From positions 42,344 to 106,343 of the forward strand of contig JAFYAC010000018.1 of NCBI GenBank assembly GCA_017540905.1: 64,000 bases of DNA. The letters are read 5' to 3'. Shown piece after piece: positions 1 through 64,000 of the stretch. The stretch is from Kiritimatiellia bacterium. GTDB lineage: Bacteria; Verrucomicrobiota; Kiritimatiellia; CAIQIC01; Lenti-01. The translations under genes were made by a program, and so were the position numbers. The notes under the pieces are model-generated. The model did no database searches, was not told where the DNA came from, and was given only the letters and a program-made list of their open reading frames with translations. Within the stretch, counting starts at the first letter, position 1; the number at the start of each line of letters is the position of its first letter.

Positions 1-1
1 C

Positions 2-373
2 GCAGTGGGAGTATGCATGCCGGGCGGGCAGCACGGGGGCGTATGGGGGGACGGGGAGGCCGGAGGACATGGGATGGTTTGGGGACAACAGCGGGGAAAG
101 ACTCACCCGGTTGGTCGGAAGGCCCCGAATGCGTGGGGGCTGCACGACATGCACGGGAACGTGTGGGAGTGGTGCTCGGACTGGTATTATGGGGATTATC
201 CCAGCGGAGAGGTGACGGATCCGACAGGGGCCTCGTCCGGGTCGAACCGCGTGAGGCGGGGCGGGTGCTGGGACGACTACGCCCCTGTCTGCCGCTCGGC
301 GGACCGCTACGCCAGCGACCCGTCGAGCACGAGCAACGGCCTGGGCTTCCGCCTCTCCTGGAGCTCGTCCTGA
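2..373 (+). CDS. Formylglycine-generating enzyme (FGE/SUMF1) domain protein, C-terminal fragment; gene begins upstream of window
   Basis: Translation contains the FGE-sulfatase domain signature GLHDMHGNVWEWCSDWY ... RVRRGGCWDDYAPVCRSADRYASDPSSTSNGLGFRL. The reading frame is open to the window edge. Confidence 0.75.
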   Translation, partial: AVGVCMPGGQHGGVWGDGEAGGHGMVWGQQRGKTHPVGRKAPNAWGLHDMHGNVWEWCSDWYYGDYPSGEVTDPTGASSGSNRVRRGGCWDDYAPVCRSADRYASDPSSTSNGLGFRLSWSSS

Positions 374-408
374 GGCAACGACACGACCGTTTCTGTGGCT
401 CCGCAGAC

Positions 409-492
409 GTTTCCCTCCCACATGGTCGCGCGGAAGCGCGACCCCGGTGCGCTCTCCACGGGGAGGGCCGCACTTCTGCGCGTCCGCGAGCG
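409..492. repeat. REP-like double-hairpin intergenic element, copy A (hairpin GGTCGCGCGGAAGCGCGACC plus a second hairpin ending GCGCGTCCGC)
   Basis: Two adjacent perfect or near-perfect inverted repeats. Near-identical to 50897-50977, partial copies at 11040-11230. Confidence 0.6.
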
Positions 493-600
493 ACACAATG
501 GATTGAGGCCACACTGTTTCATAGACCTCTCCAGCCGTTCCGGAACCTTGTGCGCCGTGAAGATTGACAAAGAACCCAAACCGGCAAAAAATCCACTGCC

Positions 601-1605
601 ATGAACAGGAAAGAAATCGTCACGGCGTTCAGGGATGTCCTGGACGGGTCGAAACTGGCGCACAAGGTCGATACGGCCATACGACCCGGCTCCATCGTCA
701 TCCGTTTGGGCTTGAAGTGCGGGGGCCGGATCGGCCTCGTATGGGGGCTCTTCGAGTTCAAAGGCACGGGAATCCGCATCTATGGCGTCGCTCCCGGCCT
801 CGGCGAAGCGAAGAACTTCCCCGAGTTGTCCAAGCTCCTGGCGATGGTCAACCGCGGCATGGCGGCGGGCTGTTTCGAGTTCGAAGCGGCCAGCTACCAA
901 ATCCGTTTCAGGCATTTCGCCGACTGCACGGGGTTTGCGGAGGTCCCCGCGGGATTCGTCTGCGACACCCTGCTGCTGCCCTTCGAGATGTTTGCCCGCC
1001 ACGGGGACTCCTTCGTGGCCCTCGAAGAGGGGTTCCCCGACGCTTCGCTTGCCTTCGGCATGGCCCGCACCGACGGCGGATTCGATGTCCCCGGATGCAA
1101 TCCCGGCGACACCGGGGAGCCCGGGATGGACAAGGATGCCATCTTTGCCGCCGTCATGCGGTATCTGGAGGCCGTGGGGGCCGAATGCGAGGTGGAGACC
1201 ACCCCGGACGGATACACCCTGTCCTGTCCGGCGTCCGGCACGGGGAGCCCGCTCAAGGCCGTTCCGCAAACGTTCGAGATATGGGGGACGCACCTGGCCG
1301 TCAGCGCGCATTGCCCCGTCCAGGCCGCGCCCGGGCACGTCGCCGAAACCGCCAAGTTCCTGGCGTTGGCCAACTACAACCTGATTCCGGGCCGTTTCGA
1401 CCTCGACGTGGCGACGGGGAAGGTTTGCTACCGCCACTGCGTCGACTGCGCGGGGTTCGCGGAGCTGCCCATCGAAACGCTCTCCCGCTTCTGCCCGATC
1501 CCCTGCCTGATGCTCCGGCAATACGGCGACGCCATCGCCGCCGTGGCCACTGGGCGGAGCGATGCCGAATCGGCGCTGGCCCAAGCCAAGAAGAAAGGGA
1601 TGTGA
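601..1605 (+). CDS. YbjN-like domain hypothetical protein (two tandem YbjN-like halves)
   Basis: Clean 334-aa ORF with an internal duplication resembling YbjN/putative sensory-transduction-regulator domains. No precise function assignable. Confidence 0.45.
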   Translation: MNRKEIVTAFRDVLDGSKLAHKVDTAIRPGSIVIRLGLKCGGRIGLVWGLFEFKGTGIRIYGVAPGLGEAKNFPELSKLLAMVNRGMAAGCFEFEAASYQIRFRHFADCTGFAEVPAGFVCDTLLLPFEMFARHGDSFVALEEGFPDASLAFGMARTDGGFDVPGCNPGDTGEPGMDKDAIFAAVMRYLEAVGAECEVETTPDGYTLSCPASGTGSPLKAVPQTFEIWGTHLAVSAHCPVQAAPGHVAETAKFLALANYNLIPGRFDLDVATGKVCYRHCVDCAGFAELPIETLSRFCPIPCLMLRQYGDAIAAVATGRSDAESALAQAKKKGM

Positions 1606-1683
1606 GCGGGAAGCCCCGGCTTCCCGTTTCCGTCCGAGCGGTTTCCCGGGCGGCCCGGGACGGCAAAAACCGCGGGGCGGAAG

Positions 1684-1736
1684 TTTTCCAATGATTGGAA
1701 AAAAATTTCGGCCGTTTTCCAATGATTGGAAAAAAG
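1684..1736. repeat. Two tandem palindromic units TTTTCCAATGATTGGAAAA between convergent genes
   Basis: Perfect 9-bp half-sites around a central G, twice. The same unit recurs 3 times at 61255-61318. Confidence 0.6.
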
Positions 1737-1782
1737 TTTCGGGGGGCCGCCGGGGGCTTTGCGGGGAGCGGGACGGGCGCCG

Positions 1783-2985
1783 TCAGGAGCGCGCGGGGCG
1801 GAGGACCAGGACGGTGAGGGCCGGGCGGTGGAACAGGCGGAAGGGGAGGCCGTTCCATTGGGAGGCGCCGGGGGAGACGTGGAGGGTGGTCGTCGGGGAG
1901 AGGGGGTAGAGGCCGGAGAGGTGGCCTTCGTTGAAGGCGGAGACGACGAGGTCGAGGGGCGGGAACTGTCCGGCATGGGTGTGCCCGGAGAGGATGAGGT
2001 GGACGGGGGCCTCCTCCAGGGGGGCGAGTTGCGTGGGGCGGTGCTTGAGGAAGATGCGGTAATCGCCGGGGAGGGGCGGGGCCGCGGAGAACCCGGAGGT
2101 GGCCAGGCGGGAGGGGAGGGTGGCGCCGGATTGTTCGTCATCCATGCCGGAAACCAGGATGCGCGCGGCGCCGCGGGGGATGGCGGCGGTCCGGCCGTCG
2201 AGCATCTCCATGCCGAGGGAGGCGTAGATGGCGGACCAGTCGGGGGAGAGGGCGGGGGGATACCATTCGTGGTTGCCGGTGCAGGCGTAGAGGCCGTCCG
2301 GGGCGCGGAGTCCGGCCAGGGGCGCCAGGGCGGGGGCGAAGCGGGCGGGGGCGCCGTCGGCGTAGTCGCCGGTCAGGCAGACGAGGTCGGGGGCCGCGGC
2401 GTTGGCGCGGCGGACGATGGCGCGGGTCCGCCACGCCCCGGCCATCGGGTCGGCGTGGATGTCGGAGAGGTGGAGGATGCGGTAGCCGTCGAGAGCCGGG
2501 GAAAGCCCTTCCACGGGGACGTCGAGGACCTCCACCCGGGGCGGGAGGATGGCCGTGGCGAAGGACGCCAGCACGAGGATGGCCGCGGCGGCGGAGAGCA
2601 CGGCGGCGGCGCGCCGGAGGGGGAATGTTGCCGCCGGGCGCCCGGCAATCCGGCGGACGAGGAGGACGGGCAGGCGCAGGAGCCACCAGGCGAGGTGCCC
2701 GACGAAGAGGAGGGTGGTGAATCCGCGCAGGAGGTGGAGCGCGGCGTAGAGGGGGGCGGGGATGTCGGGCATGAACCAGCTTCCCCCCACCAAGCGGAGG
2801 ATGGGCTCCTTGGCGGCGTCGGCCAGGAGGACGGCGACGCAGGCCGCCCGCCAGGGCCGGGAAAGCCGCAGGGGGCGGACGAGGAGGAACCAGAGTCCGA
2901 TGTCCACCAGGACCGGACGGACGAACGCGATGGCAAACCACAGGTACATGCCCGGAAGGGTGGGGAAGGCGGGAGGGGATGTCAA
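1783..2985 (-). CDS. Membrane-anchored calcineurin-like metallophosphoesterase
   Basis: Hydrophobic N-terminal third, then the phosphoesterase motifs LHLSDIHAD, GDYADG, GNHE and SGHTH. Confidence 0.8.
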   Translation of the reverse strand: MTSPPAFPTLPGMYLWFAIAFVRPVLVDIGLWFLLVRPLRLSRPWRAACVAVLLADAAKEPILRLVGGSWFMPDIPAPLYAALHLLRGFTTLLFVGHLAWWLLRLPVLLVRRIAGRPAATFPLRRAAAVLSAAAAILVLASFATAILPPRVEVLDVPVEGLSPALDGYRILHLSDIHADPMAGAWRTRAIVRRANAAAPDLVCLTGDYADGAPARFAPALAPLAGLRAPDGLYACTGNHEWYPPALSPDWSAIYASLGMEMLDGRTAAIPRGAARILVSGMDDEQSGATLPSRLATSGFSAAPPLPGDYRIFLKHRPTQLAPLEEAPVHLILSGHTHAGQFPPLDLVVSAFNEGHLSGLYPLSPTTTLHVSPGASQWNGLPFRLFHRPALTVLVLRPARS

Positions 2986-3078
2986 GAAGGTTTGGTTCTT
3001 CGGGAATTATAGTGGACGGGGAGGATTGCCGAGAGATCGTGGAGAGATATTTGGAGCATGGAGAACGCGCGAGCATTC

Positions 3079-3365
3079 GCCCCCCTCCGAGAGGGGGGGG
3101 CCGCCCGGAGGAAGATGGCTTGAGGATTGCGAGCGCGGAGCGGAAGGAAAGGGCGGCGGGGGGAGTACTGCGGGGGGCCGTGGATGCAGGCTTTCGCATT
3201 CGCCATCTGCGGAGGAATTGATTCTTTTGTTGCGGTGTGAAGTCGTGATTGCCGCGACGGCCGACCGCAGTACTCCCCCCGTCGCGGCCCCTGCCGCTTG
3301 TCGTTTGCCATCCATCCGCTTTCCATTCATGGCCGCGCCACCCCCCTCTCGGAGGGGGGCGGGGC
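3079..3365. repeat. Nested inverted-repeat (MITE-like) element, copy 1
   Basis: Outer palindromic units CCCCCCTCCGAGAGGGGGG / CCCCCCTCTCGGAGGGGGG flank inner inverted repeats GGGGGGAGTACTGCGG / CCGCAGTACTCCCCCC. Same architecture at 42866-43228. Confidence 0.5.
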
Positions 3366-3601
3366 CTGTCGCCCTTCTTGCTCCTTGCATTCGTGGGATT
3401 CCAGAGGTGGTTCCACGATAATCCCCGTAGGACCGAAGGTTTGCGGAGGGGGGTGTTCATGGGGGGAATGGTGCGGTAAATGCGCGGATTGGCGCGGAGT
3501 TTTCCGTAATTGCAAAAGTGGATGGGGGGAGGGCGCGGGGAGGGGAGTCGGATGGGGCGGAGGGTGGCGAAAAAAAGGTGGGGAAAAGAAGCTTTGGCGG
3601 C

Positions 3602-3631
3602 TTGACGGGGCGGGGGAGGGGTGGGTATAAA
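3602..3631 (+). promoter_or_regulatory. Candidate sigma70-type promoter (TTGACG - 18 bp - TATAAA) upstream of the TPR/ExbBD operon
   Basis: Seen directly about 65 nt upstream of the ATG at 3697, in an otherwise GC-rich stretch. Confidence 0.3.
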
Positions 3632-3696
3632 CGGGGGCGTCGGCCGGGGCATGGTCGCCCGGGCCGGACAATTGCTTCGACATCGCGACGACGGAG

Positions 3697-6564
3697 ATGG
3701 TGAACGTTATGAAGAAGAGTTTGTGGACTTCCGCGGGCCTCGCGGCCGCGGTCGCGGCCCTCTGCGCGCTTCCCGCGGCGGCGGACCAGGTGGATGACGA
3801 TTTCGCGTTCGCGTCGGGGTTGGTCTCCTTCGAGCCTTCCTTCGCGGACTTCGCCCAGAAGGTCGTGGACAATCTCACCGCCAAGGACCCTTCCCTCAAG
3901 GACCGCGCGAAAATCGTCCAGGCGGAAATCTTCATCAAGCGCCGCGACTTCGACAAGGCGGAGGCGCTCATCAACGAGCTCGGGGCCTCGAACCCGAAGG
4001 CGCAGGCGATCAGCCTCTCGCTCGGCATGAACTATTTCGCAATCGGCAACACGGACAAGGCCCGCGCGCTCTACGACGCGTTCTTCAAGCAGTACGAGGG
4101 CCGCGAGCCGACGGACCCGGACGTGAAGCTCCGCTACCGCGACGCCGCCTACCACTACGCGCAGATGCTCGAAATGGCCGGCGACCCGCTCGGCGCCAGC
4201 GCCTGCTACAAGCGGGTGGAGGACATCGAAAGCGACCGCGGGACGAAGCGCTCGATGCAGATCCGCCGCGCGCAGATGCTCGTCAAGGCCGCGGAACAGC
4301 GCGGCGGCGACGAGCGCAACAAGCTGCTGGACGAGGCGGTGAAGATCTGCGAGGACCTGCAGTGGGGCGGGCTGGACATGCAGTTCGTCGACTCGGTCGT
4401 GGTGCTCGCGAACGTGGAACTCGCCCGCGGCAACCGCGAGAAGGCGCGCAACGTGCTGGCGAAGAACATGGACATCATCAAGCCCATCGACGACTCGCTC
4501 GCGGAGATGGGCCTCTCGATGAAGGACAGCCCGATGGCCGGCGCCCGCTCGCTGCGCGGCCGCCTCCTGAAGGAGGACGCGGACGCGGCGGCGAACGACC
4601 CGTCGAAGACGGACGAGGCCATCAAGCTCTACTCGCAGGCGCTGACGGAATACTACAACGTCTTCGTGAAGTACGGCGACAGCTCCTGGGGCCCGACGGC
4701 CGGCATGATCGCCAAGGAAATCAAGGGCATCCTCGAAAGCAAGTACGGCAAGACCGTCAAGATCAGCCTCCCCGAGAACCTCTCCAGCCAGGCGGCGGGG
4801 ACGGAGTTCGCGATGGCCGACAACCTCTTCCGCCAGCAGAAGTACGAGGAGGCCGCCGCCGAGTACCTCAAGGTCCTGGAGCAGTTCCCCGAGGCGGGCG
4901 ACCTCTCGGTGGGCGCGCTCGCGCAGCTGCTGCAGTGCTACATGAACCTCGAACGCCCCTTCGACGCCAAGATGGTCGCGAACTACCTCGGCGAACGCTT
5001 CGCCAAGAAGAGCCCCATCCCCGCCAAGGGCCTCGTCTCCGCCGGCGCGCTCTACGACAAGAAGGGCGACGCGGGCATGAGCAAGTACATCTTCGACGCC
5101 TACCTCAAGTACTGCCCCGACGACGCGCAGGCCGGCAAGATCCTCTTCTGGCTCGCCTCCAAGGCCGAGCAGGCCGGCAACATGAACGAGGCCAACGAGT
5201 ACCTCGCCAAGATCATCACCGACTACAAGGAGGACCAGAACTATCCCAAGGCCCTCAGCAAGCGCGCCTGGAAGGCCTACGCCGACCAGGACTACGAGGG
5301 CACCATCGAGGGCATGAAGCTCTACATCGAGGAGTCCACCCCCAGCCCCAACCGCGCGCAGGCCATGTTCGCCCTCGGCGCCAGCTACCGCGCGCTCGGC
5401 AAGCTCCCCGACGCCGTCAAGCAGTTCAACGCCCTCGTCAACGCCATCACCCCCGAAAACAACCCCTACGGCAACACCCCCGAGGACCGCGAGCGCAACA
5501 AGAAACTCCTCGAGCAGGCCCGCTTCTACCTCGCCTTCTGCATGAGCCGCCTCGAAATGCCCGACCCCGCCAAGTCCAAGGCCATGAAGCTCGCCGCCAT
5601 CCAGAAGCTCGACGCGTTCATCAACGACTATCCCCAGTCCACCCTCGGCGCCAAGGCCCTCAACCTCAAGGGCGCCCTCCAGATGGCCGTCGGCGACGCC
5701 GGCGCCAACGACACCTACGCCCGCCTCGCCCGCGAGTTCCCGGACACCGACGAAGGCAAGAACGCCCAGTTCGCGCGCATCGACGGCGCCCTCGGCCTCG
5801 GCCGCACCGACCAGGCCAAGGAAGCCCTTTCCGCGATGCTTGCCAACGCCAAGTCGTACTCGGTGGACGAGTTCGTGCGCGTCGGCCAGGCGATGCTGGA
5901 GCACGAGCAGTGGGGCGAGGCCGCGCAGGCCTTCCAGCAGGTCGCCGACCGCGAAAGCGAACTCTCCGGCCGCGACGAGCGCACCACCCGCTCCATCATG
6001 GAACGCGCCCTCTACGGCCTGGGCGAGGCCAAGTACCGCCTCGGCGACTCCGAGGCCGCCAACAAGGCCCTCAACGAACTCATGACCCGCTGGCCGATGT
6101 CCGGCATGTTCTTCAAGGCCAAGTTCATCATCGCCCGCGCCAGCCGCGACAGCGGCGACCGCCAGGCCGCCCTCCTCGCCCTCAAGGACATCTTCTCCCG
6201 CGCCCGCGAGCCCGAACTGGTCAACGACGCCAAGCTCATCTACGCCGACATCATGAAGGAGAGCGGCGACGACACCCAGGCCTTCGCCATCTACAAGGGC
6301 ATCGAATACTTCGGCAGCGGCAACATCAAGAGCGAGAAGGAGCGCCAGCAGGTCTCGGAAGCCATCCTCGCCGCCATCGAACTCGGCGAAAAGATGGAGC
6401 GGCCCACCGACGTCGTCGAAAGCTGCGACGTCTTCCTCAAACTCTTCCCGATGAGCCCCAAGGTCCAGGAAGTCCGCTCCAAGCGCACCCGCGCCGGCCT
6501 CCAGGCCGAGACCGAGGCCGCGGCGGGCGGCGACGCGGCCGCCGCCGCGCCGGGGGCCCCGTGA
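3697..6564 (+). CDS. Secreted TPR-repeat protein (955 aa)
   Basis: N-terminal signal peptide MKKSLWTSAGLAAAVAALCALPAAA, then many TPR-like helical repeats. First gene of the operon with exbB/exbD. Confidence 0.8.
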   Translation: MVNVMKKSLWTSAGLAAAVAALCALPAAADQVDDDFAFASGLVSFEPSFADFAQKVVDNLTAKDPSLKDRAKIVQAEIFIKRRDFDKAEALINELGASNPKAQAISLSLGMNYFAIGNTDKARALYDAFFKQYEGREPTDPDVKLRYRDAAYHYAQMLEMAGDPLGASACYKRVEDIESDRGTKRSMQIRRAQMLVKAAEQRGGDERNKLLDEAVKICEDLQWGGLDMQFVDSVVVLANVELARGNREKARNVLAKNMDIIKPIDDSLAEMGLSMKDSPMAGARSLRGRLLKEDADAAANDPSKTDEAIKLYSQALTEYYNVFVKYGDSSWGPTAGMIAKEIKGILESKYGKTVKISLPENLSSQAAGTEFAMADNLFRQQKYEEAAAEYLKVLEQFPEAGDLSVGALAQLLQCYMNLERPFDAKMVANYLGERFAKKSPIPAKGLVSAGALYDKKGDAGMSKYIFDAYLKYCPDDAQAGKILFWLASKAEQAGNMNEANEYLAKIITDYKEDQNYPKALSKRAWKAYADQDYEGTIEGMKLYIEESTPSPNRAQAMFALGASYRALGKLPDAVKQFNALVNAITPENNPYGNTPEDRERNKKLLEQARFYLAFCMSRLEMPDPAKSKAMKLAAIQKLDAFINDYPQSTLGAKALNLKGALQMAVGDAGANDTYARLAREFPDTDEGKNAQFARIDGALGLGRTDQAKEALSAMLANAKSYSVDEFVRVGQAMLEHEQWGEAAQAFQQVADRESELSGRDERTTRSIMERALYGLGEAKYRLGDSEAANKALNELMTRWPMSGMFFKAKFIIARASRDSGDRQAALLALKDIFSRAREPELVNDAKLIYADIMKESGDDTQAFAIYKGIEYFGSGNIKSEKERQQVSEAILAAIELGEKMERPTDVVESCDVFLKLFPMSPKVQEVRSKRTRAGLQAETEAAAGGDAAAAAPGAP

Positions 6565-6608
6565 GGGACGCAAGAGCGGGAACACGATTTAGAACCAGGA
6601 GAAAGAGC

Positions 6609-7397
6609 ATGAAAACGATGAAACAGACCGTGATTTTCCTCGCCATCGCCCTCACCGCGGGCGCCGCGCTCGCGAACCCCTACGTCATCCTTCCCGACGG
6701 ACGCCGCGTGGAAGGCACCGCCATCCGCGCGACCGCCACCGGCGACATCAACCTCACCACCCCCCAGGGCATCCGCACCATTCCCAAGGGCCAGTACGTC
6801 AAGGCCGTCGCCGACGAACCCGCCGAATACAAACAGGCCCTCGCCGCCGAAAAGGCCAAACAGTACCCGCAGGCCGAGAAGCTGCTGGGCGACATCGTCA
6901 CCAAGTACCGCGGCCTCACCTGGGACGTCGAGGCCTCCAAGGTACTCGGCCGCGTCCTGATCGCCAAGGGCGACGCCACGGCCGCCGTCGCCGCCTACGA
7001 CAAACTCTTCGTCCTCAGCCCCGAGGAAAAGAAGAACCCCGACACCCAGTGGGCCTACCGGGGCGCCCTCCTCGCCGCCAAGCAGTACGCCGGCCTCGCC
7101 CGCCAGCTCGACGCCGTCGCCGCCTCCGGCTCCCGCCCCGACGCCGCCAAGGCCCAGATCATGCGCGGCGACATCCGCCTCGCCCAGAACGACGTCGAAG
7201 GCGCCGCCATGGACTACCTCCGCACCGCCATCCTCTTCGCCGACGTCAAGGACCCCGCCATCCAGGGCGAGGCCTGCTTCAAGGCCGCCCAGACCCTCGA
7301 ACAGATGCGCGACCCGCGCGCGAAGGAACTCTACGGCAAGTGCGCCCGCGAGTACGCCTCCTCGCCGTACGCCGCCCAGGCCCGCGGCAAGATGTGA
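6609..7397 (+). CDS. Secreted TPR-like protein (262 aa)
   Basis: RBS AGGAGA, signal peptide MKTMKQTVIFLAIALTAGAALA, TPR-like helical C-terminal half. Confidence 0.6.
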   Translation: MKTMKQTVIFLAIALTAGAALANPYVILPDGRRVEGTAIRATATGDINLTTPQGIRTIPKGQYVKAVADEPAEYKQALAAEKAKQYPQAEKLLGDIVTKYRGLTWDVEASKVLGRVLIAKGDATAAVAAYDKLFVLSPEEKKNPDTQWAYRGALLAAKQYAGLARQLDAVAASGSRPDAAKAQIMRGDIRLAQNDVEGAAMDYLRTAILFADVKDPAIQGEACFKAAQTLEQMRDPRAKELYGKCAREYASSPYAAQARGKM

Positions 7398-7441
7398 GGC
7401 CACGGAAAGAACCCATTTAAAAAAGCAAAGGAGAAGACATC

Positions 7442-8212
7442 ATGTCCAAGAAAGTTCGTTTGGCGTTGTGGATCGCGGCCATCGCCGCGGTGTTGTTCGT
7501 TCCCGCCCTCGCCTGGGCCCAGGAGCTCGAAGGCGCGGCGCTCGAGGAGGAAGCCTCCTCCGGCGGCGGCATGGGCCTGTGGGCCATCATCGCCGGCAGC
7601 GGCTGGCTCGGCATCGTCCTGTGGAGCGCCCTGATCCTCGACTCCATGGCCGCCGCCTACCTCATCATCGACTTCTTCATCACCGTCAGCCCCAAGCGCA
7701 TCATCCCCGACGCCCTTGTCAACGACGTCCGCGAAGCCATGGAGCAGGGCGACGTCATGAAGGCCATGCAGCGCTGCGAACAGGAGCCCGGCTCCCTCTC
7801 CAACATCCTGCTCGCCGGCTTCCGCAACGTCAAGGAAGGCTTCGACGTCATCGAAGAGCAGGTGGGCGCCGCCGCCGACCTCGAGAGCGAAAAACTCATG
7901 CAGCGCGTCTCCTACCTCAACATGTGCGGCTCCATCGCCCCTATGCTCGGGCTGCTCGGCACCGTCCAAGGCATGATCGCGGCCTTCGCCAACCTGGCCA
8001 CCAGCCAGGCCGGGGCCGCCCAGCAGTCCATGCTCGCCCTGAACATCGCCCAGGCCCTCTGGACGACCGCCGGCGGCCTCGTCGTCGCCATCCCGGCCGT
8101 CTCCTTCTACACCTACTTCAAGAACCGCCTGAGCCGCATCATCCTCAGCATGGAAGGCCTCACGCTCGACCTCATCAAGGCCCTGCGCAACGTCGAGGTG
8201 GTGGAGGAATAA
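7442..8212 (+). CDS. exbB: MotA/TolQ/ExbB family proton-channel protein
   Basis: Characteristic transmembrane segments and C-terminal motif (GMIAAF ... LNIAQALWTTAGGLVVAIPA). Followed by two exbD/tolR genes. Confidence 0.85.
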   Translation: MSKKVRLALWIAAIAAVLFVPALAWAQELEGAALEEEASSGGGMGLWAIIAGSGWLGIVLWSALILDSMAAAYLIIDFFITVSPKRIIPDALVNDVREAMEQGDVMKAMQRCEQEPGSLSNILLAGFRNVKEGFDVIEEQVGAAADLESEKLMQRVSYLNMCGSIAPMLGLLGTVQGMIAAFANLATSQAGAAQQSMLALNIAQALWTTAGGLVVAIPAVSFYTYFKNRLSRIILSMEGLTLDLIKALRNVEVVEE

Positions 8213-8240
8213 GCCTCCACCCCGCAACGGGGTACGTACC

Positions 8241-8651
8241 ATGAAGAAAAAGTACGCAGATGCCAAGCTGGACATGACGCCGATGATCGACGTCGTGTTC
8301 CAGCTCATCATCTTCTTCATCACCACCGTGGACATGGAGAGCAAGGCGCTCGAGACCAAGGTCCGCATGGCGATGTCCCCGAACGGCCCGGTCGAGGAAA
8401 CCAAGGACCCCCGGACCGTCATCGTGGACGTGGACAAGGACGGGAACATCCAGATCCAGCAGACCACCCTCTCCGAGGGCCAGCTGCTGGCCGTGCTCAA
8501 GAAGGCCGTCGTCGCCTCCGGACAGAGCACCCCCGTCGTCATCCGCGGCGACTACCAGGCGAAGCACGAGCAGATCAAGCGCGTGATGGACATCGCGGGG
8601 CGGGCGGGCCTCTGGAAGCTCCGCTTCGCCGCGCTCAAGGAAAAGGCGTAA
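8241..8651 (+). CDS. exbD: ExbD/TolR biopolymer transport protein
   Basis: N-terminal MTPMIDVVFQLIIFF motif typical of ExbD/TolR. Confidence 0.85.
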   Translation: MKKKYADAKLDMTPMIDVVFQLIIFFITTVDMESKALETKVRMAMSPNGPVEETKDPRTVIVDVDKDGNIQIQQTTLSEGQLLAVLKKAVVASGQSTPVVIRGDYQAKHEQIKRVMDIAGRAGLWKLRFAALKEKA

Positions 8652-8663
8652 AGGAGGCCCCCC

Positions 8664-9077
8664 ATGGCCAGGAAACGCAGAGGCATCGACGCCCCCGAAG
8701 GCGAACTGGAAATGACGCCGATGATCGACGTCGTCTTCCAGCTCCTCATCTACTTCATCGTCACCATCAAGCCCGTCGACGTGGTGACCAACCTGGACGT
8801 CTTCCGCCCGGCGCCCAACCCCAACCAGCCGCCGGACACCAAGCCGCCCAACCTCCTGCGCATCGGCGTCTACCAGGACGGCTACACCCTCAACGACAAC
8901 CCCGTCAGCCTCGACGCCATGGACAGCGCCCTCGCGCGCATCGCCCGCATCGACGCCGGCCAGACCATCATGGTCACCGTATCGGCCTTCTCCGAACACG
9001 GTTCCCTGGTCCGCGCCCTCGACCTGTGCGCCAAGAACGGGCTCAAGAGCCTGTCCATCGTCAGCGCCTCCAACTGA
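8664..9077 (+). CDS. exbD: ExbD/TolR biopolymer transport protein, second copy
   Basis: MTPMIDVVFQLLIYF motif, paralog of the preceding gene. Confidence 0.85.
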   Translation: MARKRRGIDAPEGELEMTPMIDVVFQLLIYFIVTIKPVDVVTNLDVFRPAPNPNQPPDTKPPNLLRIGVYQDGYTLNDNPVSLDAMDSALARIARIDAGQTIMVTVSAFSEHGSLVRALDLCAKNGLKSLSIVSASN

Positions 9078-9175
9078 CCCCCGCGGCGGCGGCATCCACC
9101 GGCACCGGAGACCCACCCACACACTGAGGAAGAGACAACCCACGGGAACACCCACCCCGGCGAAAGGCAGAAACC

Positions 9176-10657
9176 ATGGATCTTTCCATCAAAGCCCTCC
9201 ACAAGAACATCGCGGAATGGATGGCCGGCCCCCTCGGCTCCATCCTCATCCACGTCGGCATCATCCTCGCGGCCCTCTTCCTCGTCTCGACCGCCGTCAA
9301 GAAGGAAGAACCCGAGATCGAAGTCCAGGTCGTCGAACCCGACGAGCAGGAACTCGAAGACATCCTCGAGGACCTCAAGCCCCCCGAGGAACTCCCCGAC
9401 ATGGTCGACAACATCACCCCGCCCGACGTCGACATCGACATGACCCCGCCGCCCGACGTCCAGGACTTCACCGCCGCGCCCGTCATGGACACCGTCACCG
9501 AGCTCGACATCGCCTCCGACGCCATCAGCCCCATCATCATGAAGAACCTCGCCCCCGGCAACATGTCCAACCGCTCCGGCGCCGGCCGCGCGGCCGCCAT
9601 CGGCGCCTTCGGCGGCAAGTGGGGCGAATACGCCGAGGCCGCGGTGCTCCGCGCCCTCGAATGGCTCCGCGTCAACCAGAACGACGACGGCTCCTGGGCC
9701 AACTCCAACAAGGAAGCCATGTGCGGCCTGGGCATCCTCACCTTCCTCGCCCACGGCGAAACCACCGCCTCCGAAAAATACGGCCCCACCGTCGAGAAAG
9801 CCATCCGCTACCTCTGCGCCAAACAGAACGAAAAAGGCGAATTCGCCAAGATCACCCCCAACGGCGCCGCCCCCGTCTACACCCAGGCCATCTGCGTCTA
9901 CGCCATCAGCGAAGCCTACGGCATGACCCGCATCGCCTCCCTCAAGGACGTCATGGAAAAAGGCGTTCAGGTCATCATCAACGGCCAGCAGCCCGGCGGC
10001 GGCTTCGACTACGGCTGGAAGAAGGAATCCCGGCGCGACACCTCCCTCGGCGGCTGGTGCTGCCAGGCCATGAAGGCCGCCTACATCGCCGGCGCCGAAA
10101 ACCAGGGCCTCCACGAAGCCATGGAAAAATCCATCAACGACATGAAGGGCGCCCAGCGTGAAGACGGCTACTTCATCTACGCCGACGGCCGCGGCCGCAT
10201 CACCAACATGACCGCCGTCGCCTGCCTCTCCATGCAGCTGCTCGGCCACGGCGAAGACAAGGAAGTCAAGGACGGCATGAAATTCCTCAGCAGCGCCGAC
10301 TGCTCCTGGGACAAGCCGGCCGAATGCCCCCTGTACGCGTGGTACTACATGTCGCAGGCCAAATTCCACGTCGGCGGCAACACCTGGAGCACGTGGAACA
10401 ACAAATTCGCGCCCCTGTACATCCGCCACCAGAACCAGGACGGCAGCTGGGTGAGCCCGGGCGTCACCGGCTTCAAGGAAGGCAAGGACACCGTCGAGCG
10501 CGAATGGATGGGCAGCGAGCACGACAGCAAAGTCTACGCCACGACCCTGGCGGCCCTGACCTTGCAAGTCTACTACCGCTTCCTCCCCACCTACAAACCC
10601 ATCGAAACCGCCACCGAAGAAGCCTCCGACGGCGACGTCGAAATCGAAATCCTGTAG
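9176..10657 (+). CDS. TonB/TolA-like membrane-anchored protein fused to a prenyltransferase/squalene-cyclase-type alpha-alpha toroid repeat domain
   Basis: N-terminal TM helix, acidic Pro-rich spacer (PPEELPDMVDNITPPDVDIDMTPPPDV), then repeats with DDGSW, QQPGGGFDYGW and QDGSW motifs typical of prenyltransferase/SQHop-cyclase repeats. Last gene of the ExbBD operon. Confidence 0.7.
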   Translation: MDLSIKALHKNIAEWMAGPLGSILIHVGIILAALFLVSTAVKKEEPEIEVQVVEPDEQELEDILEDLKPPEELPDMVDNITPPDVDIDMTPPPDVQDFTAAPVMDTVTELDIASDAISPIIMKNLAPGNMSNRSGAGRAAAIGAFGGKWGEYAEAAVLRALEWLRVNQNDDGSWANSNKEAMCGLGILTFLAHGETTASEKYGPTVEKAIRYLCAKQNEKGEFAKITPNGAAPVYTQAICVYAISEAYGMTRIASLKDVMEKGVQVIINGQQPGGGFDYGWKKESRRDTSLGGWCCQAMKAAYIAGAENQGLHEAMEKSINDMKGAQREDGYFIYADGRGRITNMTAVACLSMQLLGHGEDKEVKDGMKFLSSADCSWDKPAECPLYAWYYMSQAKFHVGGNTWSTWNNKFAPLYIRHQNQDGSWVSPGVTGFKEGKDTVEREWMGSEHDSKVYATTLAALTLQVYYRFLPTYKPIETATEEASDGDVEIEIL

Positions 10658-10693
10658 TCCCCTCCTTCCCCCCGGCGGCCCCTCCGCCGCCCC

Positions 10694-10729
10694 GCCGCGC
10701 CGGTCTCCTTTCCCGGCGCGGCGTTTTTG
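10694..10729 (+). terminator. Rho-independent terminator after the ExbBD/TonB-like operon
   Basis: GCCGCGCCGG - 9 nt loop - CCGGCGCGGC followed by GTTTTTGT, immediately after the stop at 10657. Confidence 0.5.
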
Positions 10730-11144
10730 TCGTGAACCCGAGTGCGGGCGGCAACCTGGCGGCAGGCCTGCGGCGGCAAACACGGAGGGGACGGAGGAAA
10801 GAGGCACGGAGGTGTTTTTGGAGAGGGAGTTTGTTGGAGGGGCGTCCGCGCGGCGGAAACGTCCATCAAACTCTATTTGGGTGCGGAAGGAATGACGGCG
10901 GTTTTGCGGCGCCACCTCCCGTACACGGCCCATTGCGGAAAAACGGATGGGGAAGCGGGTGGGGCCTGGGGGCGCGGGCGTCCCGCCCGCGGGGTGCCTG
11001 GAGATGGAAAACCGGTCGAAAAAAAACATGTTTCTCCATGATCTCCCATCCAGCGGCGCGGCTGGAAGCCGCACCTCCGGAAGTCGCGCGATGCTTGTCC
11101 AGAAGGTCTTGCGCCCCTTCCTGGGCCCCGCCCGATGCCCAAGT

Positions 11145-11228
11145 CCATGGCGCGGCTGGAAGCCGCACCTCCCAGCCGGGACGTTCTCCATGGGGAGGGA
11201 CGCCCTTCCGCGCGTCCGCGGAGGGGTA
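11145..11228. repeat. REP-like double-hairpin element, degenerate copy C
   Basis: GTTCTCCATGGGGAGGGACGCCCTTCCGCGCGTCCGCGGAGGGG matches the second hairpin of copies A and B. The upstream GCGCGGCTGGAAGCCGCACCTCC unit is repeated twice (11050 and 11150). Confidence 0.45.
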
Positions 11229-11526
11229 GCGCCAGAAGGGTCACGAGACAATGTGGACGTCTTGGGAGGGCCGCGCTTTGTCGCGGCCGCGCGAACGGGG
11301 TGTTTCAGGCATGTTCCTGAAGAGTCCTGTGGACACGGCCCGGACGAAGCCGGGCCCTCCCGGGATGCGGCTCGGTACGCACTCCACGGGGAGGGGGGCA
11401 CCTTGCGGGAGGGACGCGCTCTGGAGCGGTTGCTCGTGCATGGCCCAGGGATTTCGTGAATGGAGTCGTGCGGAGGCCCCCGTTCGCCCCCACCCGCCAT
11501 GCTGTTTCTTGGACCACCAAAAGACA

Positions 11527-11554
11527 GGAAATGCCATATTTTTCCATAATCTCA
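11527..11554 (-). promoter_or_regulatory. Solo copy of the GAGATTATGGAAA...GCATTTCC promoter-like motif, reading leftward into the gene-poor island
   Basis: Minus strand reads GAGATTATGGAAAAATATGGCATTTCC. Matches the motif upstream of the three paralog genes and the DUF218 gene. Confidence 0.35.
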
Positions 11555-11601
11555 CGCGGCGGGAAGGGAGACGGGAATGGGGGCGGGGGTGGGGGGCGGG
11601 G

Positions 11602-12397
11602 TCAGGCGGAGTGGATGGCGGAGGCGAGGGAGGAGGCGAGGTCGTAGACGGGGCCCGGGGCGTCGCGGCCGTGGGTGGCGATGAGGCGGACGAGGGCGGA
11701 GCCGACGATGGCACCGTCGGAGATGGACGCCATGGCGCGGGCCTGGTCCGGGGTCGAGATGCCGAAGCCGATGGCGGCCGGGACGGTAGAGGCGGCTCGG
11801 ATGGTGCGGAGGATGGCGGACAGGTCGGTGGTGATCCGGGTGCGCTCGCCGGTGACGCCAAGGGAGGAGACGACGTAGAGGAAGCCGGTTGCGGCGCGGG
11901 CGATGGCCGCGATGCGGTCGGCGGAGGTGGGTGCGACCATGGATACGAGGTCGATGCCGTGGGCGCGGCACGGGGCTTCGAATTCGGCGCGCTCTTCGTA
12001 GGGGACGTCGGGAAGGATGAGGCCGGTGACGCCGGCGGCGGCGCAGCGGGCGGCGAAACGGTCGGGGCCCGGGGCGTAGACGACGTTGGCGTAGGTCATG
12101 AAGGCCAGCGGGATGGGGATTTCGCGGCGGAGTTCGGCGGCGAAGGCGAGGATGCGGTCGGTGGTGACGCCCCCGGACAGGGCGCGCGCGTTGGCGGCCT
12201 GGATGACGGGGCCTTCGGCGGTGGGGTCGGAGAAGGGAATGCCGAGTTCGACGAGGTCGGCCCCGGCGTCGGCCAGGGCGTGGACGATGCGGCGCGTGGT
12301 CTCGAGGTCGGGGTCGCCGCAGGTGACGAAGGGGATGAAGGCCTTGTGGCCGGCGGCGAAGGCGGAGGCGAGGGTGGGAGCGACGGGGGCGGCGGGG

Positions 12398-12405
<8 letters not shown>
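11602..12405 (-). CDS. trpA: Tryptophan synthase alpha chain
   Basis: 267-aa ORF with TrpA N-terminal region ([15 protein letters not shown] ... [13 protein letters not shown]). Last gene of the trp operon, overlapping trpB. Confidence 0.9.
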
Positions 12406-13609
<1,204 letters not shown>

Positions 13610-13637
13610 GGCAAAACTCCTAGGGGGGGATTTACGA

Positions 13638-13766
13638 CAATTCCGACAACTTGGAAAAACAATTCCGACAATGGATAATGGGAGAAAAGATTTTTGGAAG
13701 ACAAACAGGACAAAGGGGGACAAATTGTTTTTCGAAAAAATTGTCGGAAATTGTCGGAAATTGTCT
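13638..13766. promoter_or_regulatory. Cluster of direct and inverted TTGTCGGAAWTTG repeats in the trpF-trpB spacer
   Basis: GACAATTCCGACAACTTGG and ACAATTCCGACAATGG on one side; AATTGTCGGAAATTGTCGGAAATTGTC on the other. Lower-GC spacer inside the operon. Confidence 0.3.
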
Positions 13767-13780
13767 GATGTTTTTTGGGT

Positions 13781-14410
13781 TCATGGATGGCAGGCGCGGA
13801 TGGCGGAGACGAAGGCGCAGATTTTGGCGGGGTCTTTGAGGCGGTCGGTTTCGAGGGAAGAGGAGGCGTCGAGGCCCCAGGGGCGGGCGGCGCGGATGGC
13901 GTCGGCGGCGTTGGCGGGGGTGATGCCGCCGGCGAGGAGGTAGGGGCGCGGGAAACCGGCGGCAAGGGTCCAATCGAAAGCGGTGCCGGTGCCGCCCGCG
14001 CCGTGGTCGAGGAGCACGAGGTCGGCGGGGGAAGCGGCGGCGCGGGCGATGTCGTCGGGGGTGCGGACGGAGAAGGCTTGGATGAGGCGGGCGGAGGGAG
14101 CCAGGGAACGGAGGCGGGCGATGTAGTCGGGGGATTCGTGTCCGTGGAGCTGGGCCCAGTCGATGGTGCGGGCGGCGAGAAGGGAGGCGATGAACTCCGG
14201 CGGCTGGTCGACGAAGACGCCCACGGCGTCGATGCCGGGCGCGAGGGCGGCGCGGAGGGCGGCGGCGCGTTCGGGGGTGATGCATCGGCGGCTGGCGGGC
14301 GCGAAGACGAAGCCGACGAAGTCGGGGCGGACGTCGTTGGCGCAGGCGATGTCTTCGGGGCGCGAAAGGCCGCAGATCTTGATGCGGACGGATGGAAAGG
14401 AAGTGTTCAT
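13781..14410 (-). CDS. trpF: Phosphoribosylanthranilate isomerase
   Basis: 209-aa ORF with a TrpF-like TIM-barrel sequence (IKICGL ... FVGFVF ... LHGHE ... LLAGGI). Confidence 0.85.
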   Translation of the reverse strand: MNTSFPSVRIKICGLSRPEDIACANDVRPDFVGFVFAPASRRCITPERAAALRAALAPGIDAVGVFVDQPPEFIASLLAARTIDWAQLHGHESPDYIARLRSLAPSARLIQAFSVRTPDDIARAAASPADLVLLDHGAGGTGTAFDWTLAAGFPRPYLLAGGITPANAADAIRAARPWGLDASSSLETDRLKDPAKICAFVSAIRACHP

Positions 14411-15564
14411 TGGATGCTGAAATGGCGGAAGTTGCGGACGGTGACGCCGTTGGAGAGGTCGAGGTCGGTGCCGTCGTAGACGACGGTTGGGGCGGAGGAA
14501 CGGGGCGTCTCCGCCTGGTAGCGCAGGACGCCGGCGGCGAAGTCGCCATGCCAGGTCATGGAGGACTTGATTTCGATTGGCCGCGTGCCGCTGCCGGATG
14601 CCGCGACGAGGTCCACCTCGAATCCCCCGCCGGTGCGCAGGAAGGACAGGCGCGGCTCGCGGCCCATGTTCGTCCGCTGTTTCATCGCGTCCGCCACCAC
14701 GAGGTTCTCGAAGAGTTGCCCGCGGAGCGGGTCGCGGGCGACCTGCGCGGCGGTTTCGAGGCCGAGGAGATGGACGGCGAGGGCGGTCTCGGTGAAGTAG
14801 ATTTTGGGGGATTTGACGACGCGCTTGCTGATGTTCGTCGTGCAGGGAGGGAGGCGGAAGACGAGGAAGGACGCCTCCAGGATCGACAGCCAGTCGGCCA
14901 GGGTGGTGGAGGAGACGCCCACTTCGCCGGCCAGGCCGTGCAGGTTCGCGATCTGCCCCGTGCGCCCGGCGAGGAGGGTGAGGAATTTCTCGAAGAGGAC
15001 CAGGTTGCGGACGTTGACGATGCGGCGGACGTCCCGCTCGACGTAGGTCCGCAGGTAGTTGCGGTACCAGGCGACCGGGTCCGTGCCGGGCGAGCGCCAG
15101 AGTTCCGGCATGAAGCCCCGCAGGAGGAGTTCGTCCGTCCCGGCGGCTTCGGCGGCGGCGCCCAGCTCGGCGATGGTGGGGGGATACAAATCCAGCACCG
15201 CGGTGCGGCCCGCCAGCGACTGGGACACGGTCTCGGCCAGCAGGGGTTGGTGGCTGCCGGTGAGGACGAAGCGGCCCATGTCGTGGCGGCGCTCGTCCAC
15301 CAGGACCTGCACCGCCGAGGCCAGCGCGGGGACGTGCTGGATTTCGTCGAGGATGACCGGTGGCGGGTTGTTCTTGAAAAAGGCCTTGGGGTCTTCCGTG
15401 GCCAGCGCCCGGACCTCCCGGTCTTCGAGGTTCACGTAGGCGTGGCCCGGGAAGGCCGACCGCACCAAGGTGGTCTTTCCCGATTGCCGGGGGCCGAACA
15501 GGGTGACCACCGGGTATTGGGTGGCCATTTCCAGCACGAGTTTGGATAGTTGCCGCTTGATCAT
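14407..15564 (-). CDS. AAA+ ATPase of the DUF4143-containing family, inserted within the trp operon
   Basis: Walker A LFGPRQSGKTT, Walker B VILDEIQ, and a C-terminal region typical of the widespread AAA/DUF4143 ATPase family. 4-nt overlap with trpF. Confidence 0.8.
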   Translation of the reverse strand: MIKRQLSKLVLEMATQYPVVTLFGPRQSGKTTLVRSAFPGHAYVNLEDREVRALATEDPKAFFKNNPPPVILDEIQHVPALASAVQVLVDERRHDMGRFVLTGSHQPLLAETVSQSLAGRTAVLDLYPPTIAELGAAAEAAGTDELLLRGFMPELWRSPGTDPVAWYRNYLRTYVERDVRRIVNVRNLVLFEKFLTLLAGRTGQIANLHGLAGEVGVSSTTLADWLSILEASFLVFRLPPCTTNISKRVVKSPKIYFTETALAVHLLGLETAAQVARDPLRGQLFENLVVADAMKQRTNMGREPRLSFLRTGGGFEVDLVAASGSGTRPIEIKSSMTWHGDFAAGVLRYQAETPRSSAPTVVYDGTDLDLSNGVTVRNFRHFSIQ

Positions 15565-15573
15565 GGTGGGGAA

Positions 15574-15602
15574 CTATCTAACGGGAGTGGATGCAATTTT
15601 CA
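15574..15602 (-). promoter_or_regulatory. Candidate promoter (TTGAAA - 17 bp - TAGATA) for the AAA ATPase gene, embedded in an AT-rich palindromic spacer
   Basis: Minus strand reads TTGAAAATTGCATCCACTCCCGTTAGATAGTTCCCCACCATG. The -10 sits 10 nt from the ATG, suggesting a leaderless transcript. Confidence 0.3.
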
Positions 15603-15711
15603 AGTTGAATTTTGAAATTGCATTCTTGGGGAGGCGGCAACGACGAAGCGACGAGACGACGAGGGGACGAAGGGGACGGGGAGGACAAGGGGGACGATGG
15701 GGAGGGGGCGG

Positions 15712-16524
15712 TCATTTGCGGGCGGAGGAGAGGAAGGTGCGGAGGGTGGAGGGGCGGTCGGGGGAGCGCATGAGGGCTTCGCCGACGAGGGCGGCGTCGG
15801 CGCCGGAGGCGGCCAGGGCGGCGAGGGAGTCGGGGGTGGTCACGCCGGATTCGGCAACGAAAGGGATGTCGGGGGGAACCAGGGAGCGGAGGCGGGCGGC
15901 GTGGGTGAAGTCGACGCTGAAGTCGCGGAGGTCGCGGTTGTTGACGCCGATGAGGCGGGCGCCGGCGCGGAGGGCGGTGTCGATTTCGTCCGGGGTGCGG
16001 GTCTCGACGAGGGCGTCGAGGCCGAGTTCGGCGCAGAGGTCGAGGCGGCGGCGCAGGGCGTCGGGTTTGGTGATGGCCACGATGAGGAGGACGGCGTCGG
16101 CGCCCATGGCGCGGGCCTGCCAGAGCTGGTACTCGGAGATGGTGAAGTCCTTGCGGAGCATCGGGGTCGCGGGGAGGACGGCGCGGACGGAGCGGAAGAT
16201 GTCGTCGGAGCCGAGGAACCAGTCGGGTTCGGTGAGGCAGGAGACGGCGTCGGCGCCGCCGGCGGCGTAGTCGCGGGCGATGTCGAGGGGACGGAAGTCG
16301 GGGGCGATGACGCCCTTGGAGGGGCTGGCTTTCTTGATTTCGCAGATGAGGGCGAGGCGGTCGGGGCGGCGCAGGGCGGCGGCGAAGGAGCGGGCAGCGG
16401 GCCGCGGGGGGAGGTCGCGGCAGATGGCGCGGAGTTCGGGCAATGGCAGGCGGGTGGCGTCGGCGCGGGCGCGGAGCCGGGAGGCGGCGGCCAGCCGGTC
16501 GAGGATGGTGGGGGGCGGGGTCAC
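15712..16524 (-). CDS. trpC: Indole-3-glycerol phosphate synthase (GTG start overlapping the trpD stop)
   Basis: Translation contains [21 protein letters not shown] and ALVETR ... LIGVNNRDL motifs of TrpC. The long ORF 15712..18078 in the track is an artefactual extension. Confidence 0.85.
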
Positions 16525-17561
16525 GGGGCGGCGGGGGCTTCGCGCCGGGAGGCGGCGACGGCGGCGTCGAGGGTGCGGAGGGCGGTGCCGGTGTCGATGT
16601 GGTCGGCGGCCAGGCGTACGGCATCGGCGAGGGAGGAGGCCTTGCCGGCGACGTAGAGACCGGCGCCGGCGTTGAGGAGGACGGCGTCGCGCCGGGGACC
16701 GGTTTCGGCGCCGGAAAGGATGGCGCGGACGATGGCGGCGTTTTCGTCGGGGGTGCCGCCGGCAAGGTCGGTTTTGCTGCCGCGCGGCAGGCCGACGAGT
16801 TCGGGGGTGACGACGAAGGGGGTGATGGTGCCGTCGCGGACTTCGCAGGCGGTGGTGGGGGCGCCGATGGAGAGTTCGTCGAGGCGGTCCTGGCCGTGGA
16901 CGACGAGTCCGCGGCGCACGCCGAGGGTGGGCAGGACGCGCGCGACGGGCTCGACGAGGTGTTCGCTGTAGACGCCGAGGACCATCATGGAGGGACGGGC
17001 GGGGTTGGTCAGGGGGCCGAGGATGTTGAAGACGGTGCGGATGCCGAGTTCGCGGCGGATGGGGCCGACGTATTTCATGGCGGCGTGCATCTTCTGGGCG
17101 AAGAGGAAGCAGAAGTTGGTTTCCGCCAGGACGCGGAGGGAGGCGTCGGGGTCGATGGCGATTTGGTAGCCGAGGGCTTCGAGGCAGTCGGCGGTGCCGC
17201 ATTTGGAGGAGGCGGCGCGGTTGCCGTGCTTGGCGACGGGGACGCCCGCGGAGGCGATGACCATCGCGGAGGTGGTGGAGATGTTGAAGGTGTGGGCTTC
17301 GTCGCCGCCGGTGCCGACGATGTCGAGGACGTCGAGGCCGGGGTGCGGGACGGACAGGGCGTGCTCGCGCATGGCGGCGGCGCAGCCGGAGATTTCGTCG
17401 GCGGTTTCGACGCCGGCGCTCTTGGTGGAGAGGGCCGCCAGGAAGGCGGCGTTCTGGGTGGGCGTGGTCGCGCCGTCCATGATTTCGTTCATCACGGCGT
17501 AGGCTTCGGCGTAGGTCAGGTCTTGTTTGTTGACGATTTTGACGATGGCTTCTTTGATCAT
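16521..17561 (-). CDS. trpD: Anthranilate phosphoribosyltransferase
   Basis: 346-aa ORF with [15 protein letters not shown] and [12 protein letters not shown] motifs. Confidence 0.9.
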
Positions 17562-17573
17562 GGGGGGCTCCGG

Positions 17574-17717
17574 GGTCGTTGGGTCGTTGGATCGTTGGGT
17601 CGTTGGATCGTTGGATCGTTGGGTCGTTGGATCGTTGGGTCGTTGGATCGTTGGATGGTTGGGTCGTTGGATGGTTGGATGGTTGGATTGGTGGGGGGAA
17701 TTTCAGAATTTCAGATT
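17574..17717. repeat. Tandem array of about 15 units of the 8-bp repeat RTCGTTGG, followed by 4 units of ATTTCAGA, in the trpG-trpD spacer
   Basis: Seen directly: gggtcgttgg atcgttgg gtcgttgg ... atggttgg attggtgg, then aatttcagaatttcagatttcagatttc. Confidence 0.85.
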
Positions 17718-18312
17718 TCAGATTTCGGGGTGTCGGAAGGCGCGGGCGAGGTGGAGGAAGTTGCGGAGGATTTGGGGGCCTTGGGGGGTGAGGATGGATT
17801 CGGGGTGGAATTGGAGGCCGTAGATGGGTTTTTCCTTGTGGGCGACGGCCATGATTTCGCCGTCGTCGGCGAGGGCGGTGACGGCGAGGCAGTCGGGAAG
17901 GGTGGAGGCGACGGCGGCGAGGGAGTGGTAGCGGGCGACGGGGAAGGTTTCGGGGAGTCCGTCGAAGAGGGGGCAGGGGGCGGCGCGGCGGACGGGGGAG
18001 GCCTTTCCGTGCATGAGGGTCTTGGCGTAGGAGACGGTGGCGCCGAAGGCGGCGCAGATGGCCTGGTGGCCGAGGCATACGCCGAGGATCGGGATGCGCG
18101 CGCCGATCTCCTTCACGGCCGCGATGCAGACGCCTGCGTCTTCGGGGCGGCCGGGGCCGGGCGAGAGGACGAGGGCTTCGGGGGCGAGCGCCGCGATGCC
18201 GGCGGGGGCGAGGTCGTCGTTGCGGACGACGCGCACGTCGGGGTCGATGGAGCCGATGAGCTGGTAGAGGTTGTAGGAGAAGGAGTCGTAGTTGTCGACG
18301 ATCAGGATCACG
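17718..18312 (-). CDS. trpG: Anthranilate synthase component II (glutamine amidotransferase); GTG start overlapping the trpE stop
   Basis: ILIVDNYDSFSYNL ... GVCLGHQ ... QFHPES class-I GATase motifs. Confidence 0.85.
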
Positions 18313-19789
18313 GGAGTTCCTCCTTCGCGGCGAGTTCGATGGCGCGGACGACGGCCGCCGCCTTGTTGACGGTTTCTTCGTACTCGGGGCCGGGCTGGGA
18401 GTCGGCCACGATGCCGCCGCCGCTGCGGACGTAGACTTTGCCGCCCGCCTTGCAGGCGAAGCGGATCGCGATGCACAGGTCGAGGTTGCCTGTGAAGTCG
18501 AGGTAGCCGACGGCGCCGCCGTAGAGACCCCGGCGGGATTTTTCGAGGGAGTCGATGATCTGGCACGCGCGCAGTTTGGGGGCGCCCGAGAGGGTCCCTG
18601 CGGGGAGGACCGCGGAGACGGCGTCGAGGGCGTCGCGGTCGGGACGGAGTTCGCCGCGCACGGAGGAGCCGAGGTGCATCACGTGGGAGTAACGGAGGAC
18701 TTCCATGTGGCGCTCGACCTCGACGGTCCCGAAGCGGCAGACCTTGCCCAGGTCGTTGCGGCCCAGGTCCACCAGCATCTCGTGCTCGGCGCATTCCTTG
18801 GGATCGGCGCGGAGGGAGCGCTCGAGGGCCGCGTCCTCGCTGGGCGTCGCGCCGCGGGGGCGGGAGCCGGCGATGGGGTAGGTGCGGAGGACGCCGCGGT
18901 CGAGCTGCACCAGGGTCTCGGGGGAGGCGCCGGCGGCTTCGATGTCGGTGCCCGAGAAGTAGAACATGTAGGGGGAGGGGTTCAGGGTGCGGAGGAGGCG
19001 GTAGGCGCCGAAAAGGCTGCCCTCGAAGTCCGCTTCCAGCCGGTTCGACGGGACCGCCTGGAAGATGTCGCCTTCGCGGATGTGGCGCTTCGCCGCTTCG
19101 ACAACCGCGGCGTACTCGTCGCGCGCGAATTCGCGGCGGAAGGGGGCCGTCGCGCGCCCGGAAAGGCCGTCGGCGGGGCGGCCGGAGCGCAGGAGGTCCA
19201 GCATCGCGCGGAGGTCGGACTGCGCGCGGGCGTAGGCGGCGGGGAGGTCGGGGGCGTCGAGGCGGACGTTCGCGATCAGCGAGACCGTCTGGCGGTAGTG
19301 GTCGAAGGCGATGACCTTGTCGAACAGCATCAGGTCGAGGTCGTTGAAGCCCTCCGGCCCCGGCGGCGCGCGGAAGCGGAGGGTCGGCTCGGCATACTGG
19401 TAGAAGTCGTAGGCGAAGTAGCCCACCAGGCCGCCCGTGAACGGCGGGAAGCCGTCGAGGGATGGGCTGCGGCGGGTCGCCAGGACTTCGCGGATGGCCG
19501 CCACCGGGTCGCGGGTCCCGAATTCGCGGTGGCCGACGCGCATGCGGCCGTCGCGGCAGGTGACGAGGAGGGTGGGGTCGTAGCCGAGGAAGGAGTAGCG
19601 GCCGCACTGCCCCGGCGCCGCCGCGCTCTCCAGCAGGAAGCAGTGCGCGGAGACGGCCTTGAGGCGCCGCATCGCCTCGACCGGCGTCGTGAAGTCGCCC
19701 AGCGCGTCGAGGCGCACCGGGGCGATGTCGTGGCGTCCGTCCGCGGCGAGCTGGCGGAGTTGCTCCAAGGTGGGGGTTGTGGTGGGCAT
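18308..19789 (-). CDS. trpE: Anthranilate synthase component I
   Basis: 493-aa ORF with the chorismate-binding C-terminal domain (GTLSGAPK ... GYLDFTGNLDLCIAIR). Confidence 0.9.
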   Translation of the reverse strand: MPTTTPTLEQLRQLAADGRHDIAPVRLDALGDFTTPVEAMRRLKAVSAHCFLLESAAAPGQCGRYSFLGYDPTLLVTCRDGRMRVGHREFGTRDPVAAIREVLATRRSPSLDGFPPFTGGLVGYFAYDFYQYAEPTLRFRAPPGPEGFNDLDLMLFDKVIAFDHYRQTVSLIANVRLDAPDLPAAYARAQSDLRAMLDLLRSGRPADGLSGRATAPFRREFARDEYAAVVEAAKRHIREGDIFQAVPSNRLEADFEGSLFGAYRLLRTLNPSPYMFYFSGTDIEAAGASPETLVQLDRGVLRTYPIAGSRPRGATPSEDAALERSLRADPKECAEHEMLVDLGRNDLGKVCRFGTVEVERHMEVLRYSHVMHLGSSVRGELRPDRDALDAVSAVLPAGTLSGAPKLRACQIIDSLEKSRRGLYGGAVGYLDFTGNLDLCIAIRFACKAGGKVYVRSGGGIVADSQPGPEYEETVNKAAAVVRAIELAAKEELP

Positions 19790-19893
19790 GGGGGTGGGGT
19801 CCTTTGCGTCGTGTTTCTATACATAGAAACACATCGGCCGCGGGGTGTCCAGAAAATTATTGGGCAGGGGGACGGGAGGAAAGGAGATGTCAA

Positions 19894-19920
19894 GAGATTA
19901 TGGATTCTTGTTGACATTCC
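19894..19920 (+). promoter_or_regulatory. Conserved promoter-like motif GAGATTATGGATTCTTGTTGACATTCC upstream of paralog A
   Basis: Begins about 54 nt upstream of the ATG at 19947. Equivalent motifs sit at the same distance upstream of paralogs B and C. Confidence 0.4.
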
Positions 19921-19946
19921 ATCGGAGAATTGCAATCGTCATCCGC

Positions 19947-20864
19947 ATGAAAACAGAACTCCTCAATGCCTTGAACAACACGGGAAAAGTCTTCGCGGCG
20001 CTCGACGCCCACAACCGGGACAGCATGGGGCCCTACCAGGCGCGGAACTTCCTGCCGGTGCTGATGGCGCTGACGCCGCCGCTGTTCGTGTTGTTCGCCG
20101 CGACGGAAGTCGGCGCCTGGTGTTTCGCGGAACTGGCCCGCCAGGTGCGGATACGGGAAAAGCGGCCGGATTCGCCGTCGCTGCGCGGCGCGCCGAAGCC
20201 GAAGGAAATCGAAGAGGATTGGGGCGCGCAGCCGCGGTCCGTGCTGACTTGCCTGCGGCTGGGGTCGCGGTTGGCGGACCTTGACCCGACGCTGGACCAC
20301 TCGCTGGTGCGCAAGAGGGATGCGCACGGGCGGATGGTCATCCGCGCGCGCAAGGGCGGGGTGAAGGGGTGGCTGGAGGACCGGCGGGTGGCCGTCGGCT
20401 ACTCGACGGTGATGCGTTACAAGAAACTGGCACAGCGGTTGAGGAGGGTGTTGCGGTTGGATGACCGCCTTCCGTTGGAATGGGTGGCGGAAGGGTTGCC
20501 GGAGGGACAGCGGCTTCCTGCGGGGCTGGAGGGGCCCTTCGCGGCGGCGCGGCGGAGGCTGGGGCGGATTCTGAGGGAGAACCCGACGCTGGTGGCGCTG
20601 ACGCGGATGGCGGAGAAGGAGCTGGGGATCGTGCGGCTGGTGGCGGTTCGGAAGGAGGGGAGGAGGGGTGGAAAAGGAAGGAAAAACAATGAGAATTCCA
20701 TAATCTCGCGAGTTCGGACGGTGGCGGCGACGGAGGAGAGGGTGGAGGCGACGAGGGAAGCGATGGGGAGGTTGCTGGGGACCGAAAACCTGTCGGGCGG
20801 GGCGCTGCACCTGCAGAACCGGCTGAAGGTGTGGCTGGGGCGGGTGGCGTCCGAAGGGGGCTGA
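19947..20864 (+). CDS. Hypothetical protein, paralog A of a three-member family in this window
   Basis: About 305 aa. Shares LRLGSRLADLDPTLDH, GGVKGWLEDRRVA, YSTxMRYKKLAQRLR, ENPTLVAL and LGIVRLVAVRK blocks with 54205..55122 and 61338..62267. Start set at MKTELL; the track ORF begins further upstream inside the motif. Confidence 0.6.
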   Translation: MKTELLNALNNTGKVFAALDAHNRDSMGPYQARNFLPVLMALTPPLFVLFAATEVGAWCFAELARQVRIREKRPDSPSLRGAPKPKEIEEDWGAQPRSVLTCLRLGSRLADLDPTLDHSLVRKRDAHGRMVIRARKGGVKGWLEDRRVAVGYSTVMRYKKLAQRLRRVLRLDDRLPLEWVAEGLPEGQRLPAGLEGPFAAARRRLGRILRENPTLVALTRMAEKELGIVRLVAVRKEGRRGGKGRKNNENSIISRVRTVAATEERVEATREAMGRLLGTENLSGGALHLQNRLKVWLGRVASEGG

Positions 20865-20961
20865 AACGGCGGCGCGGGGACAAAGGGGGTTGCGCGGGGC
20901 GGGAAAAAGCGTATGGTGCGCGCCATCATCCAACGAACCACAACGACGAAAGGAGAAGAGG

Positions 20962-22539
20962 ATGAAAAAAGTGCTGATTCCGACGGCGCTCGACGCCATT
21001 GCCAAGGACACCCTGGAAGCGCACGGCGGGTACGCCGTGGTGCAGGTCCCGAAATGCGACCTCGCGGAGCTCGCCGCCGCCAACCCCGACACGCACGCGC
21101 TCATCGTGCGCAGCGAAAAGGTCACGCCCGAAATCATCGATCTGATGCCTTCCCTGAAGGTCATCGTGCGCGCGGGCGCCGGGTACAACACCATCGACAT
21201 CAAATACGCCCGCAAGAAGGGCATCGACGTGATGAACACCCCGGGCGCGAACTCGAACGCGGTCGCGGAGGAGGTCATCGCGCTGATCCTCGCCGACGCG
21301 CGCCACCTGGTGGCCGCCGACGCCTCCTGCCGCGCGGGCAAGTGGGAGAAGTCGTCCTTCATGGGGACGGAGCTGACTGGCAAGACGCTCGGGATCGTGG
21401 GGCTGGGGTACATCGGCCAGCTGGTGGCGAAGCGGGCGTCGGGGTTCGAGGTCAAGGTGCTGGGGTACGACCCCTTCACGTCGGAAGAGAAGGCCCGCGC
21501 GCTGGGGGTGGAGCTGGTGGGGCTGCCGGAGCTGTTCGAGCGGGCGGACTACGTGACGCTGCACGTCCCGGAGAACGACGAGACGCGCGGGATGGTCAAC
21601 AAGGCGCTGCTCTCGCGCATGAAGAAGGGGGCCACGCTGCTGAACTGCGCGCGCGCGGGAATCCTCGTGGAGGAGGACGTGCGGGCGGTGCGGGCGGAGA
21701 AGGGGATCCGCTTCCTGAACGACGTGTACGCGAAGGACGCGGAGGGGCCGAAGAGCGTCGCGGACATCGCCGACCTGATGCTGCCGCACCTCGGCGCGAG
21801 CACGCGCGAGGCGAACCGCAAGGCGGCCGAGCTGTCGGCGCGCGAGCTGATCGACCTCGACGACAACGGCATCACGAGCGCGGTGGTGAACCGCGCGGTG
21901 CCAGCGGGGCTGGACCCGGCGTTCGCGCGGCTGGCGAACCTGCTCTCGCGCATCTGCCGCAAGACGCTGGGCGCGTCGGCGCGGCTGAAGCTGGTGGAGG
22001 CGCGCTACTACGGGTCGCTCAAGCCCTACGCGGACTGGCTCCTGACGCCGGTGGCGGCCGGGCTGAGCGCGGAGTACGACACCGGGCTCGACCACAAGGG
22101 CACGCTGAAGTTCCTCGCCGACATGGGCGTCGACTACGTGGAGCGCGAGGTGGACGAGGCCAAGGCCTACACCAACTCCATCACGCTCGACCTGACCGGC
22201 AACATCGACGCGGAGCACCTGGTCCGCGCGAGCGTGCGCGGCACGGTCGAGGAAGGCAACCTGCTGCTGTCGCGCATCAACGACTTCGACAAGCTCTACA
22301 TGGAGCCCGCCGGCAACTGGGCCGTGTTCGCGTACGACGACCGCCCCGGCGTGCTCGGGCGCATCGCGGCGGCGCTGGCGGCGCACGGGATCAACATCGA
22401 CGACGTCCGCAACCCGCACGACTCGCACGGGCACACGTCGCTGGCGATCCTGCGCGTGAACCGCCCGCTGGGCGACGAGCTGGTCGAGCGCATCCGCGCC
22501 GACATCGGCGCGAGCATCGCGTTTCACATTGAGATGTGA
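20962..22539 (+). CDS. serA: D-3-phosphoglycerate dehydrogenase with C-terminal ASB/ACT regulatory domains
   Basis: RBS AAGGAG; NAD-binding GIVGLGYIGQ; D-2-hydroxyacid dehydrogenase catalytic region; long C-terminal ACT-containing extension. 526 aa. Confidence 0.9.
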   Translation: MKKVLIPTALDAIAKDTLEAHGGYAVVQVPKCDLAELAAANPDTHALIVRSEKVTPEIIDLMPSLKVIVRAGAGYNTIDIKYARKKGIDVMNTPGANSNAVAEEVIALILADARHLVAADASCRAGKWEKSSFMGTELTGKTLGIVGLGYIGQLVAKRASGFEVKVLGYDPFTSEEKARALGVELVGLPELFERADYVTLHVPENDETRGMVNKALLSRMKKGATLLNCARAGILVEEDVRAVRAEKGIRFLNDVYAKDAEGPKSVADIADLMLPHLGASTREANRKAAELSARELIDLDDNGITSAVVNRAVPAGLDPAFARLANLLSRICRKTLGASARLKLVEARYYGSLKPYADWLLTPVAAGLSAEYDTGLDHKGTLKFLADMGVDYVEREVDEAKAYTNSITLDLTGNIDAEHLVRASVRGTVEEGNLLLSRINDFDKLYMEPAGNWAVFAYDDRPGVLGRIAAALAAHGINIDDVRNPHDSHGHTSLAILRVNRPLGDELVERIRADIGASIAFHIEM

Positions 22540-22834
22540 GGCGCGGGGCCGGAACGCACTTGGTTCCGCCCATGCCTGCGGCGCCAAACACGGAGCGCGC
22601 GGAGGAAGGAGGCACGGAGGTTGCCGGACGGGGCTTTGCGCCGCCGGCACCCCCTCTTCCCCGCGTTTCCACCGGGAAGAGATTGTGGGCGTTTCCTGGG
22701 TGCGGATGCACCTCCCAAAAACTCCCCAAAGACAATCCTCCGTGCCGCCGCTCCTCCTTCTCCGTGTTTCGCGCCGCAGGCGGATTTGTTTTTAGTGGAA
22801 ACTCCACCTTGTTGAAAGAAAGGATGGCAGAAGG

Positions 22835-23659
22835 ATGAATACGTTGCAGGCGGTTTTCATGGGGTTGCTGCAGGGGCTTACGGAGTTCCTGCCGGTGTCG
22901 TCGAGCGGGCACCTGGCGGCGGCGGGGGCGTTCTTCGGCATCGACGGGGAGGCGAGCCTCGCCTTCACGGTCGCGGTGCATGTGGCGACGGTGCTGGCGA
23001 CGCTGGTGGTGCTCTGGAAGGAGGTCGCGTGGATCGTCCGCGGCGTGTTCCGCCGGGAGGGGGGGCTGAACGCGGAGCGCCGGTACGCGCTGGCAATCCT
23101 CGTTTCGATGGTTCCGGTGGGAATTGTCGGGGTGTTTTTCAAGGACGCCGTGGAGCAGGTGTTCGGGTCGGGGCTGCTGGTGGTGGGTAGCTGCCTGCTG
23201 GTGACGGCGGCGCTGCTGGCGTTCACGCACTTCGCGAAGGCGCGCAAGAAGGAAACCATATCCTACGGCGACGCGTTTGCAATCGGGGTGGCGCAGGCGG
23301 TGGCCGTGCTGCCGGGCATCAGCCGGTCGGGGTCCACGATCGCCACGGGGCTGCTGCTCGGGAACAAGAAGGACGCACTGGCGCAGTTCAGCTTTCTGAT
23401 GGTGATTCCGCCAATCCTTGGCGAGGCGCTGCTGGATGTCGCGAAGGCGCTCCACGGCGGCGGCGCGGAGGCGGCCGGCGCGGGGGGCATCGGGGTGCTG
23501 CCGTTGGCGGCGGGTTTTGTCACGGCGTTCGTCACGGGCTGCCTGGCATGCCGGTGGATGATCGGCATCGTGCGCAAGGGCAAGCTGGCGTGGTTCAGCG
23601 TGTACTGCGCGCTTCTGGGCGCGGTGCTGATCGGCTGCTCGGTGGCGGGAGTGGGGTAA
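22835..23659 (+). CDS. uppP: Undecaprenyl-diphosphate phosphatase (BacA/UppP)
   Basis: 274-aa polytopic membrane protein with the FLPVSSSGH and [10 protein letters not shown] motifs. Confidence 0.85.
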
Positions 23660-23694
23660 GACGGGAAGAACCCCGCCATGAATGGCGGGGTCTG

Positions 23695-24831
23695 CTACGG
23701 GAGGTAAGGGGCGAGGGCGGAGAGGACGGCGGGGAGGGAGATGGCTTCCATGCATTCGTGGGTGGGGCGGAGGCAACGGGCGGCGGGGTTCCAGTATTCG
23801 CAGCCGGGACAGCGGAGATGGAGGCGGATGTGGCGGTGGGTGGGGCCGGAGGGCGCCCATTTGGCGGGTTCGGTGGGGCCCCAGAGGGACAGCGTGGGGC
23901 ATCCGGCGGCGGCGGCGAGGTGCATGGGGCCGGAGTCGTTGCCAATCCACAAGGCTGCGCGGGACATGACGGCGGCGAGGAGGTCGAGTTCCAGGCGGCC
24001 CATCCAGTTTTTCCCGGGGAGGGGCGTGGAGGGGAATAGAGCGGAAGCTTCGGCGGCGGTGCCCAGCCAGGCGACTTGGGCGCGGTTGGCGGAAAGAAGC
24101 GCGTCGGCGAGGGCAAGGTAGCGGTCGGCGGGCCAGTTCTTGCCGGGCCAGCCGCTCCCGGGGGAGAGGAGGACGAGCGGGCGGGCGGGGTCGATGGCTT
24201 CGGCGGCGAGGAAGGCGTCCGCGGCGCGGAGAAGGTCCGGGGGGAGCGGGAAGAAAAGGGCGGCGCGGGCGGGCTCGGGCTCGATGCCGAAGGGGCGCAG
24301 GAGGGCCAGCTTGGAGAGGGATTCGGGGACGTCCTTGGCGTAGGGGGTGAAGTGGGTTTGTACCGACGGATGCACGCGCGGGGGGCGCCGGTCGCCCATG
24401 CCGGACCAGATGGAAGGGCGCAGCATGTTGGCCAGCCAGCGGGCTTCGGGGCTTTCGTTGGCCGTCGAGACGAAGGCCGCGGGGGCGAGGCACCGGAGGC
24501 GCAGGCCCAGACGCCACTGGGCGGCGGCGGACTGGCGGAGGGGGGATTGGCCGCGGTGGTAGGAGAGGTGGTCGGGGGCGAAGGGTACGATTTCGGAGAC
24601 GCAGCTGGCGAAGTGCTTCGCCAGGGCGAGCGACCAGGGGCCGACGAGCCAGGTCGTATGCCAGTCGGGGCGGTCCTCGCGGAGGGCGCGGAGCATGGGG
24701 GCGGTGTGCAGGATGTCGCCGAGGTGGCCCGGGGTGAACACGACGGCGTTCGGCGGCGCGCCCGGGGACGGGGGCGGCGGCGCGGGAAGGCGGCGGGCCA
24801 GGGCGTCGAGGATGTGGTAGCGTCCGATCAT
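23695..24831 (-). CDS. Glycosyltransferase family 9 (heptosyltransferase-like) protein
   Basis: GT9-like C-terminal motifs (LLSPGSGWPGKNWP ... IGNDSGPMHLAAAAGCPTLSLWGPT). ATGA overlap with the upstream DUF218 gene. Confidence 0.7.
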   Translation of the reverse strand: MIGRYHILDALARRLPAPPPPSPGAPPNAVVFTPGHLGDILHTAPMLRALREDRPDWHTTWLVGPWSLALAKHFASCVSEIVPFAPDHLSYHRGQSPLRQSAAAQWRLGLRLRCLAPAAFVSTANESPEARWLANMLRPSIWSGMGDRRPPRVHPSVQTHFTPYAKDVPESLSKLALLRPFGIEPEPARAALFFPLPPDLLRAADAFLAAEAIDPARPLVLLSPGSGWPGKNWPADRYLALADALLSANRAQVAWLGTAAEASALFPSTPLPGKNWMGRLELDLLAAVMSRAALWIGNDSGPMHLAAAAGCPTLSLWGPTEPAKWAPSGPTHRHIRLHLRCPGCEYWNPAARCLRPTHECMEAISLPAVLSALAPYLP

Positions 24832-25634
24832 GGGGCGGGGGAAGCGGCGGGGACTGGCTTTGGGCGGAAACCGCGGAGATGGCGGTAGGCCCAGCCGGCG
24901 TAGAGTTCCTTGAAGAGGCCGCAGTTGGTGCCGAACACGATGACGTCGGGGTACAGCCAGTTGATGGCAAACCCGTCGGCGCATCGGATCGAGGTCTCGT
25001 GGTCGGTCGGCGCGGGGAGGACGCCGAGCCCGGCATGGCGGAAGAGGAGTTCGGCCCGGCGCATGTGCGAGGCGGAGGTCACGAGCAGGATGGGGGTTCC
25101 CGGCGGCAGGAGGGCGGCGACCCGGCGGGATTCTTCCTCGGTGTTGCGGGCACCGTCGATGCAGGTGATGGCGTCGGGGGGTACGCCGAAGTCGAGGAGG
25201 AGGGGGAGGGTCGAGACGGTGGTGTCGCGTCCGGTGGCGACGATGCGGGGGGCCTTGCCGGCGCGGTAGAGGCGGACGCCGTGCCAGACGCGGTCGGCGG
25301 AGTGGGTGAGGTCGGGGTAGGGAAAGGCTCCGTTGGTGGCGCAGGTGGCGCCGCCGCCGAGGATGACGATGGCGTCGGCGGTGGGGGCGGCCTCCACCGG
25401 GATGGCGGGATAGGCGCCCTCCAGGGGGCGGGAGAGGCACCAGGCCGCCAGCGGGGTGCCCCAGAGCCAGAACCAGAGGACGGACGCCAGGAGGAGGCCG
25501 AACGTCCATCCGCGGGCGCGCGGCGTGGGTCTGCGCAGGGCGAGGCCGGCCAGGATGGCGGTGGCCAGCAGGAGGAGAACCCCCAGTGCAAGGGGATTGA
25601 GGAGCGCGGATACGAAATGGTTGAAGGTTGCCAT
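24828..25634 (-). CDS. DUF218 (YdcF/SanA/ElyC-like) membrane-anchored protein
   Basis: N-terminal TM helix, then the DUF218 core (AIVILGGG ... LLVTSASHMRRA). Confidence 0.7.
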   Translation of the reverse strand: MATFNHFVSALLNPLALGVLLLLATAILAGLALRRPTPRARGWTFGLLLASVLWFWLWGTPLAAWCLSRPLEGAYPAIPVEAAPTADAIVILGGGATCATNGAFPYPDLTHSADRVWHGVRLYRAGKAPRIVATGRDTTVSTLPLLLDFGVPPDAITCIDGARNTEEESRRVAALLPPGTPILLVTSASHMRRAELLFRHAGLGVLPAPTDHETSIRCADGFAINWLYPDVIVFGTNCGLFKELYAGWAYRHLRGFRPKPVPAASPAP

Positions 25635-25759
25635 GGCGGGGGGCGCCGCCGGTTGGGGCGGCATGGGGGAGTTTGGCGGGCCAGCAGGCACAACTCAAGC
25701 GAAAACGCGCGGGAGGGGAGGAGGTGTGTGCATGGGGGTGATGATGGGGTGAAATGGTT

Positions 25760-25787
25760 GGAAATGCGTGTAATTTCCATAATCTCA
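25760..25787 (-). promoter_or_regulatory. Copy of the GAGATTATGGAAA...GCATTTCC motif about 130 nt upstream of the DUF218 gene
   Basis: Minus strand reads TGAGATTATGGAAATTACACGCATTTCC. Confidence 0.35.
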
Positions 25788-26050
25788 TAGCACGGGGGAA
25801 GAATCCCCGCGGGGGCAGGGAAAACAGTGAGCAAAGCGGGGATTTCGCGAGGGAGGGAGGTGGATTTCGGAGAATGGCGCGAGTGTACGGGGAGGGGGGA
25901 GGGAGAGCAAAGAAACATTGGGTGTTTCGCTTGTTTCCGCTTTTCAGAAGACTCGCGGGCGGGTCGCCATCGCCCCCAGTCGGTGCCCGACGGGCATGGG
26001 GCAGAGCGCAACATGGTGATTGGCAGGCGCCCCGGCCCTCTCCGAAGGCT

Positions 26051-27190
26051 TCAGCGCTGCAAGTCGGCGCGGAGGGCGTCGATGGCGGCGCGGTGGGAGA
26101 AGTCGAGGGGGGGGAGTTTGCCGGAGAGGCCTTTGTGGATGCGGATGTCCAGGAAGGCGGGGCGGCCGTCGGGGTCGGCGGCGGAGGCGCGGAGGGCGGC
26201 GAGGGCGGAGACGAGCTCGTCCTTCGTGGTGGCGGGTCGGCCGACGGTGCGGTAGCCGCAGGCTTCGGCAATCTTCGTGAAGTCCACCAGGTGCCCGGCG
26301 GAGGGCTGGCCGCCGACCGATTCGTGGGCGCCGTTGTTGAGTACGGCGTGGAGGAGGTTCGGGACGCGCGTCTTGCTGGCCATGGTCATGGCGCCGAGGT
26401 GCATCATGGCGGCGCAGTCGCCGTCGAGCACCACGACGGGGCGGTCCGGCTTGGCCATCGCGATGCCGAGCGCGACCGAGGAGGCGTGGCCCATGGCGCC
26501 GACGTTGAGGTAGTCGCGGGCCTTCGTCTCGCCGCGCCGTTCGCGCAGGAAGAAGAGTTCGCGCGTGGCACGGCCGGTGGTCGCGGAATACACGGTGTCG
26601 GGCGGCATGTGGTCCAGGATCGCCGCGATGGCTTCCTCGCGGCCCATGGGATACGTTCCGTCGCGGTTGTTCGCCTTGTCGCCGGCCATGACGCCCTTGG
26701 GGGCGATCAGGGCGTAGGGTTTGCGCTCGACCTTGCAGAAGGCGGCGGCCGCACGGACGGTTGCGGCGAAGGCCGCATCGTCGTCGGAGAGCACGGCGTG
26801 GGGGATGTGCAGGACGTCCATCAGCGGGATGGTGGCTTCGCCCTGCAGCCCGTGCTGGGGCCAGTCGCCGGTGCCGGGCTGGCCGCGCCAGCCGACGAGG
26901 AGGAGCATGGGGACGGCGTAGACGTGCACGTCCGCGAGGGAAGCGAGCGGGTTGACGGCGTTGCCGATGCCGCTGTTCTGCATGTACACGAGCGGCAGAT
27001 CCCCGGTGGCGAACCAGTGGCCCGCGGCGATGCCGACGGCGTTGCCTTCGTTGGCGGCGATGACGGTGCGGTCGGGGAAGTGCGCGAGGGCGTGGTTGCA
27101 GAAGCCGTTCAGGTAGGAGTCCGGAACGCCCGCATAGAAGCGGACGCCCGCCTTGTCCAGTTCGTCGAATACCCGGGTTTGGTCCAGCAT
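26051..27190 (-). CDS. TPP-dependent decarboxylase of the phosphonopyruvate/sulfopyruvate decarboxylase family
   Basis: 379 aa. N-terminus VFDELDKAGVRFYAGVPDSYLNGFCNHA matches the family's GVPDSLL pattern. Internal TPP-binding region LDGDCAAMMHLGAMTMA ... NNGAHES. No PEP mutase in the window. Confidence 0.7.
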   Translation of the reverse strand: MLDQTRVFDELDKAGVRFYAGVPDSYLNGFCNHALAHFPDRTVIAANEGNAVGIAAGHWFATGDLPLVYMQNSGIGNAVNPLASLADVHVYAVPMLLLVGWRGQPGTGDWPQHGLQGEATIPLMDVLHIPHAVLSDDDAAFAATVRAAAAFCKVERKPYALIAPKGVMAGDKANNRDGTYPMGREEAIAAILDHMPPDTVYSATTGRATRELFFLRERRGETKARDYLNVGAMGHASSVALGIAMAKPDRPVVVLDGDCAAMMHLGAMTMASKTRVPNLLHAVLNNGAHESVGGQPSAGHLVDFTKIAEACGYRTVGRPATTKDELVSALAALRASAADPDGRPAFLDIRIHKGLSGKLPPLDFSHRAAIDALRADLQR

Positions 27191-27197
27191 GGCTTCC

Positions 27198-28157
27198 TCA
27201 CTTTTTCGCTTTGAAGAGCGTGAAATATTCGGGGGCGTCCGTCCTGCAGACGGCCCACGCCTTGTCGAATGCCTCGGTCATCCCGTCCGGCAGCGGCCCG
27301 CCCGCGGCGGCGGCGAGGTTCTGGGCGAGGTGCCCGGCCTTGGAGGCGCCGACGATGATGGCGTCCCCGCGCGCGGCGGAGAGCATGGAGTGGTGGACGA
27401 GCCAGCGGTAGACGGCTTCGACGAGGCCGATGCCGTGCGCGGCGGCGGCTTCCTTGAGAAGCTCGACGGCGTCGAAGCAACTCTTCTTCCAGTAGCGGTT
27501 CCGGTAGCCGGGGCGGTGGGTGAAGCGGCCGTCGTCGGGGGCGTCCTCGAACTTGCCGTAGCGGCCGGTGAGGAGCCCGCCCGCGAGGGGATTGTAGGCG
27601 CAATACCGCATCCCGAAGCGGTCCAGGCAGGCGTTGAGTTCCGTCTCGGCGCGGCGGGCGAGCGGGTTGTACATGCCTTCGTACACGGTCGGCTTGACCC
27701 AGCCCTCGCGTTCGCAGATGCGCCAGGCGTCGGCGACCATCCACGCGGGGAAGTTGCTCAACCCGAGCTCGCGGAACTTGCCCTGGCGGTGCAGGTCGGC
27801 CATCGCCTCCAACACCGATTCCACGGGCGTCGCCGGGTCGGGGAAGTGCAGGTACACCGTGTCCACGCTGGCGACGCGCAACCGCTCCAGGCTCTCGTTG
27901 ACCTGCTTGTAGGCCGCTGCGCCGTCGAGGCGCCCGCTGATGCGCGGATTGACCTTGGTGGCGATCTTGAACGGATGCCCCATGCCTTCCAGCGCCTCGC
28001 CGAGCAGCCGCTCGCACTGGCCTTCGTTGTAGACGTAGGCCGTGTCCAGCTCGGTGCCGCCGGCATCAAGGAAAAGCCGCAGGAACTCCCCCACCTCCGG
28101 CGCGAATACGCTCTCGCCGAACGTCATCGTGCCCAACACCAATTTCATTCCGTCCAT
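27198..28157 (-). CDS. Aldo/keto reductase
   Basis: 319 aa with AKR hallmarks (LDTAYVY, GLSNF). The track ORF 27198..29456 fuses it with an upstream out-of-frame artefact. Confidence 0.85.
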   Translation of the reverse strand: MDGMKLVLGTMTFGESVFAPEVGEFLRLFLDAGGTELDTAYVYNEGQCERLLGEALEGMGHPFKIATKVNPRISGRLDGAAAYKQVNESLERLRVASVDTVYLHFPDPATPVESVLEAMADLHRQGKFRELGLSNFPAWMVADAWRICEREGWVKPTVYEGMYNPLARRAETELNACLDRFGMRYCAYNPLAGGLLTGRYGKFEDAPDDGRFTHRPGYRNRYWKKSCFDAVELLKEAAAAHGIGLVEAVYRWLVHHSMLSAARGDAIIVGASKAGHLAQNLAAAAGGPLPDGMTEAFDKAWAVCRTDAPEYFTLFKAKK

Positions 28158-28195
28158 CGCATGCCTCCTTGGCCGCTCTTGCCGCCCGGCCGCAT

Positions 28196-29365
28196 TCAGT
28201 GTTTCCGCCTTGCCATGTCCTTCCGATAGGTCATGGCATGTTCCACCGCGTATCCGAAGAAGGGCAGCGGGTCCGCCCACGAGAAAATGTAGTCGTGGTT
28301 CCGGCGGAAATCGAACCACGACGGCCTTGCCGAAAAGCGGTTCGGCGACTTGAGCAGCCACATGATGTCCGTGTGGAAATAGCGCAGCCCCAGTCCTTCC
28401 CGGATGGGTTCCGTCCGCACCGGCGGCTCCACTCCGTACGCCTGGTCGAGCAGGCAGCGCACCGGCTGGCATCCCGCCAACTCGACGATTTTGACCCCGG
28501 CGGAAATCCGCCCGTTGATTTCCAGCACCTTCGCCACCCCGTCCCGCGCGTCCATGATGAAACTCACCTGCCCGAACCCTTTCCAGCCCAATGCCCGGAA
28601 GAGCCGGACTGCGTTCTCCCGGACCTCGGGCATGTCCACCGTCCGGGCGAAACAGCCCGGCCCCCCGTCGATGGGATACCAGCGGTACGTCTGGATGGTC
28701 ACGGCAAACACGGCCCGCCCTCCTTCGCCCATCATCACATAGCAGTTGCACATGTGGGTGTTCTGGGGGATGAACTCCTGGATGACATATTCGCTTTCCA
28801 CGATGTCCCCGGAGGCCATCAACGCCTCCAGCTGGGCCCGGTCGTGGATTTTGCGGAAACCGGCGGAGCCGCTGCCGCGCCTCGGTTTGGCGGCCAGGGG
28901 GAAGCGGGCGGCCGCCAGGAACTCTTCCAGGCTTTCGTCGTCCAGCTTCGTCCGCGGGCACGGGATGCCGTTTCCCATGCAGGCCGCCATCGTCCGTTGC
29001 TTGTCGTAGGCCTGGAGGAAAGCCTCGCGGGGGGCGGCAATGATCTTGAGGCCGGGATGGAGCGCGCCGATCCGCCCGTCGGTGCAGAAATCGGTCGCCC
29101 GCTCCAGCACGGGGAACAGGATGTCGTAGCCGCTCTCGAGTTCCCGGCGGACGGCGGCCTCGTAGATTGCCGCGTCCTCTCGGATCCCGTGCACCACCAG
29201 GCGCTTCGACGGATACCGCGACATCCACCCCACGTCCCACCGCGACTCGCACATGGTCGTCACGCGGCAACCGAGCCCACGCAACTGGTGGAGAAGGCTG
29301 GGAATCTGCCGTCCGTAGCCGTCCAGCAGCAACACCCGTTTCCCCTTGTAGGCATCCGTTCCCAT
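28196..29365 (-). CDS. ATP-grasp domain protein (ligase), copy 4 of the cluster
   Basis: 389 aa with an ATP-grasp-like central region (PLAAKPRRGSGSAGFRKI ... VIQEFIP ... KVLEINGR). Start shares one nucleotide with the stop of the upstream MmgE/PrpD gene. Confidence 0.7.
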   Translation of the reverse strand: MGTDAYKGKRVLLLDGYGRQIPSLLHQLRGLGCRVTTMCESRWDVGWMSRYPSKRLVVHGIREDAAIYEAAVRRELESGYDILFPVLERATDFCTDGRIGALHPGLKIIAAPREAFLQAYDKQRTMAACMGNGIPCPRTKLDDESLEEFLAAARFPLAAKPRRGSGSAGFRKIHDRAQLEALMASGDIVESEYVIQEFIPQNTHMCNCYVMMGEGGRAVFAVTIQTYRWYPIDGGPGCFARTVDMPEVRENAVRLFRALGWKGFGQVSFIMDARDGVAKVLEINGRISAGVKIVELAGCQPVRCLLDQAYGVEPPVRTEPIREGLGLRYFHTDIMWLLKSPNRFSARPSWFDFRRNHDYIFSWADPLPFFGYAVEHAMTYRKDMARRKH

Positions 29366-30702
29366 CACAGTCCCTCCAGCACCCCGGCGACCATCCCCGT
29401 CCCGGCCATGACCGCGTCGAAGATCCGGTTTCTTGTGGCGCCATCCACGCCGGCATACTCCATGAGGCCGTCGTAGCGTTCCCGGAATTCGGCGTCCGTC
29501 AACGGGTTCTCCGGCTCTCCCTTCGGGAAATCCACCCGGGCGGTGAACTCGCCGCGCGCCGTCCTGGCGGTCACCTCCGCCGTCTGCCGGCCGGGGAAGG
29601 CCTCGCTGAACCCTTCGTCGGCCTCCACCCGCACTTTGCGGGCCAGTTCCAGCAGGTCGGGCCGCGCCACGGATTCCTCCGAGAACTCTTGCAGACCCGC
29701 CTTGCCGCACAGCAATCCCGCCGCCGTCGAGAAGGGGATGCTCATCTTCGCCGAATAGGGCCCTTTCACCTCCGTATGGTCGTGCCCGGCCACGGCCAGG
29801 GAATAGGTCTTCACGGCAATCCCCTCGACCTCGTCCGGGGCAACCTGCCCGCGCAGCCGGATGGCCGCCTCCACGGCGGGGTGCGTGTAGCGGCACGAGG
29901 CGTACGGCTTCGTGTAGGTCTTCATGATGGCGTACGTGCCCCCCAGCAGCACCGGTTTGAGTTCCACGTCCGCGCGGCCCGCCATCATCTTCAGGAACCC
30001 GCGCGCCCCCCCGAGGGAATCCGGGTGGACCCGGAAGCCGGCCGACCCCATCCACAGGCTGTCGAGCGCAAGCGCCGCCGCCTTCGCCACGTTGTACGGT
30101 TTGAGTTCCGACCCTTCGTCCAGCACCGAAAGCATCCCCGACGACGCGGCGCATGCCGCCGCGAAAACCCGGAACCGTTCCTCCCCGCCGAATCCCAGCA
30201 GTTCCGCCGCCGCCAGCGCGGCCCCCGGCGTCCCGCAGGTCCCCGTCGCGTGGAATCCCCTCGCCTTGTGTTCCGGCTGGATGGTCACCGCCAGCGTGTA
30301 GGACGCCTCGTACCCCAGCACCGCCGCGCGCAACACCTCCTCCACCGTCTTTCCCCCGCGCTCCGCCAGCGGCAAGAGCAGCGAGAAAACCGGCGAACCC
30401 AGATGGATGATCCCCGAGTTCGTCCCGTCATCGTAGTCCAGCGCGTGCCCGTTGAGCCCGTTGAGGAACACCGCCTCCTTCAGCGTGAAGCGCCGCCGGG
30501 TCCCGATGGCCGCCGATGCCCCCGCCTCCGGCATCGCGGCGGCAAAGTACCGTTCCAGCTTGCCGCGCTGGAAGGCGGCCCCCGCGCACGTCACCGCCAG
30601 GTAGTCCAGCAACGACCGGCGGGCCCGCGCCATGACCTCCCCCGGCACCTCCCGGGCGCGCACGGCGTCCAGCGCCGACAGGAATTCTTCCGTACGGTTC
30701 AT
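29365..30702 (-). CDS. MmgE/PrpD family protein (2-methylcitrate dehydratase-like), copy 2
   Basis: 445 aa, two-domain MmgE/PrpD fold sequence (HALDYDD ... KPYASCRYTHPAVEA). Confidence 0.8.
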   Translation of the reverse strand: MNRTEEFLSALDAVRAREVPGEVMARARRSLLDYLAVTCAGAAFQRGKLERYFAAAMPEAGASAAIGTRRRFTLKEAVFLNGLNGHALDYDDGTNSGIIHLGSPVFSLLLPLAERGGKTVEEVLRAAVLGYEASYTLAVTIQPEHKARGFHATGTCGTPGAALAAAELLGFGGEERFRVFAAACAASSGMLSVLDEGSELKPYNVAKAAALALDSLWMGSAGFRVHPDSLGGARGFLKMMAGRADVELKPVLLGGTYAIMKTYTKPYASCRYTHPAVEAAIRLRGQVAPDEVEGIAVKTYSLAVAGHDHTEVKGPYSAKMSIPFSTAAGLLCGKAGLQEFSEESVARPDLLELARKVRVEADEGFSEAFPGRQTAEVTARTARGEFTARVDFPKGEPENPLTDAEFRERYDGLMEYAGVDGATRNRIFDAVMAGTGMVAGVLEGL

Positions 30703-30724
30703 CTCCGCAGCCCTCCGCACCCGT

Positions 30725-31835
30725 TCATTTCCGGCACCCGAGGATGATGCCGCAGATCTCGTCCACGTCCTCCAGCGCGAGGTCGGCGTAGAGCGGCAGG
30801 GTCAGGACCCGGCGGCTGACGTGCAGCGCCACCGGCGTCTTCGACACGTCGTAGGCGCCGTGGAAGGCCGAGAACGTGTTCGTCAGCGGATGGAAATATT
30901 TTCTTGCCCCGATGCCCGCCGCTGCGAGGGCGGCGAACACCTCGTTGCGGCTCGCCCCGAACGTTTCCTCCTCGAAGACGACCGGGAAATACGCGTGGTT
31001 CGGCTTCACCTCCGGCTGGACGGCGTTCAGCTGCAGGCCTTCCACGCCTTCGAGGTGCGAGCGGTAGCGCGCAACCACCTTGCCCCGCTTCGCGATTTCC
31101 GCGTCCACGTGCCGCAGGTTGCAGAGCCCCATCGCAGCGCAGAGTTCGTTCATCTTGGCGTTCGCGCCGACCGCGGACACCTCCTCGGGGCCGTGGATGC
31201 CGAAGTTCTTGAGGTCGTAGAGGATTTCCCCGAGCTTCTCGTCCCGGAAGCACACCGCCCCGCCCTCGACCGTGTTGAACGCCTTCGTCGCGTGGAAGGA
31301 AAAGCACGAGGCATCCCCGAACGTACCGATGCCCTTCCCCTTGTACGTCTCCCCGAAGGTGTGAGCCGCGTCGTACACGACCTTCAGTTCGTGCTTCCTG
31401 GCAATCCGTTCGATTTCCTCCACGTTGCAGACGTTTCCGTACACGTGGACCGGCAGGATTGCGCACGTCCGGTCGGTGATCAACTCCTCCAGCTTCTCCG
31501 TGTCCATCGTGTACGTCACAGGATCGATGTCGCAGAACACGGGGGTGAGGCCGTTGCGGACAATGGCGTGCGTCGTCGAGGCGAACGTGAACGGCGTCGT
31601 GATGACCTCCCCTTGCAGGTTGAGCGCCTGGAGGGTCAGCTCGATGGCCATGTGCCCGTTCGTGAACAGGTCGATGCGCTCCACGCCCAAGTACTTGCAC
31701 AATTCCTCCTGCAGGAGCTTGTGCTTCGGCCCCATGTTCGTCAGCCAGTGGGTCTCCCAGAGCTCCCGGATTTCATCGACGAATTCCTCCAGCGGCGGCA
31801 TCGACGAGCGGGTCACGAGTATCCGTTTTTTCATG
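30725..31835 (-). CDS. DegT/DnrJ/EryC1/StrS family PLP-dependent aminotransferase
   Basis: 370 aa with the PLP-lysine motif SFHATKAFNTVEGG. Confidence 0.85.
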
Positions 31836-32799
31836 GGCGGTTTCCTTTCGGTGGGGTGGGGGAGGAGCGGGAGGGAAGCGCGTCCCGGACGGCGGTGAAC
31901 GCCACGGCCGCGCAAACGGCCCCGGCGACGCACAGCAACGGGCGGAGATACGCCACGGCCGTGTTGCCGGCGATGCCCGCGGCGGAGTAGAAGCGGTCGA
32001 GCAGGTGCCACACGGCGGGGTGGAGAACATAGACGAGCATGGAGTACTTCAGCCCGAGGACGGCCAGGCGCGAGCCTTCGCCCCACGCGGGATTCCGGAC
32101 GCACAGCAGGAAGAGGGCCGTGACCTGCGGGAACGTCACGATGTTCACCCCGAAATCGCGTCCCAGCAAAGCCCGTTCGACCGGGCACAGGAGGGTGGAG
32201 ACCGCCAGCACGGTCCAGAGCAGCCGGTTGGAAACCCGTATCCGCCCGGCGTTGGTCCGCAAGAGGTATCCGAGGGAAAACAGCGAAAAACCTTCAATCA
32301 GGAAATTCCGGTACCACATGTTGGGAATCTTGATTCCCGCAAGGTGCGCTCCCTGGGCCATGGCGATGTACACCGCGATGCCGGCGGGCACGGCAACCCA
32401 CGGCACCCACCGCAAGCCCTTGCGGTCGAACAGTGCGAACAGCGCGTAGTCGTACAGCAGGGCGAAAAGGAACCACATCTGGCCCGCGATGTAGAACGTT
32501 TTGTTGAACAACACCCAGTTGCGGAGCGCTTTGAAGTCCGGCCATCCCTCCCACGGGGCGTACAGCGGCGTCACCAGCACGTAGAACAGCGTCGTCCACA
32601 GTACAATCTCCAGCACGTGTCGGATCTTCTTCCCGTAGTCCGGGCGGCCCTTCGGGGAGTGGCAGAAATAGCCGCTGACCATGAAGAAGAACGGCACGCC
32701 GAACCGCGCCAGGCACTGCACCAGCGTCCCCAGGCGCCCCGGGAACTCGCAGTGCATGAAAACGATGGCGATGCACGCCAGCCCCTTCACTGCATCCAT
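31831..32799 (-). CDS. Acyltransferase family 3 (membrane O-acyltransferase)
   Basis: 322-aa polytopic membrane protein beginning MDAVKGLACIAIVFMHCEF with the family-3 acyltransferase pattern. Confidence 0.7.
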   Translation of the reverse strand: MDAVKGLACIAIVFMHCEFPGRLGTLVQCLARFGVPFFFMVSGYFCHSPKGRPDYGKKIRHVLEIVLWTTLFYVLVTPLYAPWEGWPDFKALRNWVLFNKTFYIAGQMWFLFALLYDYALFALFDRKGLRWVPWVAVPAGIAVYIAMAQGAHLAGIKIPNMWYRNFLIEGFSLFSLGYLLRTNAGRIRVSNRLLWTVLAVSTLLCPVERALLGRDFGVNIVTFPQVTALFLLCVRNPAWGEGSRLAVLGLKYSMLVYVLHPAVWHLLDRFYSAAGIAGNTAVAYLRPLLCVAGAVCAAVAFTAVRDALPSRSSPTPPKGNRP

Positions 32800-32849
32800 G
32801 CAGTAGTTGCGCCCGGCCGGAACGGCCGCAGGATGTAAAGAAAGGGCAT

Positions 32850-34280
32850 TCACTTCAAGCTTTGCCGGACACGGCTCCTCCGACGATAGAAAACCACTCC
32901 CATCACGATCCACGCTGCCAGGCAGACCATGGATTCCTTTCCAAGCGAACAGCCGAACGTCTTGATCGGCACCAGCAGGAGGATGCAGAAGACCAGGCCC
33001 ATGATGGTTCCGAGGATGCCGGTCAGGACGAGGCCCGGCTTCTTTTCGGCGAGGGCGTACTTGACCGCCGCGAGGGAGGTGTAGCCGTAGCCGATGGCCG
33101 CGCCCAGGGACGACATGTCCACGATCCACCCGAGGGCCGTCCGCCCGAAGAAGGGGGCGACCACGGCGATGGCCATCACGAAGAGGATGGCGTTCTTCGG
33201 CGTCTTGTAGCGGGGATGCAGTTCCCCGAACCAGGCGGGGAGGACCTTTTCCTTGGCCATCGAATAGAGCAGGCGGCTGGTCGCCATGTAGAAGCCGACG
33301 ATGCCGGAGAGGATCGCCGCCAGCACCGAAATGCCGAGGAAGACCAGGCCCGCCGGGCCCAGCAGCGTCCTGGCCGCGTGGAAGGTGGGCAGCGCCAGGA
33401 GGCCGTCCAGGTTGGGCAGGTCGTCGATGTATTCCACCCAGGAGGCGTAGCCTTCGGGAACGACCATCGCGGTCACGGTGTTGAGGATGACGTACACGGC
33501 CCCGCCGAAGACGATGGAAATGGCCATGATCGCCTTGGTCTTGGCCGGGGAGAAGCGGAATTCCTCGGCGGCCTGCGGGATGGTGTCGAAGCCGACGAAC
33601 GCCCACGGCGCGACGGCCACGACGGCGAGGATGCCGCCGAGCGCGCCCGCCGAAGCGGTGGCGCCGTGGCGGTAGAATCCGGGCGAGAGGTTGGACAGGC
33701 TGGCCTTGTCGCTCACGAGGGCCGCCGCCGCCACCACCAGCACCCCGCCCACCAGGGCGAACACCAGGCCGGTCTGGAACAGCCCCGCGAAGCGGACACC
33801 CCGGATGCTCATGCCCGCGATGGCCACCAGCGCGACCAAGGCCAGCAGGATCTCGCCGAAATAGACGTCGTATCCCGCCACGGAATAATGGAATCCGACC
33901 TGGAACACGTTGTGCAGGAGGTTCCGCCCGATCAGCGCGAGGGCGGTCCCGTTCAGCGGCACGATGCACAGGTACGACAGCCCCAGGAACCACGAGCAGA
34001 CGAAGGCGTGTGTGCTCCCGAACGCCTGCTGGGCATACGCGAACTCCCCGCCCGCCACCGGGAACTTGTTGATCATGAAGTGGTAGTTGAACGCGATGAC
34101 GATCATGACGAGCGTCGCGATGCCCATCGCGATGGCGGTCCCGAGCGGCCCCGCCTTGCCCAGGAACGTGTTCCCCGGCATCACGAACGCCCCCCATCCG
34201 ATGATGCAGCCCAGGGCCAGCGCCCAGACGTTGACGGGCGAGAGTTTCTTTTCCAGTTTGAGTTCGGTGCTTTGGGTCAT
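32850..34280 (-). CDS. APC-superfamily amino acid permease
   Basis: 476 aa, 12-TM, N-terminal LSPVNVWALALGCIIGWGAFVMPG signature. Confidence 0.85.
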   Translation of the reverse strand: MTQSTELKLEKKLSPVNVWALALGCIIGWGAFVMPGNTFLGKAGPLGTAIAMGIATLVMIVIAFNYHFMINKFPVAGGEFAYAQQAFGSTHAFVCSWFLGLSYLCIVPLNGTALALIGRNLLHNVFQVGFHYSVAGYDVYFGEILLALVALVAIAGMSIRGVRFAGLFQTGLVFALVGGVLVVAAAALVSDKASLSNLSPGFYRHGATASAGALGGILAVVAVAPWAFVGFDTIPQAAEEFRFSPAKTKAIMAISIVFGGAVYVILNTVTAMVVPEGYASWVEYIDDLPNLDGLLALPTFHAARTLLGPAGLVFLGISVLAAILSGIVGFYMATSRLLYSMAKEKVLPAWFGELHPRYKTPKNAILFVMAIAVVAPFFGRTALGWIVDMSSLGAAIGYGYTSLAAVKYALAEKKPGLVLTGILGTIMGLVFCILLLVPIKTFGCSLGKESMVCLAAWIVMGVVFYRRRSRVRQSLK

Positions 34281-34326
34281 GGCGTGTGCTTTCTTTCTGG
34301 GGTGGATTCCTTGCGGGCCTGTGGCG

Positions 34327-35778
34327 TCATGCCTGCGGTGCGCCGCCTTCGATGGAGGAGAGGTCCACAGTGCCGAAGCGGTCCTTGTACACCAGTTTGC
34401 TCGAGATGTAGAACAGGACGCCCAAGACGGTCCAGGCGGCGACGATGGCCCATTCCTGGGGGACGAGGGTGCAACCCGTCCCGGGCAGGATGAACATGAG
34501 CACCATCACGCCCGACATGAGGGCGGCCACGACGCCGACGGGGCCGTGGAGGGGGACCCTGAACGGCCGGTGCATGTCCGGGGCCGTGCGGCGCAGGCGG
34601 AGGAACGAGAGGGCCACGATGCCGTAGGCGATGCAACAGGCGAAGCTCGCGGTGTCGGCGATCCACACCAGCGCCGTCTTGCCGAAGAAGGGCGCGACCA
34701 GCGACAGGACGCAGATGAGCAGCAGGGCGTTGACCGGCGTCTTGTGGCGGGGATGGACCTTGGAGAACCGCCGCGGGATCATCCGGGCCTTCGCCATCGA
34801 GAAGATGGCGCGGCTGCCGCCGATGAAGAACGCGTTCCAGCTCGTGGCGATGCCACACAGCCCGCCGACGATCAGCACCTTGGCCATCGCGGAGCTGCCG
34901 AACGCCCGCGCCATCGCGTCGGCGGCCACCAGGCCGGACCCCGCCATGGATTCCGCCACGGCGCCCGTGTCCAGGACGTAGCCGATGCCGAAAATGACCA
35001 GCGCGTAGAACGCGACCGCGAAGAGGATCGACGCCAGCAGCAGCCAGCCGATTTTCCGGAGCGGGATGTTGATTTCCTCGGCGACCTGCGGGATGACGTC
35101 GAACCCCATCAGGAAGAAGGGCGCGACCACCGCCACCGAAAGCATGTTGCGCACGACGGCGAACGCCCCGTCTCCCACCATCCACTGGCCCTCCAGATTC
35201 GCGGGGCTCCCCCGGAAGGCCGACGCCGCCACCAGCAGGATGCCCACCAGGGCGATCGTCACCGTCAGGATGGTCTGGAACACGGCGGCCGCCTTGACGC
35301 CCCGGATGTTCACCCACGTGATGGCGAGGGTCACCAGCGTGGCGAGGAGCACCCACGTCGCGTGGATATCGAAGCCCGCGACGGAATACATGTAGCCCTT
35401 GACGAAGCCCGGGAAGATGTACTGCACAATCGTCGGCAGGGAACACGCCTCGAAGCACACGACCCCGACGTAGGACAGGATCAGCGCCCAGGTGCAGACG
35501 AACGAGCCCGTGGGCCCGAACGCCTTGAAGCTGAACACGTGCTCGCCGCCCGCCTTGGGCATCGCCGGCGTCAGCTCGGCGTAGGTCAGCCCCACGAAGT
35601 AGAGCATGACGCCGCCGATGACGAACCCCAGCACGCTGCTCATCACGCCGGCATTCTGGATCCAGCCGCCCGACGACACCACCCAACCCCAGCCAATCAT
35701 CGCCCCGAACGCGACCACCAGGATGTCCCCGGTGTTCAGGACCCGCTTGAAAGAACCACTCTTGCCGGTTTTCCCCAT
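34327..35778 (-). CDS. APC-superfamily amino acid permease, second copy
   Basis: 483 aa, GDILVVAFGAMIGWGWVVSSG signature; paralogous to the preceding permease. Confidence 0.85.
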   Translation of the reverse strand: MGKTGKSGSFKRVLNTGDILVVAFGAMIGWGWVVSSGGWIQNAGVMSSVLGFVIGGVMLYFVGLTYAELTPAMPKAGGEHVFSFKAFGPTGSFVCTWALILSYVGVVCFEACSLPTIVQYIFPGFVKGYMYSVAGFDIHATWVLLATLVTLAITWVNIRGVKAAAVFQTILTVTIALVGILLVAASAFRGSPANLEGQWMVGDGAFAVVRNMLSVAVVAPFFLMGFDVIPQVAEEINIPLRKIGWLLLASILFAVAFYALVIFGIGYVLDTGAVAESMAGSGLVAADAMARAFGSSAMAKVLIVGGLCGIATSWNAFFIGGSRAIFSMAKARMIPRRFSKVHPRHKTPVNALLLICVLSLVAPFFGKTALVWIADTASFACCIAYGIVALSFLRLRRTAPDMHRPFRVPLHGPVGVVAALMSGVMVLMFILPGTGCTLVPQEWAIVAAWTVLGVLFYISSKLVYKDRFGTVDLSSIEGGAPQA

Positions 35779-35829
35779 CGATTTCCGCTTTCCGTTACCA
35801 TTCCGTTTGCCAGGACTGCGCCGACCGGC

Positions 35830-36972
35830 CTAGGCCTCCCACCAGAACTGCTTGTCCAGCTTCCAGCCGATCAAGTCCTCGAACTCCTTCTTCATGCCTT
35901 TCTGCCGGTAGAGCTGCCACATGAAATCGCCGCTGTAGTTGCCTTCCATGACACACCAGCCATTCTGTTTCGTCAGGACGAAGTCCCAGCCGACGTAACC
36001 GAATTTCGGCAACCTTCCGGCGCAGTCCCTGGCCATGTCCACCAATTCCTTCCAACGGGGAATTTGGAAGCCGACGAACGGGATGTGGCTGTCGGGATGG
36101 GCGTCGAACACCTCGTCCGTTTCGTTCATTCCGGGGGTATCGATGATGCCGGTTTCCGCATCGATGCCGGCATCGAGCGTCCCAAAGACGGCGCTGGTCA
36201 GAAAATTGCCGCCACGGCCTACCTTGAACCAGGGCTGGTAAATGTGGACATGCCCGTCCACATTGACGGTCGGGACGCGCACGCCGTTGACGGACTGGGG
36301 GTGGAACGCGGCCATTTCGTCCGCCTGTTCGATCAGTTCCTCCAGCACCACGGAAGATTCATGCCCTCTCCTGAATTTTTCCCGGTTGGCGGTGCCTTCC
36401 GCCAGCAGCTCTCCGAAGAAGGCACGCTTCCGCGCCGTGTCCATTCCCGCGACGGAGTCCCTGCGGACGCCGCGCCCGCCGCTCATGTCGGTGGGTTTCA
36501 CGACAAATTCCGGGTGCTTGTCCGTGAAGGCGAGGAATGTTTCCCAATCCGCCTCCGAGGAGCACAGGATGACATCGCGCTTGAAGTATTCCGGGAAAAG
36601 CCGGTACGTCTCGTATTTGTTGAACAGCAGGTGCTTTTCTTCCCTGGGGTTGAGGTGGTCCATGTAGAGCAGGCGCACGCGGAAGGCCATGTACTCCAGC
36701 TTTTCCGCATGGGTCTTGCGGGCGAAACCGTAGTAAAAGTATTCGTCGTAGGTGCTGCCGTAGACCCAGTAGTGGTAGATGGTCGCCAGAATCGCGTCCC
36801 CGACTTCCCCGTCCGTCGCCACCGGCATCCGCTTGCGGACGGCGGCCTCAATCTCGGCCATTGCCTTCTCGCCGTACTTGTCGGGCTTCAGGGCCATGAT
36901 TTCCCGGGCAATGGCCTTCATTTCGGAGGGATTGTCGGTGATCCGGATGATGTCTTTCAGCTTGTCGTTCAT
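35830..36972 (-). CDS. TupA-like (sugar-transfer-associated) ATP-grasp protein
   Basis: 380 aa. C-terminal FVVKPTDMSGGRGV ... GWDFVLTKQNGWCVMEGN resembles the TupA-type ATP-grasp seen in glycan or teichuronopeptide loci. Overlaps the upstream gene by 4 nt. Confidence 0.6.
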   Translation of the reverse strand: MNDKLKDIIRITDNPSEMKAIAREIMALKPDKYGEKAMAEIEAAVRKRMPVATDGEVGDAILATIYHYWVYGSTYDEYFYYGFARKTHAEKLEYMAFRVRLLYMDHLNPREEKHLLFNKYETYRLFPEYFKRDVILCSSEADWETFLAFTDKHPEFVVKPTDMSGGRGVRRDSVAGMDTARKRAFFGELLAEGTANREKFRRGHESSVVLEELIEQADEMAAFHPQSVNGVRVPTVNVDGHVHIYQPWFKVGRGGNFLTSAVFGTLDAGIDAETGIIDTPGMNETDEVFDAHPDSHIPFVGFQIPRWKELVDMARDCAGRLPKFGYVGWDFVLTKQNGWCVMEGNYSGDFMWQLYRQKGMKKEFEDLIGWKLDKQFWWEA

Positions 36973-38234
36973 GGGTTCTCCTCCGTTGTTGGCAGGTAGG
37001 CGTCGAGCATGGCGCGTTTTTGGCGGATTTCTTCGGGGGACATCGGGTTTTCGGGTTCCCCCTTGGCGTAATCGACCTGCTCGCGGAGGGTGGTGCCGTC
37101 CTTGAGGCGGACGGTCACGGCGGCGACCCGTTTGGCGGGGCAGAGTTCGCTGAATCCGGCGTTTTCGGCGACGCGGATTTTGGGGGCCAGTTCCAGGGCG
37201 GCGGGGTCCGGCGGTTCGAAGAGGGAGAGGTCGGCCCGCCCGTGCAGCAACGCGCAGGCGACGGCGTAGGGGGTGCTGAGCTTGGCCGAAGCGGCGCCGC
37301 GGATGTCGGAGTGGTCGTGCCCGCGCACGCCCAGGCGGTAGGTTTCCACCAGGACGCTTTCGATCTGCCCCGGAACGATGCCCGGATGGAGGCGGATGGC
37401 GGCCTCGACGGCGGAATGGCTGTGGCGGCAGGAGGCGTACGGCTTGACGTAGATGCGCTCGATTTCGAACCCCTCCGCGGGCCCGGCGAGTTTGTCGGCA
37501 TCGAAGCCGTCGGAGAAGATCTTGAAAAAGCCCCTGTCGCCATCGAGCATGTCGTCGGGGGGGACGAAGCCGGTGAGCCCCATGAAGGCGGCGGCGACGC
37601 CATCCATGGCGGCCCGACCGAGGTTGTAGGGCTTGAGTTCGGACTGCTGCTCCTGGATTTCGAGCATCCCGGCGGCGCTCCCGGCGGCCACGGCGATGAC
37701 CCGCTTGAGCTGTCCGGCGTCCATGCCCAGGGCGAACGCGCCGCCGACGGCGGCCCCGACCGTGCCGCAGGTCCCGGAGGCGTGGAAACCCTTCAGTTTG
37801 TGCCCCGGCTGGATGGCGATGGCCAGGCGGCAGGCGGCCTCGTAGCCCATCACGATGCCTTTGAGGACCGCGTCCTCCCCGAGGCCGCATTCGGCGCGGA
37901 CCGATTCGATGGCGGAAATCACGCAGGCACCGAGGTGGATCATGGCGAAGCGCTGTCCGTCGTCCAGCTCCAGGCTGTGGGCGTTGAAGCCGTTGACGAG
38001 GGCCGCGGTTTTGCCGTCGGTGCAACGTCCGCACCCCAGCAGCGGGACGGGGCCGTCCGGGCAGCGGGAGAGCAAATCCCGCCATTTGGCGCGGTTTTTG
38101 CGCGCGCCGGCGGCGGCGACCGCGAGGTAGTCGGCGCGGCAGTCCGCGGCCTTCGCGAGCACGGCGGGGCCGATTTGCCGGGCCTTCCCCGAGAGATATC
38201 CGGCAAAACGGTCCTGCATGTTCCCGCTGGGCAT
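36969..38234 (-). CDS. MmgE/PrpD family protein, copy 1
   Basis: 421 aa, paralog of 29365..30702 (HSLELDDG ... KPYASCRHSHSAVEA). Confidence 0.8.
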   Translation of the reverse strand: MPSGNMQDRFAGYLSGKARQIGPAVLAKAADCRADYLAVAAAGARKNRAKWRDLLSRCPDGPVPLLGCGRCTDGKTAALVNGFNAHSLELDDGQRFAMIHLGACVISAIESVRAECGLGEDAVLKGIVMGYEAACRLAIAIQPGHKLKGFHASGTCGTVGAAVGGAFALGMDAGQLKRVIAVAAGSAAGMLEIQEQQSELKPYNLGRAAMDGVAAAFMGLTGFVPPDDMLDGDRGFFKIFSDGFDADKLAGPAEGFEIERIYVKPYASCRHSHSAVEAAIRLHPGIVPGQIESVLVETYRLGVRGHDHSDIRGAASAKLSTPYAVACALLHGRADLSLFEPPDPAALELAPKIRVAENAGFSELCPAKRVAAVTVRLKDGTTLREQVDYAKGEPENPMSPEEIRQKRAMLDAYLPTTEENP

Positions 38235-38246
38235 GTCCGGCTCCGC

Positions 38247-39215
38247 TCAGATGTACCGGAAGCGGGCGATTTCGTCCGCCCTGCCGGCCTCGAAGAGCGC
38301 GATGTTGGTGAAGGCGCCGTGCATCATCGCGCGGAAGGAGTCGCCGGTCACGCCGGCGATGTGGGGGGTGAGGATGGCGTTGTCGAGGGCCTTGAGCGGA
38401 TAGTCGTCGGGGAGCGGCTCCTGCACGTGGGCGTCGATGCCCGCGAAGGCGAGCTTCCCGCCGCGCAGGGCGTCGGCCAGGGCCTGGACGTCGACGATCT
38501 GGCCCCGCGCGGTGTTGACCAGGATGGCGCCGTCCTTCATGCGGGCGATGGCGTCCGCGCCGACCAGGTTGCGCGTCGCGTCGGTCAGCGCGCAGTGGAT
38601 GGTGACGATGTCGGAGCGGGCCAGCAGGTCGTCCAGGGGGACGAACTCCATGCGGTTCTCCTCCTCGAAGGCGGCCGGTTCCCGGACGAGGTTGCAGTAG
38701 AGGATGGAGACGCCGAAGGGCTTGAGCAGCGCGACCAGGGCCTTGGCGATGTTGCCCATGCCGACGATGCCGACGGTTTTCCCGCGGAGTTCGGCGGTCT
38801 GCACGCCCTGTTCCTGCTTTTTCCAGACGCCGTTGCGGGTGTTGGCGTGGATGGCCGTCAGCCTGCGGAGGCAGGCCAGGATGAGCATGAGCGTGTGCTC
38901 GGCGCCGCTTTGGGCGTTGACGCCCTGGTTGACGTAGAGGGGGATGCCGTGCGCGCGGATGGCGCCGAGGTCCAGCGCGTCGAGGCCGACGCCGGAGCGC
39001 TGGATCATCTTCAGGCGGGGCGCGTTGTCCAGGACGTCCGCGGTCAGCTTCATGCGGCCGCCGGCGAGGATGTAGTCGGCGCCGCGGGCCTGCGCGACCA
39101 GGCAGTCGTGTTCCTGGCGGTCCAGGAATTCGAGGGCGAAGCCGGCGGGGAGTTCGCCCTCGACGATTTCCAGCGGGGCCCCCGTGTAGCGGTTTGTCAG
39201 CAGAATGGTTTTCAT
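38247..39215 (-). CDS. D-isomer-specific 2-hydroxyacid dehydrogenase (NAD-binding)
   Basis: 322 aa; GKTVGIVGMGNIAKAL Rossmann motif and the catalytic LVNTARG ... TPHIAG region. Confidence 0.85.
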   Translation of the reverse strand: MKTILLTNRYTGAPLEIVEGELPAGFALEFLDRQEHDCLVAQARGADYILAGGRMKLTADVLDNAPRLKMIQRSGVGLDALDLGAIRAHGIPLYVNQGVNAQSGAEHTLMLILACLRRLTAIHANTRNGVWKKQEQGVQTAELRGKTVGIVGMGNIAKALVALLKPFGVSILYCNLVREPAAFEEENRMEFVPLDDLLARSDIVTIHCALTDATRNLVGADAIARMKDGAILVNTARGQIVDVQALADALRGGKLAFAGIDAHVQEPLPDDYPLKALDNAILTPHIAGVTGDSFRAMMHGAFTNIALFEAGRADEIARFRYI

Positions 39216-39229
39216 GGCGGCAGCTCCCG

Positions 39230-40495
39230 TCAGTCGATCGAAATCCACGCGATCGGTTCGCCCTTTTCGTTCTCGATGCGCAGGTGGGACAGCATGTCTT
39301 CGGCGACCTTGCGGCGTCCTTCCTCGGGCAAAAACTTGTAGAGGACGCTGCCGATGACCTGCGCGGTGGTGCCGGCCTTGCCGACGACCGTCCCGGGCGA
39401 GAGGGCCGCGCTGGCCCGCAGCACGCGGGGGACCTTGGAGAGGGCTTCGAAGCCGTCCATCCGGGCAATCCGCTCGCCGGGCGTCCCGAGGATCCGCAGC
39501 ATGCCGTAGTGCTCGCGGAACCAGGGGGTCTCGCGGTCCGCGTCCCAGTCCTGGGCGCACCCGCCCGTCACGGCGAACTGGATGAGGAGCGCCAGCTCGT
39601 CGACGCCGGTCTGGTCCTGCACCAGCTGGTAGTGCTGGCCGCCGCTGGGGCGGTAGCACATCTCGCAGAAGTAGAAGGAGGAGTCGTCGACGAACGCCTG
39701 CAGGGCGATCATCCCGTTGCGGAAACCGTTGGCCTTGAGCATGCGGACGACGGCGGCGTCGACCTCATCGATGTAGCGGCGGGTGTATTTGGAGGGGTAT
39801 TCCGAATAGGCCGACACGGAGGACCCCGAGTCAGGGGCCTTGTACACCAGGCGGTCGTCCGTGGTGGAGAGGCGGACGTCGCCGTCCGCGGCGAAATAGG
39901 AGACGGCGACGTTGTCACAGTCCAGGTACTTCTCCACCATAATCTTCTTGCAGGCCGAGAACGACATCGCGTAGTCGAACGCCGCCTTCAATCCGTCCGG
40001 GCCGGTGCAGCGGATGACGCCTCGGGAACCACTGTTGTCCACGGGCTTGAGCATGAGGGGGAACCCGGTGCGCGCGGCGAAGGCTTCGGCTTCGGCCGGC
40101 ACCGACGTGGATATGCCGGGAATCACCGGCACGCCGGCGGCGAGGCACGCCTCCTTGAACACGGATTTTTCCGTGGCGACGGCGATGGACCGAGCGTCGC
40201 CGTAGCAGGGCAGGCCCGCCTCCTCGCAGATGCGCAGGTAGAAGGGCATGTAGGAGTCGGTGAATCCGGTGAGGACGCCGTCGATGCGCTCCTCCCGGAC
40301 CAGGCGCACGATGGCGTCGATGTCCGAGAAGTCGATGTCCCGGTACTCGTCGGCCAGGAGCTTGGCGGGGGCCTTGTCCAGGGGGCGGTTGTCGGTCACG
40401 ATGGTGTGCACGCCCAGTTGCCGGGCCTTCGCGACGATGCCGCCGATCAACCGGGTGCTGCCGAGGACAAGCAGTTTCTTGCCGTGTATGTTCAT
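39230..40495 (-). CDS. ATP-grasp domain protein (carbamoyl-phosphate-synthase L-chain-like ligase), copy 3
   Basis: About 422 aa; pre-ATP-grasp plus ATP-grasp layout (KKLLVLGSTRLIG ... FPLMLKPVDNSGSRGV). Track ORF extends upstream; start set at MNIHGKK. Confidence 0.7.
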   Translation of the reverse strand: MNIHGKKLLVLGSTRLIGGIVAKARQLGVHTIVTDNRPLDKAPAKLLADEYRDIDFSDIDAIVRLVREERIDGVLTGFTDSYMPFYLRICEEAGLPCYGDARSIAVATEKSVFKEACLAAGVPVIPGISTSVPAEAEAFAARTGFPLMLKPVDNSGSRGVIRCTGPDGLKAAFDYAMSFSACKKIMVEKYLDCDNVAVSYFAADGDVRLSTTDDRLVYKAPDSGSSVSAYSEYPSKYTRRYIDEVDAAVVRMLKANGFRNGMIALQAFVDDSSFYFCEMCYRPSGGQHYQLVQDQTGVDELALLIQFAVTGGCAQDWDADRETPWFREHYGMLRILGTPGERIARMDGFEALSKVPRVLRASAALSPGTVVGKAGTTAQVIGSVLYKFLPEEGRRKVAEDMLSHLRIENEKGEPIAWISID

Positions 40496-40517
40496 GCCCG
40501 CAGGGGTTCCTTCCTTT

Positions 40518-41492
40518 TCAGGGAATTGATTCCCCTGTGTAGCACAGTTGGACGGCTTCTGCCAAGTATTCCATCTCCTCCGGCCCGTACCGCTGGTCGA
40601 GGGGCAGCGGCAGGATGTCGCGCGCCAGGCGGCTTTCGGCCGCGTCCTCCCCGCACCAGCCGGAGACGGAGGGCCAGAGGGTCGGGACGTAGATGCGCCG
40701 GGCCTGGAGGCGCTTGCGGACGGCGGCGCCATTATCCAGCAGCAGCGGGTACATGAAGGTGCCGGGGGCGTCGGGGAGGGCCAGGCCGTTGAGCCCGCCC
40801 AGGCGGGCGTGGAGGAGCGCGTAGTTCCTCTCGCGGACTTCCCGCACGCGCATATAGTCGATGCCGCGGAGGAGGGTTTGGGTCAGCCTGGACATCCGCT
40901 TGACGGGTTCCGCGGCGAAGCGGACGTTGTTCGCGACGTATTCGGCGTAGAACTCGGAGGCCGGGCGCTCGACGCGGCCGAGGAGGAAGCGCATGCGGTC
41001 GAAGGATTCGTCGAGGGGGAGGCCGTCGCGGTCGCCGGGGGCGTCGGAGTACAGGAACGCGCCGTCGGCCACGCCGAAATACTTGCGGCACGTGTAGAGC
41101 GTGTCCACGCCGGGGAGCGGCGGCTGGAAGTAGCTCTGGGCGTTGTCCACGACGACGCGTCCGCCGAAGCGTGCCGCGACGGCGGCGATTTCGTCGTTGC
41201 CGAACCGGGAGTAGTAGTTGACGAAGTAGAACCACTCGCCCTCCCCAAGAGCCACCTCTTCCGCGGGCCGCAGGTCGGGGCCGATGCCGTAAAACGCCCG
41301 CGGAACCCCCTCGCGGTCGCATACGCCCGTCACGGAATCGCAAATCAGGCGGGGAATCCACAGCTTCCTGATGCCGCGCGCGTGGAGGAGCCAGGCCAGG
41401 GCGTTGCGGCCGCAGTTGAGGGCCAGGGCCCCCCCGTGCAGCAGGGGGCGGTCGCCGGCGTCCAGCTCGATGTAGCCGCCGATCTCCTTCAC
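40518..41492 (-). CDS. DegT-like PLP-dependent enzyme (GTG start overlapping the upstream stop)
   Basis: About 324 aa with weaker DegT/WecE-like similarity (ALNCGRNALAWLL ... LYTCRKYFGVADGAFLY). Family assignment is tentative. Confidence 0.5.
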   Translation of the reverse strand: MKEIGGYIELDAGDRPLLHGGALALNCGRNALAWLLHARGIRKLWIPRLICDSVTGVCDREGVPRAFYGIGPDLRPAEEVALGEGEWFYFVNYYSRFGNDEIAAVAARFGGRVVVDNAQSYFQPPLPGVDTLYTCRKYFGVADGAFLYSDAPGDRDGLPLDESFDRMRFLLGRVERPASEFYAEYVANNVRFAAEPVKRMSRLTQTLLRGIDYMRVREVRERNYALLHARLGGLNGLALPDAPGTFMYPLLLDNGAAVRKRLQARRIYVPTLWPSVSGWCGEDAAESRLARDILPLPLDQRYGPEEMEYLAEAVQLCYTGESIP

Positions 41493-42697
41493 GGCGAGGT
41501 CTCCCGCACGATGACGCGGATGTGCCTGCGGATGTCGCGGAGCACCGACGCCATTTCGTCCGCGCCCGGGAACCGGAAGAACACGATGCCCAGTGCGTAG
41601 GCCGCGTGGGTGAAGCGGTGGACCTCCGCGCCGGGCTCCTTGTAGATGCACTTGCGGACGATGAAAGGCTCGATTGCCGGATCGAATTCGATGCGTTCGA
41701 GGATGCCATCGCGGTCCGCATGCAGGTTGTGGGTCGCGCAGTACGGCGTGGGGGCGCGGTCCGGCACCGACACGCTTTCGCCCATGGCGGCCCGCACGGA
41801 CATCTCGACCACGTCCACCCCGAAAATCAGCCCCAACAGGTCCGGAATCATGTTCCCGCCGCTCCGGGGGCCGATGTCGATGGGGAACACGCGGCCGGAC
41901 TTGTCCACGACCAGCTCCACGTTCATCGGGCCGAAGCGGATGCCGAGGGCGTCCACCAGCCGCTGCAGCGTCTCCTCCACGGCCGCGAGGTCGGCCGGGG
42001 CCAGGAGCGCGGGATAGCTCTTGCCGACGGGCACCAGCGGATTCACGGAGGCATCCCGGTGGCAGTTCATCAGGCCCCACTGGATGACCTTGCCGTCCGA
42101 CACGAAGATGTCGCCGCCGACCAGGTACGGATGCCGCTTTTCGATGAACTCCTCCACCACGATCCGGCCGCCGCGCGAGAACGAAAACGCGAAATCCACC
42201 GCCGCCGGGTACCCCGACCGCCCCTGCACGACCGTGACCCCCTTGCTGCCCGACGAATCCACCGGCTTGACGATGAGCGGGAAAACAAACCCGTCCAGCG
42301 CGGCGGCGAGCGCCGACTCCCGGTCCGCAAAGCCCGCCGCCTTCGGCGTGTTGAACCCGTTCTCCGCCAGGAACCTCCGGAAGCGGTCCTTGTTGCAGAG
42401 GATTTCGACGGCCCCGCACGGATTGGTCGGCAGCCCCAGTTTCTCCGCCACGAAGGCCGCCGTGGGCGCCGCCGGGTCCGACGCGTAGGCGATGATCCCG
42501 TCGATCTTCTCCTTCCGCGCCACCGCCAGGATAGCCTCCCGGTCCGTCGTGCTGGTGCAGTAGAACTTGTCCGCGTGGAACTGCCCCGGATTGTCCGGCA
42601 GGTAATCGCACAGCACCGTCCGCAGCCCCAACCTCCGCGCCGTCTCCAGCGCCACCACCTGCTGTGCCGAACCGCCCAGGGAAAGGAGCGTCTTCAT
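41489..42697 (-). CDS. ATP-grasp domain protein, copy 1 and first gene of the cluster
   Basis: 402 aa; LIVKPVDSSGSKGV and a downstream ATP-grasp core. GGAGG RBS before the ATG at 42697. Confidence 0.7.
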   Translation of the reverse strand: MKTLLSLGGSAQQVVALETARRLGLRTVLCDYLPDNPGQFHADKFYCTSTTDREAILAVARKEKIDGIIAYASDPAAPTAAFVAEKLGLPTNPCGAVEILCNKDRFRRFLAENGFNTPKAAGFADRESALAAALDGFVFPLIVKPVDSSGSKGVTVVQGRSGYPAAVDFAFSFSRGGRIVVEEFIEKRHPYLVGGDIFVSDGKVIQWGLMNCHRDASVNPLVPVGKSYPALLAPADLAAVEETLQRLVDALGIRFGPMNVELVVDKSGRVFPIDIGPRSGGNMIPDLLGLIFGVDVVEMSVRAAMGESVSVPDRAPTPYCATHNLHADRDGILERIEFDPAIEPFIVRKCIYKEPGAEVHRFTHAAYALGIVFFRFPGADEMASVLRDIRRHIRVIVRETSP

Positions 42698-42865
42698 GTT
42701 GCCTCCTTCCCGCCGGGGAAGAAGGGCAAGCATTAATGAACATTGGTTCGATTTGGTTGGCATGAGCAACATCCCTCAATGGGTGTGTGTATATCAGTGC
42801 AAGAGGCGTGAAACAAGGGAATTCCATGCTGGAACGCGAGGGGGGCAGAAGGCGGGCAATCGGAT

Positions 42866-43228
42866 TATCCCCCCCTCCGAGAGGGGGGTGGCGCGGCCAT
42901 GGACGGGATGTTCATGGAGAGCCCAAGGGAAACAACCGGGGCCGCGACGGGGGGAGTACTGCGCTTGGTCGTTGCAGCAAGCGCGGCACTGTAGCCGTTC
43001 CGGGATGGCCGCGCTCCGTCGCGGCCGTGTGACAAGAATGCAAATCCGGCCCGGACGGAGCCGGGCCCTCCCAAGATGCGGCTATACTTTCTCTCAATTT
43101 GCGCCCGTTCGGAAGCCTGCGCCAACGGCATCCCGCAGTACTCCCCCCGACGCCCTTTCCAATCTCACCAAAGACACAATCGCTTGTCATCCCTTTCGCC
43201 GGGCGTCACCCCCCTCTCGGAGGGGGGA
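42866..43228. repeat. Nested inverted-repeat (MITE-like) element, copy 2
   Basis: ATCCCCCCCTCCGAGAGGGGGG ... GGGGGGAGTACTGCGC ... CGCAGTACTCCCCCCG ... CCCCCCTCTCGGAGGGGGG. Same architecture as 3079-3365. Confidence 0.5.
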
Positions 43229-43270
43229 AATGCTTGGGCTGGATCCATTCATGCACTCCGCGTGGCAACG

Positions 43271-43708
43271 TCACGCAAACGGATCCGACAGAATCCGGAA
43301 GCCGGCGTCCCGGAAATCGCGGACATTGCGGGTGTGGAACTCGTCCACGCCCCAGTACTTGAGCGTCTCGGCGAGCCGCGTGTCATGGATGCGGCGGCGG
43401 GCGAATCCCGTGGTGGCAGCGCGGCGCCACACGGCATTCATGGCGGACGGCGACGGCGGGATATCCACGACCGTCCAGGCCGGATTGCCCCGGTACGCGG
43501 CAACCACGGCCACCGCTTCCCCGGCCGAGAGCGGATGCTTCTGCACGACCGGGTTGCGCAACAGGCAATACAGCTCCACGAGCACCTGCTCCGCTACAAC
43601 GAACTGCGGATCATCGGCATGGGCGGCAATGAAAGCGTGCGCCGCGGCGTGGTTGGCGTCATCGGGATTGCAGGCCGCGAAAAAAACGTTGGTGTCGCAG
43701 GAAACCAT
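43271..43708 (-). CDS. vapC: PIN-domain toxin of a type II toxin-antitoxin pair (VapC family)
   Basis: 145 aa with the PIN acidic residues in conserved positions (SCDTNV, VAEQVLVEL, IHDTRLA, TRNVRDF). Confidence 0.75.
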   Translation of the reverse strand: MVSCDTNVFFAACNPDDANHAAAHAFIAAHADDPQFVVAEQVLVELYCLLRNPVVQKHPLSAGEAVAVVAAYRGNPAWTVVDIPPSPSAMNAVWRRAATTGFARRRIHDTRLAETLKYWGVDEFHTRNVRDFRDAGFRILSDPFA

Positions 43709-43720
43709 GCCCCTCTCCAG

Positions 43721-43975
43721 TCAATCGTCTCGGTCCGCGTAGATGCGTTCCCGCCAGTCCTCGTCCGCGAACGGATCGGCGACAAGCCCGGTGGAGCGGC
43801 AGAGCGGCGGCTTCCAGCGAACCGGTTCCTCCGCCACGCCTTCGACGGCATGGACGGTGATGTAGAGTTCCAGCGCGTTGCGGCAAACCTCGGCAAGGCT
43901 GCTTTCCCGGCTTTCCGCAAAGCGGCGGACACGGGAGAACAGCGCATCGGGTAGTTGGACTTGGGTACGGGTCAT
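43721..43975 (-). CDS. Putative antitoxin (VapB-like) encoded immediately upstream of the PIN toxin
   Basis: About 85 aa beginning MTRTQVQLPDALFSRVRRFAESRESSLAEVCRNALELY, ending 10 nt before the vapC start. Size and position are typical for an antitoxin. Confidence 0.5.
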   Translation of the reverse strand: MTRTQVQLPDALFSRVRRFAESRESSLAEVCRNALELYITVHAVEGVAEEPVRWKPPLCRSTGLVADPFADEDWRERIYADRDD

Positions 43976-44216
43976 GGTGTGGAAAATACATCGCCGCCGT
44001 TTTGATGTCAATCAGGCACGAAGGTTTGCCTGCGGGAAAGGCTACTGCGGCTGTAAGTGAAAGAAGCGAAGAGATTCCCCTTGTTCAACTTTGCACTTGC
44101 CCCAATCCTCCGGGCAAGGCATTGTTTTCTTGAAGACCCTTCCGACACGCCCAGAAAAGACATTGGAAGGGATTCCGACAAAACCCATCCCAGGTGGACA
44201 GGAAGGATTGCAAAAA

Positions 44217-47200
44217 ATGAAGCGAAACACAGATTTGTTTTTGAGTAAACTTTTCGTTCCCACGCTATTCACACTTTTTACGCTCTTTGTTGTTCCTTTG
44301 TTGGCATCATCCGCCAATGCGATGACCGCCGAGAAAGCCGCAGATTTGTTTTTGGCGAACAATTCGGTGCCTCAGGATGTCCAGAGGAGAAATGTACCTC
44401 GCAGTTTTACCGACAAGGCGCCGGATGCCACCGATATTTGCTTTGTTGTCAAAGCGGGGGATTCCACGGCAGGTAATATGGGGGTTACCTGTGGCCATGG
44501 GGAGGACATTACGTTTTCCATCCCCATTCGGCGATACTATGGAACGGCCGATCAAATCCAAAGGCTGATTCAAAACGGTGGATTGCCGAAAAAGGCCAAG
44601 CTCCGCATGTTTGTCTATGATGTGGATTCTGCCGGTGCACCTAGTTATGGTTATTCACCTGAAAAAGATATTCTCTATGTCAACGGAGGATGCAAGGTAG
44701 GGGAACTCTATGGAGCAGACAATGAATGGAGAGAGGATGAGTTCGAAATCGATATCTCCAACTTGAAGTTCCCCTCTTCGCCCGGGGCTGTTGCAGAAAA
44801 CACGTTTAAGATTGTTGTTGACTACAATAACGAAGGGTGGATTACAAAGGTTAATTGGGTTGCGTTGGAGATACCTGCGGCACCACCTGTGGTGATATCG
44901 CATGGCATACGCAAGAAGCAAGGCAAGCCAACCCTGCCAGATTTAGTGGAAGAAATCGAGGCACTAGGTTTGCCAACCCATACATTCAGCTATCGACAAA
45001 ATGGTAACTCATCAATTCGCGATGGGGCGAGCCAACTCGCAGGAGAAATCGTCAAAGCCAAAGAAATGTGGCATGTCGACAAAGTGACGATAGTTGCACA
45101 CAGCATGGGCGGATTAAAGGCACGTGAATACACGACGGCATTTGATCCCCAGGGACTTAGCGTTGACAGAGTCCTTCAGATTGCAACCCCAAATGGGGGG
45201 GCTGAGTTGGCCGACATCCAACAAATGACAGAAATTGGGTTGGAAAATCCCGATCTTGATCCTGGTATGACAGCACCAATCCAGTTTTTGTTATGGCTTA
45301 AGGATTTTACTGGACCAGCCTATGCAGATTTGACGGTAAAAGCGATGGCCGCATACAACAAAGAACATAAATTAAATAGCAATGTAAAGTATTCCGTTAT
45401 CGCTGGTGATGTTGGGGACGGAAGCGATACCGTTGTTTCGGTCTCCAGTGCGCATACGATGGTTCAGCCTAATACCTTTTCTCCTTTACAACTTCCGTAT
45501 GCAAGTCATTCAGGCCTTGTTGACAAGCCAACTTTTGGAACCCGGGGATGTGTTGGTACGACGGTCGCCTGCCTGAAAAAAGACCTCCTTGCTAAAAGAG
45601 GAGTGAAGAATCAAAATTCAAAACGAATACAGATTCAGTCGAATCAATATAAGAAAGAGGTCAAGAAGGAACAAGTATATATTCAATCAGGAGTTCAAGC
45701 TGCTCCATTGGAGCTGACACAAATTCCAATCTCTATTAAAAACTCTTCTCCCGTTCGGGTTTGGCTTTTTGTTGAAAATGGCGATATTTCATCAATCAAG
45801 CTCGTTGATTCTAATGGTATCGAACATCAAGAATCCTCAGATGGTGTGTATATCTCCATGCTTGATTACTGTGGAATTATCTCTCTACCAAATCCAGTAC
45901 CTGGGGTGTGGAGGCTCAATTTTGAATCGTCTGGTGTCGAGTGTCGTGCCTGGGCACTTCTTGTCCATGAAGATGATTCCAATATAGAATTAAATGCTAA
46001 GTTGGCGGCAGAAACTGTACACGTTGGCAATGCCTTCTCTGTGTCTATGAAGCCAATGATAGATGGCAAGTATCAGACGGGGCGTTCATGTGTCGTTATT
46101 GTGCGCTTCCCGGACAGCTCTTCTGCAGTCTACCGACTACAGCACATAGGAAACGGGGTGTATTCGGCTCCAATTCCTGCACCTATCGAGGGGCGGTATT
46201 CAATGGTTGCTCAGATGACAATTGACGGTAAGGTTTATACAAGTCATTTTTTCGGGAGTGCGCATGCCTCTACCGCAACCATCGGCGCGGACGCTGGAAG
46301 CGGCCCCGTGGACGAGGATGGCGACGGGATGTACGACTGGCTCGTGGCAAAGATTGGCATTGCCGGTGCGGATGCATCGAAGGCCTACCGCGTCTTGGCA
46401 GAACTGGTCGATGCGGACGGGGCGCACATCGAATGGGCAACTGGAACTGCAGAGGCCGGGGAGACCTTTGCCGAATTGTATTTCAACGGGGCCGTCGTTT
46501 TCGAGCACGGAAAGACTGCAAAATATGTCATCACCGATGTCCGGCTTTTCGAAACGGGCGACGACTGGGAGGTGCAGACAGATGCCCGCTCGAACTGGCT
46601 GCAACTGGACGGGAGCACATGGGCGACATTCAACCACGAGCTGGTTTCCGTCGCTGGCACGGGTTCGGATTCCATTGTTTGGCCTACTGGCTCCCAAACG
46701 GGGAATCTCTCCGTCGGACTCGATGTCAACTTCGATGTTGCCATTACGGGAGCCTACAACTACAGCGCTTCGCTGAGGGCTTCCGATGGCGCCCTGATTT
46801 CGTCCGCATACGGAACGACAAGGCTCTCGTCATCAGTTTCCGAGGGCATCGGAACGCAACGCGTCTCCATGACCTTTTCAGGTGCGGACATCATCGCCGC
46901 CGGAAAGGCGGGCCCCTGGGTTGTCACGGACGTGCTGCTTTGGAATAGCAGCAACGAGCTTTCTGCCGAAGGCGAATATGAGACGCGGGCGTGGAGTGTG
47001 GGTGACTTCAAGACGACAACCCTATCGAAGCTGGCGATTTCCGGTCCCGCGAGCGTGGCGTCCGGCAACTCCGCCACCTACACCTGCAACGCGAGCTACT
47101 CCGACGGGACGAGCAAGCGCGTGTCGCCGACGTGGACGCTGTACTCCGGCGGATCTTACGGCAGCATCACGTCGGGCGGTGTGTTCACGGCCTGCGAGAC

Positions 47201-50200
47201 CACGGTGGAGAGGACCGTGACCATCCAGGCCACGTTCGGAGGAAAGACGGCGAAGAAGACGGTGACGGTGGCACCCAAGGAGGTGCAGACCGTATCCTTC
47301 GACAGGGGTGACGGGACCGCGGCCGCGGCATCGCGCACGTACACGGTCGCAGAGCAATACGGTTCCTTCCCCATGGCGACGTTGGCCGGACAGGCCTTTG
47401 TGGGGTGGTTCACCCACCGGGTGGGCGGGACGCAGGTGCTGGAAACGGACGTCGTGCCCCCTTCTTGGCCCTCGCGGACGCTTTTTGCGCACTGGACAAC
47501 AGAGCAACGGTTGGGGTTCAATGCCAACGGGGGAACCTGCTCGAACATCCTGATTTTCACCACGATTGGCGGATCGTACCCGGCACTCCCGACGGCCAGC
47601 CGGCCCGGATATGCCTTCACCGGCTGGTACACAACGGCCAGCGGCGGGAGCCTGGTGCAGGCCGGTGACGCGGTGACCGCCACGGCGGAACGGACCCTTT
47701 ACGCCCACTGGACGAGGAAGCAAGTGCTTTACTTCAACGGCGTCGACGGGGAACCCGCCGTGGCCTGCCGAACCAACACCATCGGGGCTGCCTACGGCAA
47801 GCTCCCGACGGCGACGTTGGCCGGGCAGGCTTTTGTGGGGTGGTTCACCCACCGGGTGGGTGGGACGCAGGTGCTGGCGACGGACATCGTGCCGGAGTGG
47901 ACGCCGCGGACGCTTTTCGCGCACTGGACAAATGTGCAGACGGTCGTTTTCGACGCAAACGGTGGCAGCACCCCCGAGTCGCAGCGGGCGAGGACAATTG
48001 GGGCATCGTACGGAACTCTGCCGGCGGCGACACGGTCGGGACATGCACTGCTGGGTTGGTACACGAAAGCAAGCGGGGGAACGGCCGTCTCGGCCGGCGA
48101 CACGGTGACGGCCGTGGCCACGCGGACGCTGTATGCGCACTGGACGGACAAGCAGGTGGCAACCTTCAAGGGCAACGGAGGGACGCCGTCGACGCAGAAA
48201 ACCACGAACACCATCTATGCGACATACGGGGCCATGCCGACGGCCAAACAGTCCGGGCACGTATTCCTCGGCTGGTTCAACGCGGCCGTGGGCGGGAAGC
48301 AGGTGTACACGAACTCGACGGTCACCTTGGCCGCGGCGCGGACGCTGTACGCGCACTGGACCGACCAACAGGTAGTGACATTCAGGGGCAACGGAGGGAC
48401 GCCCTCGACGCAGAAGACGACGAACACGATCTACGCGAAGTACGGGACATTCCCATCGGTGACATGGGCGAACCACGTGTTCCTCGGGTGGTACACCGAG
48501 GCCTCGGAGGCGGACGGCAAGCGGGTGTACACGAACTCGACGGTCACGCTGGCCGACACCAGGACGCTTTGGGCTCAGTGGACGGACAAGCAGGTGGTCA
48601 CGTTCAGGGGGAACGGCGGGTCACCGGACGTACAGCGGCTCACGAACACGATGGGCAAGGCGTACGGCACCCTGCCGGAGCCGAAGCGCTCGGGGCAGGT
48701 GTTCCAGGGCTGGTTCACGGCGGAAGAAGGGGGAACCCAGGTGAAAGGGACGGACAAGGCGACGGCCGCAACCGCACGCACGCTGTGGGCCCACTGGACC
48801 GACCGCCAGGTGACGGTATTCAAGGGCAACGGGGGGACGCCCAAGACCCAGCGGATGACGAACACCATCTATGCCGCTTACGGGGAGTTGCCGACCGCGA
48901 CGCTGTCGGGACACGTGCTCACGGGGTGGTACACGGCGGCCGATGGCGGCAAACGGGTGTACACGAACTCGACGGTCACCTTGGCTGCGGAGCGGACGCT
49001 GTACGCGCACTGGAGCGACCGGCAGGTGGTGACGTTCAAGGGCAACGGTGGGACACCCTCGACGCAGAAGACGACGAACACGATCTACGCGAAGTACGGG
49101 GCGTTCCCGTCGGTGTCGTGGGCGAACCACGTGTTCCTCGGGTGGTACACGGCCGCCTCCGAGGGGGACGGCAAGAGGGTGTACACGAACTCGACGGTCA
49201 CGCTGGCCGGCACGAGGACGCTTTGGGCGCAGTGGACGGACAAGCAGGTGGTCACGTTCAGGGGGAACGGCGGGACACCGGATGTCCAGCGGCTCACGAA
49301 CACGATGGGCAAGGCGTACGGCACCCTGCCGGAGCCGAAGCGCTCGGGGCATGTGTTCCAGGGCTGGTTCACGGCGGAAGAAGGGGGAACCCAGGTGAAG
49401 GGGTCGGACAAGGCGACGGCGGCGACCGCACGCACGCTGTGGGCCCACTGGACCGACCGCCAGGTGACGGTATTCAAGGGCAACGGGGGGACGCCCAAGA
49501 CCCAGCGGATGACGAACACAATCTATGCCGCTTACGGGGAGTTGCCGACCGCGACGCTGTCGGAACACGTGCTCACGGGGTGGTACACGGCGGCCGATGG
49601 CGGCAAACGGGTGTACACGAACTCGACGGTCACCTTGGCTGCGGAGCGGACGCTGTACGCGCATTGGACCGACCAGCAGGTGGTGACGTTCAAGGGCAAC
49701 GGGGGGACGCCCTCGGCGCAGAAGACGACGAACACAATCTACGCGAAGTACGGGGCGTTCCCGTCGGTGTCGTGGGCGAACCACGTGTTTCTCGGGTGGT
49801 ACACGGCCGCCTCCGAGGGGGATGGCAAGAGGGTGTACACGAACTCGACGGTCACGCTGGCCGACACCAGGACGCTTTGGGCTCAGTGGACGGACAAGCA
49901 GGTGGTCACGTTCAGGGGGAACGGCGGGTCACCGGACGTCCAGCGGCTCACGAACACGATGGGCAAGGCGTACGGCACCCTGCCTGAGCCGAAGCGCTCG
50001 GGGCAGATGTTCCAGGGCTGGTTCACGGCGGAAGAAGGTGGAATCCAGGTGAAGGGGACGGACAAGGCGACGGCGGCGACGACTCGCACGCTGTACGCGC
50101 ACTGGAGCGACCGGCAGGTGGTGACGTTCAAGGGCAACGGTGGGACGCCCTCGACGCAGAAGACTACCAACACCATCTATGCGGCATACGGAACCCTGCC

Positions 50201-50843
50201 GTCTGCGACGCGGTCCGGGCAGGTGCTTGAGGGGTGGTATACGGCGGCCGACGGCGGCAAGCGGGTGTACACGAATTCCACGGTGACGCTGGCTGCGGCG
50301 CGGACGCTGTACGCGCACTGGACGGACCAACAGGTGGTGACCTTCAAGGGCAACGGGGGTAGGCCTGGGACCCAGAAGACGACGAACACGATTTATGCGA
50401 AGTATGGCGCGTTCCCGTCGGTGGAGTGGTCGGGCCACGTGTTCCAAGGGTGGTACAACGCGGCGGAAGGCGGCAAGCGGGTCTACACGAACTCCACGGT
50501 GACGCTGGCGGCCACGCGGACGCTGTACGCGCACTGGACCACGGGCCGGGGTTTTGCCATCACCGCAATCGCCGTGGGGGCGGATGGCGGGGAGGATGGA
50601 CCTGCGCCGCGGGCGGTCCGCGGAGAGGAGAAGGCGGAGAACGTCTGCCGGCTCCGGTTCGAACTGTCCGCGGGGACGGAATACGAAATCCAGTGTACGC
50701 CGTCGATGGCCGGCGAATGGGAGACCGTGGAGCGCCTGACTGCGGAGACGGACGGGGAAGTCGAGGTCGAAATCGAAGTGCCCGGTGGTGAGAAGGGATT
50801 CTTCCGGCTGGTCGTCTTCGGGGACGCCGGGGAAGCGGACTGA
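44217..50843 (+). CDS. Giant secreted protein (about 2208 aa): signal peptide, alpha/beta-hydrolase (lipase/esterase-like, GxSxG AHSMGG) domain, BIG2 Ig-like domain, then about 24 Listeria-Bacteroides (Flg_new) repeats
   Basis: Start set at MKRNTDLF (signal peptide with a Leu/Phe-rich core, RBS AGGAAGGA). VTIVAHSMGGLKAREYT serine-hydrolase motif. ISGPASVASGNSATYTCNASYSDGTSKRVSPTWTLYSGGSYGSITSGGVFTA BIG2-like segment. Many FxGWYTxxxGGxxVxxxxxVTxxxxRTLYAHWT repeats. Confidence 0.85.
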   Translation: MKRNTDLFLSKLFVPTLFTLFTLFVVPLLASSANAMTAEKAADLFLANNSVPQDVQRRNVPRSFTDKAPDATDICFVVKAGDSTAGNMGVTCGHGEDITFSIPIRRYYGTADQIQRLIQNGGLPKKAKLRMFVYDVDSAGAPSYGYSPEKDILYVNGGCKVGELYGADNEWREDEFEIDISNLKFPSSPGAVAENTFKIVVDYNNEGWITKVNWVALEIPAAPPVVISHGIRKKQGKPTLPDLVEEIEALGLPTHTFSYRQNGNSSIRDGASQLAGEIVKAKEMWHVDKVTIVAHSMGGLKAREYTTAFDPQGLSVDRVLQIATPNGGAELADIQQMTEIGLENPDLDPGMTAPIQFLLWLKDFTGPAYADLTVKAMAAYNKEHKLNSNVKYSVIAGDVGDGSDTVVSVSSAHTMVQPNTFSPLQLPYASHSGLVDKPTFGTRGCVGTTVACLKKDLLAKRGVKNQNSKRIQIQSNQYKKEVKKEQVYIQSGVQAAPLELTQIPISIKNSSPVRVWLFVENGDISSIKLVDSNGIEHQESSDGVYISMLDYCGIISLPNPVPGVWRLNFESSGVECRAWALLVHEDDSNIELNAKLAAETVHVGNAFSVSMKPMIDGKYQTGRSCVVIVRFPDSSSAVYRLQHIGNGVYSAPIPAPIEGRYSMVAQMTIDGKVYTSHFFGSAHASTATIGADAGSGPVDEDGDGMYDWLVAKIGIAGADASKAYRVLAELVDADGAHIEWATGTAEAGETFAELYFNGAVVFEHGKTAKYVITDVRLFETGDDWEVQTDARSNWLQLDGSTWATFNHELVSVAGTGSDSIVWPTGSQTGNLSVGLDVNFDVAITGAYNYSASLRASDGALISSAYGTTRLSSSVSEGIGTQRVSMTFSGADIIAAGKAGPWVVTDVLLWNSSNELSAEGEYETRAWSVGDFKTTTLSKLAISGPASVASGNSATYTCNASYSDGTSKRVSPTWTLYSGGSYGSITSGGVFTACETTVERTVTIQATFGGKTAKKTVTVAPKEVQTVSFDRGDGTAAAASRTYTVAEQYGSFPMATLAGQAFVGWFTHRVGGTQVLETDVVPPSWPSRTLFAHWTTEQRLGFNANGGTCSNILIFTTIGGSYPALPTASRPGYAFTGWYTTASGGSLVQAGDAVTATAERTLYAHWTRKQVLYFNGVDGEPAVACRTNTIGAAYGKLPTATLAGQAFVGWFTHRVGGTQVLATDIVPEWTPRTLFAHWTNVQTVVFDANGGSTPESQRARTIGASYGTLPAATRSGHALLGWYTKASGGTAVSAGDTVTAVATRTLYAHWTDKQVATFKGNGGTPSTQKTTNTIYATYGAMPTAKQSGHVFLGWFNAAVGGKQVYTNSTVTLAAARTLYAHWTDQQVVTFRGNGGTPSTQKTTNTIYAKYGTFPSVTWANHVFLGWYTEASEADGKRVYTNSTVTLADTRTLWAQWTDKQVVTFRGNGGSPDVQRLTNTMGKAYGTLPEPKRSGQVFQGWFTAEEGGTQVKGTDKATAATARTLWAHWTDRQVTVFKGNGGTPKTQRMTNTIYAAYGELPTATLSGHVLTGWYTAADGGKRVYTNSTVTLAAERTLYAHWSDRQVVTFKGNGGTPSTQKTTNTIYAKYGAFPSVSWANHVFLGWYTAASEGDGKRVYTNSTVTLAGTRTLWAQWTDKQVVTFRGNGGTPDVQRLTNTMGKAYGTLPEPKRSGHVFQGWFTAEEGGTQVKGSDKATAATARTLWAHWTDRQVTVFKGNGGTPKTQRMTNTIYAAYGELPTATLSEHVLTGWYTAADGGKRVYTNSTVTLAAERTLYAHWTDQQVVTFKGNGGTPSAQKTTNTIYAKYGAFPSVSWANHVFLGWYTAASEGDGKRVYTNSTVTLADTRTLWAQWTDKQVVTFRGNGGSPDVQRLTNTMGKAYGTLPEPKRSGQMFQGWFTAEEGGIQVKGTDKATAATTRTLYAHWSDRQVVTFKGNGGTPSTQKTTNTIYAAYGTLPSATRSGQVLEGWYTAADGGKRVYTNSTVTLAAARTLYAHWTDQQVVTFKGNGGRPGTQKTTNTIYAKYGAFPSVEWSGHVFQGWYNAAEGGKRVYTNSTVTLAATRTLYAHWTTGRGFAITAIAVGADGGEDGPAPRAVRGEEKAENVCRLRFELSAGTEYEIQCTPSMAGEWETVERLTAETDGEVEVEIEVPGGEKGFFRLVVFGDAGEAD
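47290..50550 (+). repeat. Intragenic tandem repeat region; includes three near-identical roughly 660-bp super-repeats (about 48340-50320), each encoding three Flg_new modules
   Basis: Long DNA stretches recur almost verbatim at about 48584, 49244 and 49904 (caggtggtcacgttcagggggaacggcggg...). Confidence 0.8.
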
Positions 50844-50896
50844 CCGGGCCAGACTGACACAAGGGCGGTTTGGTTTTTCCGTAGCTTCCCAGACGT

Positions 50897-50977
50897 GTCC
50901 CTCCCGCACGGTCGCGTGGAAGCGCGACCCGCAGCGTTCTCCGCGGGGAGGGACGCGCTTCCGCGCGTCCGCAGTGG
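50897..50977. repeat. REP-like double-hairpin element, copy B
   Basis: GTCCCTCCCGCACGGTCGCGTGGAAGCGCGACC ... GGGAGGGACGCGCTTCCGCGCGTCCGC. Near-identical to 409-492. Confidence 0.6.
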
Positions 50978-51144
50978 AAATGGCTGGCGGGACAGCGGCT
51001 CCCCGGAGGGGGATGGGATGGCCTGCCCCTTTTCCAATGCCGGGAAATCTTTTTCTGGCGTCGGTGGGCGTTTTGGGCTGGATATATGGCGGGAATTGGC
51101 GGAAAATGGAGGACAGTTTTCGTACCGGGAAAGGATAGAAGTCC

Positions 51145-52899
51145 ATGAAGAGATTGCCGAGCATCGTGTCCACCTGCCTGCTGGTCGCCGCCTGTTGCGC
51201 GGCCCCCGCGCCCGCGGCCAGCCCCTACCGCGTGCCGGTGCACTTCGCGTACACCAACGACGCCGGGGTGGGCTACAGCTGGTTCGTCGTCGGCTCCCAC
51301 CCCGACGTGGGCGCATGGGACCCGCTCCGCGCCGCGCCGCTCGCCTGGCACGAGGGGAACGTCTGGAGCGCCGACATCGGCATCCAGGCGGGGACCGAGC
51401 TCGAGTACAAGTTCGTCAAGCGCCCCATCGACGCCGCCGAATACCCCGACGGCAACAACACCGAATGGATGGAAGGCGGCAACCTCTCCCTCTCCGTCCC
51501 CGCCGAGCCGGACGCGCCCGGCAAGCGGGTGGTGTTCCTGTGCGACTGGCCGGAACCGGTGGAGCTGTGGTACAGCATGCTCGACACGGCGAACTACGAT
51601 GCCACCAACGGCTGGAACGTGACCACCATGAAGAAGACCGGCGACGCCCGCTACGAACTCGACGGCGTCGGCGAGGCCGGGCAATGGATGCGCTTCACCT
51701 TCCGCCATCCGAACGAGGGGGGGGATGACTGGTGGTACCACTACTACCAGACCGAGGCGGACTTCTGGTCGCCGCTGGACGCTTTCTGCATCCGCGACGG
51801 GCAGGTGTTCGACTACGAACCCGTCCCCACGGATGGCGGCTGGGTCTCCGATTCCCAAATCATTTCCACCAACGTTTATTCAACCGCCGAGGGCATCGAC
51901 GGGCGCGAAATCCGCATCTTCCTCCCGCGCGGCTACAACGAGAACACCAACCGCTTCTATCCCGTCGTCTACTTCTCCGACGGACAGAACGTGTTCCATC
52001 CGGGCGGGTCCTTCGGTTGCTGGTACGCCGAAAGCGCCGCCGACCGCGAAATCCGCGGCGGGCGCATGCGCGAGGCCATCCTCGTCGCGGTCCCCTGCCG
52101 CGAAACGCCCGTCCCCGTCCCGGGCGCCACCGCGGACACCGGCCGCCTCTGGGAATACCTCCCGTCCACCGACACGCTCATGACCACCGACCTACAGGGG
52201 CTCGGCGCGAACTATGCGGACTTCCTCATCCACAACGTCAAGCCCACGCTCGACTACAACTTCCGCACCCTTTCCGACCGCGAGAACACCGCGCACATCG
52301 GTTCCTCCGCCGGCGGGTTGCTCTCACTCTACCTCGGCACGGCCTTCGGGGACGTCTTCGGGCTGGTCGCCCCCATGTCCGGGGTCTACAACGAGGAATA
52401 CATCCCCAAGTTCCGCCAGTGGTGCCTCGAACACCCCGACGCCGTGGCCAAGCCCAAGCGCGTATGGCTCGACACCGGCACCGAGGAAACCAACATCGAC
52501 GGCCTCAACCTCTACGAATCCAACTGGGACGCCCTGACGCTCCTCCTCTACGCCGGGCACGCGCCCAACAAGAGCCTGCATTTCGGCGTCTACAGCGGCT
52601 GGCAGGGCGAACACAACGAACCGGCGTGGGCCCAGCGCATCGACGAGGTGTTCGACTTCCTGCTGCCCGTGACCGACGAAGCCAATCCGCTCCGACGCCC
52701 GGAAATCCGGCTCGACGGCCTGAAGATGGACTTCCAGCTCTACGGCGGCGCGAAGTACGAAGTGAAGCGCGCGGAAAGCCTCCTCGAACAGGACCGGGCG
52801 CAATCCGTCTGGAGCACCCCCGCCGCCGTGGATCGCCCCTGGACCAACGCGAGCTACACGGTCGGGGCTCCCGGCTTCTACTGGATCGAAGGCAAGTAG
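51145..52899 (+). CDS. Secreted esterase (putative esterase / esterase-D alpha/beta-hydrolase family) with two N-terminal CBM20-like starch-binding-type modules
   Basis: Signal peptide with a lipobox-like Cys. Two roughly 100-aa modules with the VxF...W...GxW pattern, then RIFLPRGYNENTNRFYPVVYFSDGQNVF and GSSAGG esterase motifs. Confidence 0.65.
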   Translation: MKRLPSIVSTCLLVAACCAAPAPAASPYRVPVHFAYTNDAGVGYSWFVVGSHPDVGAWDPLRAAPLAWHEGNVWSADIGIQAGTELEYKFVKRPIDAAEYPDGNNTEWMEGGNLSLSVPAEPDAPGKRVVFLCDWPEPVELWYSMLDTANYDATNGWNVTTMKKTGDARYELDGVGEAGQWMRFTFRHPNEGGDDWWYHYYQTEADFWSPLDAFCIRDGQVFDYEPVPTDGGWVSDSQIISTNVYSTAEGIDGREIRIFLPRGYNENTNRFYPVVYFSDGQNVFHPGGSFGCWYAESAADREIRGGRMREAILVAVPCRETPVPVPGATADTGRLWEYLPSTDTLMTTDLQGLGANYADFLIHNVKPTLDYNFRTLSDRENTAHIGSSAGGLLSLYLGTAFGDVFGLVAPMSGVYNEEYIPKFRQWCLEHPDAVAKPKRVWLDTGTEETNIDGLNLYESNWDALTLLLYAGHAPNKSLHFGVYSGWQGEHNEPAWAQRIDEVFDFLLPVTDEANPLRRPEIRLDGLKMDFQLYGGAKYEVKRAESLLEQDRAQSVWSTPAAVDRPWTNASYTVGAPGFYWIEGK

Positions 52900-53004
52900 G
52901 CGTTTGCGGGCAGGGTGGGGGAGTGCGCACCGGCAAGGTTCGCGTACGCCCCGCACGGGGGGCGCGGGGCGGCGGAGGCCGCGGGATGGGCGGGAGAGGC
53001 CGGC

Positions 53005-54084
53005 TTACGCGTTCGCGCGGATTTCGATGACGTCGCCGTCCTGGACGACGTAGCCCTTGCCTTCGAGCCGCAGGAGGCCCGCTTCCCGGCACGCGGCGTG
53101 CGTCTTCTTCTCGATCAGCGTCTCCGCCGGAACCGTCTCCGCGCGGATGAAGCCGCGCGCCAGGTCCGTGTGGATCTTCCCCGCCGCCGTCACCGCGTCC
53201 GAGCCGCGGCGCAGCGTCCACGCCCGAACCTCGTCCTCGCCGACCGTGAAGAAGCTGATCAGGTCCAGCGTCCGGTAGGCCGCCCGGATCAGGCGGTCAC
53301 GCGCAGGCTCCTCCAGTCCGTAGTCCGCCAGGAAGCCCGCCTGGTCGCCTTCCGCCAGCGCCGCGATTTCCGCCTCCAGCGGCGCGCAGAACGCCAGCAT
53401 CCGCAGGCCCAGCTTCCCGCACGCCTCCGCGAGGGCCGTGCACGCCGGGCCCTCCCCCTTGGGATCGTCCTCGCCCGTGTTCGCGATGACCAGCGCCGGC
53501 TTCTGCGAGAGGAAGCAGAAGCTGCTGATCCGCTTCCTGTCCTCCTCCGAAAGCTCCACGTCGCGCAGCGCCTTCCCGCCTTCGATCGCCTCCTTGCAGC
53601 GCTCCAGCACCTCCAGCTCCGGCAGGCCCTGCTTCAGCCCCCGCTGCACCTCCTGGCGGATCTTTTCCGTGCGCCGTTCGATCTTCTCCAGGTCCGCCAT
53701 CGCCAGATCCAGCAGCAGCGATTCCAGCTGCGCGGGCGGATCCAGCGGCTTGCCCTCCGCGTCCGTCTCCCCGTACGCCTGGACCACCACCGCGAAGGCG
53801 TCCGCCTCGCCGAGGAACGCGTTCATCGCCGCGAACCCGTTGCCCTCGCCGGCGTGCGCCGGGAACGCGACGTCCGTGAAGGTCACCTCCGCCGGAATGT
53901 ACTTCTTGGGGTGGAACAGGTCCCGCAGGGTGGCCAGGCGCGCGTCAGGCACCTTGACGGTGCCGAGCCGGTGGCCGCCCTTCGTGGCGAAGTGCGGGCC
54001 TTCCGGCGTCTGCACCAGCGCGTCGAACACCGACGTCTTCCCCGCCCCTCTCGCCCCGACCAGATACAACGACAAAGCAGCCAT
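53005..54084 (-). CDS. YchF/Obg-family GTP-binding protein with C-terminal TGS domain
   Basis: P-loop GARGAGKTS, coiled insert, and C-terminal TGS-like GYVVQDGDVIEIRA. Divergent from canonical YchF at the N-terminus. Confidence 0.7.
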   Translation of the reverse strand: MAALSLYLVGARGAGKTSVFDALVQTPEGPHFATKGGHRLGTVKVPDARLATLRDLFHPKKYIPAEVTFTDVAFPAHAGEGNGFAAMNAFLGEADAFAVVVQAYGETDAEGKPLDPPAQLESLLLDLAMADLEKIERRTEKIRQEVQRGLKQGLPELEVLERCKEAIEGGKALRDVELSEEDRKRISSFCFLSQKPALVIANTGEDDPKGEGPACTALAEACGKLGLRMLAFCAPLEAEIAALAEGDQAGFLADYGLEEPARDRLIRAAYRTLDLISFFTVGEDEVRAWTLRRGSDAVTAAGKIHTDLARGFIRAETVPAETLIEKKTHAACREAGLLRLEGKGYVVQDGDVIEIRANA

Positions 54085-54152
54085 TCGGAAATCCTTTCTT
54101 GTTCGCCCCCCAGTAAACCACACCCGCCCCGCCCGCGCAACCCCCATCCGGC

Positions 54153-54179
54153 GAGATTATGGAAAATCATTGACATTCT
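54153..54179 (+). promoter_or_regulatory. Conserved promoter-like motif GAGATTATGGAAAATCATTGACATTCT upstream of paralog B
   Basis: Begins about 52 nt upstream of the ATG at 54205. Confidence 0.4.
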
Positions 54180-54204
54180 TCCCATTATCCACAATCCTGT
54201 CCCC

Positions 54205-55122
54205 ATGAACACACAAGCCCCCCGCATCGTATCGAACACCGCAAGAACCCTCTCTGCGGTCCACTCCGTCTTCAGCGTCAACGCCACCGTGCGCGACAAC
54301 GACTGGATGCTCCTCCTCGCCATCACGCCCCCCATCCTCGCCGCCTACGCCGCGACCGAGGTCGGCGCGTGGGTCATCCACGAAATCGCCCGGCAAATCC
54401 GCATCCACGAAAAGCGCCCCGCCTCCCCCTCCCAGCGCGGGACCCCCACGCCCAAGGAACTCGTCGCCGACTGGCGCGAAGAGCCCCGCACGCTCGCCAC
54501 CCGGCTCCGCCTGGGTTCGCGCCTGGCCGACCTCGATCCCACGCTCGACCACACGCTCCTGCGCAGGACCCTCCCGAACGGCAAGACCGTCATCCGTTCC
54601 CGGAAGGGCGGGGTGAAAGGCTGGCTGGAAGACCGTCGCGTCGCCATCCCGTACTCCACGGCCATGCGCTACAAGAAACTCGCGCAGCGGCTCCGTCTGG
54701 TCCTGCGGCTGGACGACCGCATTCCCCTTGAGTGGCTGATTTCCGGCGTGCCGGCGGGGCAGCACCTTCCCGCCGAGCTCCAGAGCGCCTTTGGGGCGGC
54801 CGCCCGGCGGCTTGCGGTCATCCTGCGCGAGAACCCGACGCTGGTGGCGCTGGGGCGCTACGCGGAGCGGAAGCTCGGGATTGTGCGGTTGGTGGCGGTG
54901 CGGAAATCATGGGGGCGGGGAGGGGTGAAAAAGGGGAAAACACACGATATTTCTGTAATCTCGCGAGATAGGAGGGCCCGGGAGGAGGTCGAGCGGACGG
55001 AGGCGACGAAACGGGCGATGGGGCGGGTGCTGGAGGCGCGGAATCTGGCGGGGCGCGCACTGCATCTCCAGAACCGCCTCAGGGCGTGGATTGAGGGGTT
55101 GCGGGCCCAGGGCGATTCTTGA
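54205..55122 (+). CDS. Hypothetical protein, paralog B of the three-member family
   Basis: 305 aa, collinear with paralogs A and C. Track ORF 52915..55122 is an upstream run-on. Confidence 0.6.
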   Translation: MNTQAPRIVSNTARTLSAVHSVFSVNATVRDNDWMLLLAITPPILAAYAATEVGAWVIHEIARQIRIHEKRPASPSQRGTPTPKELVADWREEPRTLATRLRLGSRLADLDPTLDHTLLRRTLPNGKTVIRSRKGGVKGWLEDRRVAIPYSTAMRYKKLAQRLRLVLRLDDRIPLEWLISGVPAGQHLPAELQSAFGAAARRLAVILRENPTLVALGRYAERKLGIVRLVAVRKSWGRGGVKKGKTHDISVISRDRRAREEVERTEATKRAMGRVLEARNLAGRALHLQNRLRAWIEGLRAQGDS

Positions 55123-55214
55123 CGCGTCGTGCCGGTCGGGCGGGGTGCGCAAAGATGGTTCCGTGGGGGGGGCGCCGTTGGAGTGCGCCGGACGGGGAGG
55201 GAAGGCGGAAGGGG

Positions 55215-58200
55215 TTATTCCGCGGGGCGGAGAAGGAGGCGGATGAAGAGGCGGGGCGGCTGGTTGGTGGGGGCGGGGCGGAAGCGCAGGGCGAGCGGGC
55301 CTTCGGAGTCTGCCGGAAGGAGTTCCCCGTCCGCAGGGGCGCGCCAGGCGGGCGGGGTCAGGGTGTCGGTGACCTGGATTTCGGCGGCGATGCCGTGGTC
55401 GCCGGGGGTGAAGGAGAGGGCGTAGGTGCTGTCGGGGAGGGTCTGGTGGAGGGTTGCAACGGCGTTGGTTTCGAGAAGGTATTCTTCGGGGTAGCCGCGG
55501 CCGGTGGCCGGGTTGGTCGTCCACGGGGTATCGATGCCGCGGTCGGCGGCCCAGATCTCGAAGTCGGTGCCTTCGCGCGGGACGAAGAGGGCGGTCACGG
55601 CGATGGGGTTGGTCGGGACGAGGGTGAAGACGGTGTTGGTCGAGAGGAGGGGGCCGGGGATGTCGTCGGCGGTGCGGGTAACGGGGACGCGGCGGGCGGA
55701 TGCAGAAGACTCCGCTTCGGCGGGGGCCGTGACGGTGATGTCGTTGAAGAGGAAGTTGCGTTCGGGGCCGGAGCCGGCCATCCAGTTCAGGAAGCCGATG
55801 CCGCGGACAGGGGCGGAGAGGGGGATGCCGGTGGCGAGGGGGGTGCCGTCGAGGATGAAATCGACGGAGGTGGCGGTGGCAAAGCGGAAGGTGGCGGTGT
55901 GGGCGGTGTTCGGGGTCTTGGGAACGTCAGTGGCGAGGTCGAGGGTGTTGGTGCCGGCGCGGATGTCGCAGAGGTCGCTGTCGCCGTGGGCGTAAAAGGT
56001 GAAAAGGCCGTTTTCGTCGTCGTCGAGAAGCGCCCAGCCGACGAGGCCGGACACATAGGCGTACGGGGTCTCGGGGCCGATGGGGCCGTGGGCGAAGCGG
56101 AAGGAGAGGGTGCGTCCGGCGGTGGGCTGGGCATTGGTGGGGAAGGTGCGGGTGGCGACGGCTTCGGGGATGTAGTCGAGGGGGTTGGTAGAGCCGGCGT
56201 AGAGGTAGAAGGTGTCGGGGCCGAGGATGGCGGAGTATTCGCTGCCTTTTCCGGCCCAGCCGCCGCTGGTTCCTTCCCAGATGCGGAAGTCCCAGTTGGC
56301 GAGGGCGGCGCCGGTTTCGTGGAAGAGGGTGGACGGGTCGGGCGTCGGGTCGGGATCGGACGGGGCGGGGGCAACACCGGGGTCGGCGCGGACCCAGACG
56401 CGGTTGGCATAGACGTTGCAGGGGGTGCCGGGGCCGGCGGTGCGGTTGAAGAATTCGATGCCGGAGATGGCGGTCGGGGCGGAGAGGGCGAAGGGGCGTC
56501 CGGCGACGGTGACGGCGAGGGTGCCGTCGGCGGCGGGGGCGACGGTGACGTCGATGCCGGTTTTCACGACGGGGATGCCGGTGTCGAGGGGGGCGCCGGT
56601 GCCGGCGGGAATCAGCAGGTAGTCGGGCACGCCGGCGGCGGCGAGGAGGACGAAGGATTCGCCGGTGTCGGTCAGGAGGATGGCCCCGGCGCAGGCGGCG
56701 GGGTCGTCGAGGGTGTTGTTCTGGAAGGAGAAGGCGAGGTCGCATCCGGTGGTCAGGGCGAAGCCGAAGCGGCGGCGGAGGGTGGAGGTGCCGCCGTTGT
56801 TGGCCCAGAGTCCGAAGGAGGGGGTACCGATGTTGCAGAGGAGGTCGGTATTGCGCCAGGCTCCGGCGGAGCCGGTGGTGGCGAGGGTCCAGGCGTCGAG
56901 GGAGGCGCCGTCTTCGTAGAAAAGGGTGGTGCGCTGGAGGGGGGCGTCGAGGGGGACGGTGGCGTCGGCGTCGGGCGCGCCGGAATCGGGGGCGGTGCGG
57001 AGGCGGTCGAAGAGGAGGTCGGTGGCGGGTCCGGCGGGGCGGGCGGGGTCGGGGTTTTTGTAGAGGCGGACGCCGGTGATGGCGGTGCCGGCGGGAAGGG
57101 CGACGTCGGCGAGGTAGGTGGTGTCGCCGCGGGCGAGGCGCAGCTGCCAGGCGTCGGCGGCGGTGTGGGCGAGGGTCATGCGGATGGGCATTCCGGGGAT
57201 GTGCGGGAAGTTGGAGGCGAGGTAGGTGGTGCCGGCGATGCGGAGGCGGTAGGTTTCGCCTTCGCCGCCTTCGTCGGTGAGGATGAGCTGGACGGGTTTG
57301 CTGGCGCCGCCCGCGGTGATGAAGGCGACGCCAGCCCCGCCGTTGCCGCCGGAGAGGCCGAAGGCGACGTCGATGGACATTTCTTCGCCGACGGCCAGCG
57401 CGGAGCCGCCTTCGAGTTCGCGGAGGAGGGTGACGTAGCCGCCGTCGCCGGCGCGGAGGGCGAAGGCGGTGCCGTTTTCGCTGCGTCCGTGGAGGGGCAT
57501 GGCGGAGGTGCCGACGAAGGCGGTGCGGGTGCCGTCGCCGTAGTAGGTGGCCTGCCACGGGCCCCAGCCGGTGCCGAGGGAAGCGGCGGGGAAGGAGGCG
57601 GCGGGGGTGTAGTTGGCGGCGCAGTCGGCGGCGCGCGGGGCGGGGTCGGCGGGCGGGAGGAGGTCGGGGGTGGCGTACCATCCGGCGAAGGCGTTGCCGG
57701 GCGCGGGCACGGCCTGGAGTTCGAGCGGAAGGTCGTTGGGGAAGGTGGCGCGGAGGGGGAGAGGCACGTCCGAACCGGCGAGGCGGATGGTGCCGCATCC
57801 GGTGCCGCCGGCGGCGAGCGCGACGTCGCGCAGGGGACCGAGACCGTAGCGTTTGCGGGTGTGCCAGGCGAAGGCTTCGGGCCGGGCGAGGAGCCAGCGG
57901 CGGATGTCGTCGATGCGCCGGTCGAAGTCGGCCGCGGTCTGGGGCTGGCGCCAGCGGGCGCCGTTGTCGTCCATCCCGGCGTCGCGGAGTTCGGCGGCGA
58001 TGCGGTCGAGGGCGGCGGTGGCGGACGGGGCGGACCAGGCGGTGGCGAGGCGGAGGTGGAGGTGCGCGAGGTAGCGGTCGCGGAAGGCGGGGTTCGTCAT
58101 GGCCGCGAAGAAGGGGCGGACGGCGTCGGGAAACCAGTCGCCGACGTAGGGGCCTTCGCCGGGGAAGAGGCCGGTGTAGGGGTCGTGGGCGGCGCCGAGG

Positions 58201-59612
58201 CCGTCGGCGTGGTCGGGGACGTAGTCGAAGGGGAGCGCGAACGCGAAGTCGAGGTCGTGGAAGGTCCAGTTCCAGCGGCCGTCGTTGCGCGGGCGGGCGC
58301 GGTCCACCGCGGAGCCGGCGTCGCCGTCCGGCCAGGCGCGCCACCAGCGCTGGTTGTTCTGTGGCCAGTCGGAGTTGCCGGCGTAGAGTTCGCCGGCGAA
58401 GTGGCGGAGGAGAGAGTCGGGGTTGATCCGGTTCGTGAACCACGTCCAGCGGGCGGGGTCGGTGAGGTCGTCGCCCCAGGCTTCGAGCTGGCGGAGGATC
58501 GCGTCGAAGTCGGTGTATGCGGCGGAGGTGCGCTCTTCGTCGTCCTCGCCGAGTCCTTCGTTGACCTGCGGGAAGGGCTTGCCGTCGGCGTATTCGAGCA
58601 GCGTGAAGGCGTCGGAATCGGCGATGCCGAGCTGGTTCTTGAAGAAGCCGGATTCGTAGCGCTCGCGGAGCTCGTGGACGCCCCAGTAGACGCCGTCGAG
58701 ATAGAGCACGCACGTCGCGCCCGCCTCCCACTCCACCTCCGGGTCCGCGAGGAGGAGCTCCGCGAGACGGTCGCGCAGGATGGCCTTGTTCCAGTCGTTG
58801 CCGCCCATCCGCACGATGAGGCACGCGTGCTTGCGGACGTCGGGCTTGTCCGCGAAGAAGGGGTGGTCGAACGGGTCCTTCTTGCCCTTCACCGGGTTGT
58901 AGTCCTTCCAGCCCGTCAGGCGGAGCGACTTCTTGGGGCGGCCGACCGTGCTCGTGCCCTGCACGCGCAGCTCGCACCACTTCGCGACCCGGCGCGCGCC
59001 GTCCGCGAAGTACTCCACGTGCGCGTTCGGGACCTTGGACTTGTTGGCCGCCGTCGGATGCCGGTAGATGCCGGGGCCGTTGACGTTGTCGAAGAGGTCC
59101 GCCCACTCCGCGCAGAGCGAGACGACCGGCGCCGACCCGTGGCGCGTCGCCATGGAGCCGAGCAGGTAGCTGGCCGTGGCGATGGGCCCGACCCGCCCCT
59201 CCGCATCCACCGCGGCGGCGCGCAGGACGGGAATCGTGCGGGGCGGCTCGGCGGGCGGGTACCAGGGATCGTAGATGTCCTGCTCGTTGGCGCCGGTCAT
59301 GATGCGGCTGATGGCGTCCGGCCCGTCGTCGCGGCCGTTCGCGAGGGCGATGGGACCGGCGTACTCCTGCACCGTCGGACTCCACAGCACCTCCCCGGCG
59401 GCGTTGGTGCAGACGGGACGCGACCCGTCGAGCGTATAGTAGATCGCGCACCCCTCCTCCGCCGAGAGCGTGACGGCGATTTCCTCCCCCGCCTCCGGGT
59501 ACACCCCCGCCAGCGGATCGATGGACACCGCCCCCGGCCCGTCCGCCGCCCATGCCGAGACCACCGCCATTCCGGCGGCCAGCGCCAACCAAAACCAACC
59601 TGTCCTGTCCAC
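55215..59612 (-). CDS. Giant secreted CotH-family protein (1465 aa) with an N-terminal chitobiase/hexosaminidase-C-like domain and C-terminal beta-rich repeat domains
   Basis: Signal peptide; IYYTLDGSRP (CHB_HEX_C-like); CotH-like core (VEYFADG ... RVQGTSTVGRPKKSLRL ... GGNDWNKAILRDRLAELL); AFAGWYATP Flg_new-like module; long Gly/Thr-rich C-terminal region. Confidence 0.65.
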   Translation of the reverse strand: MDRTGWFWLALAAGMAVVSAWAADGPGAVSIDPLAGVYPEAGEEIAVTLSAEEGCAIYYTLDGSRPVCTNAAGEVLWSPTVQEYAGPIALANGRDDGPDAISRIMTGANEQDIYDPWYPPAEPPRTIPVLRAAAVDAEGRVGPIATASYLLGSMATRHGSAPVVSLCAEWADLFDNVNGPGIYRHPTAANKSKVPNAHVEYFADGARRVAKWCELRVQGTSTVGRPKKSLRLTGWKDYNPVKGKKDPFDHPFFADKPDVRKHACLIVRMGGNDWNKAILRDRLAELLLADPEVEWEAGATCVLYLDGVYWGVHELRERYESGFFKNQLGIADSDAFTLLEYADGKPFPQVNEGLGEDDEERTSAAYTDFDAILRQLEAWGDDLTDPARWTWFTNRINPDSLLRHFAGELYAGNSDWPQNNQRWWRAWPDGDAGSAVDRARPRNDGRWNWTFHDLDFAFALPFDYVPDHADGLGAAHDPYTGLFPGEGPYVGDWFPDAVRPFFAAMTNPAFRDRYLAHLHLRLATAWSAPSATAALDRIAAELRDAGMDDNGARWRQPQTAADFDRRIDDIRRWLLARPEAFAWHTRKRYGLGPLRDVALAAGGTGCGTIRLAGSDVPLPLRATFPNDLPLELQAVPAPGNAFAGWYATPDLLPPADPAPRAADCAANYTPAASFPAASLGTGWGPWQATYYGDGTRTAFVGTSAMPLHGRSENGTAFALRAGDGGYVTLLRELEGGSALAVGEEMSIDVAFGLSGGNGGAGVAFITAGGASKPVQLILTDEGGEGETYRLRIAGTTYLASNFPHIPGMPIRMTLAHTAADAWQLRLARGDTTYLADVALPAGTAITGVRLYKNPDPARPAGPATDLLFDRLRTAPDSGAPDADATVPLDAPLQRTTLFYEDGASLDAWTLATTGSAGAWRNTDLLCNIGTPSFGLWANNGGTSTLRRRFGFALTTGCDLAFSFQNNTLDDPAACAGAILLTDTGESFVLLAAAGVPDYLLIPAGTGAPLDTGIPVVKTGIDVTVAPAADGTLAVTVAGRPFALSAPTAISGIEFFNRTAGPGTPCNVYANRVWVRADPGVAPAPSDPDPTPDPSTLFHETGAALANWDFRIWEGTSGGWAGKGSEYSAILGPDTFYLYAGSTNPLDYIPEAVATRTFPTNAQPTAGRTLSFRFAHGPIGPETPYAYVSGLVGWALLDDDENGLFTFYAHGDSDLCDIRAGTNTLDLATDVPKTPNTAHTATFRFATATSVDFILDGTPLATGIPLSAPVRGIGFLNWMAGSGPERNFLFNDITVTAPAEAESSASARRVPVTRTADDIPGPLLSTNTVFTLVPTNPIAVTALFVPREGTDFEIWAADRGIDTPWTTNPATGRGYPEEYLLETNAVATLHQTLPDSTYALSFTPGDHGIAAEIQVTDTLTPPAWRAPADGELLPADSEGPLALRFRPAPTNQPPRLFIRLLLRPAE

Positions 59613-59844
59613 GACGATACCTCCGGTGCCGATTGCGTTGCATCGCGCACTGCGCGACGAATTCCGGGGGCAACTTATTCCATTTGCCCCTCTGCCTCAA
59701 CCCAAAACGACGCGGGGACATGCCCCCGCAATGCTCCGCAGGGAAGCGAAGCGGGCGATGGGGGCGATGGGGGCGATTGGGTGCTTGAGTTTTGGGCGGG
59801 GGGAGGGTATCGTGGACGGAAATGTGGAAAACGAGGAATTGAGA

Positions 59845-60033
59845 ATGAATCTGACGCTTGGCTACATCGATCCGGGGAGCGGGAGCATCATGCTCCAGGT
59901 GCTGCTGGCTTCGTGCGTGGGAGGGGTGGCGCTCTTCTGGGGGAAGCTGAAGGCGCTGTTCGGCGGGAAGAAGCCGGACCAGGACGCCGCGGAGGGGCCG
60001 AAGGACGGGGACAAGCCGTCCGGGACGGCATGA
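59845..60033 (+). CDS. Small (62 aa) putative membrane peptide, translationally coupled to the downstream gene
   Basis: RBS-like GAGGAA; MNLTLGYIDPGSGSIMLQVLLASCVGGVALFWGKL hydrophobic core then a Lys/Asp-rich tail. Stop lies 4 nt before the GTG of the next gene. Could be non-coding. Confidence 0.3.
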   Translation: MNLTLGYIDPGSGSIMLQVLLASCVGGVALFWGKLKALFGGKKPDQDAAEGPKDGDKPSGTA

Positions 60034-60037
60034 AGCG

Positions 60038-61213
60038 GTGTTCGGCCGCCTGATCCAGCAGTGGAAGGACGGCCGGCGCGCGTGGGCCGGGTTCCAGGCC
60101 TTCAACGCGCTGCCGCGGAGCCGCCGGAAAATCGTGTTCTACGCGGAGACCGCCGCGGACTGGGCGTATCTCGGTCCGACGGCCGCCGCGCTGGAAAAAA
60201 TGGGGCGCGGCTGGGCCGCGGTCTGTTCGGATCCGCGGGATCCGGCCCTGGCGCGGGACAATGCGTTCTACGTGGGGTTCGGCATGCCGCGGACGGCCCT
60301 GTTCCGGAACATCGACGCGGACGCGTTCGTGATGACGTTGCCGGACATCGAGACCTTCCAGCTCAAGCGGTCGGTCAATCCGGTGCATTATTTCTACATT
60401 TTCCATTCCATCGCGTCGATGCATCGGGTCTACCGGGAGCACGCGATGGACGGCTACGACACCATCCTGTGCGTCGGGCCGCACCACGAGCGGGAAATCC
60501 GGAAGACCGAGGAAGTGTACGGGCTGGAGCCGAAGCGCCTGCTGAAGCACGGATACAGCCGGCTCGACACGCTGATGCACGACGTGGCCGCCTTCCGCGA
60601 GGCCCACCCGGGCGCGGACGAGGTGCCGGGAAATCCGCTGCGGGTCCTCGTGGCGCCGACGTGGGGCGAGTGTTCACTGGTGGAGCACGGCCTGGAGGGG
60701 CTGCTGGACGCGCTGCTGCGGGCGGGATTCCAGACCACGCTGCGCCTGCACACCATGACCAAGCGCCACAAGCCGGGCCTGGTGCCGGAGCTGATGCGGC
60801 GGTTCGGCGCGGCCGGGCTGGCCATCGACCCCGACATCAACACGACGCAGGCGCTGGTGGAGTCGGACATCATGGTCAGCGAGTGGAGCGGCTCGCCGCT
60901 GGAATACGCGTTCGCGCTGCTCAAGCCGGTGATTTTCGTGGATACGCCGCCGAAGGTCCACAATCCCGCGTTCGGCAAGCTGGGTTTGCCCTGCCTGGAG
61001 GAGGAGATACGCGGCCTGATCGGCGAAATCGTGCCCGAGGGGCGCTGGGAGACGCTGCCGGACACCGTGCGCCGCCTGGTGGCCGCGCGGCCGGAATGGA
61101 AGGACCGCATCGCGGCGGTGCGGGACGCAACCGTCTACAACCTGGGGCGCAGCGGGGAAGCCGGGGCCGAGGGGATCGTGCGGACGCTCGGGGAATTGGG
61201 GAAGGGCGGCTGA
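60038..61213 (+). CDS. CDP-glycerol glycerophosphotransferase (TagB/TagF)-like protein
   Basis: 391 aa, GTG start. VLVAPTWG resembles the TagF-family APTWR motif, with a C-terminal Rossmann-like half. Family call is moderate confidence. Confidence 0.5.
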   Translation: MFGRLIQQWKDGRRAWAGFQAFNALPRSRRKIVFYAETAADWAYLGPTAAALEKMGRGWAAVCSDPRDPALARDNAFYVGFGMPRTALFRNIDADAFVMTLPDIETFQLKRSVNPVHYFYIFHSIASMHRVYREHAMDGYDTILCVGPHHEREIRKTEEVYGLEPKRLLKHGYSRLDTLMHDVAAFREAHPGADEVPGNPLRVLVAPTWGECSLVEHGLEGLLDALLRAGFQTTLRLHTMTKRHKPGLVPELMRRFGAAGLAIDPDINTTQALVESDIMVSEWSGSPLEYAFALLKPVIFVDTPPKVHNPAFGKLGLPCLEEEIRGLIGEIVPEGRWETLPDTVRRLVAARPEWKDRIAAVRDATVYNLGRSGEAGAEGIVRTLGELGKGG

Positions 61214-61254
61214 CGCGGCAAGGGGGGAAAAGCACCCATTCCGGGGCGGGACGG

Positions 61255-61318
61255 TTTTCCGACGATTGGAAAAAAGTTTTCCAATGATTGGAAAAAAAGT
61301 TTCCAATGGTTGGAAAAC
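61255..61318. repeat. Three tandem palindromic units (TTTTCCAATGATTGGAAAA and variants) between convergent genes
   Basis: Same palindromic unit as at 1684-1736. Confidence 0.6.
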
Positions 61319-61337
61319 TTCCGCGGGGCGCGGAGCG

Positions 61338-62267
61338 TCAGGCTTGCGGGCGCGGGGGCAGGGATGTCAGCCAGCGGAGGAGACGGTTCCGGAGGTGGAG
61401 GGCGGGACCGGAGGGGGCCGGGGCTTCCAGAATGCGCGAGATGGCGGCTTTCGTCGCTTCGAACCGCTCCGGGGTGACGGCAACGGAATGTCCGCGCGAG
61501 ATTACTGAAAAACCGGTTGTTTTTCGCCTTTTCTCGGATGCGGAGCGGCGGCGGGCGGGAGCCTTTCTGACGGCGACCAGGCGGACAATCCCGAGCTTTT
61601 TCTCGGCGTGGAGGGAGAGGGCCTTGAGGGTCGGGTTCTCGCGGAGGATGGCGGCCAGGCGGCGGCGGGCAGCCTGGTAGGGGGATTGAAGGACGGAGGG
61701 AAGCGACTGGCCGGCGGGGAGGCCGTCGATGAGCCATTCGAGGGGAAGCCGGTCGTCGAGGGAGAGGATTTGGCGGAGGCGCTGGGCGAGTTTCTTGTAG
61801 CGCATGGCGGTGGAATAGGGGATGGCGACGCGGCGGTCCTCCAGCCAGCCTTTCACGCCGCCGGGACGGGCGCGGAAGACGGTTTTGCCGTTGGAGAGGG
61901 TGCGGCGGGATATGGTGTGGTCGAGGGTCGGGTCGAGATCGGCCAGGCGGGAGCCGAGGCGGAGGCGGTCGCGGAGGGTGCGGGGCTGGGCGGTCCAGGG
62001 AGCGGCGAGGTCGGCGGGGGTGGGCGTTCCGCGGAGGGAGGGGGAGACGGGGCGCTTTTCGCGGATGCGCAGCTGGCGGCCGATCTCGTCAAGGGCCCAG
62101 GTGCCGATTTCGGTGAGGGCGAAGGCGGCGAGAAGGGGCGGGGTGAGGGCGAGCATGAGCAGCGGGGCGTTGCGGCCGTTGGCGGCGTTGATGGAGGCGA
62201 AGTCGCGACCGACGGCGGTGACGACGGCGCCGGTGCGGGAGAAGATGCGGTCGATGGATGTGTTCAT
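61338..62267 (-). CDS. Hypothetical protein, paralog C of the three-member family
   Basis: 309 aa starting MNTSIDRIF, collinear with paralogs A and B. Confidence 0.6.
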   Translation of the reverse strand: MNTSIDRIFSRTGAVVTAVGRDFASINAANGRNAPLLMLALTPPLLAAFALTEIGTWALDEIGRQLRIREKRPVSPSLRGTPTPADLAAPWTAQPRTLRDRLRLGSRLADLDPTLDHTISRRTLSNGKTVFRARPGGVKGWLEDRRVAIPYSTAMRYKKLAQRLRQILSLDDRLPLEWLIDGLPAGQSLPSVLQSPYQAARRRLAAILRENPTLKALSLHAEKKLGIVRLVAVRKAPARRRSASEKRRKTTGFSVISRGHSVAVTPERFEATKAAISRILEAPAPSGPALHLRNRLLRWLTSLPPRPQA

Positions 62268-62295
62268 GGGTGGGGAGTGTGGGGGAGGAAGGGGG

Positions 62296-62322
62296 GAAAT
62301 GCAAGTGTTTTCTGTAATCTCG
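62296..62322 (-). promoter_or_regulatory. Conserved promoter-like motif upstream of paralog C (minus strand reads CGAGATTACAGAAAACACTTGCATTTCC)
   Basis: Begins about 55 nt upstream of the ATG at 62267. Confidence 0.4.
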
Positions 62323-62434
62323 TTGGATTGGGGGAGGTGGGGGCGGGAGGGGGAGAAAAAGGGGCTTGGAGGAGGTGGGGGTGGGGGAGTATAAGGTGGG
62401 AGTGAATGTGAATCATAGACCACAGGAGGATTGC

Positions 62435-64000
62435 ATGAGCTGGTTCAGGATGTCGGTGGTTGGCGCGGTCGCGGCCGGGTTGCTGGCGGTGGCGGCAGGG
62501 ACGGCACGGGCGGATTACGCCAGGGGGTATTTCAACAACTGGGCGAACGACTGTCCGCTGACGCAGACGGGGGACTACTACTCCGGCACCCTCCAGGCCC
62601 ACGCCGGCGGCGACGCGGGGCTCAAGTTCGACCTCGACGGCAACTGGGGCAGCTCCACCTGGGGCGGGACGTCCGCGTCGGCCGCCACGGTCAACGGGAC
62701 CGTCGGGTCCGCCAGCTGGTCGCAGTCCGGCAACCTGCCCATGGACGTCTCGGACGGCGCCTACTACACGTTCCACCTCGCGGGCGACTACAGCTGGGGC
62801 GACCGCTCCTACGTGGTCATGAAGACGACGTATCCGCCGGCGACCATTTTGAACGTGTCCGACGACAGCGCGACGGCCTTCGAGGGCGAGGTGCAGCTGA
62901 CGGCGAACTGCACGGCGGGGACGGCGGTGCAGATCAGCCCGGAAGAGACGTTCTACATCCTGTATTCGACCGACGGATGGGCGACCTCGCACATGGTGGC
63001 CATGGACGGCAGCGGGTTGGTGCGCCGGGGGAAGATTCCGGGGCAGACGGCGGGCACGACGGTGCAGTACAAGGTGTTCGGCACGACGATGCCCACGAAC
63101 TGCCTCACGACGGAAACCATCTATTCCACCCCGAACAACCTCCAGAAAATCTATTTCTGCATGCTCTCGATCAAGGAGGGCAGCTACACGACGGTGTCGG
63201 AGGACATCGAATACGTGGCGGGGAACGCGTGGCACTGCCCGACGAACGCGGAGCCGTGGGCTTCGGCGACGATGCGCAATCCGGCGGAGGTGGTGGACGG
63301 GGACTTCGTTTTCCTGCGCCTGGGCGGGTATCCGGCGTCCGGGGCGGACGCCATCACGTCGGCCCAGCTGAAGTACAAGGTGGATTCGGGCAGCTGGACG
63401 ACCCGCAACCTCAAGCCCGAGGATGTTTCCGCGAGCGACTATCCCGGCAACGCCTACTGGACGAATTCGCTGCCGCAGGACAAGATGACCGAAGGGGCGG
63501 TGGTCCGGTATTATTTCGTGGCCGAGTTCGAGAATTCCGGCCAGTACACCACGACGTACGTGGGGACGACGAACCAGACGGGGAGCGTGGCGTACCTTGA
63601 CGCGGACGAGGCGAAGGCGCACCCGTTCCAGTTCACGGTGGGGGCGGCGCCGGTGCCGGATCCGGGGAACGTGTGGCACGTGCCGGCGAACGAGGAGACG
63701 TGGGGGCGGCCGATGCGCGATCCGCTGGAGCCGGGCGACGGGGCGGCGCCGTTCCTGCGGCTGGGGAACCAGTCGGACGTGCAGGAGGGGTGGATGACGG
63801 CGGCGAACATCAAGTACCGGGTCGGGACGAGCGGGGCGTGGTCGTCGATCCCGATGGGCTGGGAAGAGGGCGCGGGCGGCGAGGGGAGCCAGAACGCGTA
63901 CTGGTCGAACGCGCTGCCGGCCGTGGTGGAGGGGCAGACGGTGCAGTATTATTTCGAGGCGCTGTTCGGGAATTCGGCGTCGCTGGGGACGACGTACGTG
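62435..64000 (+). CDS. Secreted repeat protein, N-terminal 522 aa (gene continues beyond window)
   Basis: Strong SD AGGAGGA 4 nt before ATG; signal peptide MSWFRMSVVGAVAAGLLAVAAGTARA. At least three roughly 110-aa repeats each containing GNxWHxPxNxExW ... MRxP ... KYxV ... YYF. Not in the ORF track because no stop occurs within the window. Confidence 0.7.
   Translation, partial: MSWFRMSVVGAVAAGLLAVAAGTARADYARGYFNNWANDCPLTQTGDYYSGTLQAHAGGDAGLKFDLDGNWGSSTWGGTSASAATVNGTVGSASWSQSGNLPMDVSDGAYYTFHLAGDYSWGDRSYVVMKTTYPPATILNVSDDSATAFEGEVQLTANCTAGTAVQISPEETFYILYSTDGWATSHMVAMDGSGLVRRGKIPGQTAGTTVQYKVFGTTMPTNCLTTETIYSTPNNLQKIYFCMLSIKEGSYTTVSEDIEYVAGNAWHCPTNAEPWASATMRNPAEVVDGDFVFLRLGGYPASGADAITSAQLKYKVDSGSWTTRNLKPEDVSASDYPGNAYWTNSLPQDKMTEGAVVRYYFVAEFENSGQYTTTYVGTTNQTGSVAYLDADEAKAHPFQFTVGAAPVPDPGNVWHVPANEETWGRPMRDPLEPGDGAAPFLRLGNQSDVQEGWMTAANIKYRVGTSGAWSSIPMGWEEGAGGEGSQNAYWSNALPAVVEGQTVQYYFEALFGNSASLGTTYV

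Follow-up and report, generated by a model that had tools for sequence, protein, structure and literature searches.

A promoter-like module and its inverted copy inside the coding sequence of an orphan gene family from rumen Kiritimatiellae

In the lac system (O1/O2) and the gal system (OE/OI), an auxiliary operator lies inside a coding sequence and regulation involves DNA looping. A parS site lies within the spo0J/parB gene. Convergent pairs of sense and antisense promoters, and antisense RNAs from the 3' ends of genes, are also known, as in the excludon concept. In insertion sequences (IS), the transposase promoter is found in the left inverted repeat, and MITEs such as the Correia elements of Neisseria have outward promoters. 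Finally, RAYT genes reportedly have inverted REP/REPIN repeats on their flanks.

Here we describe an orphan gene family that is present in many copies in uncultured rumen Kiritimatiellae. The evidence points to a self-contained regulatory or mobile unit that was hitherto unrecognised. Three members lie in the window, by which we mean the whole stretch of 64,000 nucleotides that was analysed (Table 1). As with the lac and gal operators, the family has a site in the promoter and a matched site hundreds of base pairs downstream in the open reading frame, where it coexists with codons. Unlike those operators, the internal element is not a bare operator but an antisense promoter-like module of about 200 nt; the module is dispersed genome-wide, the arrangement recurs in at least 11 paralogous units per genome, and a binding factor is only proposed. 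As with parS, a putative binding site lies inside the protein's own coding sequence, with more copies elsewhere on the chromosome. However, the family has many paralogs and no ParB-like domain, and the site is asymmetric rather than a palindrome and is paired with an inverted promoter copy. As in excludon-type pairs, a promoter-like element near the 3' end faces into the gene, and solo modules do so at other genes. In contrast to those pairs, the putative antisense element here copies the gene's own module, is embedded in codons, co-evolves with its partner, and is found family-wide.

Table 1. Features of the family and of related modules in the window. Coordinates are positions in the window.
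Feature	Coordinates	Strand	Details
Paralog 1, CDS	19947..20864	+	305 aa
Paralog 1, upstream module	19882..19949	+	box GAGATTATGGATTCTT at 19894-19909; TTGACA 19911-19916; 17-nt spacer; -10-like AATCGT 19934-19939; ATG 19947; no SD-like tetramer
Paralog 1, internal box	20692..20707	-	GAGATTATGGAATTCT; encodes N-S-I-I-S-R with rare ATA codon
Paralog 2, CDS	54205..55122	+	305 aa
Paralog 2, upstream module	54141..54207	+	box GAGATTATGGAAAATC at 54153-54168; TTGACA 54170-54175; -10-like AATCCT 54193-54198; ATG 54205
Paralog 2, internal box	54947..54962	-	GAGATTACAGAAATAT; encodes I-S-V-I-S-R with rare GTA codon; followed on the antisense strand by GTTTTCC, TTTTTC, and CCCCCATG at +52
Paralog 3, CDS	61338..62267	-	309 aa
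Paralog 3, upstream module	62265..62333	-	box GAGATTACAGAAAACA from 62321(-), then TTGCAT; -10-like CACACT; ATG 62267
Paralog 3, internal box	61498..61513	+ (antisense to gene)	GAGATTACTGAAAAAC
Solo module outside the family	25731..25798	-	box from 25786(-), then GCATTTCC, CATCAT, CATG at +53; upstream of gene 24828-25694(-)
Solo module outside the family	11498..11565	-	box from 11553(-), 50 nt past the trpA stop; faces about 900 nt without a convincing gene
Weak variant module	3458..3525	-	GCAATTACGGAAAACT, CATG at +53; box like that of a distant subfamily

The three genes are true paralogs (57–64% mutual identity), and the blocks that a first-pass annotation had quoted as shared are identical among them. 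That annotation could not assign the family to a domain, and neither could we: Pfam had no match at E ≤ 10 for any of 75 family members. Homology and structure work used paralog 2 as the query. The protein had no match in NCBIfam or PHROG, and neither sequence nor profile searches of the PDB matched it. Its core is modelled at pLDDT 96 and is mostly helical, with one beta hairpin; Foldseek with this core model found no winged helix and no other match. Residues 229–255, which are encoded by the internal box region, have a pLDDT of under 50, and the 50 residues C-terminal of the box are conserved and modelled with confidence. A highly conserved, K/R-rich segment is helix-turn-helix-like, which suggests that the protein may bind DNA. 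The superfamily comprises at least 353 sequence clusters. It is an orphan whose fold is confidently predicted yet unmatched, and it would either regulate itself via the boxes or be the partner of a dispersed repeat.

In each of the three paralogs, GAGATTAYRGAAAA is located 52–54 nt 5' of the ATG. More precisely, the box starts 53, 52, and 54 nt before the ATG of paralogs 1, 2, and 3, and it is followed in all three by TTGACA or TTGCAT. The box is the first part of a module of about 70 nt, with a hexamer, a weak -10, an ATG at +53, and no Shine-Dalgarno (SD) sequence. The consensus order is CCCCAT, a 16-nt box (tCGCGAGATTAYRGAAAAmc), a TTGACA-like -35, a weak nAnnnT -10, and the ATG. The spacing is conserved: TTGACA or TTGCAT is 17 nt from the box start, nAnnnT (CATCMT, AATCCT) is 17 nt further, and in the family's upstream modules the ATG is 6–8 nt past the -10-like hexamer. 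Across the family's loci, the distance from box to ATG is 51–55 nt, with two loci at 44 nt, so the idea of a promoter-like module at a fixed distance is borne out as sequence anatomy. A scan for the E. coli-type sigma-70 consensus called no family promoter because just 3 of the 6 positions of the -10 agree with TATAAT. An SD-like tetramer at -20 to -4 is present in 0 of 51 family genes, as compared to 10 of 11 other genes in the window, so leaderless mRNA, which had also been suggested from the first reading, is plausible. We infer that the module is the promoter of the family gene, with transcription starting at or beside the ATG. We know of no promoter data for the Kiritimatiellae, an uncultured gut and rumen group, and this analysis defines an undescribed promoter-like module and probable leaderless initiation in them.

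The inverted copy near the 3' coding end is also real: in the three paralogs it lies 154–157 nt before the stop codon and encodes S-I/V-I-S-R. (All three copies were noticed in the first-pass annotation, but it placed the third at 61505-61526, a few bases off.) Among the homologous loci of rumen Kiritimatiellae in other assemblies, 52 could be tested, and both boxes are at constant positions in all 52. In these loci the internal box is 755–782 nt after the ATG and 148–211 nt before the stop, and about 810 bp separate it from the upstream box. The internal copy is the whole module in antisense orientation, and its bases double as codons for a disordered linker, rich in K, R, and G, some 155 nt from the stop codon. 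It retains the module's GTTTTCC and TTTTC boxes, and the paralog-2 clade also has CCCCCATG at +52. A recognisable -10 is absent from most internal copies, and about half have TTG at the -35 position, so antisense firing is uncertain.

Codon usage shows that the internal copy is under selection at the nucleotide level. All 10 correctly framed valine codons in the box are GTA, a codon that makes up 2.7% of valine codons elsewhere in these genes. ATA and TTT codons are likewise forced. The encoded amino acid tracks the DNA variant: for instance, loci with GAGATTC have GGA. Furthermore, the G3-C3 skew (the excess of G-ending over C-ending codons at four-fold synonymous sites) is -0.85 to -0.45 over most of the coding sequence. 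In 53 of 53 loci it reverses sign near the internal box, where it is about +0.4 over ~200 nt. The flip corresponds to a C-rich box strand, as in the solo and upstream modules. These patterns support the view that the internal copy is a real cis element. It would be a clear natural case of a ~200-nt cis element within protein-coding sequence, with rare codons forced and synonymous-site composition locally reversed. Such regions would mislead gene callers and codon-based analyses of selection.

Within a locus, the two boxes show concerted evolution. At box position 7, changes are concordant in both copies: the clade of L005/8/10/14/45/48 has A>C/T in both, and a change on the terminal branch of L022 gave G/G. 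The internal copies of L054 and L056 match the change of their upstream copies. Both paralog 1 and L042 have GGA(A)TTC boxes. The boxes of one locus are more alike than expected only in the 16-nt core (0 of 5000 permutations); their flanks show no such excess. In over half of the loci, the boxes do not share their central YR dinucleotide. Since the boxes co-evolve, they probably interact or share a binding factor. In more than 50 loci, an internal element of ~200 nt would be paired, and co-evolve, with the promoter of the gene that contains it. The protein of the variant-box clade is marked only by I67L, R133N, and A215S, and its putative recognition segment is invariant.

Distant relatives, which belong to other lineages, have their own versions of the box. 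The inverted copy in L073 is GCGAGATCAAGGAAAT, inside the gene; in L079 it is GGGATTATAGAAAGG, at another place in the protein and again via ATA ATC codons; and in L077 it is 250 nt past the stop. In L072/L076, 10 GATTAYGTTGCGGACGAA repeats lie in the 3 kb around and inside the gene, with 0 in the other 7 kb; in L076, these clusters occur in both orientations. A subfamily that is 41–50% identical has a variant of the upstream box, and an internal copy was not detected in it.

The box also occurs outside the family. In the window, GAGATTAYNGRA with at most one mismatch is found 8 times versus 1.5 expected, and 8 was reached in 0 of 100 shuffles. Two of the eight matches are the solo modules in Table 1, which that annotation lacked. 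In 215 kb (the window and 20 loci), GAGATTA is followed by YRGAAAA-like sequence in 35 of 35 cases. Solo modules occur about once per 13 kb, beside unrelated and functionally diverse genes. Among 32 of them, 17 are directed at the 3' end of a convergent gene, and 15 are co-oriented with a downstream gene, which is mostly 78–285 nt away. At alr in L046, one module is at the 5' end and an opposed module is just beyond the terminator. The solo modules show no sign of recent copying among themselves (the top spacer identity is 0.72). That the same module is found near unrelated housekeeping genes, with over half of solo copies facing a convergent 3' end, speaks against the "dedicated" promoter and "small regulon" that had been suggested.

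We propose, as the most likely reading, that the two modules are a convergent promoter/operator pair and that a single factor, perhaps the encoded protein, binds the boxes of both. We give this reading a probability of about 40%. The upstream module would drive the family gene, starting at or next to the ATG. The internal module would bind the same factor and would then fire antisense transcription through the gene, or else block or loop the DNA. In either case, feedback would be built into the unit. Two observations lead us to favor the encoded protein as the factor: boxes within a locus change jointly, and distant relatives carry their own box versions, either around the gene or inside it. 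On the other hand, the invariance of the putative recognition segment even in the variant-box clade argues against the encoded protein as the factor. The outcome of the sigma-70 scan, the sparse -10 and -35 features of the internal copies, the frequency of the module at unrelated genes, the orientation of the solo copies toward convergent 3' ends, and the subfamily in which just the upstream box was detected all count against the proposed pair. At about 1 kb, the family unit is small enough for direct study in a surrogate host.

We also offer, tentatively, a broader reading, which we think has a small but real chance of being correct: the superfamily would be the trans-acting partner of the dispersed ~70-nt module, a DNA-binding or DNA-processing protein with a fold that is not seen in solved structures. 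In one version, the protein would mobilise or maintain the repeats, as a new IS/MITE-like or RAYT/REPIN-like class that is unrelated to known transposases. In the other, it would be a multi-paralog promoter-recognition factor that defines a class of leaderless promoters in Kiritimatiellae. In both versions, the protein's own gene would be bracketed by its sites.

The convergent pair might instead be purely a pair of operators, with no antisense promoter, at which the encoded protein or another repressor loops the DNA or acts as a roadblock. This fits the ~810-bp separation of matched sites (one in the promoter and one in the coding sequence), the restriction of concerted evolution to the 16-nt core, the lack of a -10 in most internal copies, and the helix-turn-helix-like segment. 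However, the core alone would suffice for operators, yet the T-tract boxes and the 200-nt signature of strand composition are kept internally; the same modules occur solo at many unrelated places; and the fold comparison with Foldseek gives no support for DNA binding. We consider pure operators unlikely, though to be taken seriously.

Because the module is present at unrelated genes, the box could be read by the host alone, with the family protein uninvolved. The reader would then be a general host factor (an RNA polymerase subunit or a global regulator, for example), and the internal copy would be one case of a lineage-wide placement of antisense modules at the 3' ends of genes, here engulfed by a C-terminal extension of the reading frame. 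The solo modules that point into convergent 3' ends (with alr as an example), the inverted copy past the stop in L077, and the functional diversity of the genes downstream of solo modules agree with this. It does not explain why box variants are concordant within a locus, or why copies of the box recur around distant superfamily genes, including the cluster in L076 that is restricted to the gene. A host factor alone therefore seems doubtful to us, a shade more so than operators alone.

An equally doubtful reading is that this is a system of the IS/MITE or RAYT/REP type, in which the protein is a DNA-binding or DNA-processing enzyme of a hitherto unknown class, the boxes are its recognition ends, the solo modules are non-autonomous or relic copies, and regulation is secondary. 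The unit does disperse as a discrete block. It is about 975 bp, and two MAGs have at least 11 and at least 7 copies, several of them at contig ends. Between non-syntenic copies (84–94% DNA identity), the shared homology runs from 0–15 nt 5' of the box to the stop or near it. Members of the paralog-2 clade (84–91% identity) have unrelated flanks, with no ychF neighbor even at the protein level. As in an IS or MITE, a single-ORF unit of ~1 kb occurs in multiple copies in differing contexts, the left-edge box and the promoter region overlap, the inverted partner of that box is near the right end, and the paired boxes co-evolve like the two ends of an IS. As with RAYT genes, the family gene is bracketed by an inverted short repeat that is also scattered intergenically, often at convergent 3' ends beside terminators, and each gene lineage has its own variant of the repeat. 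The box clusters in both orientations around the L076 gene and the palindromic box pairs in L002, L001, and L046 also fit.

Nevertheless, several observations argue against mobility of this type. The left box is at the left border of homology, but about 155 nt of the unit lie between the inverted copy and the right border, and the 50 residues beyond that copy are conserved and confidently modelled. At 85–90% identity, the sharp borders could be mere edges of a selected region. We saw no near-identical copies (among non-syntenic pairs, identity reaches 91–94% at most), and the paralog lineages are old, with syntenic orthologs (paralog 1/L042, paralog 2/L021, paralog 3/L037, and L004/L007). The flanking CCCCAT is part of the module consensus rather than a target-site duplication: left/right identity is 3.45 within modules versus 3.51 between modules, and the within-module value was equalled or exceeded in 3623 of 5000 permutations. 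The low spacer identity of the solo modules points the same way. The protein is not similar to any transposase or recombinase family in Pfam, NCBIfam, PHROG, PDB profiles, or Foldseek; unlike RAYTs, it lacks HUH/Y1 motifs, has no match to Pfam's Y1_Tnp, and is mostly helical in the model. Also unlike RAYTs, one bracketing copy is inside the coding sequence, there are 10 or more paralogs per genome instead of one to few, and the repeat, unlike a REP, also serves as a promoter-like module that includes an ATG. The deflationary explanation in the first-pass annotation, an ordinary IS bounded by terminal inverted repeats, does not hold, because the inverted copy is inside the conserved unit and there is no match to an IS protein.

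An invertible switch, in which a site-specific recombinase flips the 810-bp segment to turn the gene off or to change its C-terminus, is very improbable. Inverted repeats whose matching cores evolve in concert, and homology breakpoints between copies at the box edge, are what a switch would have. But all of the ~55 assembled full-length loci, which are collinear in the assemblies, have one orientation. The upstream flank has no alternative C-terminus and often has a divergent housekeeping gene, the central YR dinucleotide is unequal between boxes in more than half of the loci, no recombinase was noticed beside the loci, and single copies of the box are common. We give least credence to control of translation or stability by RNA, whether by long-range pairing of the 5'UTR with the 3' coding end or by a local hairpin: the boxes are complementary on one strand and a GGAAAA/TTTTCC hairpin is possible in 79% of cells, but the upstream box is 5' of the -35-like hexamer and upstream of the inferred transcription start, so it should be absent from the mRNA, the R position of the box is frequently mismatched between the two copies, RNAalifold found no consensus structure, hairpin covariation was no better than in shuffles (114 of 500), and Rfam had no match in the window.

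Short palindromic pairs of boxes occur at 7754-7799 of L002, 6035-6080 of L001, and 5271-5306 of L046.

Three paralogous genes in the window encode proteins with 57–64% mutual identity and long identical blocks, as the first-pass annotation had noticed. GAGATTAYRGAWWM precedes the ATG of each gene, and the reverse complement of this upstream box lies within each ORF, 154–157 nt ahead of the stop codon. (We use "box" for the 16-nt motif and "module" for the ~70 nt that include the box, a TTGACA-like hexamer, a weak -10, and the ATG at +53.) Allowing one mismatch, GAGATTAYNGRA has eight matches in the window (G+C ~67%), versus 1.5 expected, and 0 of 100 shuffles reached eight. Six of the eight are the upstream and internal boxes of the paralogs, as noticed earlier; the other two (minus strand, at 11553 and 25786) are outside the family. 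The box is highly specific: across the window and 20 related loci (215 kb), GAGATTA runs on into a YRGAAAA-like sequence in 35 of 35 occurrences.

Family genes in the window and the distance from the start of the upstream box to the ATG
Gene	Position	Strand	Feature	Box to ATG (nt)
Paralog 1	19947-20864	+	ORF	53
Paralog 2	54205-55122	+	ORF	52
Paralog 3	61338-62267	-	ORF	54

Homologs of these proteins (~305 aa) are annotated as hypothetical proteins, and their named sources are all Kiritimatiellae MAGs, with several paralogs in each. When we scanned species-representative genomes, three rumen Kiritimatiellae MAGs turned out to have the family. One of them carries at least 11 copies and another at least 7, and some of the copies are at contig ends. 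A metagenome scan found 51 more loci. Both boxes occur in 52 of 52 loci that have the two regions present and share 53% or more identity with paralog 2. The distance from the upstream box to the ATG is 51–55 nt, except in two loci where it is 44 nt; the internal, inverted box is 755–782 nt past the ATG and 148–211 nt short of the stop codon.

The aligned upstream regions read cCCCATnnnGC, GAGATTAYRGAAAAmc, 1–3 nt, TTGACA or TTGCAT, N17, CATCMT or AATCCT, N6–7, and ATGAAmAC. In support of the earlier suggestion of a promoter, we read the upstream module as a putative promoter of the sigma-70 type. Its -10 is weak, conservation being limited to A2 and T6, and its start would be at the ATG. A start at the ATG, and hence the leaderless mRNA that had been suggested, is supported by the lack of Shine-Dalgarno-like tetramers at -20 to -4, which are present in 0 of 51 family genes as compared to 10 of 11 window genes from outside the family. 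On the other hand, a strict E. coli-type promoter scan called none of the family sites, which counts against the sigma-70-type reading.

The internal box translates as F-S-V/I-I-S-R, with codons TTT TCN GTA/ATA ATC TCG CGN. All 10 cases with the correct frame have GTA for valine, a codon that accounts for just 2.7% of valine codons elsewhere in family genes; ATA is 2.9% of their isoleucine codons and TTT is 10.5% of their phenylalanine codons. With the GAGATTC variant of the box, the residue becomes glycine (GGA). Because rare codons are fixed and the residue switches with the box variant, the peptide follows the DNA. In the AlphaFold model, pLDDT drops below 50 in just one internal segment, a disordered stretch made up of the residues that encode the box (229–255). 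On its antisense strand, the internal copy has GTTTTCC at +21 and TTTTC at +31, as genuine modules do, and in the paralog-2 clade it additionally has CCCCCATG at +52. At four-fold sites, the G3-C3 skew is -0.85 to -0.45 over most of the coding sequence. It rises to about +0.4 across the ~200 nt that surround the internal box and has fallen back to about 0 by the stop codon. The 3' segment is richer in G3 than the 5' segment in 53 of 53 loci, and a change of sign between halves is rare among the window's other genes. A C-rich box strand, from about -150 to +100, is common to upstream, internal, and solo modules (those away from family genes); therefore, the gene holds a whole antisense-oriented module by way of synonymous choices. 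The internal copy thus amounts to a full module embedded in the gene and selected at the DNA level. No conserved RNA structure was predicted around it, and covariation in the GGAAAA/TTTTCC hairpin was not above that of shuffles.

Across paralog 2 (53800–55400), the plus-strand GC skew climbs from -0.46 (5' end) to +0.45 (3' end), and this coincides with a shift in the neighbouring genes (plus strand C-rich at 51–54.7 kb and G-rich at 54.8–64 kb). Part of this is the family-wide reversal of synonymous skew, and the remainder may be a rearrangement breakpoint inside paralog 2. By their four-fold sites, window genes (such as 11602–12405, 20963–22539, and 53005–54084) form two classes, strongly C-ending (skew -0.7 to -0.8) and G-ending (+0.2 to +0.6), with no simple relation to strand.

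When mapped on the protein tree, box position 7 shows concordant changes in both copies of a locus. In the clade of L005, L008, L010, L014, L045, and L048, position 7 changed from A to C or T, along with more concordant C/T switches; L022 has G in both copies, on a terminal branch; and paralog 1 and L042 both have GGA(A)TTC in place of GGAAAA. In L054 and L056, the internal copy changed from A to T later than the upstream copy acquired T. Counting by eye, there were about six concordant and about ten single-site events. The 16-nt core also has excess similarity within loci (0 of 5,000 permutations), with no excess in its flanks (26 nt downstream and 8 nt upstream). As the permutation test does not take shared ancestry into account, we give more weight to the tree-based count. 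Confinement of the excess to the core argues against ordinary gene conversion, and we favor selection as what maintains matched box pairs. At three residues that are conserved elsewhere, the variant clade has substitutions of its own (I67L, R133N, and A215S), which are a lead and carry no weight as evidence.

Solo modules number 32 in ~420 kb of flanking DNA (about 1 per 13 kb) and carry the same internal boxes as family modules; 17 of the 32 have an ATG at +51 to +55. Genes downstream of co-oriented solo modules are aroE-, nagB-, alr-, or kinase-like, and DUF218-like in the window. This diversity speaks against the dedicated promoter with a small regulon that the first-pass annotation proposed. 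Orientation is unbiased: 15 run in the direction of the next gene, and 17 point toward the 3' end of a convergent gene, where several abut that gene's intrinsic terminator (such as ...CCCATGAAAAAAGCCGCGCG-AAC-CGCGCGGC at L034). We saw no sign of recent copying among solo modules. CCCCAT on both sides of the module was considered as a target-site duplication and rejected, as it is a consensus feature. A region of ~940 nt without a convincing gene (10657–11600, with a plus-strand gene on one side and the trpA stop codon on the other) opens with the solo module whose box is at 11553; also within it are a degenerate palindromic box pair (GGGAGATCATGGAGAAAC...GGTTTTCCATCTCC, ~11010–11055, minus strand) and two copies of GAGGTGCGGCTTCCAGCCGCGCC.

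Four syntenic ortholog pairs (paralog 1/L042, paralog 2/L021, paralog 3/L037, and L004/L007) share flanks and are 96–98% identical. Many copies with 84–94% DNA identity have unrelated flanks, and there the homology starts 0–15 nt before the box and stops at or just before the stop codon. Apart from L021, the paralog-2 clade has no ychF neighbour, even at the protein level. Since homology is limited to the module and coding sequence, the family spreads as a discrete unit of ~975 bp, although at 85–90% identity the sharp borders may partly reflect where selection ends. The unit also appears to be a substrate for recombination between copies. L005, L008, and L010 are family loci of two MAGs, and L005 has mosaic flanks: 3.3 kb on the left is shared with L010 and 450 nt on the right with L008. 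This suggests that homologous recombination between dispersed copies rearranged these genomes.

The protein has no match in Pfam, NCBIfam, or PHROGs, in line with the earlier failure to assign a domain. We searched 1.84 billion representative proteins with a profile and obtained 353 relatives (E ≤ 1e-3) of 250–577 aa, none with a Pfam domain or a name, which share a core of ~120 residues (...LRFGSxLxDLE..VD...GxKGWL....YxTAMRYKxLAxRLRQ). The N-terminus has two hydrophobic helices. A conserved short helix, turn, and long K/R-rich helix (VKGWLED-RRVAIP-YSTAMRYKKLAQRLR) suggests DNA binding. Box copies accompany distant relatives as well. Upstream of L073 (397 aa) are GAGATTC and GAGATTTCACGG, and inverted GCGAGATCAAGGAAATTTTCCGG lies within the gene; L079 (283 aa) has GAGATTTCACGTTTTCCTTGACTTCC upstream and inverted GGGATTATAGAAAGG at another position in the protein, again as ATA ATC; and L077 (309 aa) has GAGAATACAAAAAAATATTGATTTTC upstream and inverted GAGATTACAAAAAATATT 250 nt past the stop codon. 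At L072/L076 (514/534 aa), the gene and its surroundings hold ten copies of GATTAYGTTGCGGACGAA, facing either way, in a span of 3 kb, and the 7 kb beyond it has none. In a subfamily with 41–50% identity, the corresponding position of the promoter is occupied by the variant TTGCAATCACGTGAAATC, and no internal copy is detectable. The association of superfamily genes with box copies thus recurs across large evolutionary distances, which is our main reason to favor the encoded protein as the candidate box reader. Between the GATTAYGTTGCGGACGAA clusters, and adjoining the distant superfamily gene, are ~13 tandem units of 15–16 nt similar to GGTCGGGCYGGTTGGC (L076 7300–7560 and L072 2360–2430), which look like an iteron or centromere-type array.

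We propose, with a probability of roughly 40%, that the upstream module is a leaderless promoter for the family gene, that the internal module is its antisense-oriented twin, and that one box-binding factor reads both, so that the pair would provide feedback via antisense transcription, a roadblock, or looping. The locus-specific co-variation and the distant loci favor the encoded protein as this factor, while a general host factor would be compatible with how abundant solo modules are and how diverse their contexts. In logic, 3'-end antisense promoters are among the four known cases closest to the arrangement. Alternatively, this might be a protein-repeat system like RAYT/REP or IS/MITE. The logic is similar to that of RAYT genes with flanking inverted REPs, or of IS elements with a promoter in the left inverted repeat, but the arrangement fails defining features of the RAYT and IS classes, and we did not find the known IS protein with ordinary terminal repeats that the first-pass annotation had considered. 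The arrangement fits no known family, and we think it unlikely that it is a new protein-repeat system. The boxes could instead be a pure operator pair, akin to auxiliary operators within ORFs. Reading of the box by a host factor only would suit the solo modules, and it sits less well with the recurrent gene-box association. An invertible switch would also involve inverted copies, but defining features of that class are lacking. Pairing between the box copies in RNA, as suggested earlier for the 5' and 3' ends, is disfavored by the position of the upstream box, which precedes the -35.

Palindromic units of 22–31 nt (GTTTTCCAATGATTGGAAAAAA), in 2–3 tandem copies, are found in two convergent intergenic regions (1683–1742 and 61254–61317, the latter right after the stop codon of paralog 3). 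They have ATTGGAAAA/TTTTCCAAT in common with the box and could be bidirectional terminators or additional candidate sites for the same factor. In the trp cluster (minus strand), 14 copies of the 8-nt tandem repeat TCGTTGGA (17576–17688, 88% matches) lie between trpD-like (16521–17561) and trpG-like genes. A 2250-aa ORF (44091–50843, plus strand) has a lipase-like GHSMGG motif, and its first ~2.5 kb, with G+C of 0.44–0.57 versus ~0.67, may have been acquired. Its last 2.4 kb (48117–50540) consists of ~11 tandem units of 216 nt, each encoding ~72 aa ('...TLYAHWT..QV.TF.GNGGTP...GW(Y/F)T') that resemble cell-surface repeat domains.

Follow-up and report, generated by a model that had tools for sequence, protein, structure and literature searches.

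A mosaic 14-gene operon from a rumen Kiritimatiellia genome is a probable tailoring cassette for a surface polysaccharide

What is made by the 14 co-directional genes in a 64-kb stretch of DNA (here called the window) from a ruminant-gut (rumen) Kiritimatiellia MAG? The initial annotation had left two readings, a stand-alone, stepwise amide-forming small-molecule pathway and the decoration of an envelope glycan. Comparative context clearly favors the second.

RESULTS

Operon layout and gene families

GC3 frame analysis bore out the 14 genes, all on the minus strand at 26051 to 42697, as an unbroken series of coding frames. None of the frames is broken, their GC3 codon bias is strong, and start codons and ribosome-binding sites are plausible. 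Intergenic distances from G1 to G14 are −4, 22, 14, 12, −4, 51, 46, −4, −4, 4, −1, 38, and 7 nt (largest gap, 51 nt; five overlaps). Of the five overlaps listed initially, four are real (GTGA at 41489-41492, ATGA at 36969-36972, ATGA at 31831-31834, and TGATG at 29365), while the junction at 30720/30725 is a 4-nt gap; GTGA at 32850-32853 is a further possible overlap. From the operon's first gene to its last, the features are as follows.

G1, 41489-42697, minus strand: LAL-type ATP-grasp ligase, 402 aa (Pfam ATP-grasp_4, ATPgrasp_N, LAL_C2)
G2, 40518-41492, minus strand: divergent DegT-fold, probably PLP-dependent aminotransferase-like enzyme, 324 aa (predicted structure, Foldseek)
G3, 39230-40495, minus strand: second LAL-type ATP-grasp ligase, 421 aa (Pfam CPSase_L_D2, ATP-grasp_4, ATPgrasp_N)
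G4, 38247-39215, minus strand: D-isomer-specific 2-hydroxyacid dehydrogenase, 322 aa (Pfam 2-Hacid_dh_C, E=1e-58)
G5, 36969-38234, minus strand: MmgE/PrpD-family enzyme, 421 aa (Pfam MmgE_PrpD_N, MmgE_PrpD_C)
G6, 35830-36972, minus strand: sugar-transfer-associated ATP-grasp protein (ATPgrasp_ST, RimK-like), 380 aa (PF14397, E=1.3e-43)
G7, 34327-35778, minus strand: APC-family amino-acid permease, 483 aa (Pfam AA_permease_2, AA_permease)
G8, 32850-34280, minus strand: second APC-family permease, 476 aa (Pfam AA_permease_2)
G9, 31831-32853, minus strand: Acyl_transf_3 membrane O-acyltransferase, 340 aa with a GTG start (PF01757, E=2.4e-30)
G10, 30725-31834, minus strand: DegT-family NDP-4-keto-6-deoxyhexose aminotransferase, 369 aa (Pfam DegT, E=2.5e-99)
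G11, 29365-30720, minus strand: MmgE/PrpD-family enzyme, 451 aa, or 445 aa from the ATG at 30702 (Pfam)
G12, 28196-29365, minus strand: ATP-grasp_3 ligase, 389 aa (Pfam ATP-grasp_3)
G13, 27198-28157, minus strand: aldo/keto reductase (AKR), 319 aa (Pfam Aldo_ket_red, E=1.4e-58)
G14, 26051-27190, minus strand: Ppd-like TPP-dependent 2-oxoacid decarboxylase, 379 aa (TIGR03297, GDC-X25-NN motif)

Pfam and NCBIfam profile searches of each protein confirmed the families of G1, G3 to G5, and G7 to G14. Overall, 13 of the 14 initial family calls were upheld. Two were corrected: G6 is an ATPgrasp_ST protein for which TupA is a weak secondary match (E=0.006), and the DegT-like call for G2 holds by structure and not by profile search (see below).

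These scores bear on whether the block is a chance adjacency of ordinary housekeeping and catabolic operons (purine- or CPS-type ATP-grasp enzymes, propionate PrpD, amino-acid uptake). Housekeeping members exist in each family, and the flanks hold the trp operon, serA, UppP, and YchF. However, both the ATP-grasp proteins and the PrpD-like ones fall 10- to 30-fold short of the PurT, PurK, CPS, and PrpD equivalog cutoffs, and the former do not look like ordinary PurK, PurT, or CPS orthologs. G1 reached 75 bits against the 502-bit PurT cutoff, G5 reached 20 to 30 bits against PrpD cutoffs of 458 to 575, and the "CPS-like" NCBIfam PRK12767 gave G12 69 bits, under its cutoff. Moreover, the block differs between strains, is missing beside serA-UppP in a close relative, and has its best homologs in Clostridia polysaccharide loci, which is not conserved housekeeping synteny. 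A concatenation of housekeeping operons is hardly tenable and has effectively been refuted.

A core of ligases and aminotransferases

G1 is translationally coupled to G2, and among PDB entries it best matches 4dim and BL00235, an L-amino acid ligase. G3 is 27% identical to G1. G2, initially called DegT-like, had zero matches in Pfam, NCBIfam, and PDB sequence searches, and the call was recovered only by predicted structure and fold search. The AF2 model of G2 (pLDDT 85) had ArnB, perosamine synthase, DesV, and WecE as top Foldseek matches (E~1e-11, TM 0.6-0.66), and a statistically weak hhalign alignment (E=0.04) placed its D116, Q119, and K137 opposite D155, H158, and K184 of G10. The G2 family, for which Pfam has no model, has 1271 representatives at 50% identity (E<=1e-30) and includes natural fusions to a GNAT N-acetyltransferase domain and to an LAL-type ATP-grasp domain, which suggests that G2 probably makes an amine that is subsequently N-acylated. 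By sequence, G10 is a sugar aminotransferase of the DesI/perosamine synthase type; among PDB entries DesI 2po3 (208 bits) ranks first and perosamine synthase next, and G10 carries the SFHATK lysine motif.

Related loci and mosaic structure

We surveyed 47 loci, consisting of 45 GTDB species loci recovered with G2 and the module loci L059 and L060; most are from rumen or gut Clostridia, with others from Victivallales and Thermoguttaceae. Homologs of G2 occurred in 44 loci, G1 in 41 (typically directly upstream of G2), G10 in 35 (with RmlA and RmlB commonly next), Wzx in 29, G3 in 26 (typically between G2 and G10), RmlA/RmlB in 19 to 20, and an initiating phosphoglycosyl transferase in 13. The typical gene order is Wzx-G1-G2-(G3)-G10-RmlA-RmlB, the G1-G2-G3-G10 unit recurs in 45 species, and its Pfam-annotated contexts show glycosyltransferases, Wzy/EpsG, and Wzx. 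This unit is a widespread dTDP-sugar-linked module.

In the sister Kiritimatiellia loci L061 and L063, identities to G1 (93-97%), G2 (86-93%), and G10 (95-96%) are high, whereas G3 reaches just 77-78%. L061 also carries G11 (91%), G12 (64%), G13 (93%), and G14 (95%), and L063 carries G11, G13, and G14 at 70-77%. The cassette genes of both lie directly downstream of GT2, Wzx, cytidylyltransferase, and AT3 genes. DNA homology between the window and the sister loci covers exactly 42696-39256, 31852-28196, and 28167-26047, and G4 to G9, with G4 as the first gene and G9 as the last, form a 7.4-kb insertion relative to those loci. Part of the Victivallales polysaccharide locus L012 has the gene content of G4 to G9, and G1 to G5 are collinear with the Clostridia locus L025. 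The block is mosaic, made up of at least three modules that move independently of one another. The initial suggestion of an accessory island held up: homology breaks off precisely at the two ends of the block, there are three allelic arrangements, and the close relative lacks the block at its serA-UppP site.

Every submodule is found again within Wzx/Wzy/glycosyltransferase/Rml polysaccharide loci of sister Kiritimatiellia and of other phyla. The block itself holds no glycosyltransferase, Wzx/Wzy, or Rml genes, and within the 64-kb window the only such gene is a downstream GT9 gene; the glycan link therefore rests on relatives. In our view the block is probably a tailoring cassette, spread by horizontal exchange and composed of three or more modules, that serves a surface polysaccharide (a capsule, O-antigen, or EPS).

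It is unlikely that the block is instead a stand-alone cluster for a soluble peptide-like metabolite, such as an L-amino-acid-ligase-type antimetabolite from unusual keto-acid-derived amino or hydroxy acids, with the APC permeases acting as exporters or self-resistance transporters. Such a product would fit the LAL_C2 and ATPgrasp_N domains in G1/G3 and their likeness to BL00235, the two permeases in mid-operon, the lack of glycosyltransferase, Wzx, and Rml genes among the 14, and the separation of the cassette from the Wzx/glycosyltransferase genes that precede the sister-strain versions. It fits poorly with cassette genes, 64-97% identical in L061, that lie within complete sister-strain polysaccharide loci, with a G1-G2 pair that in dozens of species has Wzx on one side and DegT-RmlA-RmlB on the other, and with the assignments of G10 (a DesI/Per-type sugar aminotransferase), G6 (a sugar-transfer-associated ATP-grasp protein), and G9 (a glycan-type O-acyltransferase).

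The G4 to G9 insertion

G4 falls under the cutoff of every NCBIfam equivalog, and in L025 and L012 its homologs (59-60% identity) have a PrpD-like partner gene. G5 is a paralog of G11 (41% identity), and its nearest PDB entries are a B. subtilis IRG1 homolog and IDS epimerase. A PDB search found no relative of G6; its homologs (44-45% identity) are in L012, as is a G7 homolog (63% identity). G8 is 32% identical to G7. An alternative ATG start of G9 at 32799 gives a 322-aa protein, the form in the public gene call. Two APC permeases are unusual for glycan loci and could alternatively export a soluble product.

The G11 to G14 module and the Ppd-like enzyme

G11 is the first gene of a shortened PrpD-AKR-Ppd-like module, and it is 61-77% identical to the PrpD gene preceding the AKR and Ppd-like genes in Eubacterium callanderi, Enterocloster citroniae, L028, L054, and L063. 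G12 is a variable position within the cassette, with just 64% identity to the L061/L065 allele compared with 91-97% for the flanking cassette genes. Nearly all module-type loci have a G13 homolog directly before the Ppd-like gene. The full-length module has seven genes, of which G11, G13, and G14 are a shortened version: in most full-length loci, genes for a 300-aa TIM barrel, a CitE-like lyase, and two Fe-S hydro-lyase subunits follow the Ppd-like gene. The window, L061, and L065 lack all four, and their homologous stretch ends at the Ppd-like stop codon; the G11 to G14 branch may lack its substrate or be decaying.

Carried further, these absences would make the block a partly decayed recombination product, in which G1 to G3 and G10 function and G11 to G14, possibly with G4 and G5, are an idle remnant without precursor-forming enzymes. 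The transposase at the end of the Ppd-like gene in L061 is in keeping with this, as are the MITE-like element described below and the three allelic arrangements, which show ongoing rearrangement. We nevertheless regard decay as quite unlikely, given the intact frames and their codon bias. Over many samples and all three arrangements, G13 and G14 keep 93-97% identity, suggestive of purifying selection. The shortened versions are accompanied by permeases or by an additional PrpD paralog, which could provide the missing steps or stand in for them.

G14 scored 393 bits on TIGR03297, the phosphonopyruvate decarboxylase equivalog (cutoff, 312.5 bits), and NCBI names the protein accordingly. Were G14 a true phosphonopyruvate decarboxylase, the glycan might bear 2-aminoethyl- or 2-hydroxyethylphosphonate; G13 would then reduce phosphonoacetaldehyde, and a PEP mutase (PepM) would be encoded elsewhere in the genome. 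Phosphonate decoration is common on polysaccharides (PMC8942020, PMC6697681), a PepM fusion has an N-terminal domain homologous to the sister-locus cytidylyltransferase, and L122 has PepM, a canonical Ppd, and the module in one locus. The two Ppd paralogs of L122, however, fall one in each of two clades. In a neighbor-joining tree, the 55 module-type sequences, G14 among them, formed one monophyletic clade apart from the PepM-adjacent Ppds; identity between the two classes is 39-49%. All 49 metagenome homologs with at least 49% identity to G14 had an AKR/PrpD/TIM-barrel/CitE-like/Fe-S-hydrolyase context, and none of the 49 adjoined PepM; in the metagenome set, PepM adjoined only homologs with at most 48% identity. 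Motif and homolog searches found no PepM in the window or, L033 excepted, in 63 related loci, and the conserved module partners are organic-acid enzymes (PrpD-like, CitE-like lyase, Fe-S hydro-lyase). A phosphonate is thus very unlikely; the initial doubt about such a product is strengthened, and the phosphonopyruvate decarboxylase label in databases appears to be wrong for the family of G14.

Flanks and boundaries

The envelope genes noted initially (DUF218, GT9, and UppP) are present downstream of G14, and the MITE-like repeat and a weak PIN gene were confirmed on the other side.

24828-25691, minus strand: DUF218/ElyC-like envelope-biogenesis gene (Pfam DUF218)
23695-24831, minus strand: GT9 (heptosyltransferase-family) glycosyltransferase gene (Pfam Glyco_transf_9, E=1e-25)
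42870-43227, no strand: MITE-like element with nested terminal inverted repeats (I2 and I3)

The DUF218/ElyC-like gene (NCBIfam ElyC, 83 bits, under the 205-bit cutoff) is co-directional, lies 359 nt downstream of G14 and outside the homologous cassette, and may be cotranscribed with the operon. The GT9 gene overlaps the DUF218 stop codon by 4 nt and falls under the heptosyltransferase equivalog cutoffs. The MITE-like element lies between G1 and a weak PIN gene (43271-43708) and is the upstream boundary of the cassette; its I2/I3 arms are 25 nt long and 96% complementary, and another copy of the element occupies 3080-3359 (0 matches expected by chance).

DISCUSSION

The operon most likely represents a serotype-like, swappable cassette for decorating the amino sugars of a surface polysaccharide with amino acids and small hydroxy acids. 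From families and locus context, we infer the following order of reactions. G10 would convert an NDP-4-keto-6-deoxyhexose to a 4-amino sugar; the substrate is probably dTDP linked, because adjacent RmlA/RmlB make it in relatives. G2 would install a second amine, on the sugar or its acyl chain, and G1 and G3 would activate amino or organic acids at the carboxylate, as acyl phosphates, and link them through amide bonds to the G10 and G2 amines, yielding a peptidyl- or acyl-amido sugar. G4 and G5 may convert a 2-oxo or unsaturated dicarboxylic acid to a 2-hydroxy acid, G6 may append more amino-acid residues, G7 and G8 may bring in amino-acid or acid precursors, and G9 may O-acylate the glycan. 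G11, G14, and G13 would take a 3-substituted 2-oxo acid (probably not phosphonopyruvate) via an aldehyde to a hydroxy-acid or alcohol building block, which G12 would couple. The window copy would feed Wzx/glycosyltransferase machinery encoded elsewhere in the genome.

The operon holds two widespread, uncharacterized enzyme families, one of them misnamed, it appears, as a phosphonate enzyme in databases. A precedent for the cassette exists in C. difficile, in which the peptidylamido-glycan of type B flagellin requires an ATP-grasp protein and is encoded beside an FdtB-like DegT aminotransferase (PMC5207246, PMC5207245).

Gene layout and family assignments

The 14 genes between positions 42697 and 26051 of the window (∼67% G+C) form an unbroken minus-strand run, and third-position GC analysis confirmed the co-directional block described in the initial annotation. 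In transcription order, they encode a LAL-type ATP-grasp protein (G1), a DegT-fold protein (G2), a second LAL-type ATP-grasp protein (G3), a 2-hydroxyacid dehydrogenase (G4), an MmgE/PrpD protein (G5), an ATPgrasp_ST protein (G6), two APC permeases (G7 and G8), an AT3 acyltransferase (G9), a DegT aminotransferase (G10), a second MmgE/PrpD protein (G11), an ATP-grasp_3 protein (G12), an aldo/keto reductase (AKR; G13), and a Ppd-like TPP decarboxylase (G14). Intergenic spacing ranges from −4 to 51 nt. Start/stop overlaps reported previously were found at 41489-41492, 36969-36972, 31831-31834, and 29365, whereas the one placed at 30720/30725 is a 4-nt gap; a further overlap is possible at 32850-32853. 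Promoter and terminator scans performed no better than on shuffled sequence.

Pfam and NCBIfam searches supported the initial family calls, with corrections for G6 and G2. G6, previously termed TupA-like, is primarily a "sugar-transfer associated" ATP-grasp protein (PF14397, E=1e-43) and a clear ATPgrasp_ST member; a PDB sequence search with G6 gave no match. G10 matched PF01041 (E=2.5e-99) and carries the Schiff-base lysine motif SFHATK at residues 179 to 184. Its best PDB matches were DesI and perosamine synthase (Per), 4-aminotransferases that act on NDP-4-keto-6-deoxyhexoses. The ATP-grasp core, ATPgrasp_N, and LAL_C2 domains of G1 all scored above Pfam gathering cut-offs, and LAL_C2 of G3 scored 26.3 bits, slightly under the 29.4-bit cut-off. 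Both proteins resemble L-amino acid ligases (LALs), with BL00235 among the best PDB matches and the solved LALs scoring low (70 to 76 bits). No housekeeping ATP-grasp model (PurT, PurK, PurD, CPS, or Ddl) was matched above its NCBIfam equivalog cut-off; the best scores were 75 bits versus 502 for PurT, 22 versus 318 for PurK, and 41 versus 599 for CPS, and PurT/PurK/CPS-type housekeeping roles were rejected for these ligases.

G5 and G11 contain MmgE/PrpD Pfam domains. Assignment as true PrpD was rejected, as the equivalog models scored, all of them for PrpD, gave 18 to 30 bits versus cut-offs of 458 to 950. Assignment as cis-aconitate decarboxylase was likewise rejected; the nearest solved structures are IRG1-type enzymes and IDS epimerase (∼96 to 98 bits). 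Exact-sequence matches trace the window to a Kiritimatiellia MAG from the ruminant gut, in which NCBI names G14 as phosphonopyruvate decarboxylase (Ppd) and G2 as hypothetical.

The block is a mobile cassette

Its breakpoints (42696/26047), three gene arrangements, absence from a close relative, and an adjoining MITE-like element identify the block as a genomic island or mobile cassette, bearing out the accessory island proposed earlier. Two loci from sister Kiritimatiellia (L061 and L063; 62 to 64% GC) share G1 (93 to 97% identity), G2 (86 to 93%), and G10 (95 to 96%) with the window, and G3 (77 to 78%) and G12 (64%) are more divergent. G11, G13, and G14 are 91%, 93%, and 95% identical in L061 and 70 to 77% identical in L063. 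In both loci, genes for a GT2 glycosyltransferase, Wzx, an AT3 acyltransferase, and a small cytidylyltransferase lie immediately upstream of the shared genes. At the DNA level, the window matches L061 over 42696-39256, 31852-28196, and 28167-26047; thus, the match starts at the initiation codon of G1 and runs 4 nt beyond the stop codon of G14.

Relative to L061, positions 39255-31853 (G4 to G9) are a 7.4-kb insertion whose gene content (2-hydroxyacid dehydrogenase, PrpD-like, ATPgrasp_ST, permease, and AT3) resembles a block in a Victivallales polysaccharide locus, L012 (43 to 63% identity). G1 to G5 are collinear with a Clostridia locus, L025. In a third arrangement (L065), G6 to G10 are followed by G12 in its L061-type form and by an additional PrpD, without G11. 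L055, from a close relative whose UppP shares a 90%-identity protein cluster with that of the window, has the serA-UppP flank without the cassette, DUF218, or GT9. A transposase follows the Ppd-like gene in L061; neither tRNA genes nor an integrase was found as an island mark. The upstream boundary contains the following features, listed with the second MITE-like copy.

42870-43227: MITE-like element, 358 bp, at the upstream cassette boundary
3080-3359: second copy of the MITE-like element, 280 bp
43271-43708, minus strand: PIN-domain gene, weak match (E=5e-4, under the Pfam cut-off)
43708-43950, minus strand: 81-aa ORF preceding the PIN gene, no family match

The two MITE-like copies share 21- to 25-nt terminal inverted repeats (CCCCCCTCCGAGAGGGGGGTG) and subterminal GGGGGGAGTACTGCG motifs, with 0 expected by chance. 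The VapBC module called previously is a loose fit: the weak PIN-domain match agrees with it, and the 81-aa partner does not match a family. Among sigma-70-like promoter matches in this region, the strongest (10/12) lies at 44011-43983, just upstream of the PIN and 81-aa genes.

Several other features of the window were observed.

44091-50843, plus strand: 2,250-aa ORF, alpha/beta-hydrolase-like in its N-terminal region, then with 14 Flg_new (Listeria-Bacteroides) repeats
55215-59612, minus strand: 1,465-aa ORF with CotH kinase-like, Fn3-associated, and chitobiase C-terminal domains
60038-61213: weak CDP-glycerol glycerophosphotransferase-like gene near the CotH-type ORF
14407-15564, minus strand: AAA_14/DUF4143 ATPase gene in the tryptophan operon region, between trpB/trpA (11602-13723) and trpD/trpE (16521-19789)

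Within the first ORF, ∼2 kb (44000-46000) has a GC content of 41 to 49% in a 67% GC genome, and the ORF resembles a chimera whose low-GC 5′ part was acquired recently.

A conserved core contains a distinct family with a predicted aminotransferase fold

When one genome per species was scanned, G2 homologs turned up at 45 loci, mostly in rumen and gut Clostridia (Ruminococcus, Faecalibacterium, Subdoligranulum, and Bariatricus) and also in Victivallales and Thermoguttaceae. These loci were surveyed together with two loci carrying the Ppd-like module (L059 and L060; n=47). G2 was present in 44 of the 47, G1 in 41, a G10-type DegT gene in 35, and G3 in 26; a Wzx flippase was found in 29, RmlA/RmlB in 19 to 20, and an initiating transferase in 13. 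G1 is typically directly upstream of G2, and the commonest order is Wzx-G1-G2-(G3)-G10-RmlA-RmlB. Pfam annotation of example loci also placed GT4 and GT2 glycosyltransferases and Wzy/EpsG polymerases near the core genes. A literature search found no paper on the G1-G2-G3 unit.

G2 had no Pfam or NCBIfam match at E≤0.01, PF01041 included, and no PDB sequence match at E≤1. The family is 60 to 70% identical across Kiritimatiellia, Clostridia, and Victivallales and comprises 1,271 representatives of 50%-identity clusters at E≤1e-30. An AlphaFold model (pLDDT 85) matched ArnB, perosamine synthase, DesV, and WecE in Foldseek (probability, 1.0; E∼1e-11; TM score, 0.6 to 0.66). Invariant residues D116, Q119, and K137 of G2 are in register with PLP-site residues of G10 in a weak hhalign alignment of the G2 family with DegT (E=0.04), which served for motif register and not as proof of homology; in it, D116 aligns with D155, the PLP-binding Asp that contacts the pyridine N, and K137 with the Schiff-base Lys K184. 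G2 domains also occur in fusions (P0330, P0347, P0372, and P0438), one to a LAL-type ATP-grasp domain (757 aa) and three to a GNAT N-acetyltransferase (482 to 503 aa), the pattern expected if G2 makes an amine that is then N-acylated. The earlier "DegT-like" call thus holds at the level of fold: the model of G2 predicts the fold of a type I aminotransferase, and the Asp and Lys conserved in such enzymes are present.

G14 belongs to a Ppd-like clade that does not adjoin PEP mutase

G14 scored 393 bits with the curated Ppd model TIGR03297 (cut-off, 312.5), a result that would be expected of a true phosphonate decoration with PEP mutase (PepM) encoded elsewhere. However, an EDKX5NS motif scan and tblastn with the PepM domain found no PepM in the window or in loci with G14 homologs at least 49% identical. 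A metagenome scan recovered 80 loci with homologs 42 to 97% identical to G14. All 49 homologs with at least 49% identity were in the context of the module described below and none adjoined PepM; below 49%, 16 were module-type and 9 were PepM-adjacent. In a neighbor-joining tree of 69 homologs, the 55 module-type sequences, including G14, were monophyletic, and the 9 PepM-adjacent sequences fell in another clade; identity between the two classes is 39 to 49%. One metagenomic locus (L122; OCTX012255748.1, ∼2600-11100) encodes PepM with an adjoining canonical Ppd and, a few kilobases away, a full module with its own Ppd-like paralog, and its two Ppd paralogs split between the two clades. The module context, tree separation, and this paralog pair suggest that G14 is a Ppd-like 2-oxoacid decarboxylase, probably of nonphosphonate specificity, and its database name looks like an over-annotation. 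True phosphonate decoration is therefore less likely, and the initial rejection of a phosphonate product is upheld on much stronger grounds (no PepM, a separate clade, and organic-acid partners). That the module arrives at phosphonates or sulfonates without PepM is highly improbable.

The full module has seven genes, in the order PrpD-like, AKR, Ppd-like, a 300-aa protein, a CitE/RipC-like C-C lyase (PF15617), and two Fe-S hydro-lyase subunits. It occurs in Eubacterium callanderi, Enterocloster citroniae, and several MAGs, in polysaccharide loci in every case seen, with copies of G11, G13, and G14 that are 61 to 72% identical. A PDB sequence search with the CitE-like lyase gave no match; that this lyase is a hidden PepM was rejected, as it lacks the EDKX5NS motif. 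A coenzyme-M-like ComABCDE pathway was also rejected (no ComA or ComB family match; ComD and ComE models under their cut-offs). The 300-aa partner is absent from the window and was located as follows.

L059, 11217-12125: 300-aa module partner
L060, 11145-12047: 300-aa module partner
L063, 19068-19970: 300-aa module partner
∼50 metagenome loci: 300-aa module partner

This protein is 83 to 93% identical across many gut bacteria (5,491 matches) and in some entries carries the name "peptidase." It matched neither a Pfam nor an NCBIfam model, and PDB sequence matches were insignificant (E>0.2). Its AF2 model is a TIM barrel that retrieved only generic aldolase/lyase barrels in Foldseek (TM score, 0.45 to 0.52), from which no function follows. 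No paper on the PrpD-AKR-Ppd-lyase-hydrolyase module was found in the literature.

A cytidylyltransferase-PepM fusion was observed at L033:16259-17416. Its N-terminal domain is 31 to 40% identical to free 146-aa CTP_transf_like genes (L061:7247-7687 and L012:7269-7709), which adjoin Wzx in Kiritimatiellia and Victivallales loci from which the PepM domain is absent.

A proposed role in glycan tailoring

No Wzx, Wzy, Rml, or initiating transferase is encoded by the 14 genes or elsewhere in the window, where the sole glycosyltransferase is the downstream GT9. Flippase, polymerase, glycosyltransferase, and initiating-transferase machinery surrounds the homologous genes in eight loci (L061, L063, L012, L008, L025, L028, L059, and L060). 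This context argues for the glycan-decoration reading of the initial annotation over a soluble LAL-type metabolite, to which the ligases might otherwise point and which is the less likely product. The block belongs with strain-variable polysaccharide tailoring loci, an already known kind.

From the observed operon architecture, the families and folds assigned to its products, and the setting of homologs in glycan loci, we infer the following mechanism. G10 and G2 would put amines on an NDP-keto-deoxyhexose or its substituent. G1, G3, G6, and G12 would convert carboxylates to acyl phosphates and join amino acids or hydroxy acids into chains through amide bonds. A 2-hydroxy acid may come from G4 and G5, and a chain-shortened hydroxy acid or alcohol from G11, G14, and G13 via an aldehyde intermediate, with oxaloacetate-, sulfopyruvate-, and 2-oxoglutarate-type substrates of G14 all compatible with the gene content. 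G9 would O-acylate the glycan, and G7 and G8 would import precursors. The import role is suggested by complementary gene content: the CitE-like lyase, Fe-S hydro-lyase, and TIM-barrel genes, carried by most other loci, are absent from the window and L012, where permeases are present. The G11-G14 branch here is a truncated form of the full module, as would also be seen had the block partially decayed, an explanation that we consider less likely than a working tailoring cassette.

It is possible, as a tentative proposal, that G14 with its PrpD-like and AKR partners is part of an undescribed PepM-free pathway, to which the TIM barrel, CitE-like lyase, and Fe-S hydro-lyase of full modules also belong, leading to a new small acidic block (e.g., a carboxy- or sulfo-substituted C2-C4 hydroxy acid) that the ATP-grasp ligases and the G2 family attach to amino sugars; gut and rumen bacteria would then widely share an unrecognized class of acyl/peptidyl-amido glycan decoration.

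Implications

Surface polysaccharides govern the dealings of gut and rumen bacteria with phages, host immunity, and one another, and to our knowledge their chemistry is almost unknown beyond a few pathogens. The cassette reveals a widespread two-aminotransferase, two-ligase unit that probably makes peptide- or acid-capped amino sugars, and it is a clear case of glycan-tailoring cassette shuffling among Clostridia, Victivallales, and Kiritimatiellia of the same habitat. The large monophyletic clade of Ppd-annotated enzymes that includes G14 does not adjoin PepM; taking Ppd annotations as a sign of phosphonates would overcount, and a new TPP-decarboxylase specificity awaits discovery. The block thus holds two sizeable uncharacterized enzyme clades whose chemistry is accessible through cultured gut bacteria; cultured carriers include E. 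callanderi, E. citroniae, Faecalibacterium tardum, Ruminococcus spp., and Bariatricus massiliensis.

Comparison with known systems

In Vibrio cholerae O1, perosamine is N-acylated with 3-deoxy-L-glycero-tetronic acid. The likeness is a Per/DesI-type 4-amino-4,6-dideoxyhexose N-acylated with a small hydroxy acid from dedicated genes of the same locus, but the V. cholerae route uses ACP and acyl-AMP (RfbK-O) in place of ATP-grasp ligases, a TPP decarboxylase, and PrpD-like enzymes. The L-amino acid ligases of dipeptide antibiotics (BacD/YwfE, RizA, TabS, and BL00235) share the ATP-grasp, ATPgrasp_N, and LAL_C2 domains of G1 and G3 and presumably the acyl-phosphate mechanism; they differ in context, which for G1 and G3 is glycan assembly and not a secondary-metabolite cluster, with an amino sugar as the probable amine acceptor. 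Glycan ATP-grasp amidoligases include Cj1438, the glucuronamide ligase of the Campylobacter jejuni HS:2 capsule, and TupA of Bacillus teichuronopeptide. These enzymes also join amines or amino acids to polysaccharide building blocks, as the ATPgrasp_ST protein G6 may do, but they amidate uronic acids, whereas the conserved partners here are aminotransferases, implying N-acylation of amino sugars.

The nearest nonphosphonate Ppd relative is ComDE, the sulfopyruvate decarboxylase of coenzyme M biosynthesis; substrates of this group are 3-substituted pyruvates. G14 scores 70 bits with the ComD model and 91 bits with the ComE model (both under cut-off) but is fused rather than in two subunits, and ComA, ComB, and ComC homologs were not detected. 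Phosphonoglycans are made by a PepM-Ppd-AEP transaminase route, as for Bacteroides fragilis polysaccharide B (PMC8942020, PMC6697681). The likeness is a Ppd-type TPP decarboxylase of polysaccharide loci whose aldehyde product, predicted in the case of G14, is then reduced or transaminated to a glycan substituent; G14 differs in having PrpD-like, AKR, CitE-like lyase, and Fe-S hydro-lyase partners and no PepM.

The closest characterized analogue is the "sulfonated peptidylamido-glycan" of Clostridioides difficile type B flagellin, encoded by CDR20291_0241-0247 (PMC5207245, PMC5207246). There, an FdtB-like DegT aminotransferase and a neighboring ATP-grasp carboxylate-amine ligase are required to cap an amino-deoxyhexose with a short, peptide-like Ala/Gly/taurine chain (PMC5207245, PMC5207246). 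That system O-glycosylates the flagellin of a Firmicute and uses a 3-amino sugar and FemAB-like and ornithine-cyclodeaminase-like proteins, and its locus is without a G2-type enzyme, PrpD, AKR, Ppd-like genes, or permeases. The likeness to G1 to G14 is one of logic, that of an amino sugar combined with ATP-dependent amide formation.

Follow-up and report, generated by a model that had tools for sequence, protein, structure and literature searches.

A giant Kiritimatiellia gene pairing a low-GC predicted lipase head with a host-type repeat stalk

The window analyzed here, a 64-kb stretch of DNA from a metagenome-assembled Kiritimatiellia genome, carries on its plus strand a giant gene predicted to encode a secreted or surface-exposed lipase-adhesin. 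The gene, its component parts and its immediate neighbors are as follows.

43270..44013, minus strand: VapBC cassette (PIN toxin and RHH-like antitoxin) with its own promoter; left bound of the low-GC tract
44014..44216, plus strand: leader, putative promoter region; GC 0.51 versus 0.63 in other intergenic stretches
44217..50843, plus strand: whole gene, predicted 2208-aa secreted or surface lipase-adhesin; a single uninterrupted ORF
44217..46277, plus strand: segment A (aa 1-687); GC 0.462, GC1/2/3 of 0.537/0.409/0.440
44217..44321, plus strand: putative signal peptide (aa 1-35); helix 14-30 in the model, cleavage after A-N-A assigned by eye
44406..44882, plus strand: family-specific N-terminal beta-sandwich (aa ~64-222); pLDDT >90, conserved alignment columns
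44883..45596, plus strand: predicted alpha/beta-hydrolase (lipase) domain (aa ~223-460); Ser296/Asp404/His431, from Pfam, conservation and Foldseek
45672..46277, plus strand: predicted Ig-like beta-sandwich domains (aa ~486-687), from the structural model and Foldseek
46203..46205, plus strand: internal ATG (Met663), the start codon in public gene calls; 662 N-terminal residues lost
46278..47045, plus strand: segment B (aa 688-943); GC3 0.68, two beta-sandwich domains each starting with a D-x-D-G-D-G motif
47046..47282, plus strand: single-copy Big_2-like Ig domain; native composition, GC3 1.0 over codons 944-978
47283..50546, plus strand: Flg_new (Listeria-Bacteroides repeat, TIGR02543) array; 14 Pfam repeats, GC3 0.8-0.95
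50547..50840, plus strand: single-copy C-terminal domain; near-native composition, GC3 0.81
51067..52901, plus strand: esterase gene with CBM20, right-hand neighbor of the giant gene; present in relatives at 93-94% nucleotide identity, in other contexts

The leader of the giant gene directly abuts the right edge of the 744-bp VapBC cassette, a mobile cassette found in a different context in a related species. VapC, CotH and esterase variants traced for synteny were all located in different contexts, and synteny was broken in every relative retrieved. Judging from these sequence comparisons, the locus appears to be variable, with its VapBC and esterase neighbors placed elsewhere in relatives. 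The low-GC tract is bounded by neither an integrase nor a tRNA gene nor direct repeats, the window as a whole being devoid of tRNA genes, and nucleotide alignment around the step between segments A and B revealed no obvious recombination site. In the promoter scan, the plus strand of the leader lacked a sigma-70-like site, and the one promoter returned was that of vapBC, on the minus strand. An earlier reading of the same DNA from sequence only had described the 5′ intergenic region as AT-rich and the promoter as having traveled with the enzymatic module; GC in the leader is indeed lowered, but moderately so, and transfer of a promoter along with the head is only suggested by this value.

Residues ~60-932 of the protein form one conserved head unit made of the N-terminal β-sandwich, the lipase domain and the Ig-like domains. 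Counted with its signal peptide and with the calcium-motif beta-sandwich domains, the head spans ~930 residues. The nucleophile elbow of the lipase reads AHSMGG rather than the GHSMGG initially reported. Across 32 sequences, H295, S296, G298 and G299 were invariant and D404 and H431 were conserved in at least 90%, such that the head displays both the nucleophile elbow and the Ser-Asp-His triad of lipases and esterases. DUF915 scored above its Pfam cut-off (26.6 bits versus 22), matches to DUF7379, Palm_thioest, PGAP1 and Abhydrolase_1 fell below theirs, and no lipase model among the NCBIfam profiles matched the protein. The AlphaFold2 model (pLDDT 83.7) adopts an alpha/beta-hydrolase fold whose best Foldseek match was 6WPX, the BlEst2 lipase of Bacillus licheniformis (E = 3e-19; TM 0.54-0.56 on target), with further matches to the lipases 1EX9 and 6CL4 at ~1e-8; 6WPX was also the sole PDB match by sequence. 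The A-H-S-M-G elbow, typical of Bacillus family I.4/I.5 lipases, is shared by BlEst2 and the window head. The two proteins are, however, only ~15% identical, and the window head differs from BlEst2 in harboring an additional N-terminal beta-sandwich and two further domains, and in being fused to a 1270-residue stalk. In BlEst2, too, the alpha/beta-hydrolase is followed by C-terminal beta-sandwich domains (PMC10816834). The head is predicted to be exported by the Sec pathway and to be a lipase or esterase presented on a long stalk of repeats.

The base composition of the gene is discontinuous. GC over positions 44217-46216 is 0.462, compared to 0.676±0.022 (minimum 0.616) in the other 2-kb stretches of the window (z = -9.8), and the low GC originally noted for the first ~2 kb of the gene was borne out by sliding-window GC (0.41-0.49 at 44000-46250 and 0.62-0.76 in the remaining window) and by codon usage. 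In-frame GC3 is 0.32-0.53 in the low tract, whereas the repeat region reaches 0.8-0.95 and adjoining genes 0.80-0.98. The low tract does not simply end near 46250, as first thought; a change-point fit on GC3 favored three segments with breaks at nt 46278 and nt 47046, and GC3 rises from 0.44 (codons 1-687) to 0.68 (codons 688-943) and 0.87 (codons 944-2208), versus 0.91 in native genes. Both steps coincide with domain or homology boundaries. Codons rare in native genes account for 36% of segment A and 3.5% of native genes, and a CAI-like index yielded 0.19 for segment A, 0.73±0.10 for native genes and 0.53 for the tail, near the bottom of the native range. Third codon positions carry the strongest signal, and amino-acid bias was therefore ruled out as the source of the low GC. 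Under the Lawrence-Ochman regressions, GC1/2/3 values of 0.553/0.392/0.459 would be expected at equilibrium in a genome of GC 0.462; those of segment A (0.537/0.409/0.440) are close to these, and no partial amelioration is thus visible. The head, in short, has the atypical composition and codon usage of a horizontally transferred segment.

Chimeric assembly, or the reading of two genes or of a pseudogene as one, was considered as an artefactual alternative, and both the metagenomic origin of the genome and the fact that public gene calls begin at 46203 might be taken to point that way. Six independent metagenome assemblies obtained from different samples with different assemblers nevertheless share an identical junction, with zero nucleotide differences over the first 3 kb of the gene. 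Misassembly is therefore excluded and the junction between head and stalk is genuine. The 2208-codon ORF is intact in five of these six assemblies and is broken in the sixth (L007) only by a run of Ns inside the repeat array; strain-level polymorphism outside the repeats (1-4 SNPs per 22 kb among the six) proved uninformative. Relatives keep the same head-plus-B architecture, and the predicted single-chain model spans the A/B step with confidence. As to the public gene calls, whose start at Met663 removes the signal peptide and the entire lipase head, the atypical codon usage of segment A accounts for their shortening. Exact look-ups of the full-length protein and of YchF returned no match; public calls are shortened or start elsewhere. 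Altogether, we consider an artefactual origin of the gene extremely improbable.

The stalk is dominated by the Flg_new array, which has a period of 216 bp and a super-unit of 654 bp, and which was recognized above cut-off by both PF09479 (430.9 bits over 14 stretches) and TIGR02543 (148.6 bits). Identity among its units is 80-91%, and near-clonal strains are set apart by a 654-bp unit; the array thus undergoes concerted evolution and copy-number change. The composition of the tail is native to a Kiritimatiellae host of 67-68% GC. Concerted evolution of this kind, together with the position of the tail at the low edge of the native CAI-like range, would lend itself to the proposal, also made from the sequence, that the whole gene came from a low-GC source and that repeat homogenization or gene conversion afterwards brought its tail up to host GC. 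This course of events is disfavored, however, by the single-copy parts of the tail, which lie outside the array and yet have near-native GC3 (1.0 over codons 944-978 and 0.81 in the C-terminal domain). The Big_2-like domain, moreover, has homologs in Pontiella desulfatans and in one Kiritimatiellae metagenome-assembled genome (a word-indexed search with segment B as query matched this domain only), and L001, the nearest relative, is homologous only as far as aa 932, beyond which it carries leucine-rich repeats. Nor can repeat homogenization alone lift GC3 to 0.9. Acquisition of the gene in one piece is, accordingly, quite unlikely.

At E<=1e-30, the head family comprises 281 clusters in which the head is N-terminal and the tails are diverse, including Flg_new, Flg_new_2, LRR, CWB2, DUF11 and FGE-sulfatase; word-indexed homolog searches, in contrast, retrieved merely 5-12 matches. 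Family alignments to the window protein stop at aa ~931-932. The best head relatives are 51-59% identical, and no donor or near-identical relative of the head was found among about 15 billion proteins. A scan of genome contigs with a generic HSMGG pattern returned, among the matches listed, distant lipases only, three of which became controls, and a metagenome scan for relatives returned one locus. Viral contigs, phages and plasmids yielded no relatives of the head, leaving carriage by a phage or plasmid unsupported.

The closest relative of the window protein varies by segment, being L001 for the N-domain (74%), P0002 for the Ig domains (47%) and P0070 for segment B (79%). In another family member, L068, the tail is 94-99% identical to that of P0289 and the heads differ, the junction falling at L068's own GC step. 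The family is thus modular and, from such sequence comparisons, its heads appear to have been joined to varied C-terminal tails by recombination at domain boundaries. Across 42 members, head and tail compositions were correlated when approximated from amino-acid content (r = 0.81), and in the distant members L013, L022 and L042, of which the DNA was compared, GC of the head equals that of its own locus. Since family heads track host composition, the discordance seen in the window reflects disequilibrium rather than a property of the fold. In a neighbor-joining tree of the heads (built without support values, composition being read through the amino-acid proxy), heads of the window's clade are uniformly of the mid-GC type, and GC-type tails arise at least three times (P0077; P0080; window/L001/P0070), beside members of uniform composition.

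The window is not alone in its discordance. Five diverged relatives (38-59% amino acid identity) carry low-GC heads, and in the four with readable flanking DNA (L001, L002, L056 and L068) these heads lie in contexts of GC 0.60-0.69, that of L056 adjoining the core genes SecF, RpoZ and SmpB. The intermediate segment B and the A/B step are common to the window and L001. Fourfold-degenerate sites of the relatives are near or at saturation, with GC4 still at 0.31-0.59; between the window and L001, ~1.3 substitutions have occurred per fourfold site and both retain a GC4 of ~0.5. These values do not fit one ancient import that then ameliorated normally; given the low-GC heads of four diverged relatives in high-GC contexts, repeated import or maintained low GC is possible.

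Maintenance would mean that the head has long resided in high-GC gut Kiritimatiellae and has been kept AT-rich by a local force, with selection for a rare-codon or AT-rich sequence a candidate. Such selection might keep the translation of a potentially harmful lipase slow or low, or might allow a silencing nucleoid protein to bind; alternatively, the head might escape the GC-biased conversion or selection by which the remaining genome is kept GC-rich. The recurrence of low-GC heads near saturation, the shared A/B step and the empty donor search all speak for maintenance. Against it, other family heads follow the composition of their hosts, the protein itself demanding no AT-richness; within the window's own clade, GC-type tails occur sporadically among members of uniform composition; a relative shows a head replaced on a near-identical tail; and every other gene in the 64-kb window has a GC3 of 0.8-0.98 whatever its likely expression level. 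We regard maintenance as a less probable but serious contender. Somewhat more doubtful still is a combined scenario in which the head would be held far from genomic composition (GC3 ~0.4 versus 0.9) over evolutionary time and also be swapped as a cassette onto native stalks. If true, a head held in this way would represent a heritable failure of amelioration within a gene, and we know of no such system in the phylum.

On balance, we favor, with some reservation, the interpretation that the gene is a genuine three-part mosaic in which a mid-GC head was imported and joined by recombination to a host-type stalk. A head with a composition of ~46% GC would have been passed horizontally from a mid-GC relative into a high-GC lineage of Kiritimatiellae; there it would have become joined, or remained joined, to a stalk of host type, without drifting in composition towards its host since arrival; segment B, with its intermediate GC3, may be a second, older or separate recombination tract inside the head. 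The two composition steps and their match to domain boundaries, the real junction, the modularity of the family and the exchange of heads in L068 are all observed, whereas the direction, source and date of the transfer, like the lipase activity, are inferred. The claim that an N-terminal module had been fused to a native scaffold accordingly stands as regards a separable head, a native tail and a head swap in a relative, but its description as recent is unproven; the donor search was empty, the best match is 51-59% identical, and the closest relatives likewise bear low-GC heads in high-GC contexts.

A search of the literature on Kiritimatiellae composition and intragenic mosaics found nothing specific. 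According to the model of Lawrence and Ochman, horizontally acquired genes reportedly show atypical GC and codon usage, and then ameliorate. The window head shares with genes of this type its atypical GC3 and codon usage, its placement within a variable region and its GC values at the three codon positions, which suit a genome of different GC. It differs from them in that the boundary is intragenic and placed at domain limits, and in that the disequilibrium recurs in diverged relatives, which is unexpected for a one-off transfer followed by amelioration. The 14 Flg_new repeats that make up the stalk are reminiscent of Flg_new/TIGR02543 surface proteins such as the B-repeat regions of internalins; internalin models, however, scored far under cut-off (100 bits versus 1600), and the window protein is devoid of LRR and LPXTG, its repeats carrying instead an enzyme head. 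The Rhs elements of Escherichia coli are also single long ORFs of which the conserved and variable parts differ sharply in composition, and the contrast between their GC-rich core and AT-rich core extension has been attributed to foreign origin and end-swapping recombination (PMC7259588). Unlike Rhs elements, the window gene lacks YD repeats (no Rhs or YD match was found with Pfam) and a following immunity gene, the downstream gene being the esterase with CBM20; its exchangeable AT-rich part is an N-terminal enzyme head rather than a C-terminal toxin tip, and is AT-rich relative to a GC-rich host. The resemblance may therefore be taken as an analogy only. As a gene assembled from parts by recombination, that of the window is a real and fairly ordinary case.

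The surface lipase-adhesin described here is absent from protein catalogs because public calls drop the enzyme and the signal peptide, and word-indexed searches, with about 6 matches for a family of 281 clusters, badly under-count its head. The same gene-calling bias probably conceals further N-terminal modules of foreign origin in metagenome-assembled genomes of high GC. In the rumen, Kiritimatiellae seem to assemble surface enzymes by exchanging the heads carried on repeat stalks, a route to fast change in cell-surface function. Finally, the recurrence of a low-GC head in high-GC relatives offers a small system in which to test whether amelioration always proceeds, or whether some genes evade the processes on which GC-richness depends.

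The window has a mean GC content of 66.6%. Sliding GC fell to 0.41-0.49 at ~44000-46250, rose to 0.55-0.62 and regained the local norm near 47000, while GC per kb over the rest of the 64 kb never dropped below 0.597. The interval 44217-46216 (GC 0.462) was far outside the distribution of the other 2-kb windows (mean 0.676, sd 0.022, minimum 0.616; z = -9.8). The low-GC N-terminal part reported in the sequence-only reading was thus confirmed, the tract being longer than described and having two steps. It lies inside a single ORF (the giant gene) running from ATG 44217 to the stop at 50843, or 2208 codons. In-frame GC3 was 0.32-0.53 to ~46150, 0.53-0.70 to ~47050 and 0.78-0.95 beyond, against a pooled GC3 of 0.91 in 25 neighbouring genes. 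Maximum-likelihood change-point fitting of the third-position series, with three segments preferred by BIC, divided the gene as follows:

44217-46277 (+), codons 1-687: segment A, GC3 0.44
46278-47045 (+), codons 688-943: segment B, GC3 0.68
47046-50843 (+), codons 944-2208: segment C, GC3 0.87

The codon-adaptation analysis proposed alongside the sliding-window one likewise marked segment A (GC 0.462) as atypical: rare codons (each < 3 per 1000 in native genes) made up 36% of it versus 3.5% of native-gene codons, and a CAI-like index was 0.19 versus 0.73±0.10. Its GC1/2/3 (0.537/0.409/0.440) came close to the 0.553/0.392/0.459 that the Lawrence-Ochman regressions reportedly predict at equilibrium in a genome of that GC, and there is therefore no sign of partial amelioration. 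The 5' intergenic region, earlier described as AT-rich, is low in GC, though only moderately so (0.51 in the leader, 44014-44216).

The composition junction is genuine. The protein of the downstream esterase gene is present on 15 public contigs, and six public assemblies carrying the same locus (L004-L009), from different samples and assemblers, were compared with the window. Outside the repeat array they were 99.9-100% identical to it over a stretch that takes in the left edge, the two composition steps and the downstream gene, with no differences in the first 3000 nt of the giant gene in any of the six; the misassembly that the sequence-only reading had wished checked is thus excluded. The ORF was intact in five of the six loci, L007 being broken solely where its repeat array contains a run of N. 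Differences between strains fell nearly all within the Flg_new array, exactly one 654-bp unit (three Flg_new repeats) being missing from the otherwise near-clonal L004, L006 and L008. Outside repeats the six strains differed by 1-4 SNPs per 22 kb; at this near-clonal level, polymorphism is uninformative on age. The A/B step is covered by a single AlphaFold2 chain model at high confidence, and the domain order is the same in more distant relatives. All public gene calls retrieved at the locus, except that of L007 (broken by the run of N), start at an internal ATG, 46203 (Met663), just ahead of the GC rise, and so lack 662 residues, namely the lipase head and its signal peptide; no full-length product was found in a 15-billion-protein collection. 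The neighbouring proteins (MBR4188761-69) come from a rumen/gut MAG labelled Kiritimatiellae bacterium.

The giant protein is organized as follows:

N-terminus: signal peptide
aa ~64-222: beta-sandwich domain
after the beta-sandwich: alpha/beta-hydrolase domain with AHSMGG; Ser296, Asp404, His431
aa 486-687: Ig-like domains
aa 688-932: two further beta-sandwich domains, with a D-x-D-G-D-G motif at their start
after residue ~943: Big_2-like domain, opening the tail
47283-50546 (+): Flg_new array of 14 repeats; at 48117-50540, period 216 bp and super-unit 654 bp
after the array: single-copy C-terminal domain

The nucleophile motif, first read as GHSMGG, is AHSMGG. In an alignment of 32 sequences Ser296 was invariant and Asp404 and His431 were at least 90% conserved. 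The AlphaFold2 model of residues 1-940 (mean pLDDT 83.7, pTM 0.73) had as its top structural match the propeptide form of the Bacillus licheniformis lipase BlEst2 (6WPX, E = 3e-19), followed by the DUF4785 protein 4KH9 and the lipases 1EX9 and 6CL4; BlEst2, a lipase followed by beta-sandwich domains (PMC10816834), was also the sole match of a PDB sequence search. The most plausible reading of the product is a secreted, surface-displayed lipase/esterase on a repeat stalk, its activity being inferred.

The head (aa ~60-932) behaves as a separable module. Word-indexed searches returned only a handful of relatives, and an exhaustive HMMER search 281 clusters at E ≤ 1e-30, most members being 1000-2100 residues long and matching N-terminally. 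Family alignments to the giant protein ran from residue ~60 to 931-932 and none further, a limit within about a dozen codons of codon 943/944, where composition steps for the second time. The first step coincides with the motif GADAGSGPVDEDGDG, at which the last two head domains begin. The tails that follow are varied (Flg_new, Flg_new_2, beta-helix, FGE-sulfatase with fn3, DUF11/CARDB, CWB2), that of the nearest relative, locus L001, consisting of leucine-rich repeats. Because the nearest relative differs from segment to segment, the head is itself a mosaic: by amino-acid identity it is L001 for the N-domain (74%), L001 (51%) then protein P0070 (44%) for the hydrolase, P0002 (47%), P0070 (45%) then L001 (38%) for the Ig domains, and P0070 (79%) then L001 (73%) for segment B. 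Homologues of the Big_2-like domain occur in Pontiella desulfatans and in another Kiritimatiellae MAG. Both this domain (GC3 1.0) and the C-terminal domain (0.81) are single-copy and near-native in GC3, which argues against the earlier suggestion that the tail is GC-rich solely through repeat homogenisation. In L002 (nt 2419 onward; P0291) the homologue stops 11 residues past the A/B boundary motif GADAGSGPV and 31% GC DNA follows, as two separate contigs show; an insertion or a truncation may have occurred there, at the point of the window's GC3 step.

The giant gene is flanked by two units:

43270-44013 (-): VapBC cassette (PIN + RHH-like), 744 bp, with its own promoter at 44011-43983
51067-52901: esterase + CBM20 gene, to the right of the giant gene

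The VapBC cassette adjoins the low-GC tract on its left side. In another Kiritimatiellae species a copy of 91% identity lies in a defence island, next to GmrSD/Macro/AAA genes (L057, L061, L062), and the cassette looks like a mobile toxin-antitoxin unit. The esterase gene recurs as a gene-length block of 93-94% nucleotide identity in two unrelated contexts in related organisms (L069, L073-L076), and CotH variants too occur in a different neighbourhood. The units were thus placed independently, making the locus a patchwork, as fits an accessory gene. Very long antisense ORFs also lie opposite real genes and were rejected as genes, being high-GC artefacts; that at 55119-60053 (+) (1644 codons, GC1 0.90, GC3 0.66) shadows CotH (55215-59612, -). 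Just upstream of the variable region, 38247-42772 (-) holds two ATP-grasp/L-amino-acid-ligase-like genes, a 2-hydroxyacid dehydrogenase and an MmgE/PrpD-family gene, and may serve small peptide/metabolite biosynthesis.

Across the family, heads usually match their hosts. GARP minus FYMINK, an amino-acid proxy for GC, was correlated between head and tail in 42 members (r = 0.81), and GC of the head-homologous region equalled that of the rest of the locus in three distant members (Anaerolineae L013, Granulicella L022, Woesearchaeota L042); the mismatch in the window therefore represents a disequilibrium. A neighbour-joining head tree, built without support values, grouped the window with L001 and P0070, then P0080, P0082 (its cluster annotated as a Kiritimatiellae MAG protein) and P0071, then P0072, P0074, P0075, P0076 and P0077. 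Every head in the window's clade was mid-GC-type, and GC-type tails appeared at at least three places in the tree, each beside members of uniform composition. Direct evidence of head exchange is provided by locus L068, whose tail (nt 2243-4485) is 94-99% identical to residues 1619-2388 of the 2388-residue protein P0289, the 1600-residue head of which differs and has a HELSH motif; GC in L068 jumps from 0.38-0.44 in the lipase head to 0.55-0.63 at the junction with this tail. The L068 lipase-head gene (nt 1-4488) is spread over three frames, as a pseudogene or through assembly errors.

No donor lineage emerged from the collections searched, in which the best head relatives were 51-59% identical, and phage, plasmid and viral searches returned no relatives. 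Low-GC heads in high-GC contexts were found in all four relatives with readable flanks: L001 (flank GC 0.61-0.69, head GC3 0.36-0.57, segment B 0.5-0.72), L002 (flank 0.60), L056 (adjoining SecF, RpoZ and SmpB, GC3 0.76-0.86) and L068 (host-gene GC3 0.75-0.90). Where the amino acid is identical, the 4-fold sites of the window and L001 agreed at 38% of bases in segment A (25% expected by chance) and at 42% in segment B, a divergence of ~1.3 substitutions per site, and comparisons with L002, L003 and L056 were at or near chance. GC4 in segment A was nevertheless 0.31-0.59 across the window, L001, L002, L003 and L056, below the ~0.64-0.76 that a rough two-state calculation gives if both lineages diverged under an equilibrium GC3 of 0.9. 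Either heads would have come in repeatedly from a mid-GC pool that is unsampled and already has the A/B step, or something would keep the head AT-rich in these hosts. Such maintenance would account for low GC4 despite near-saturated divergence and for the similar contexts of the relatives, and appears rather unlikely given that heads across the family follow the composition of their hosts, that GC-type tails are scattered and that a swap is seen between L068 and P0289; on those same three grounds we lean towards repeated import with head exchange as the probable history. What stands of the acquisition and fusion first proposed is a compositionally foreign enzyme head fused to a native stalk; the claims that it came 'recently' and 'with its promoter' are unproven, as is any donor.

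The closest analogy is the Rhs element, with its GC-rich core and AT-rich extension (PMC7259588), likewise one ORF with two base compositions; the giant gene differs in being without Rhs features and in having an N-terminal enzyme as its variable part. In kind it is a mosaic surface-protein gene, probably arising from domain-level recombination and horizontal transfer, a phenomenon already known.
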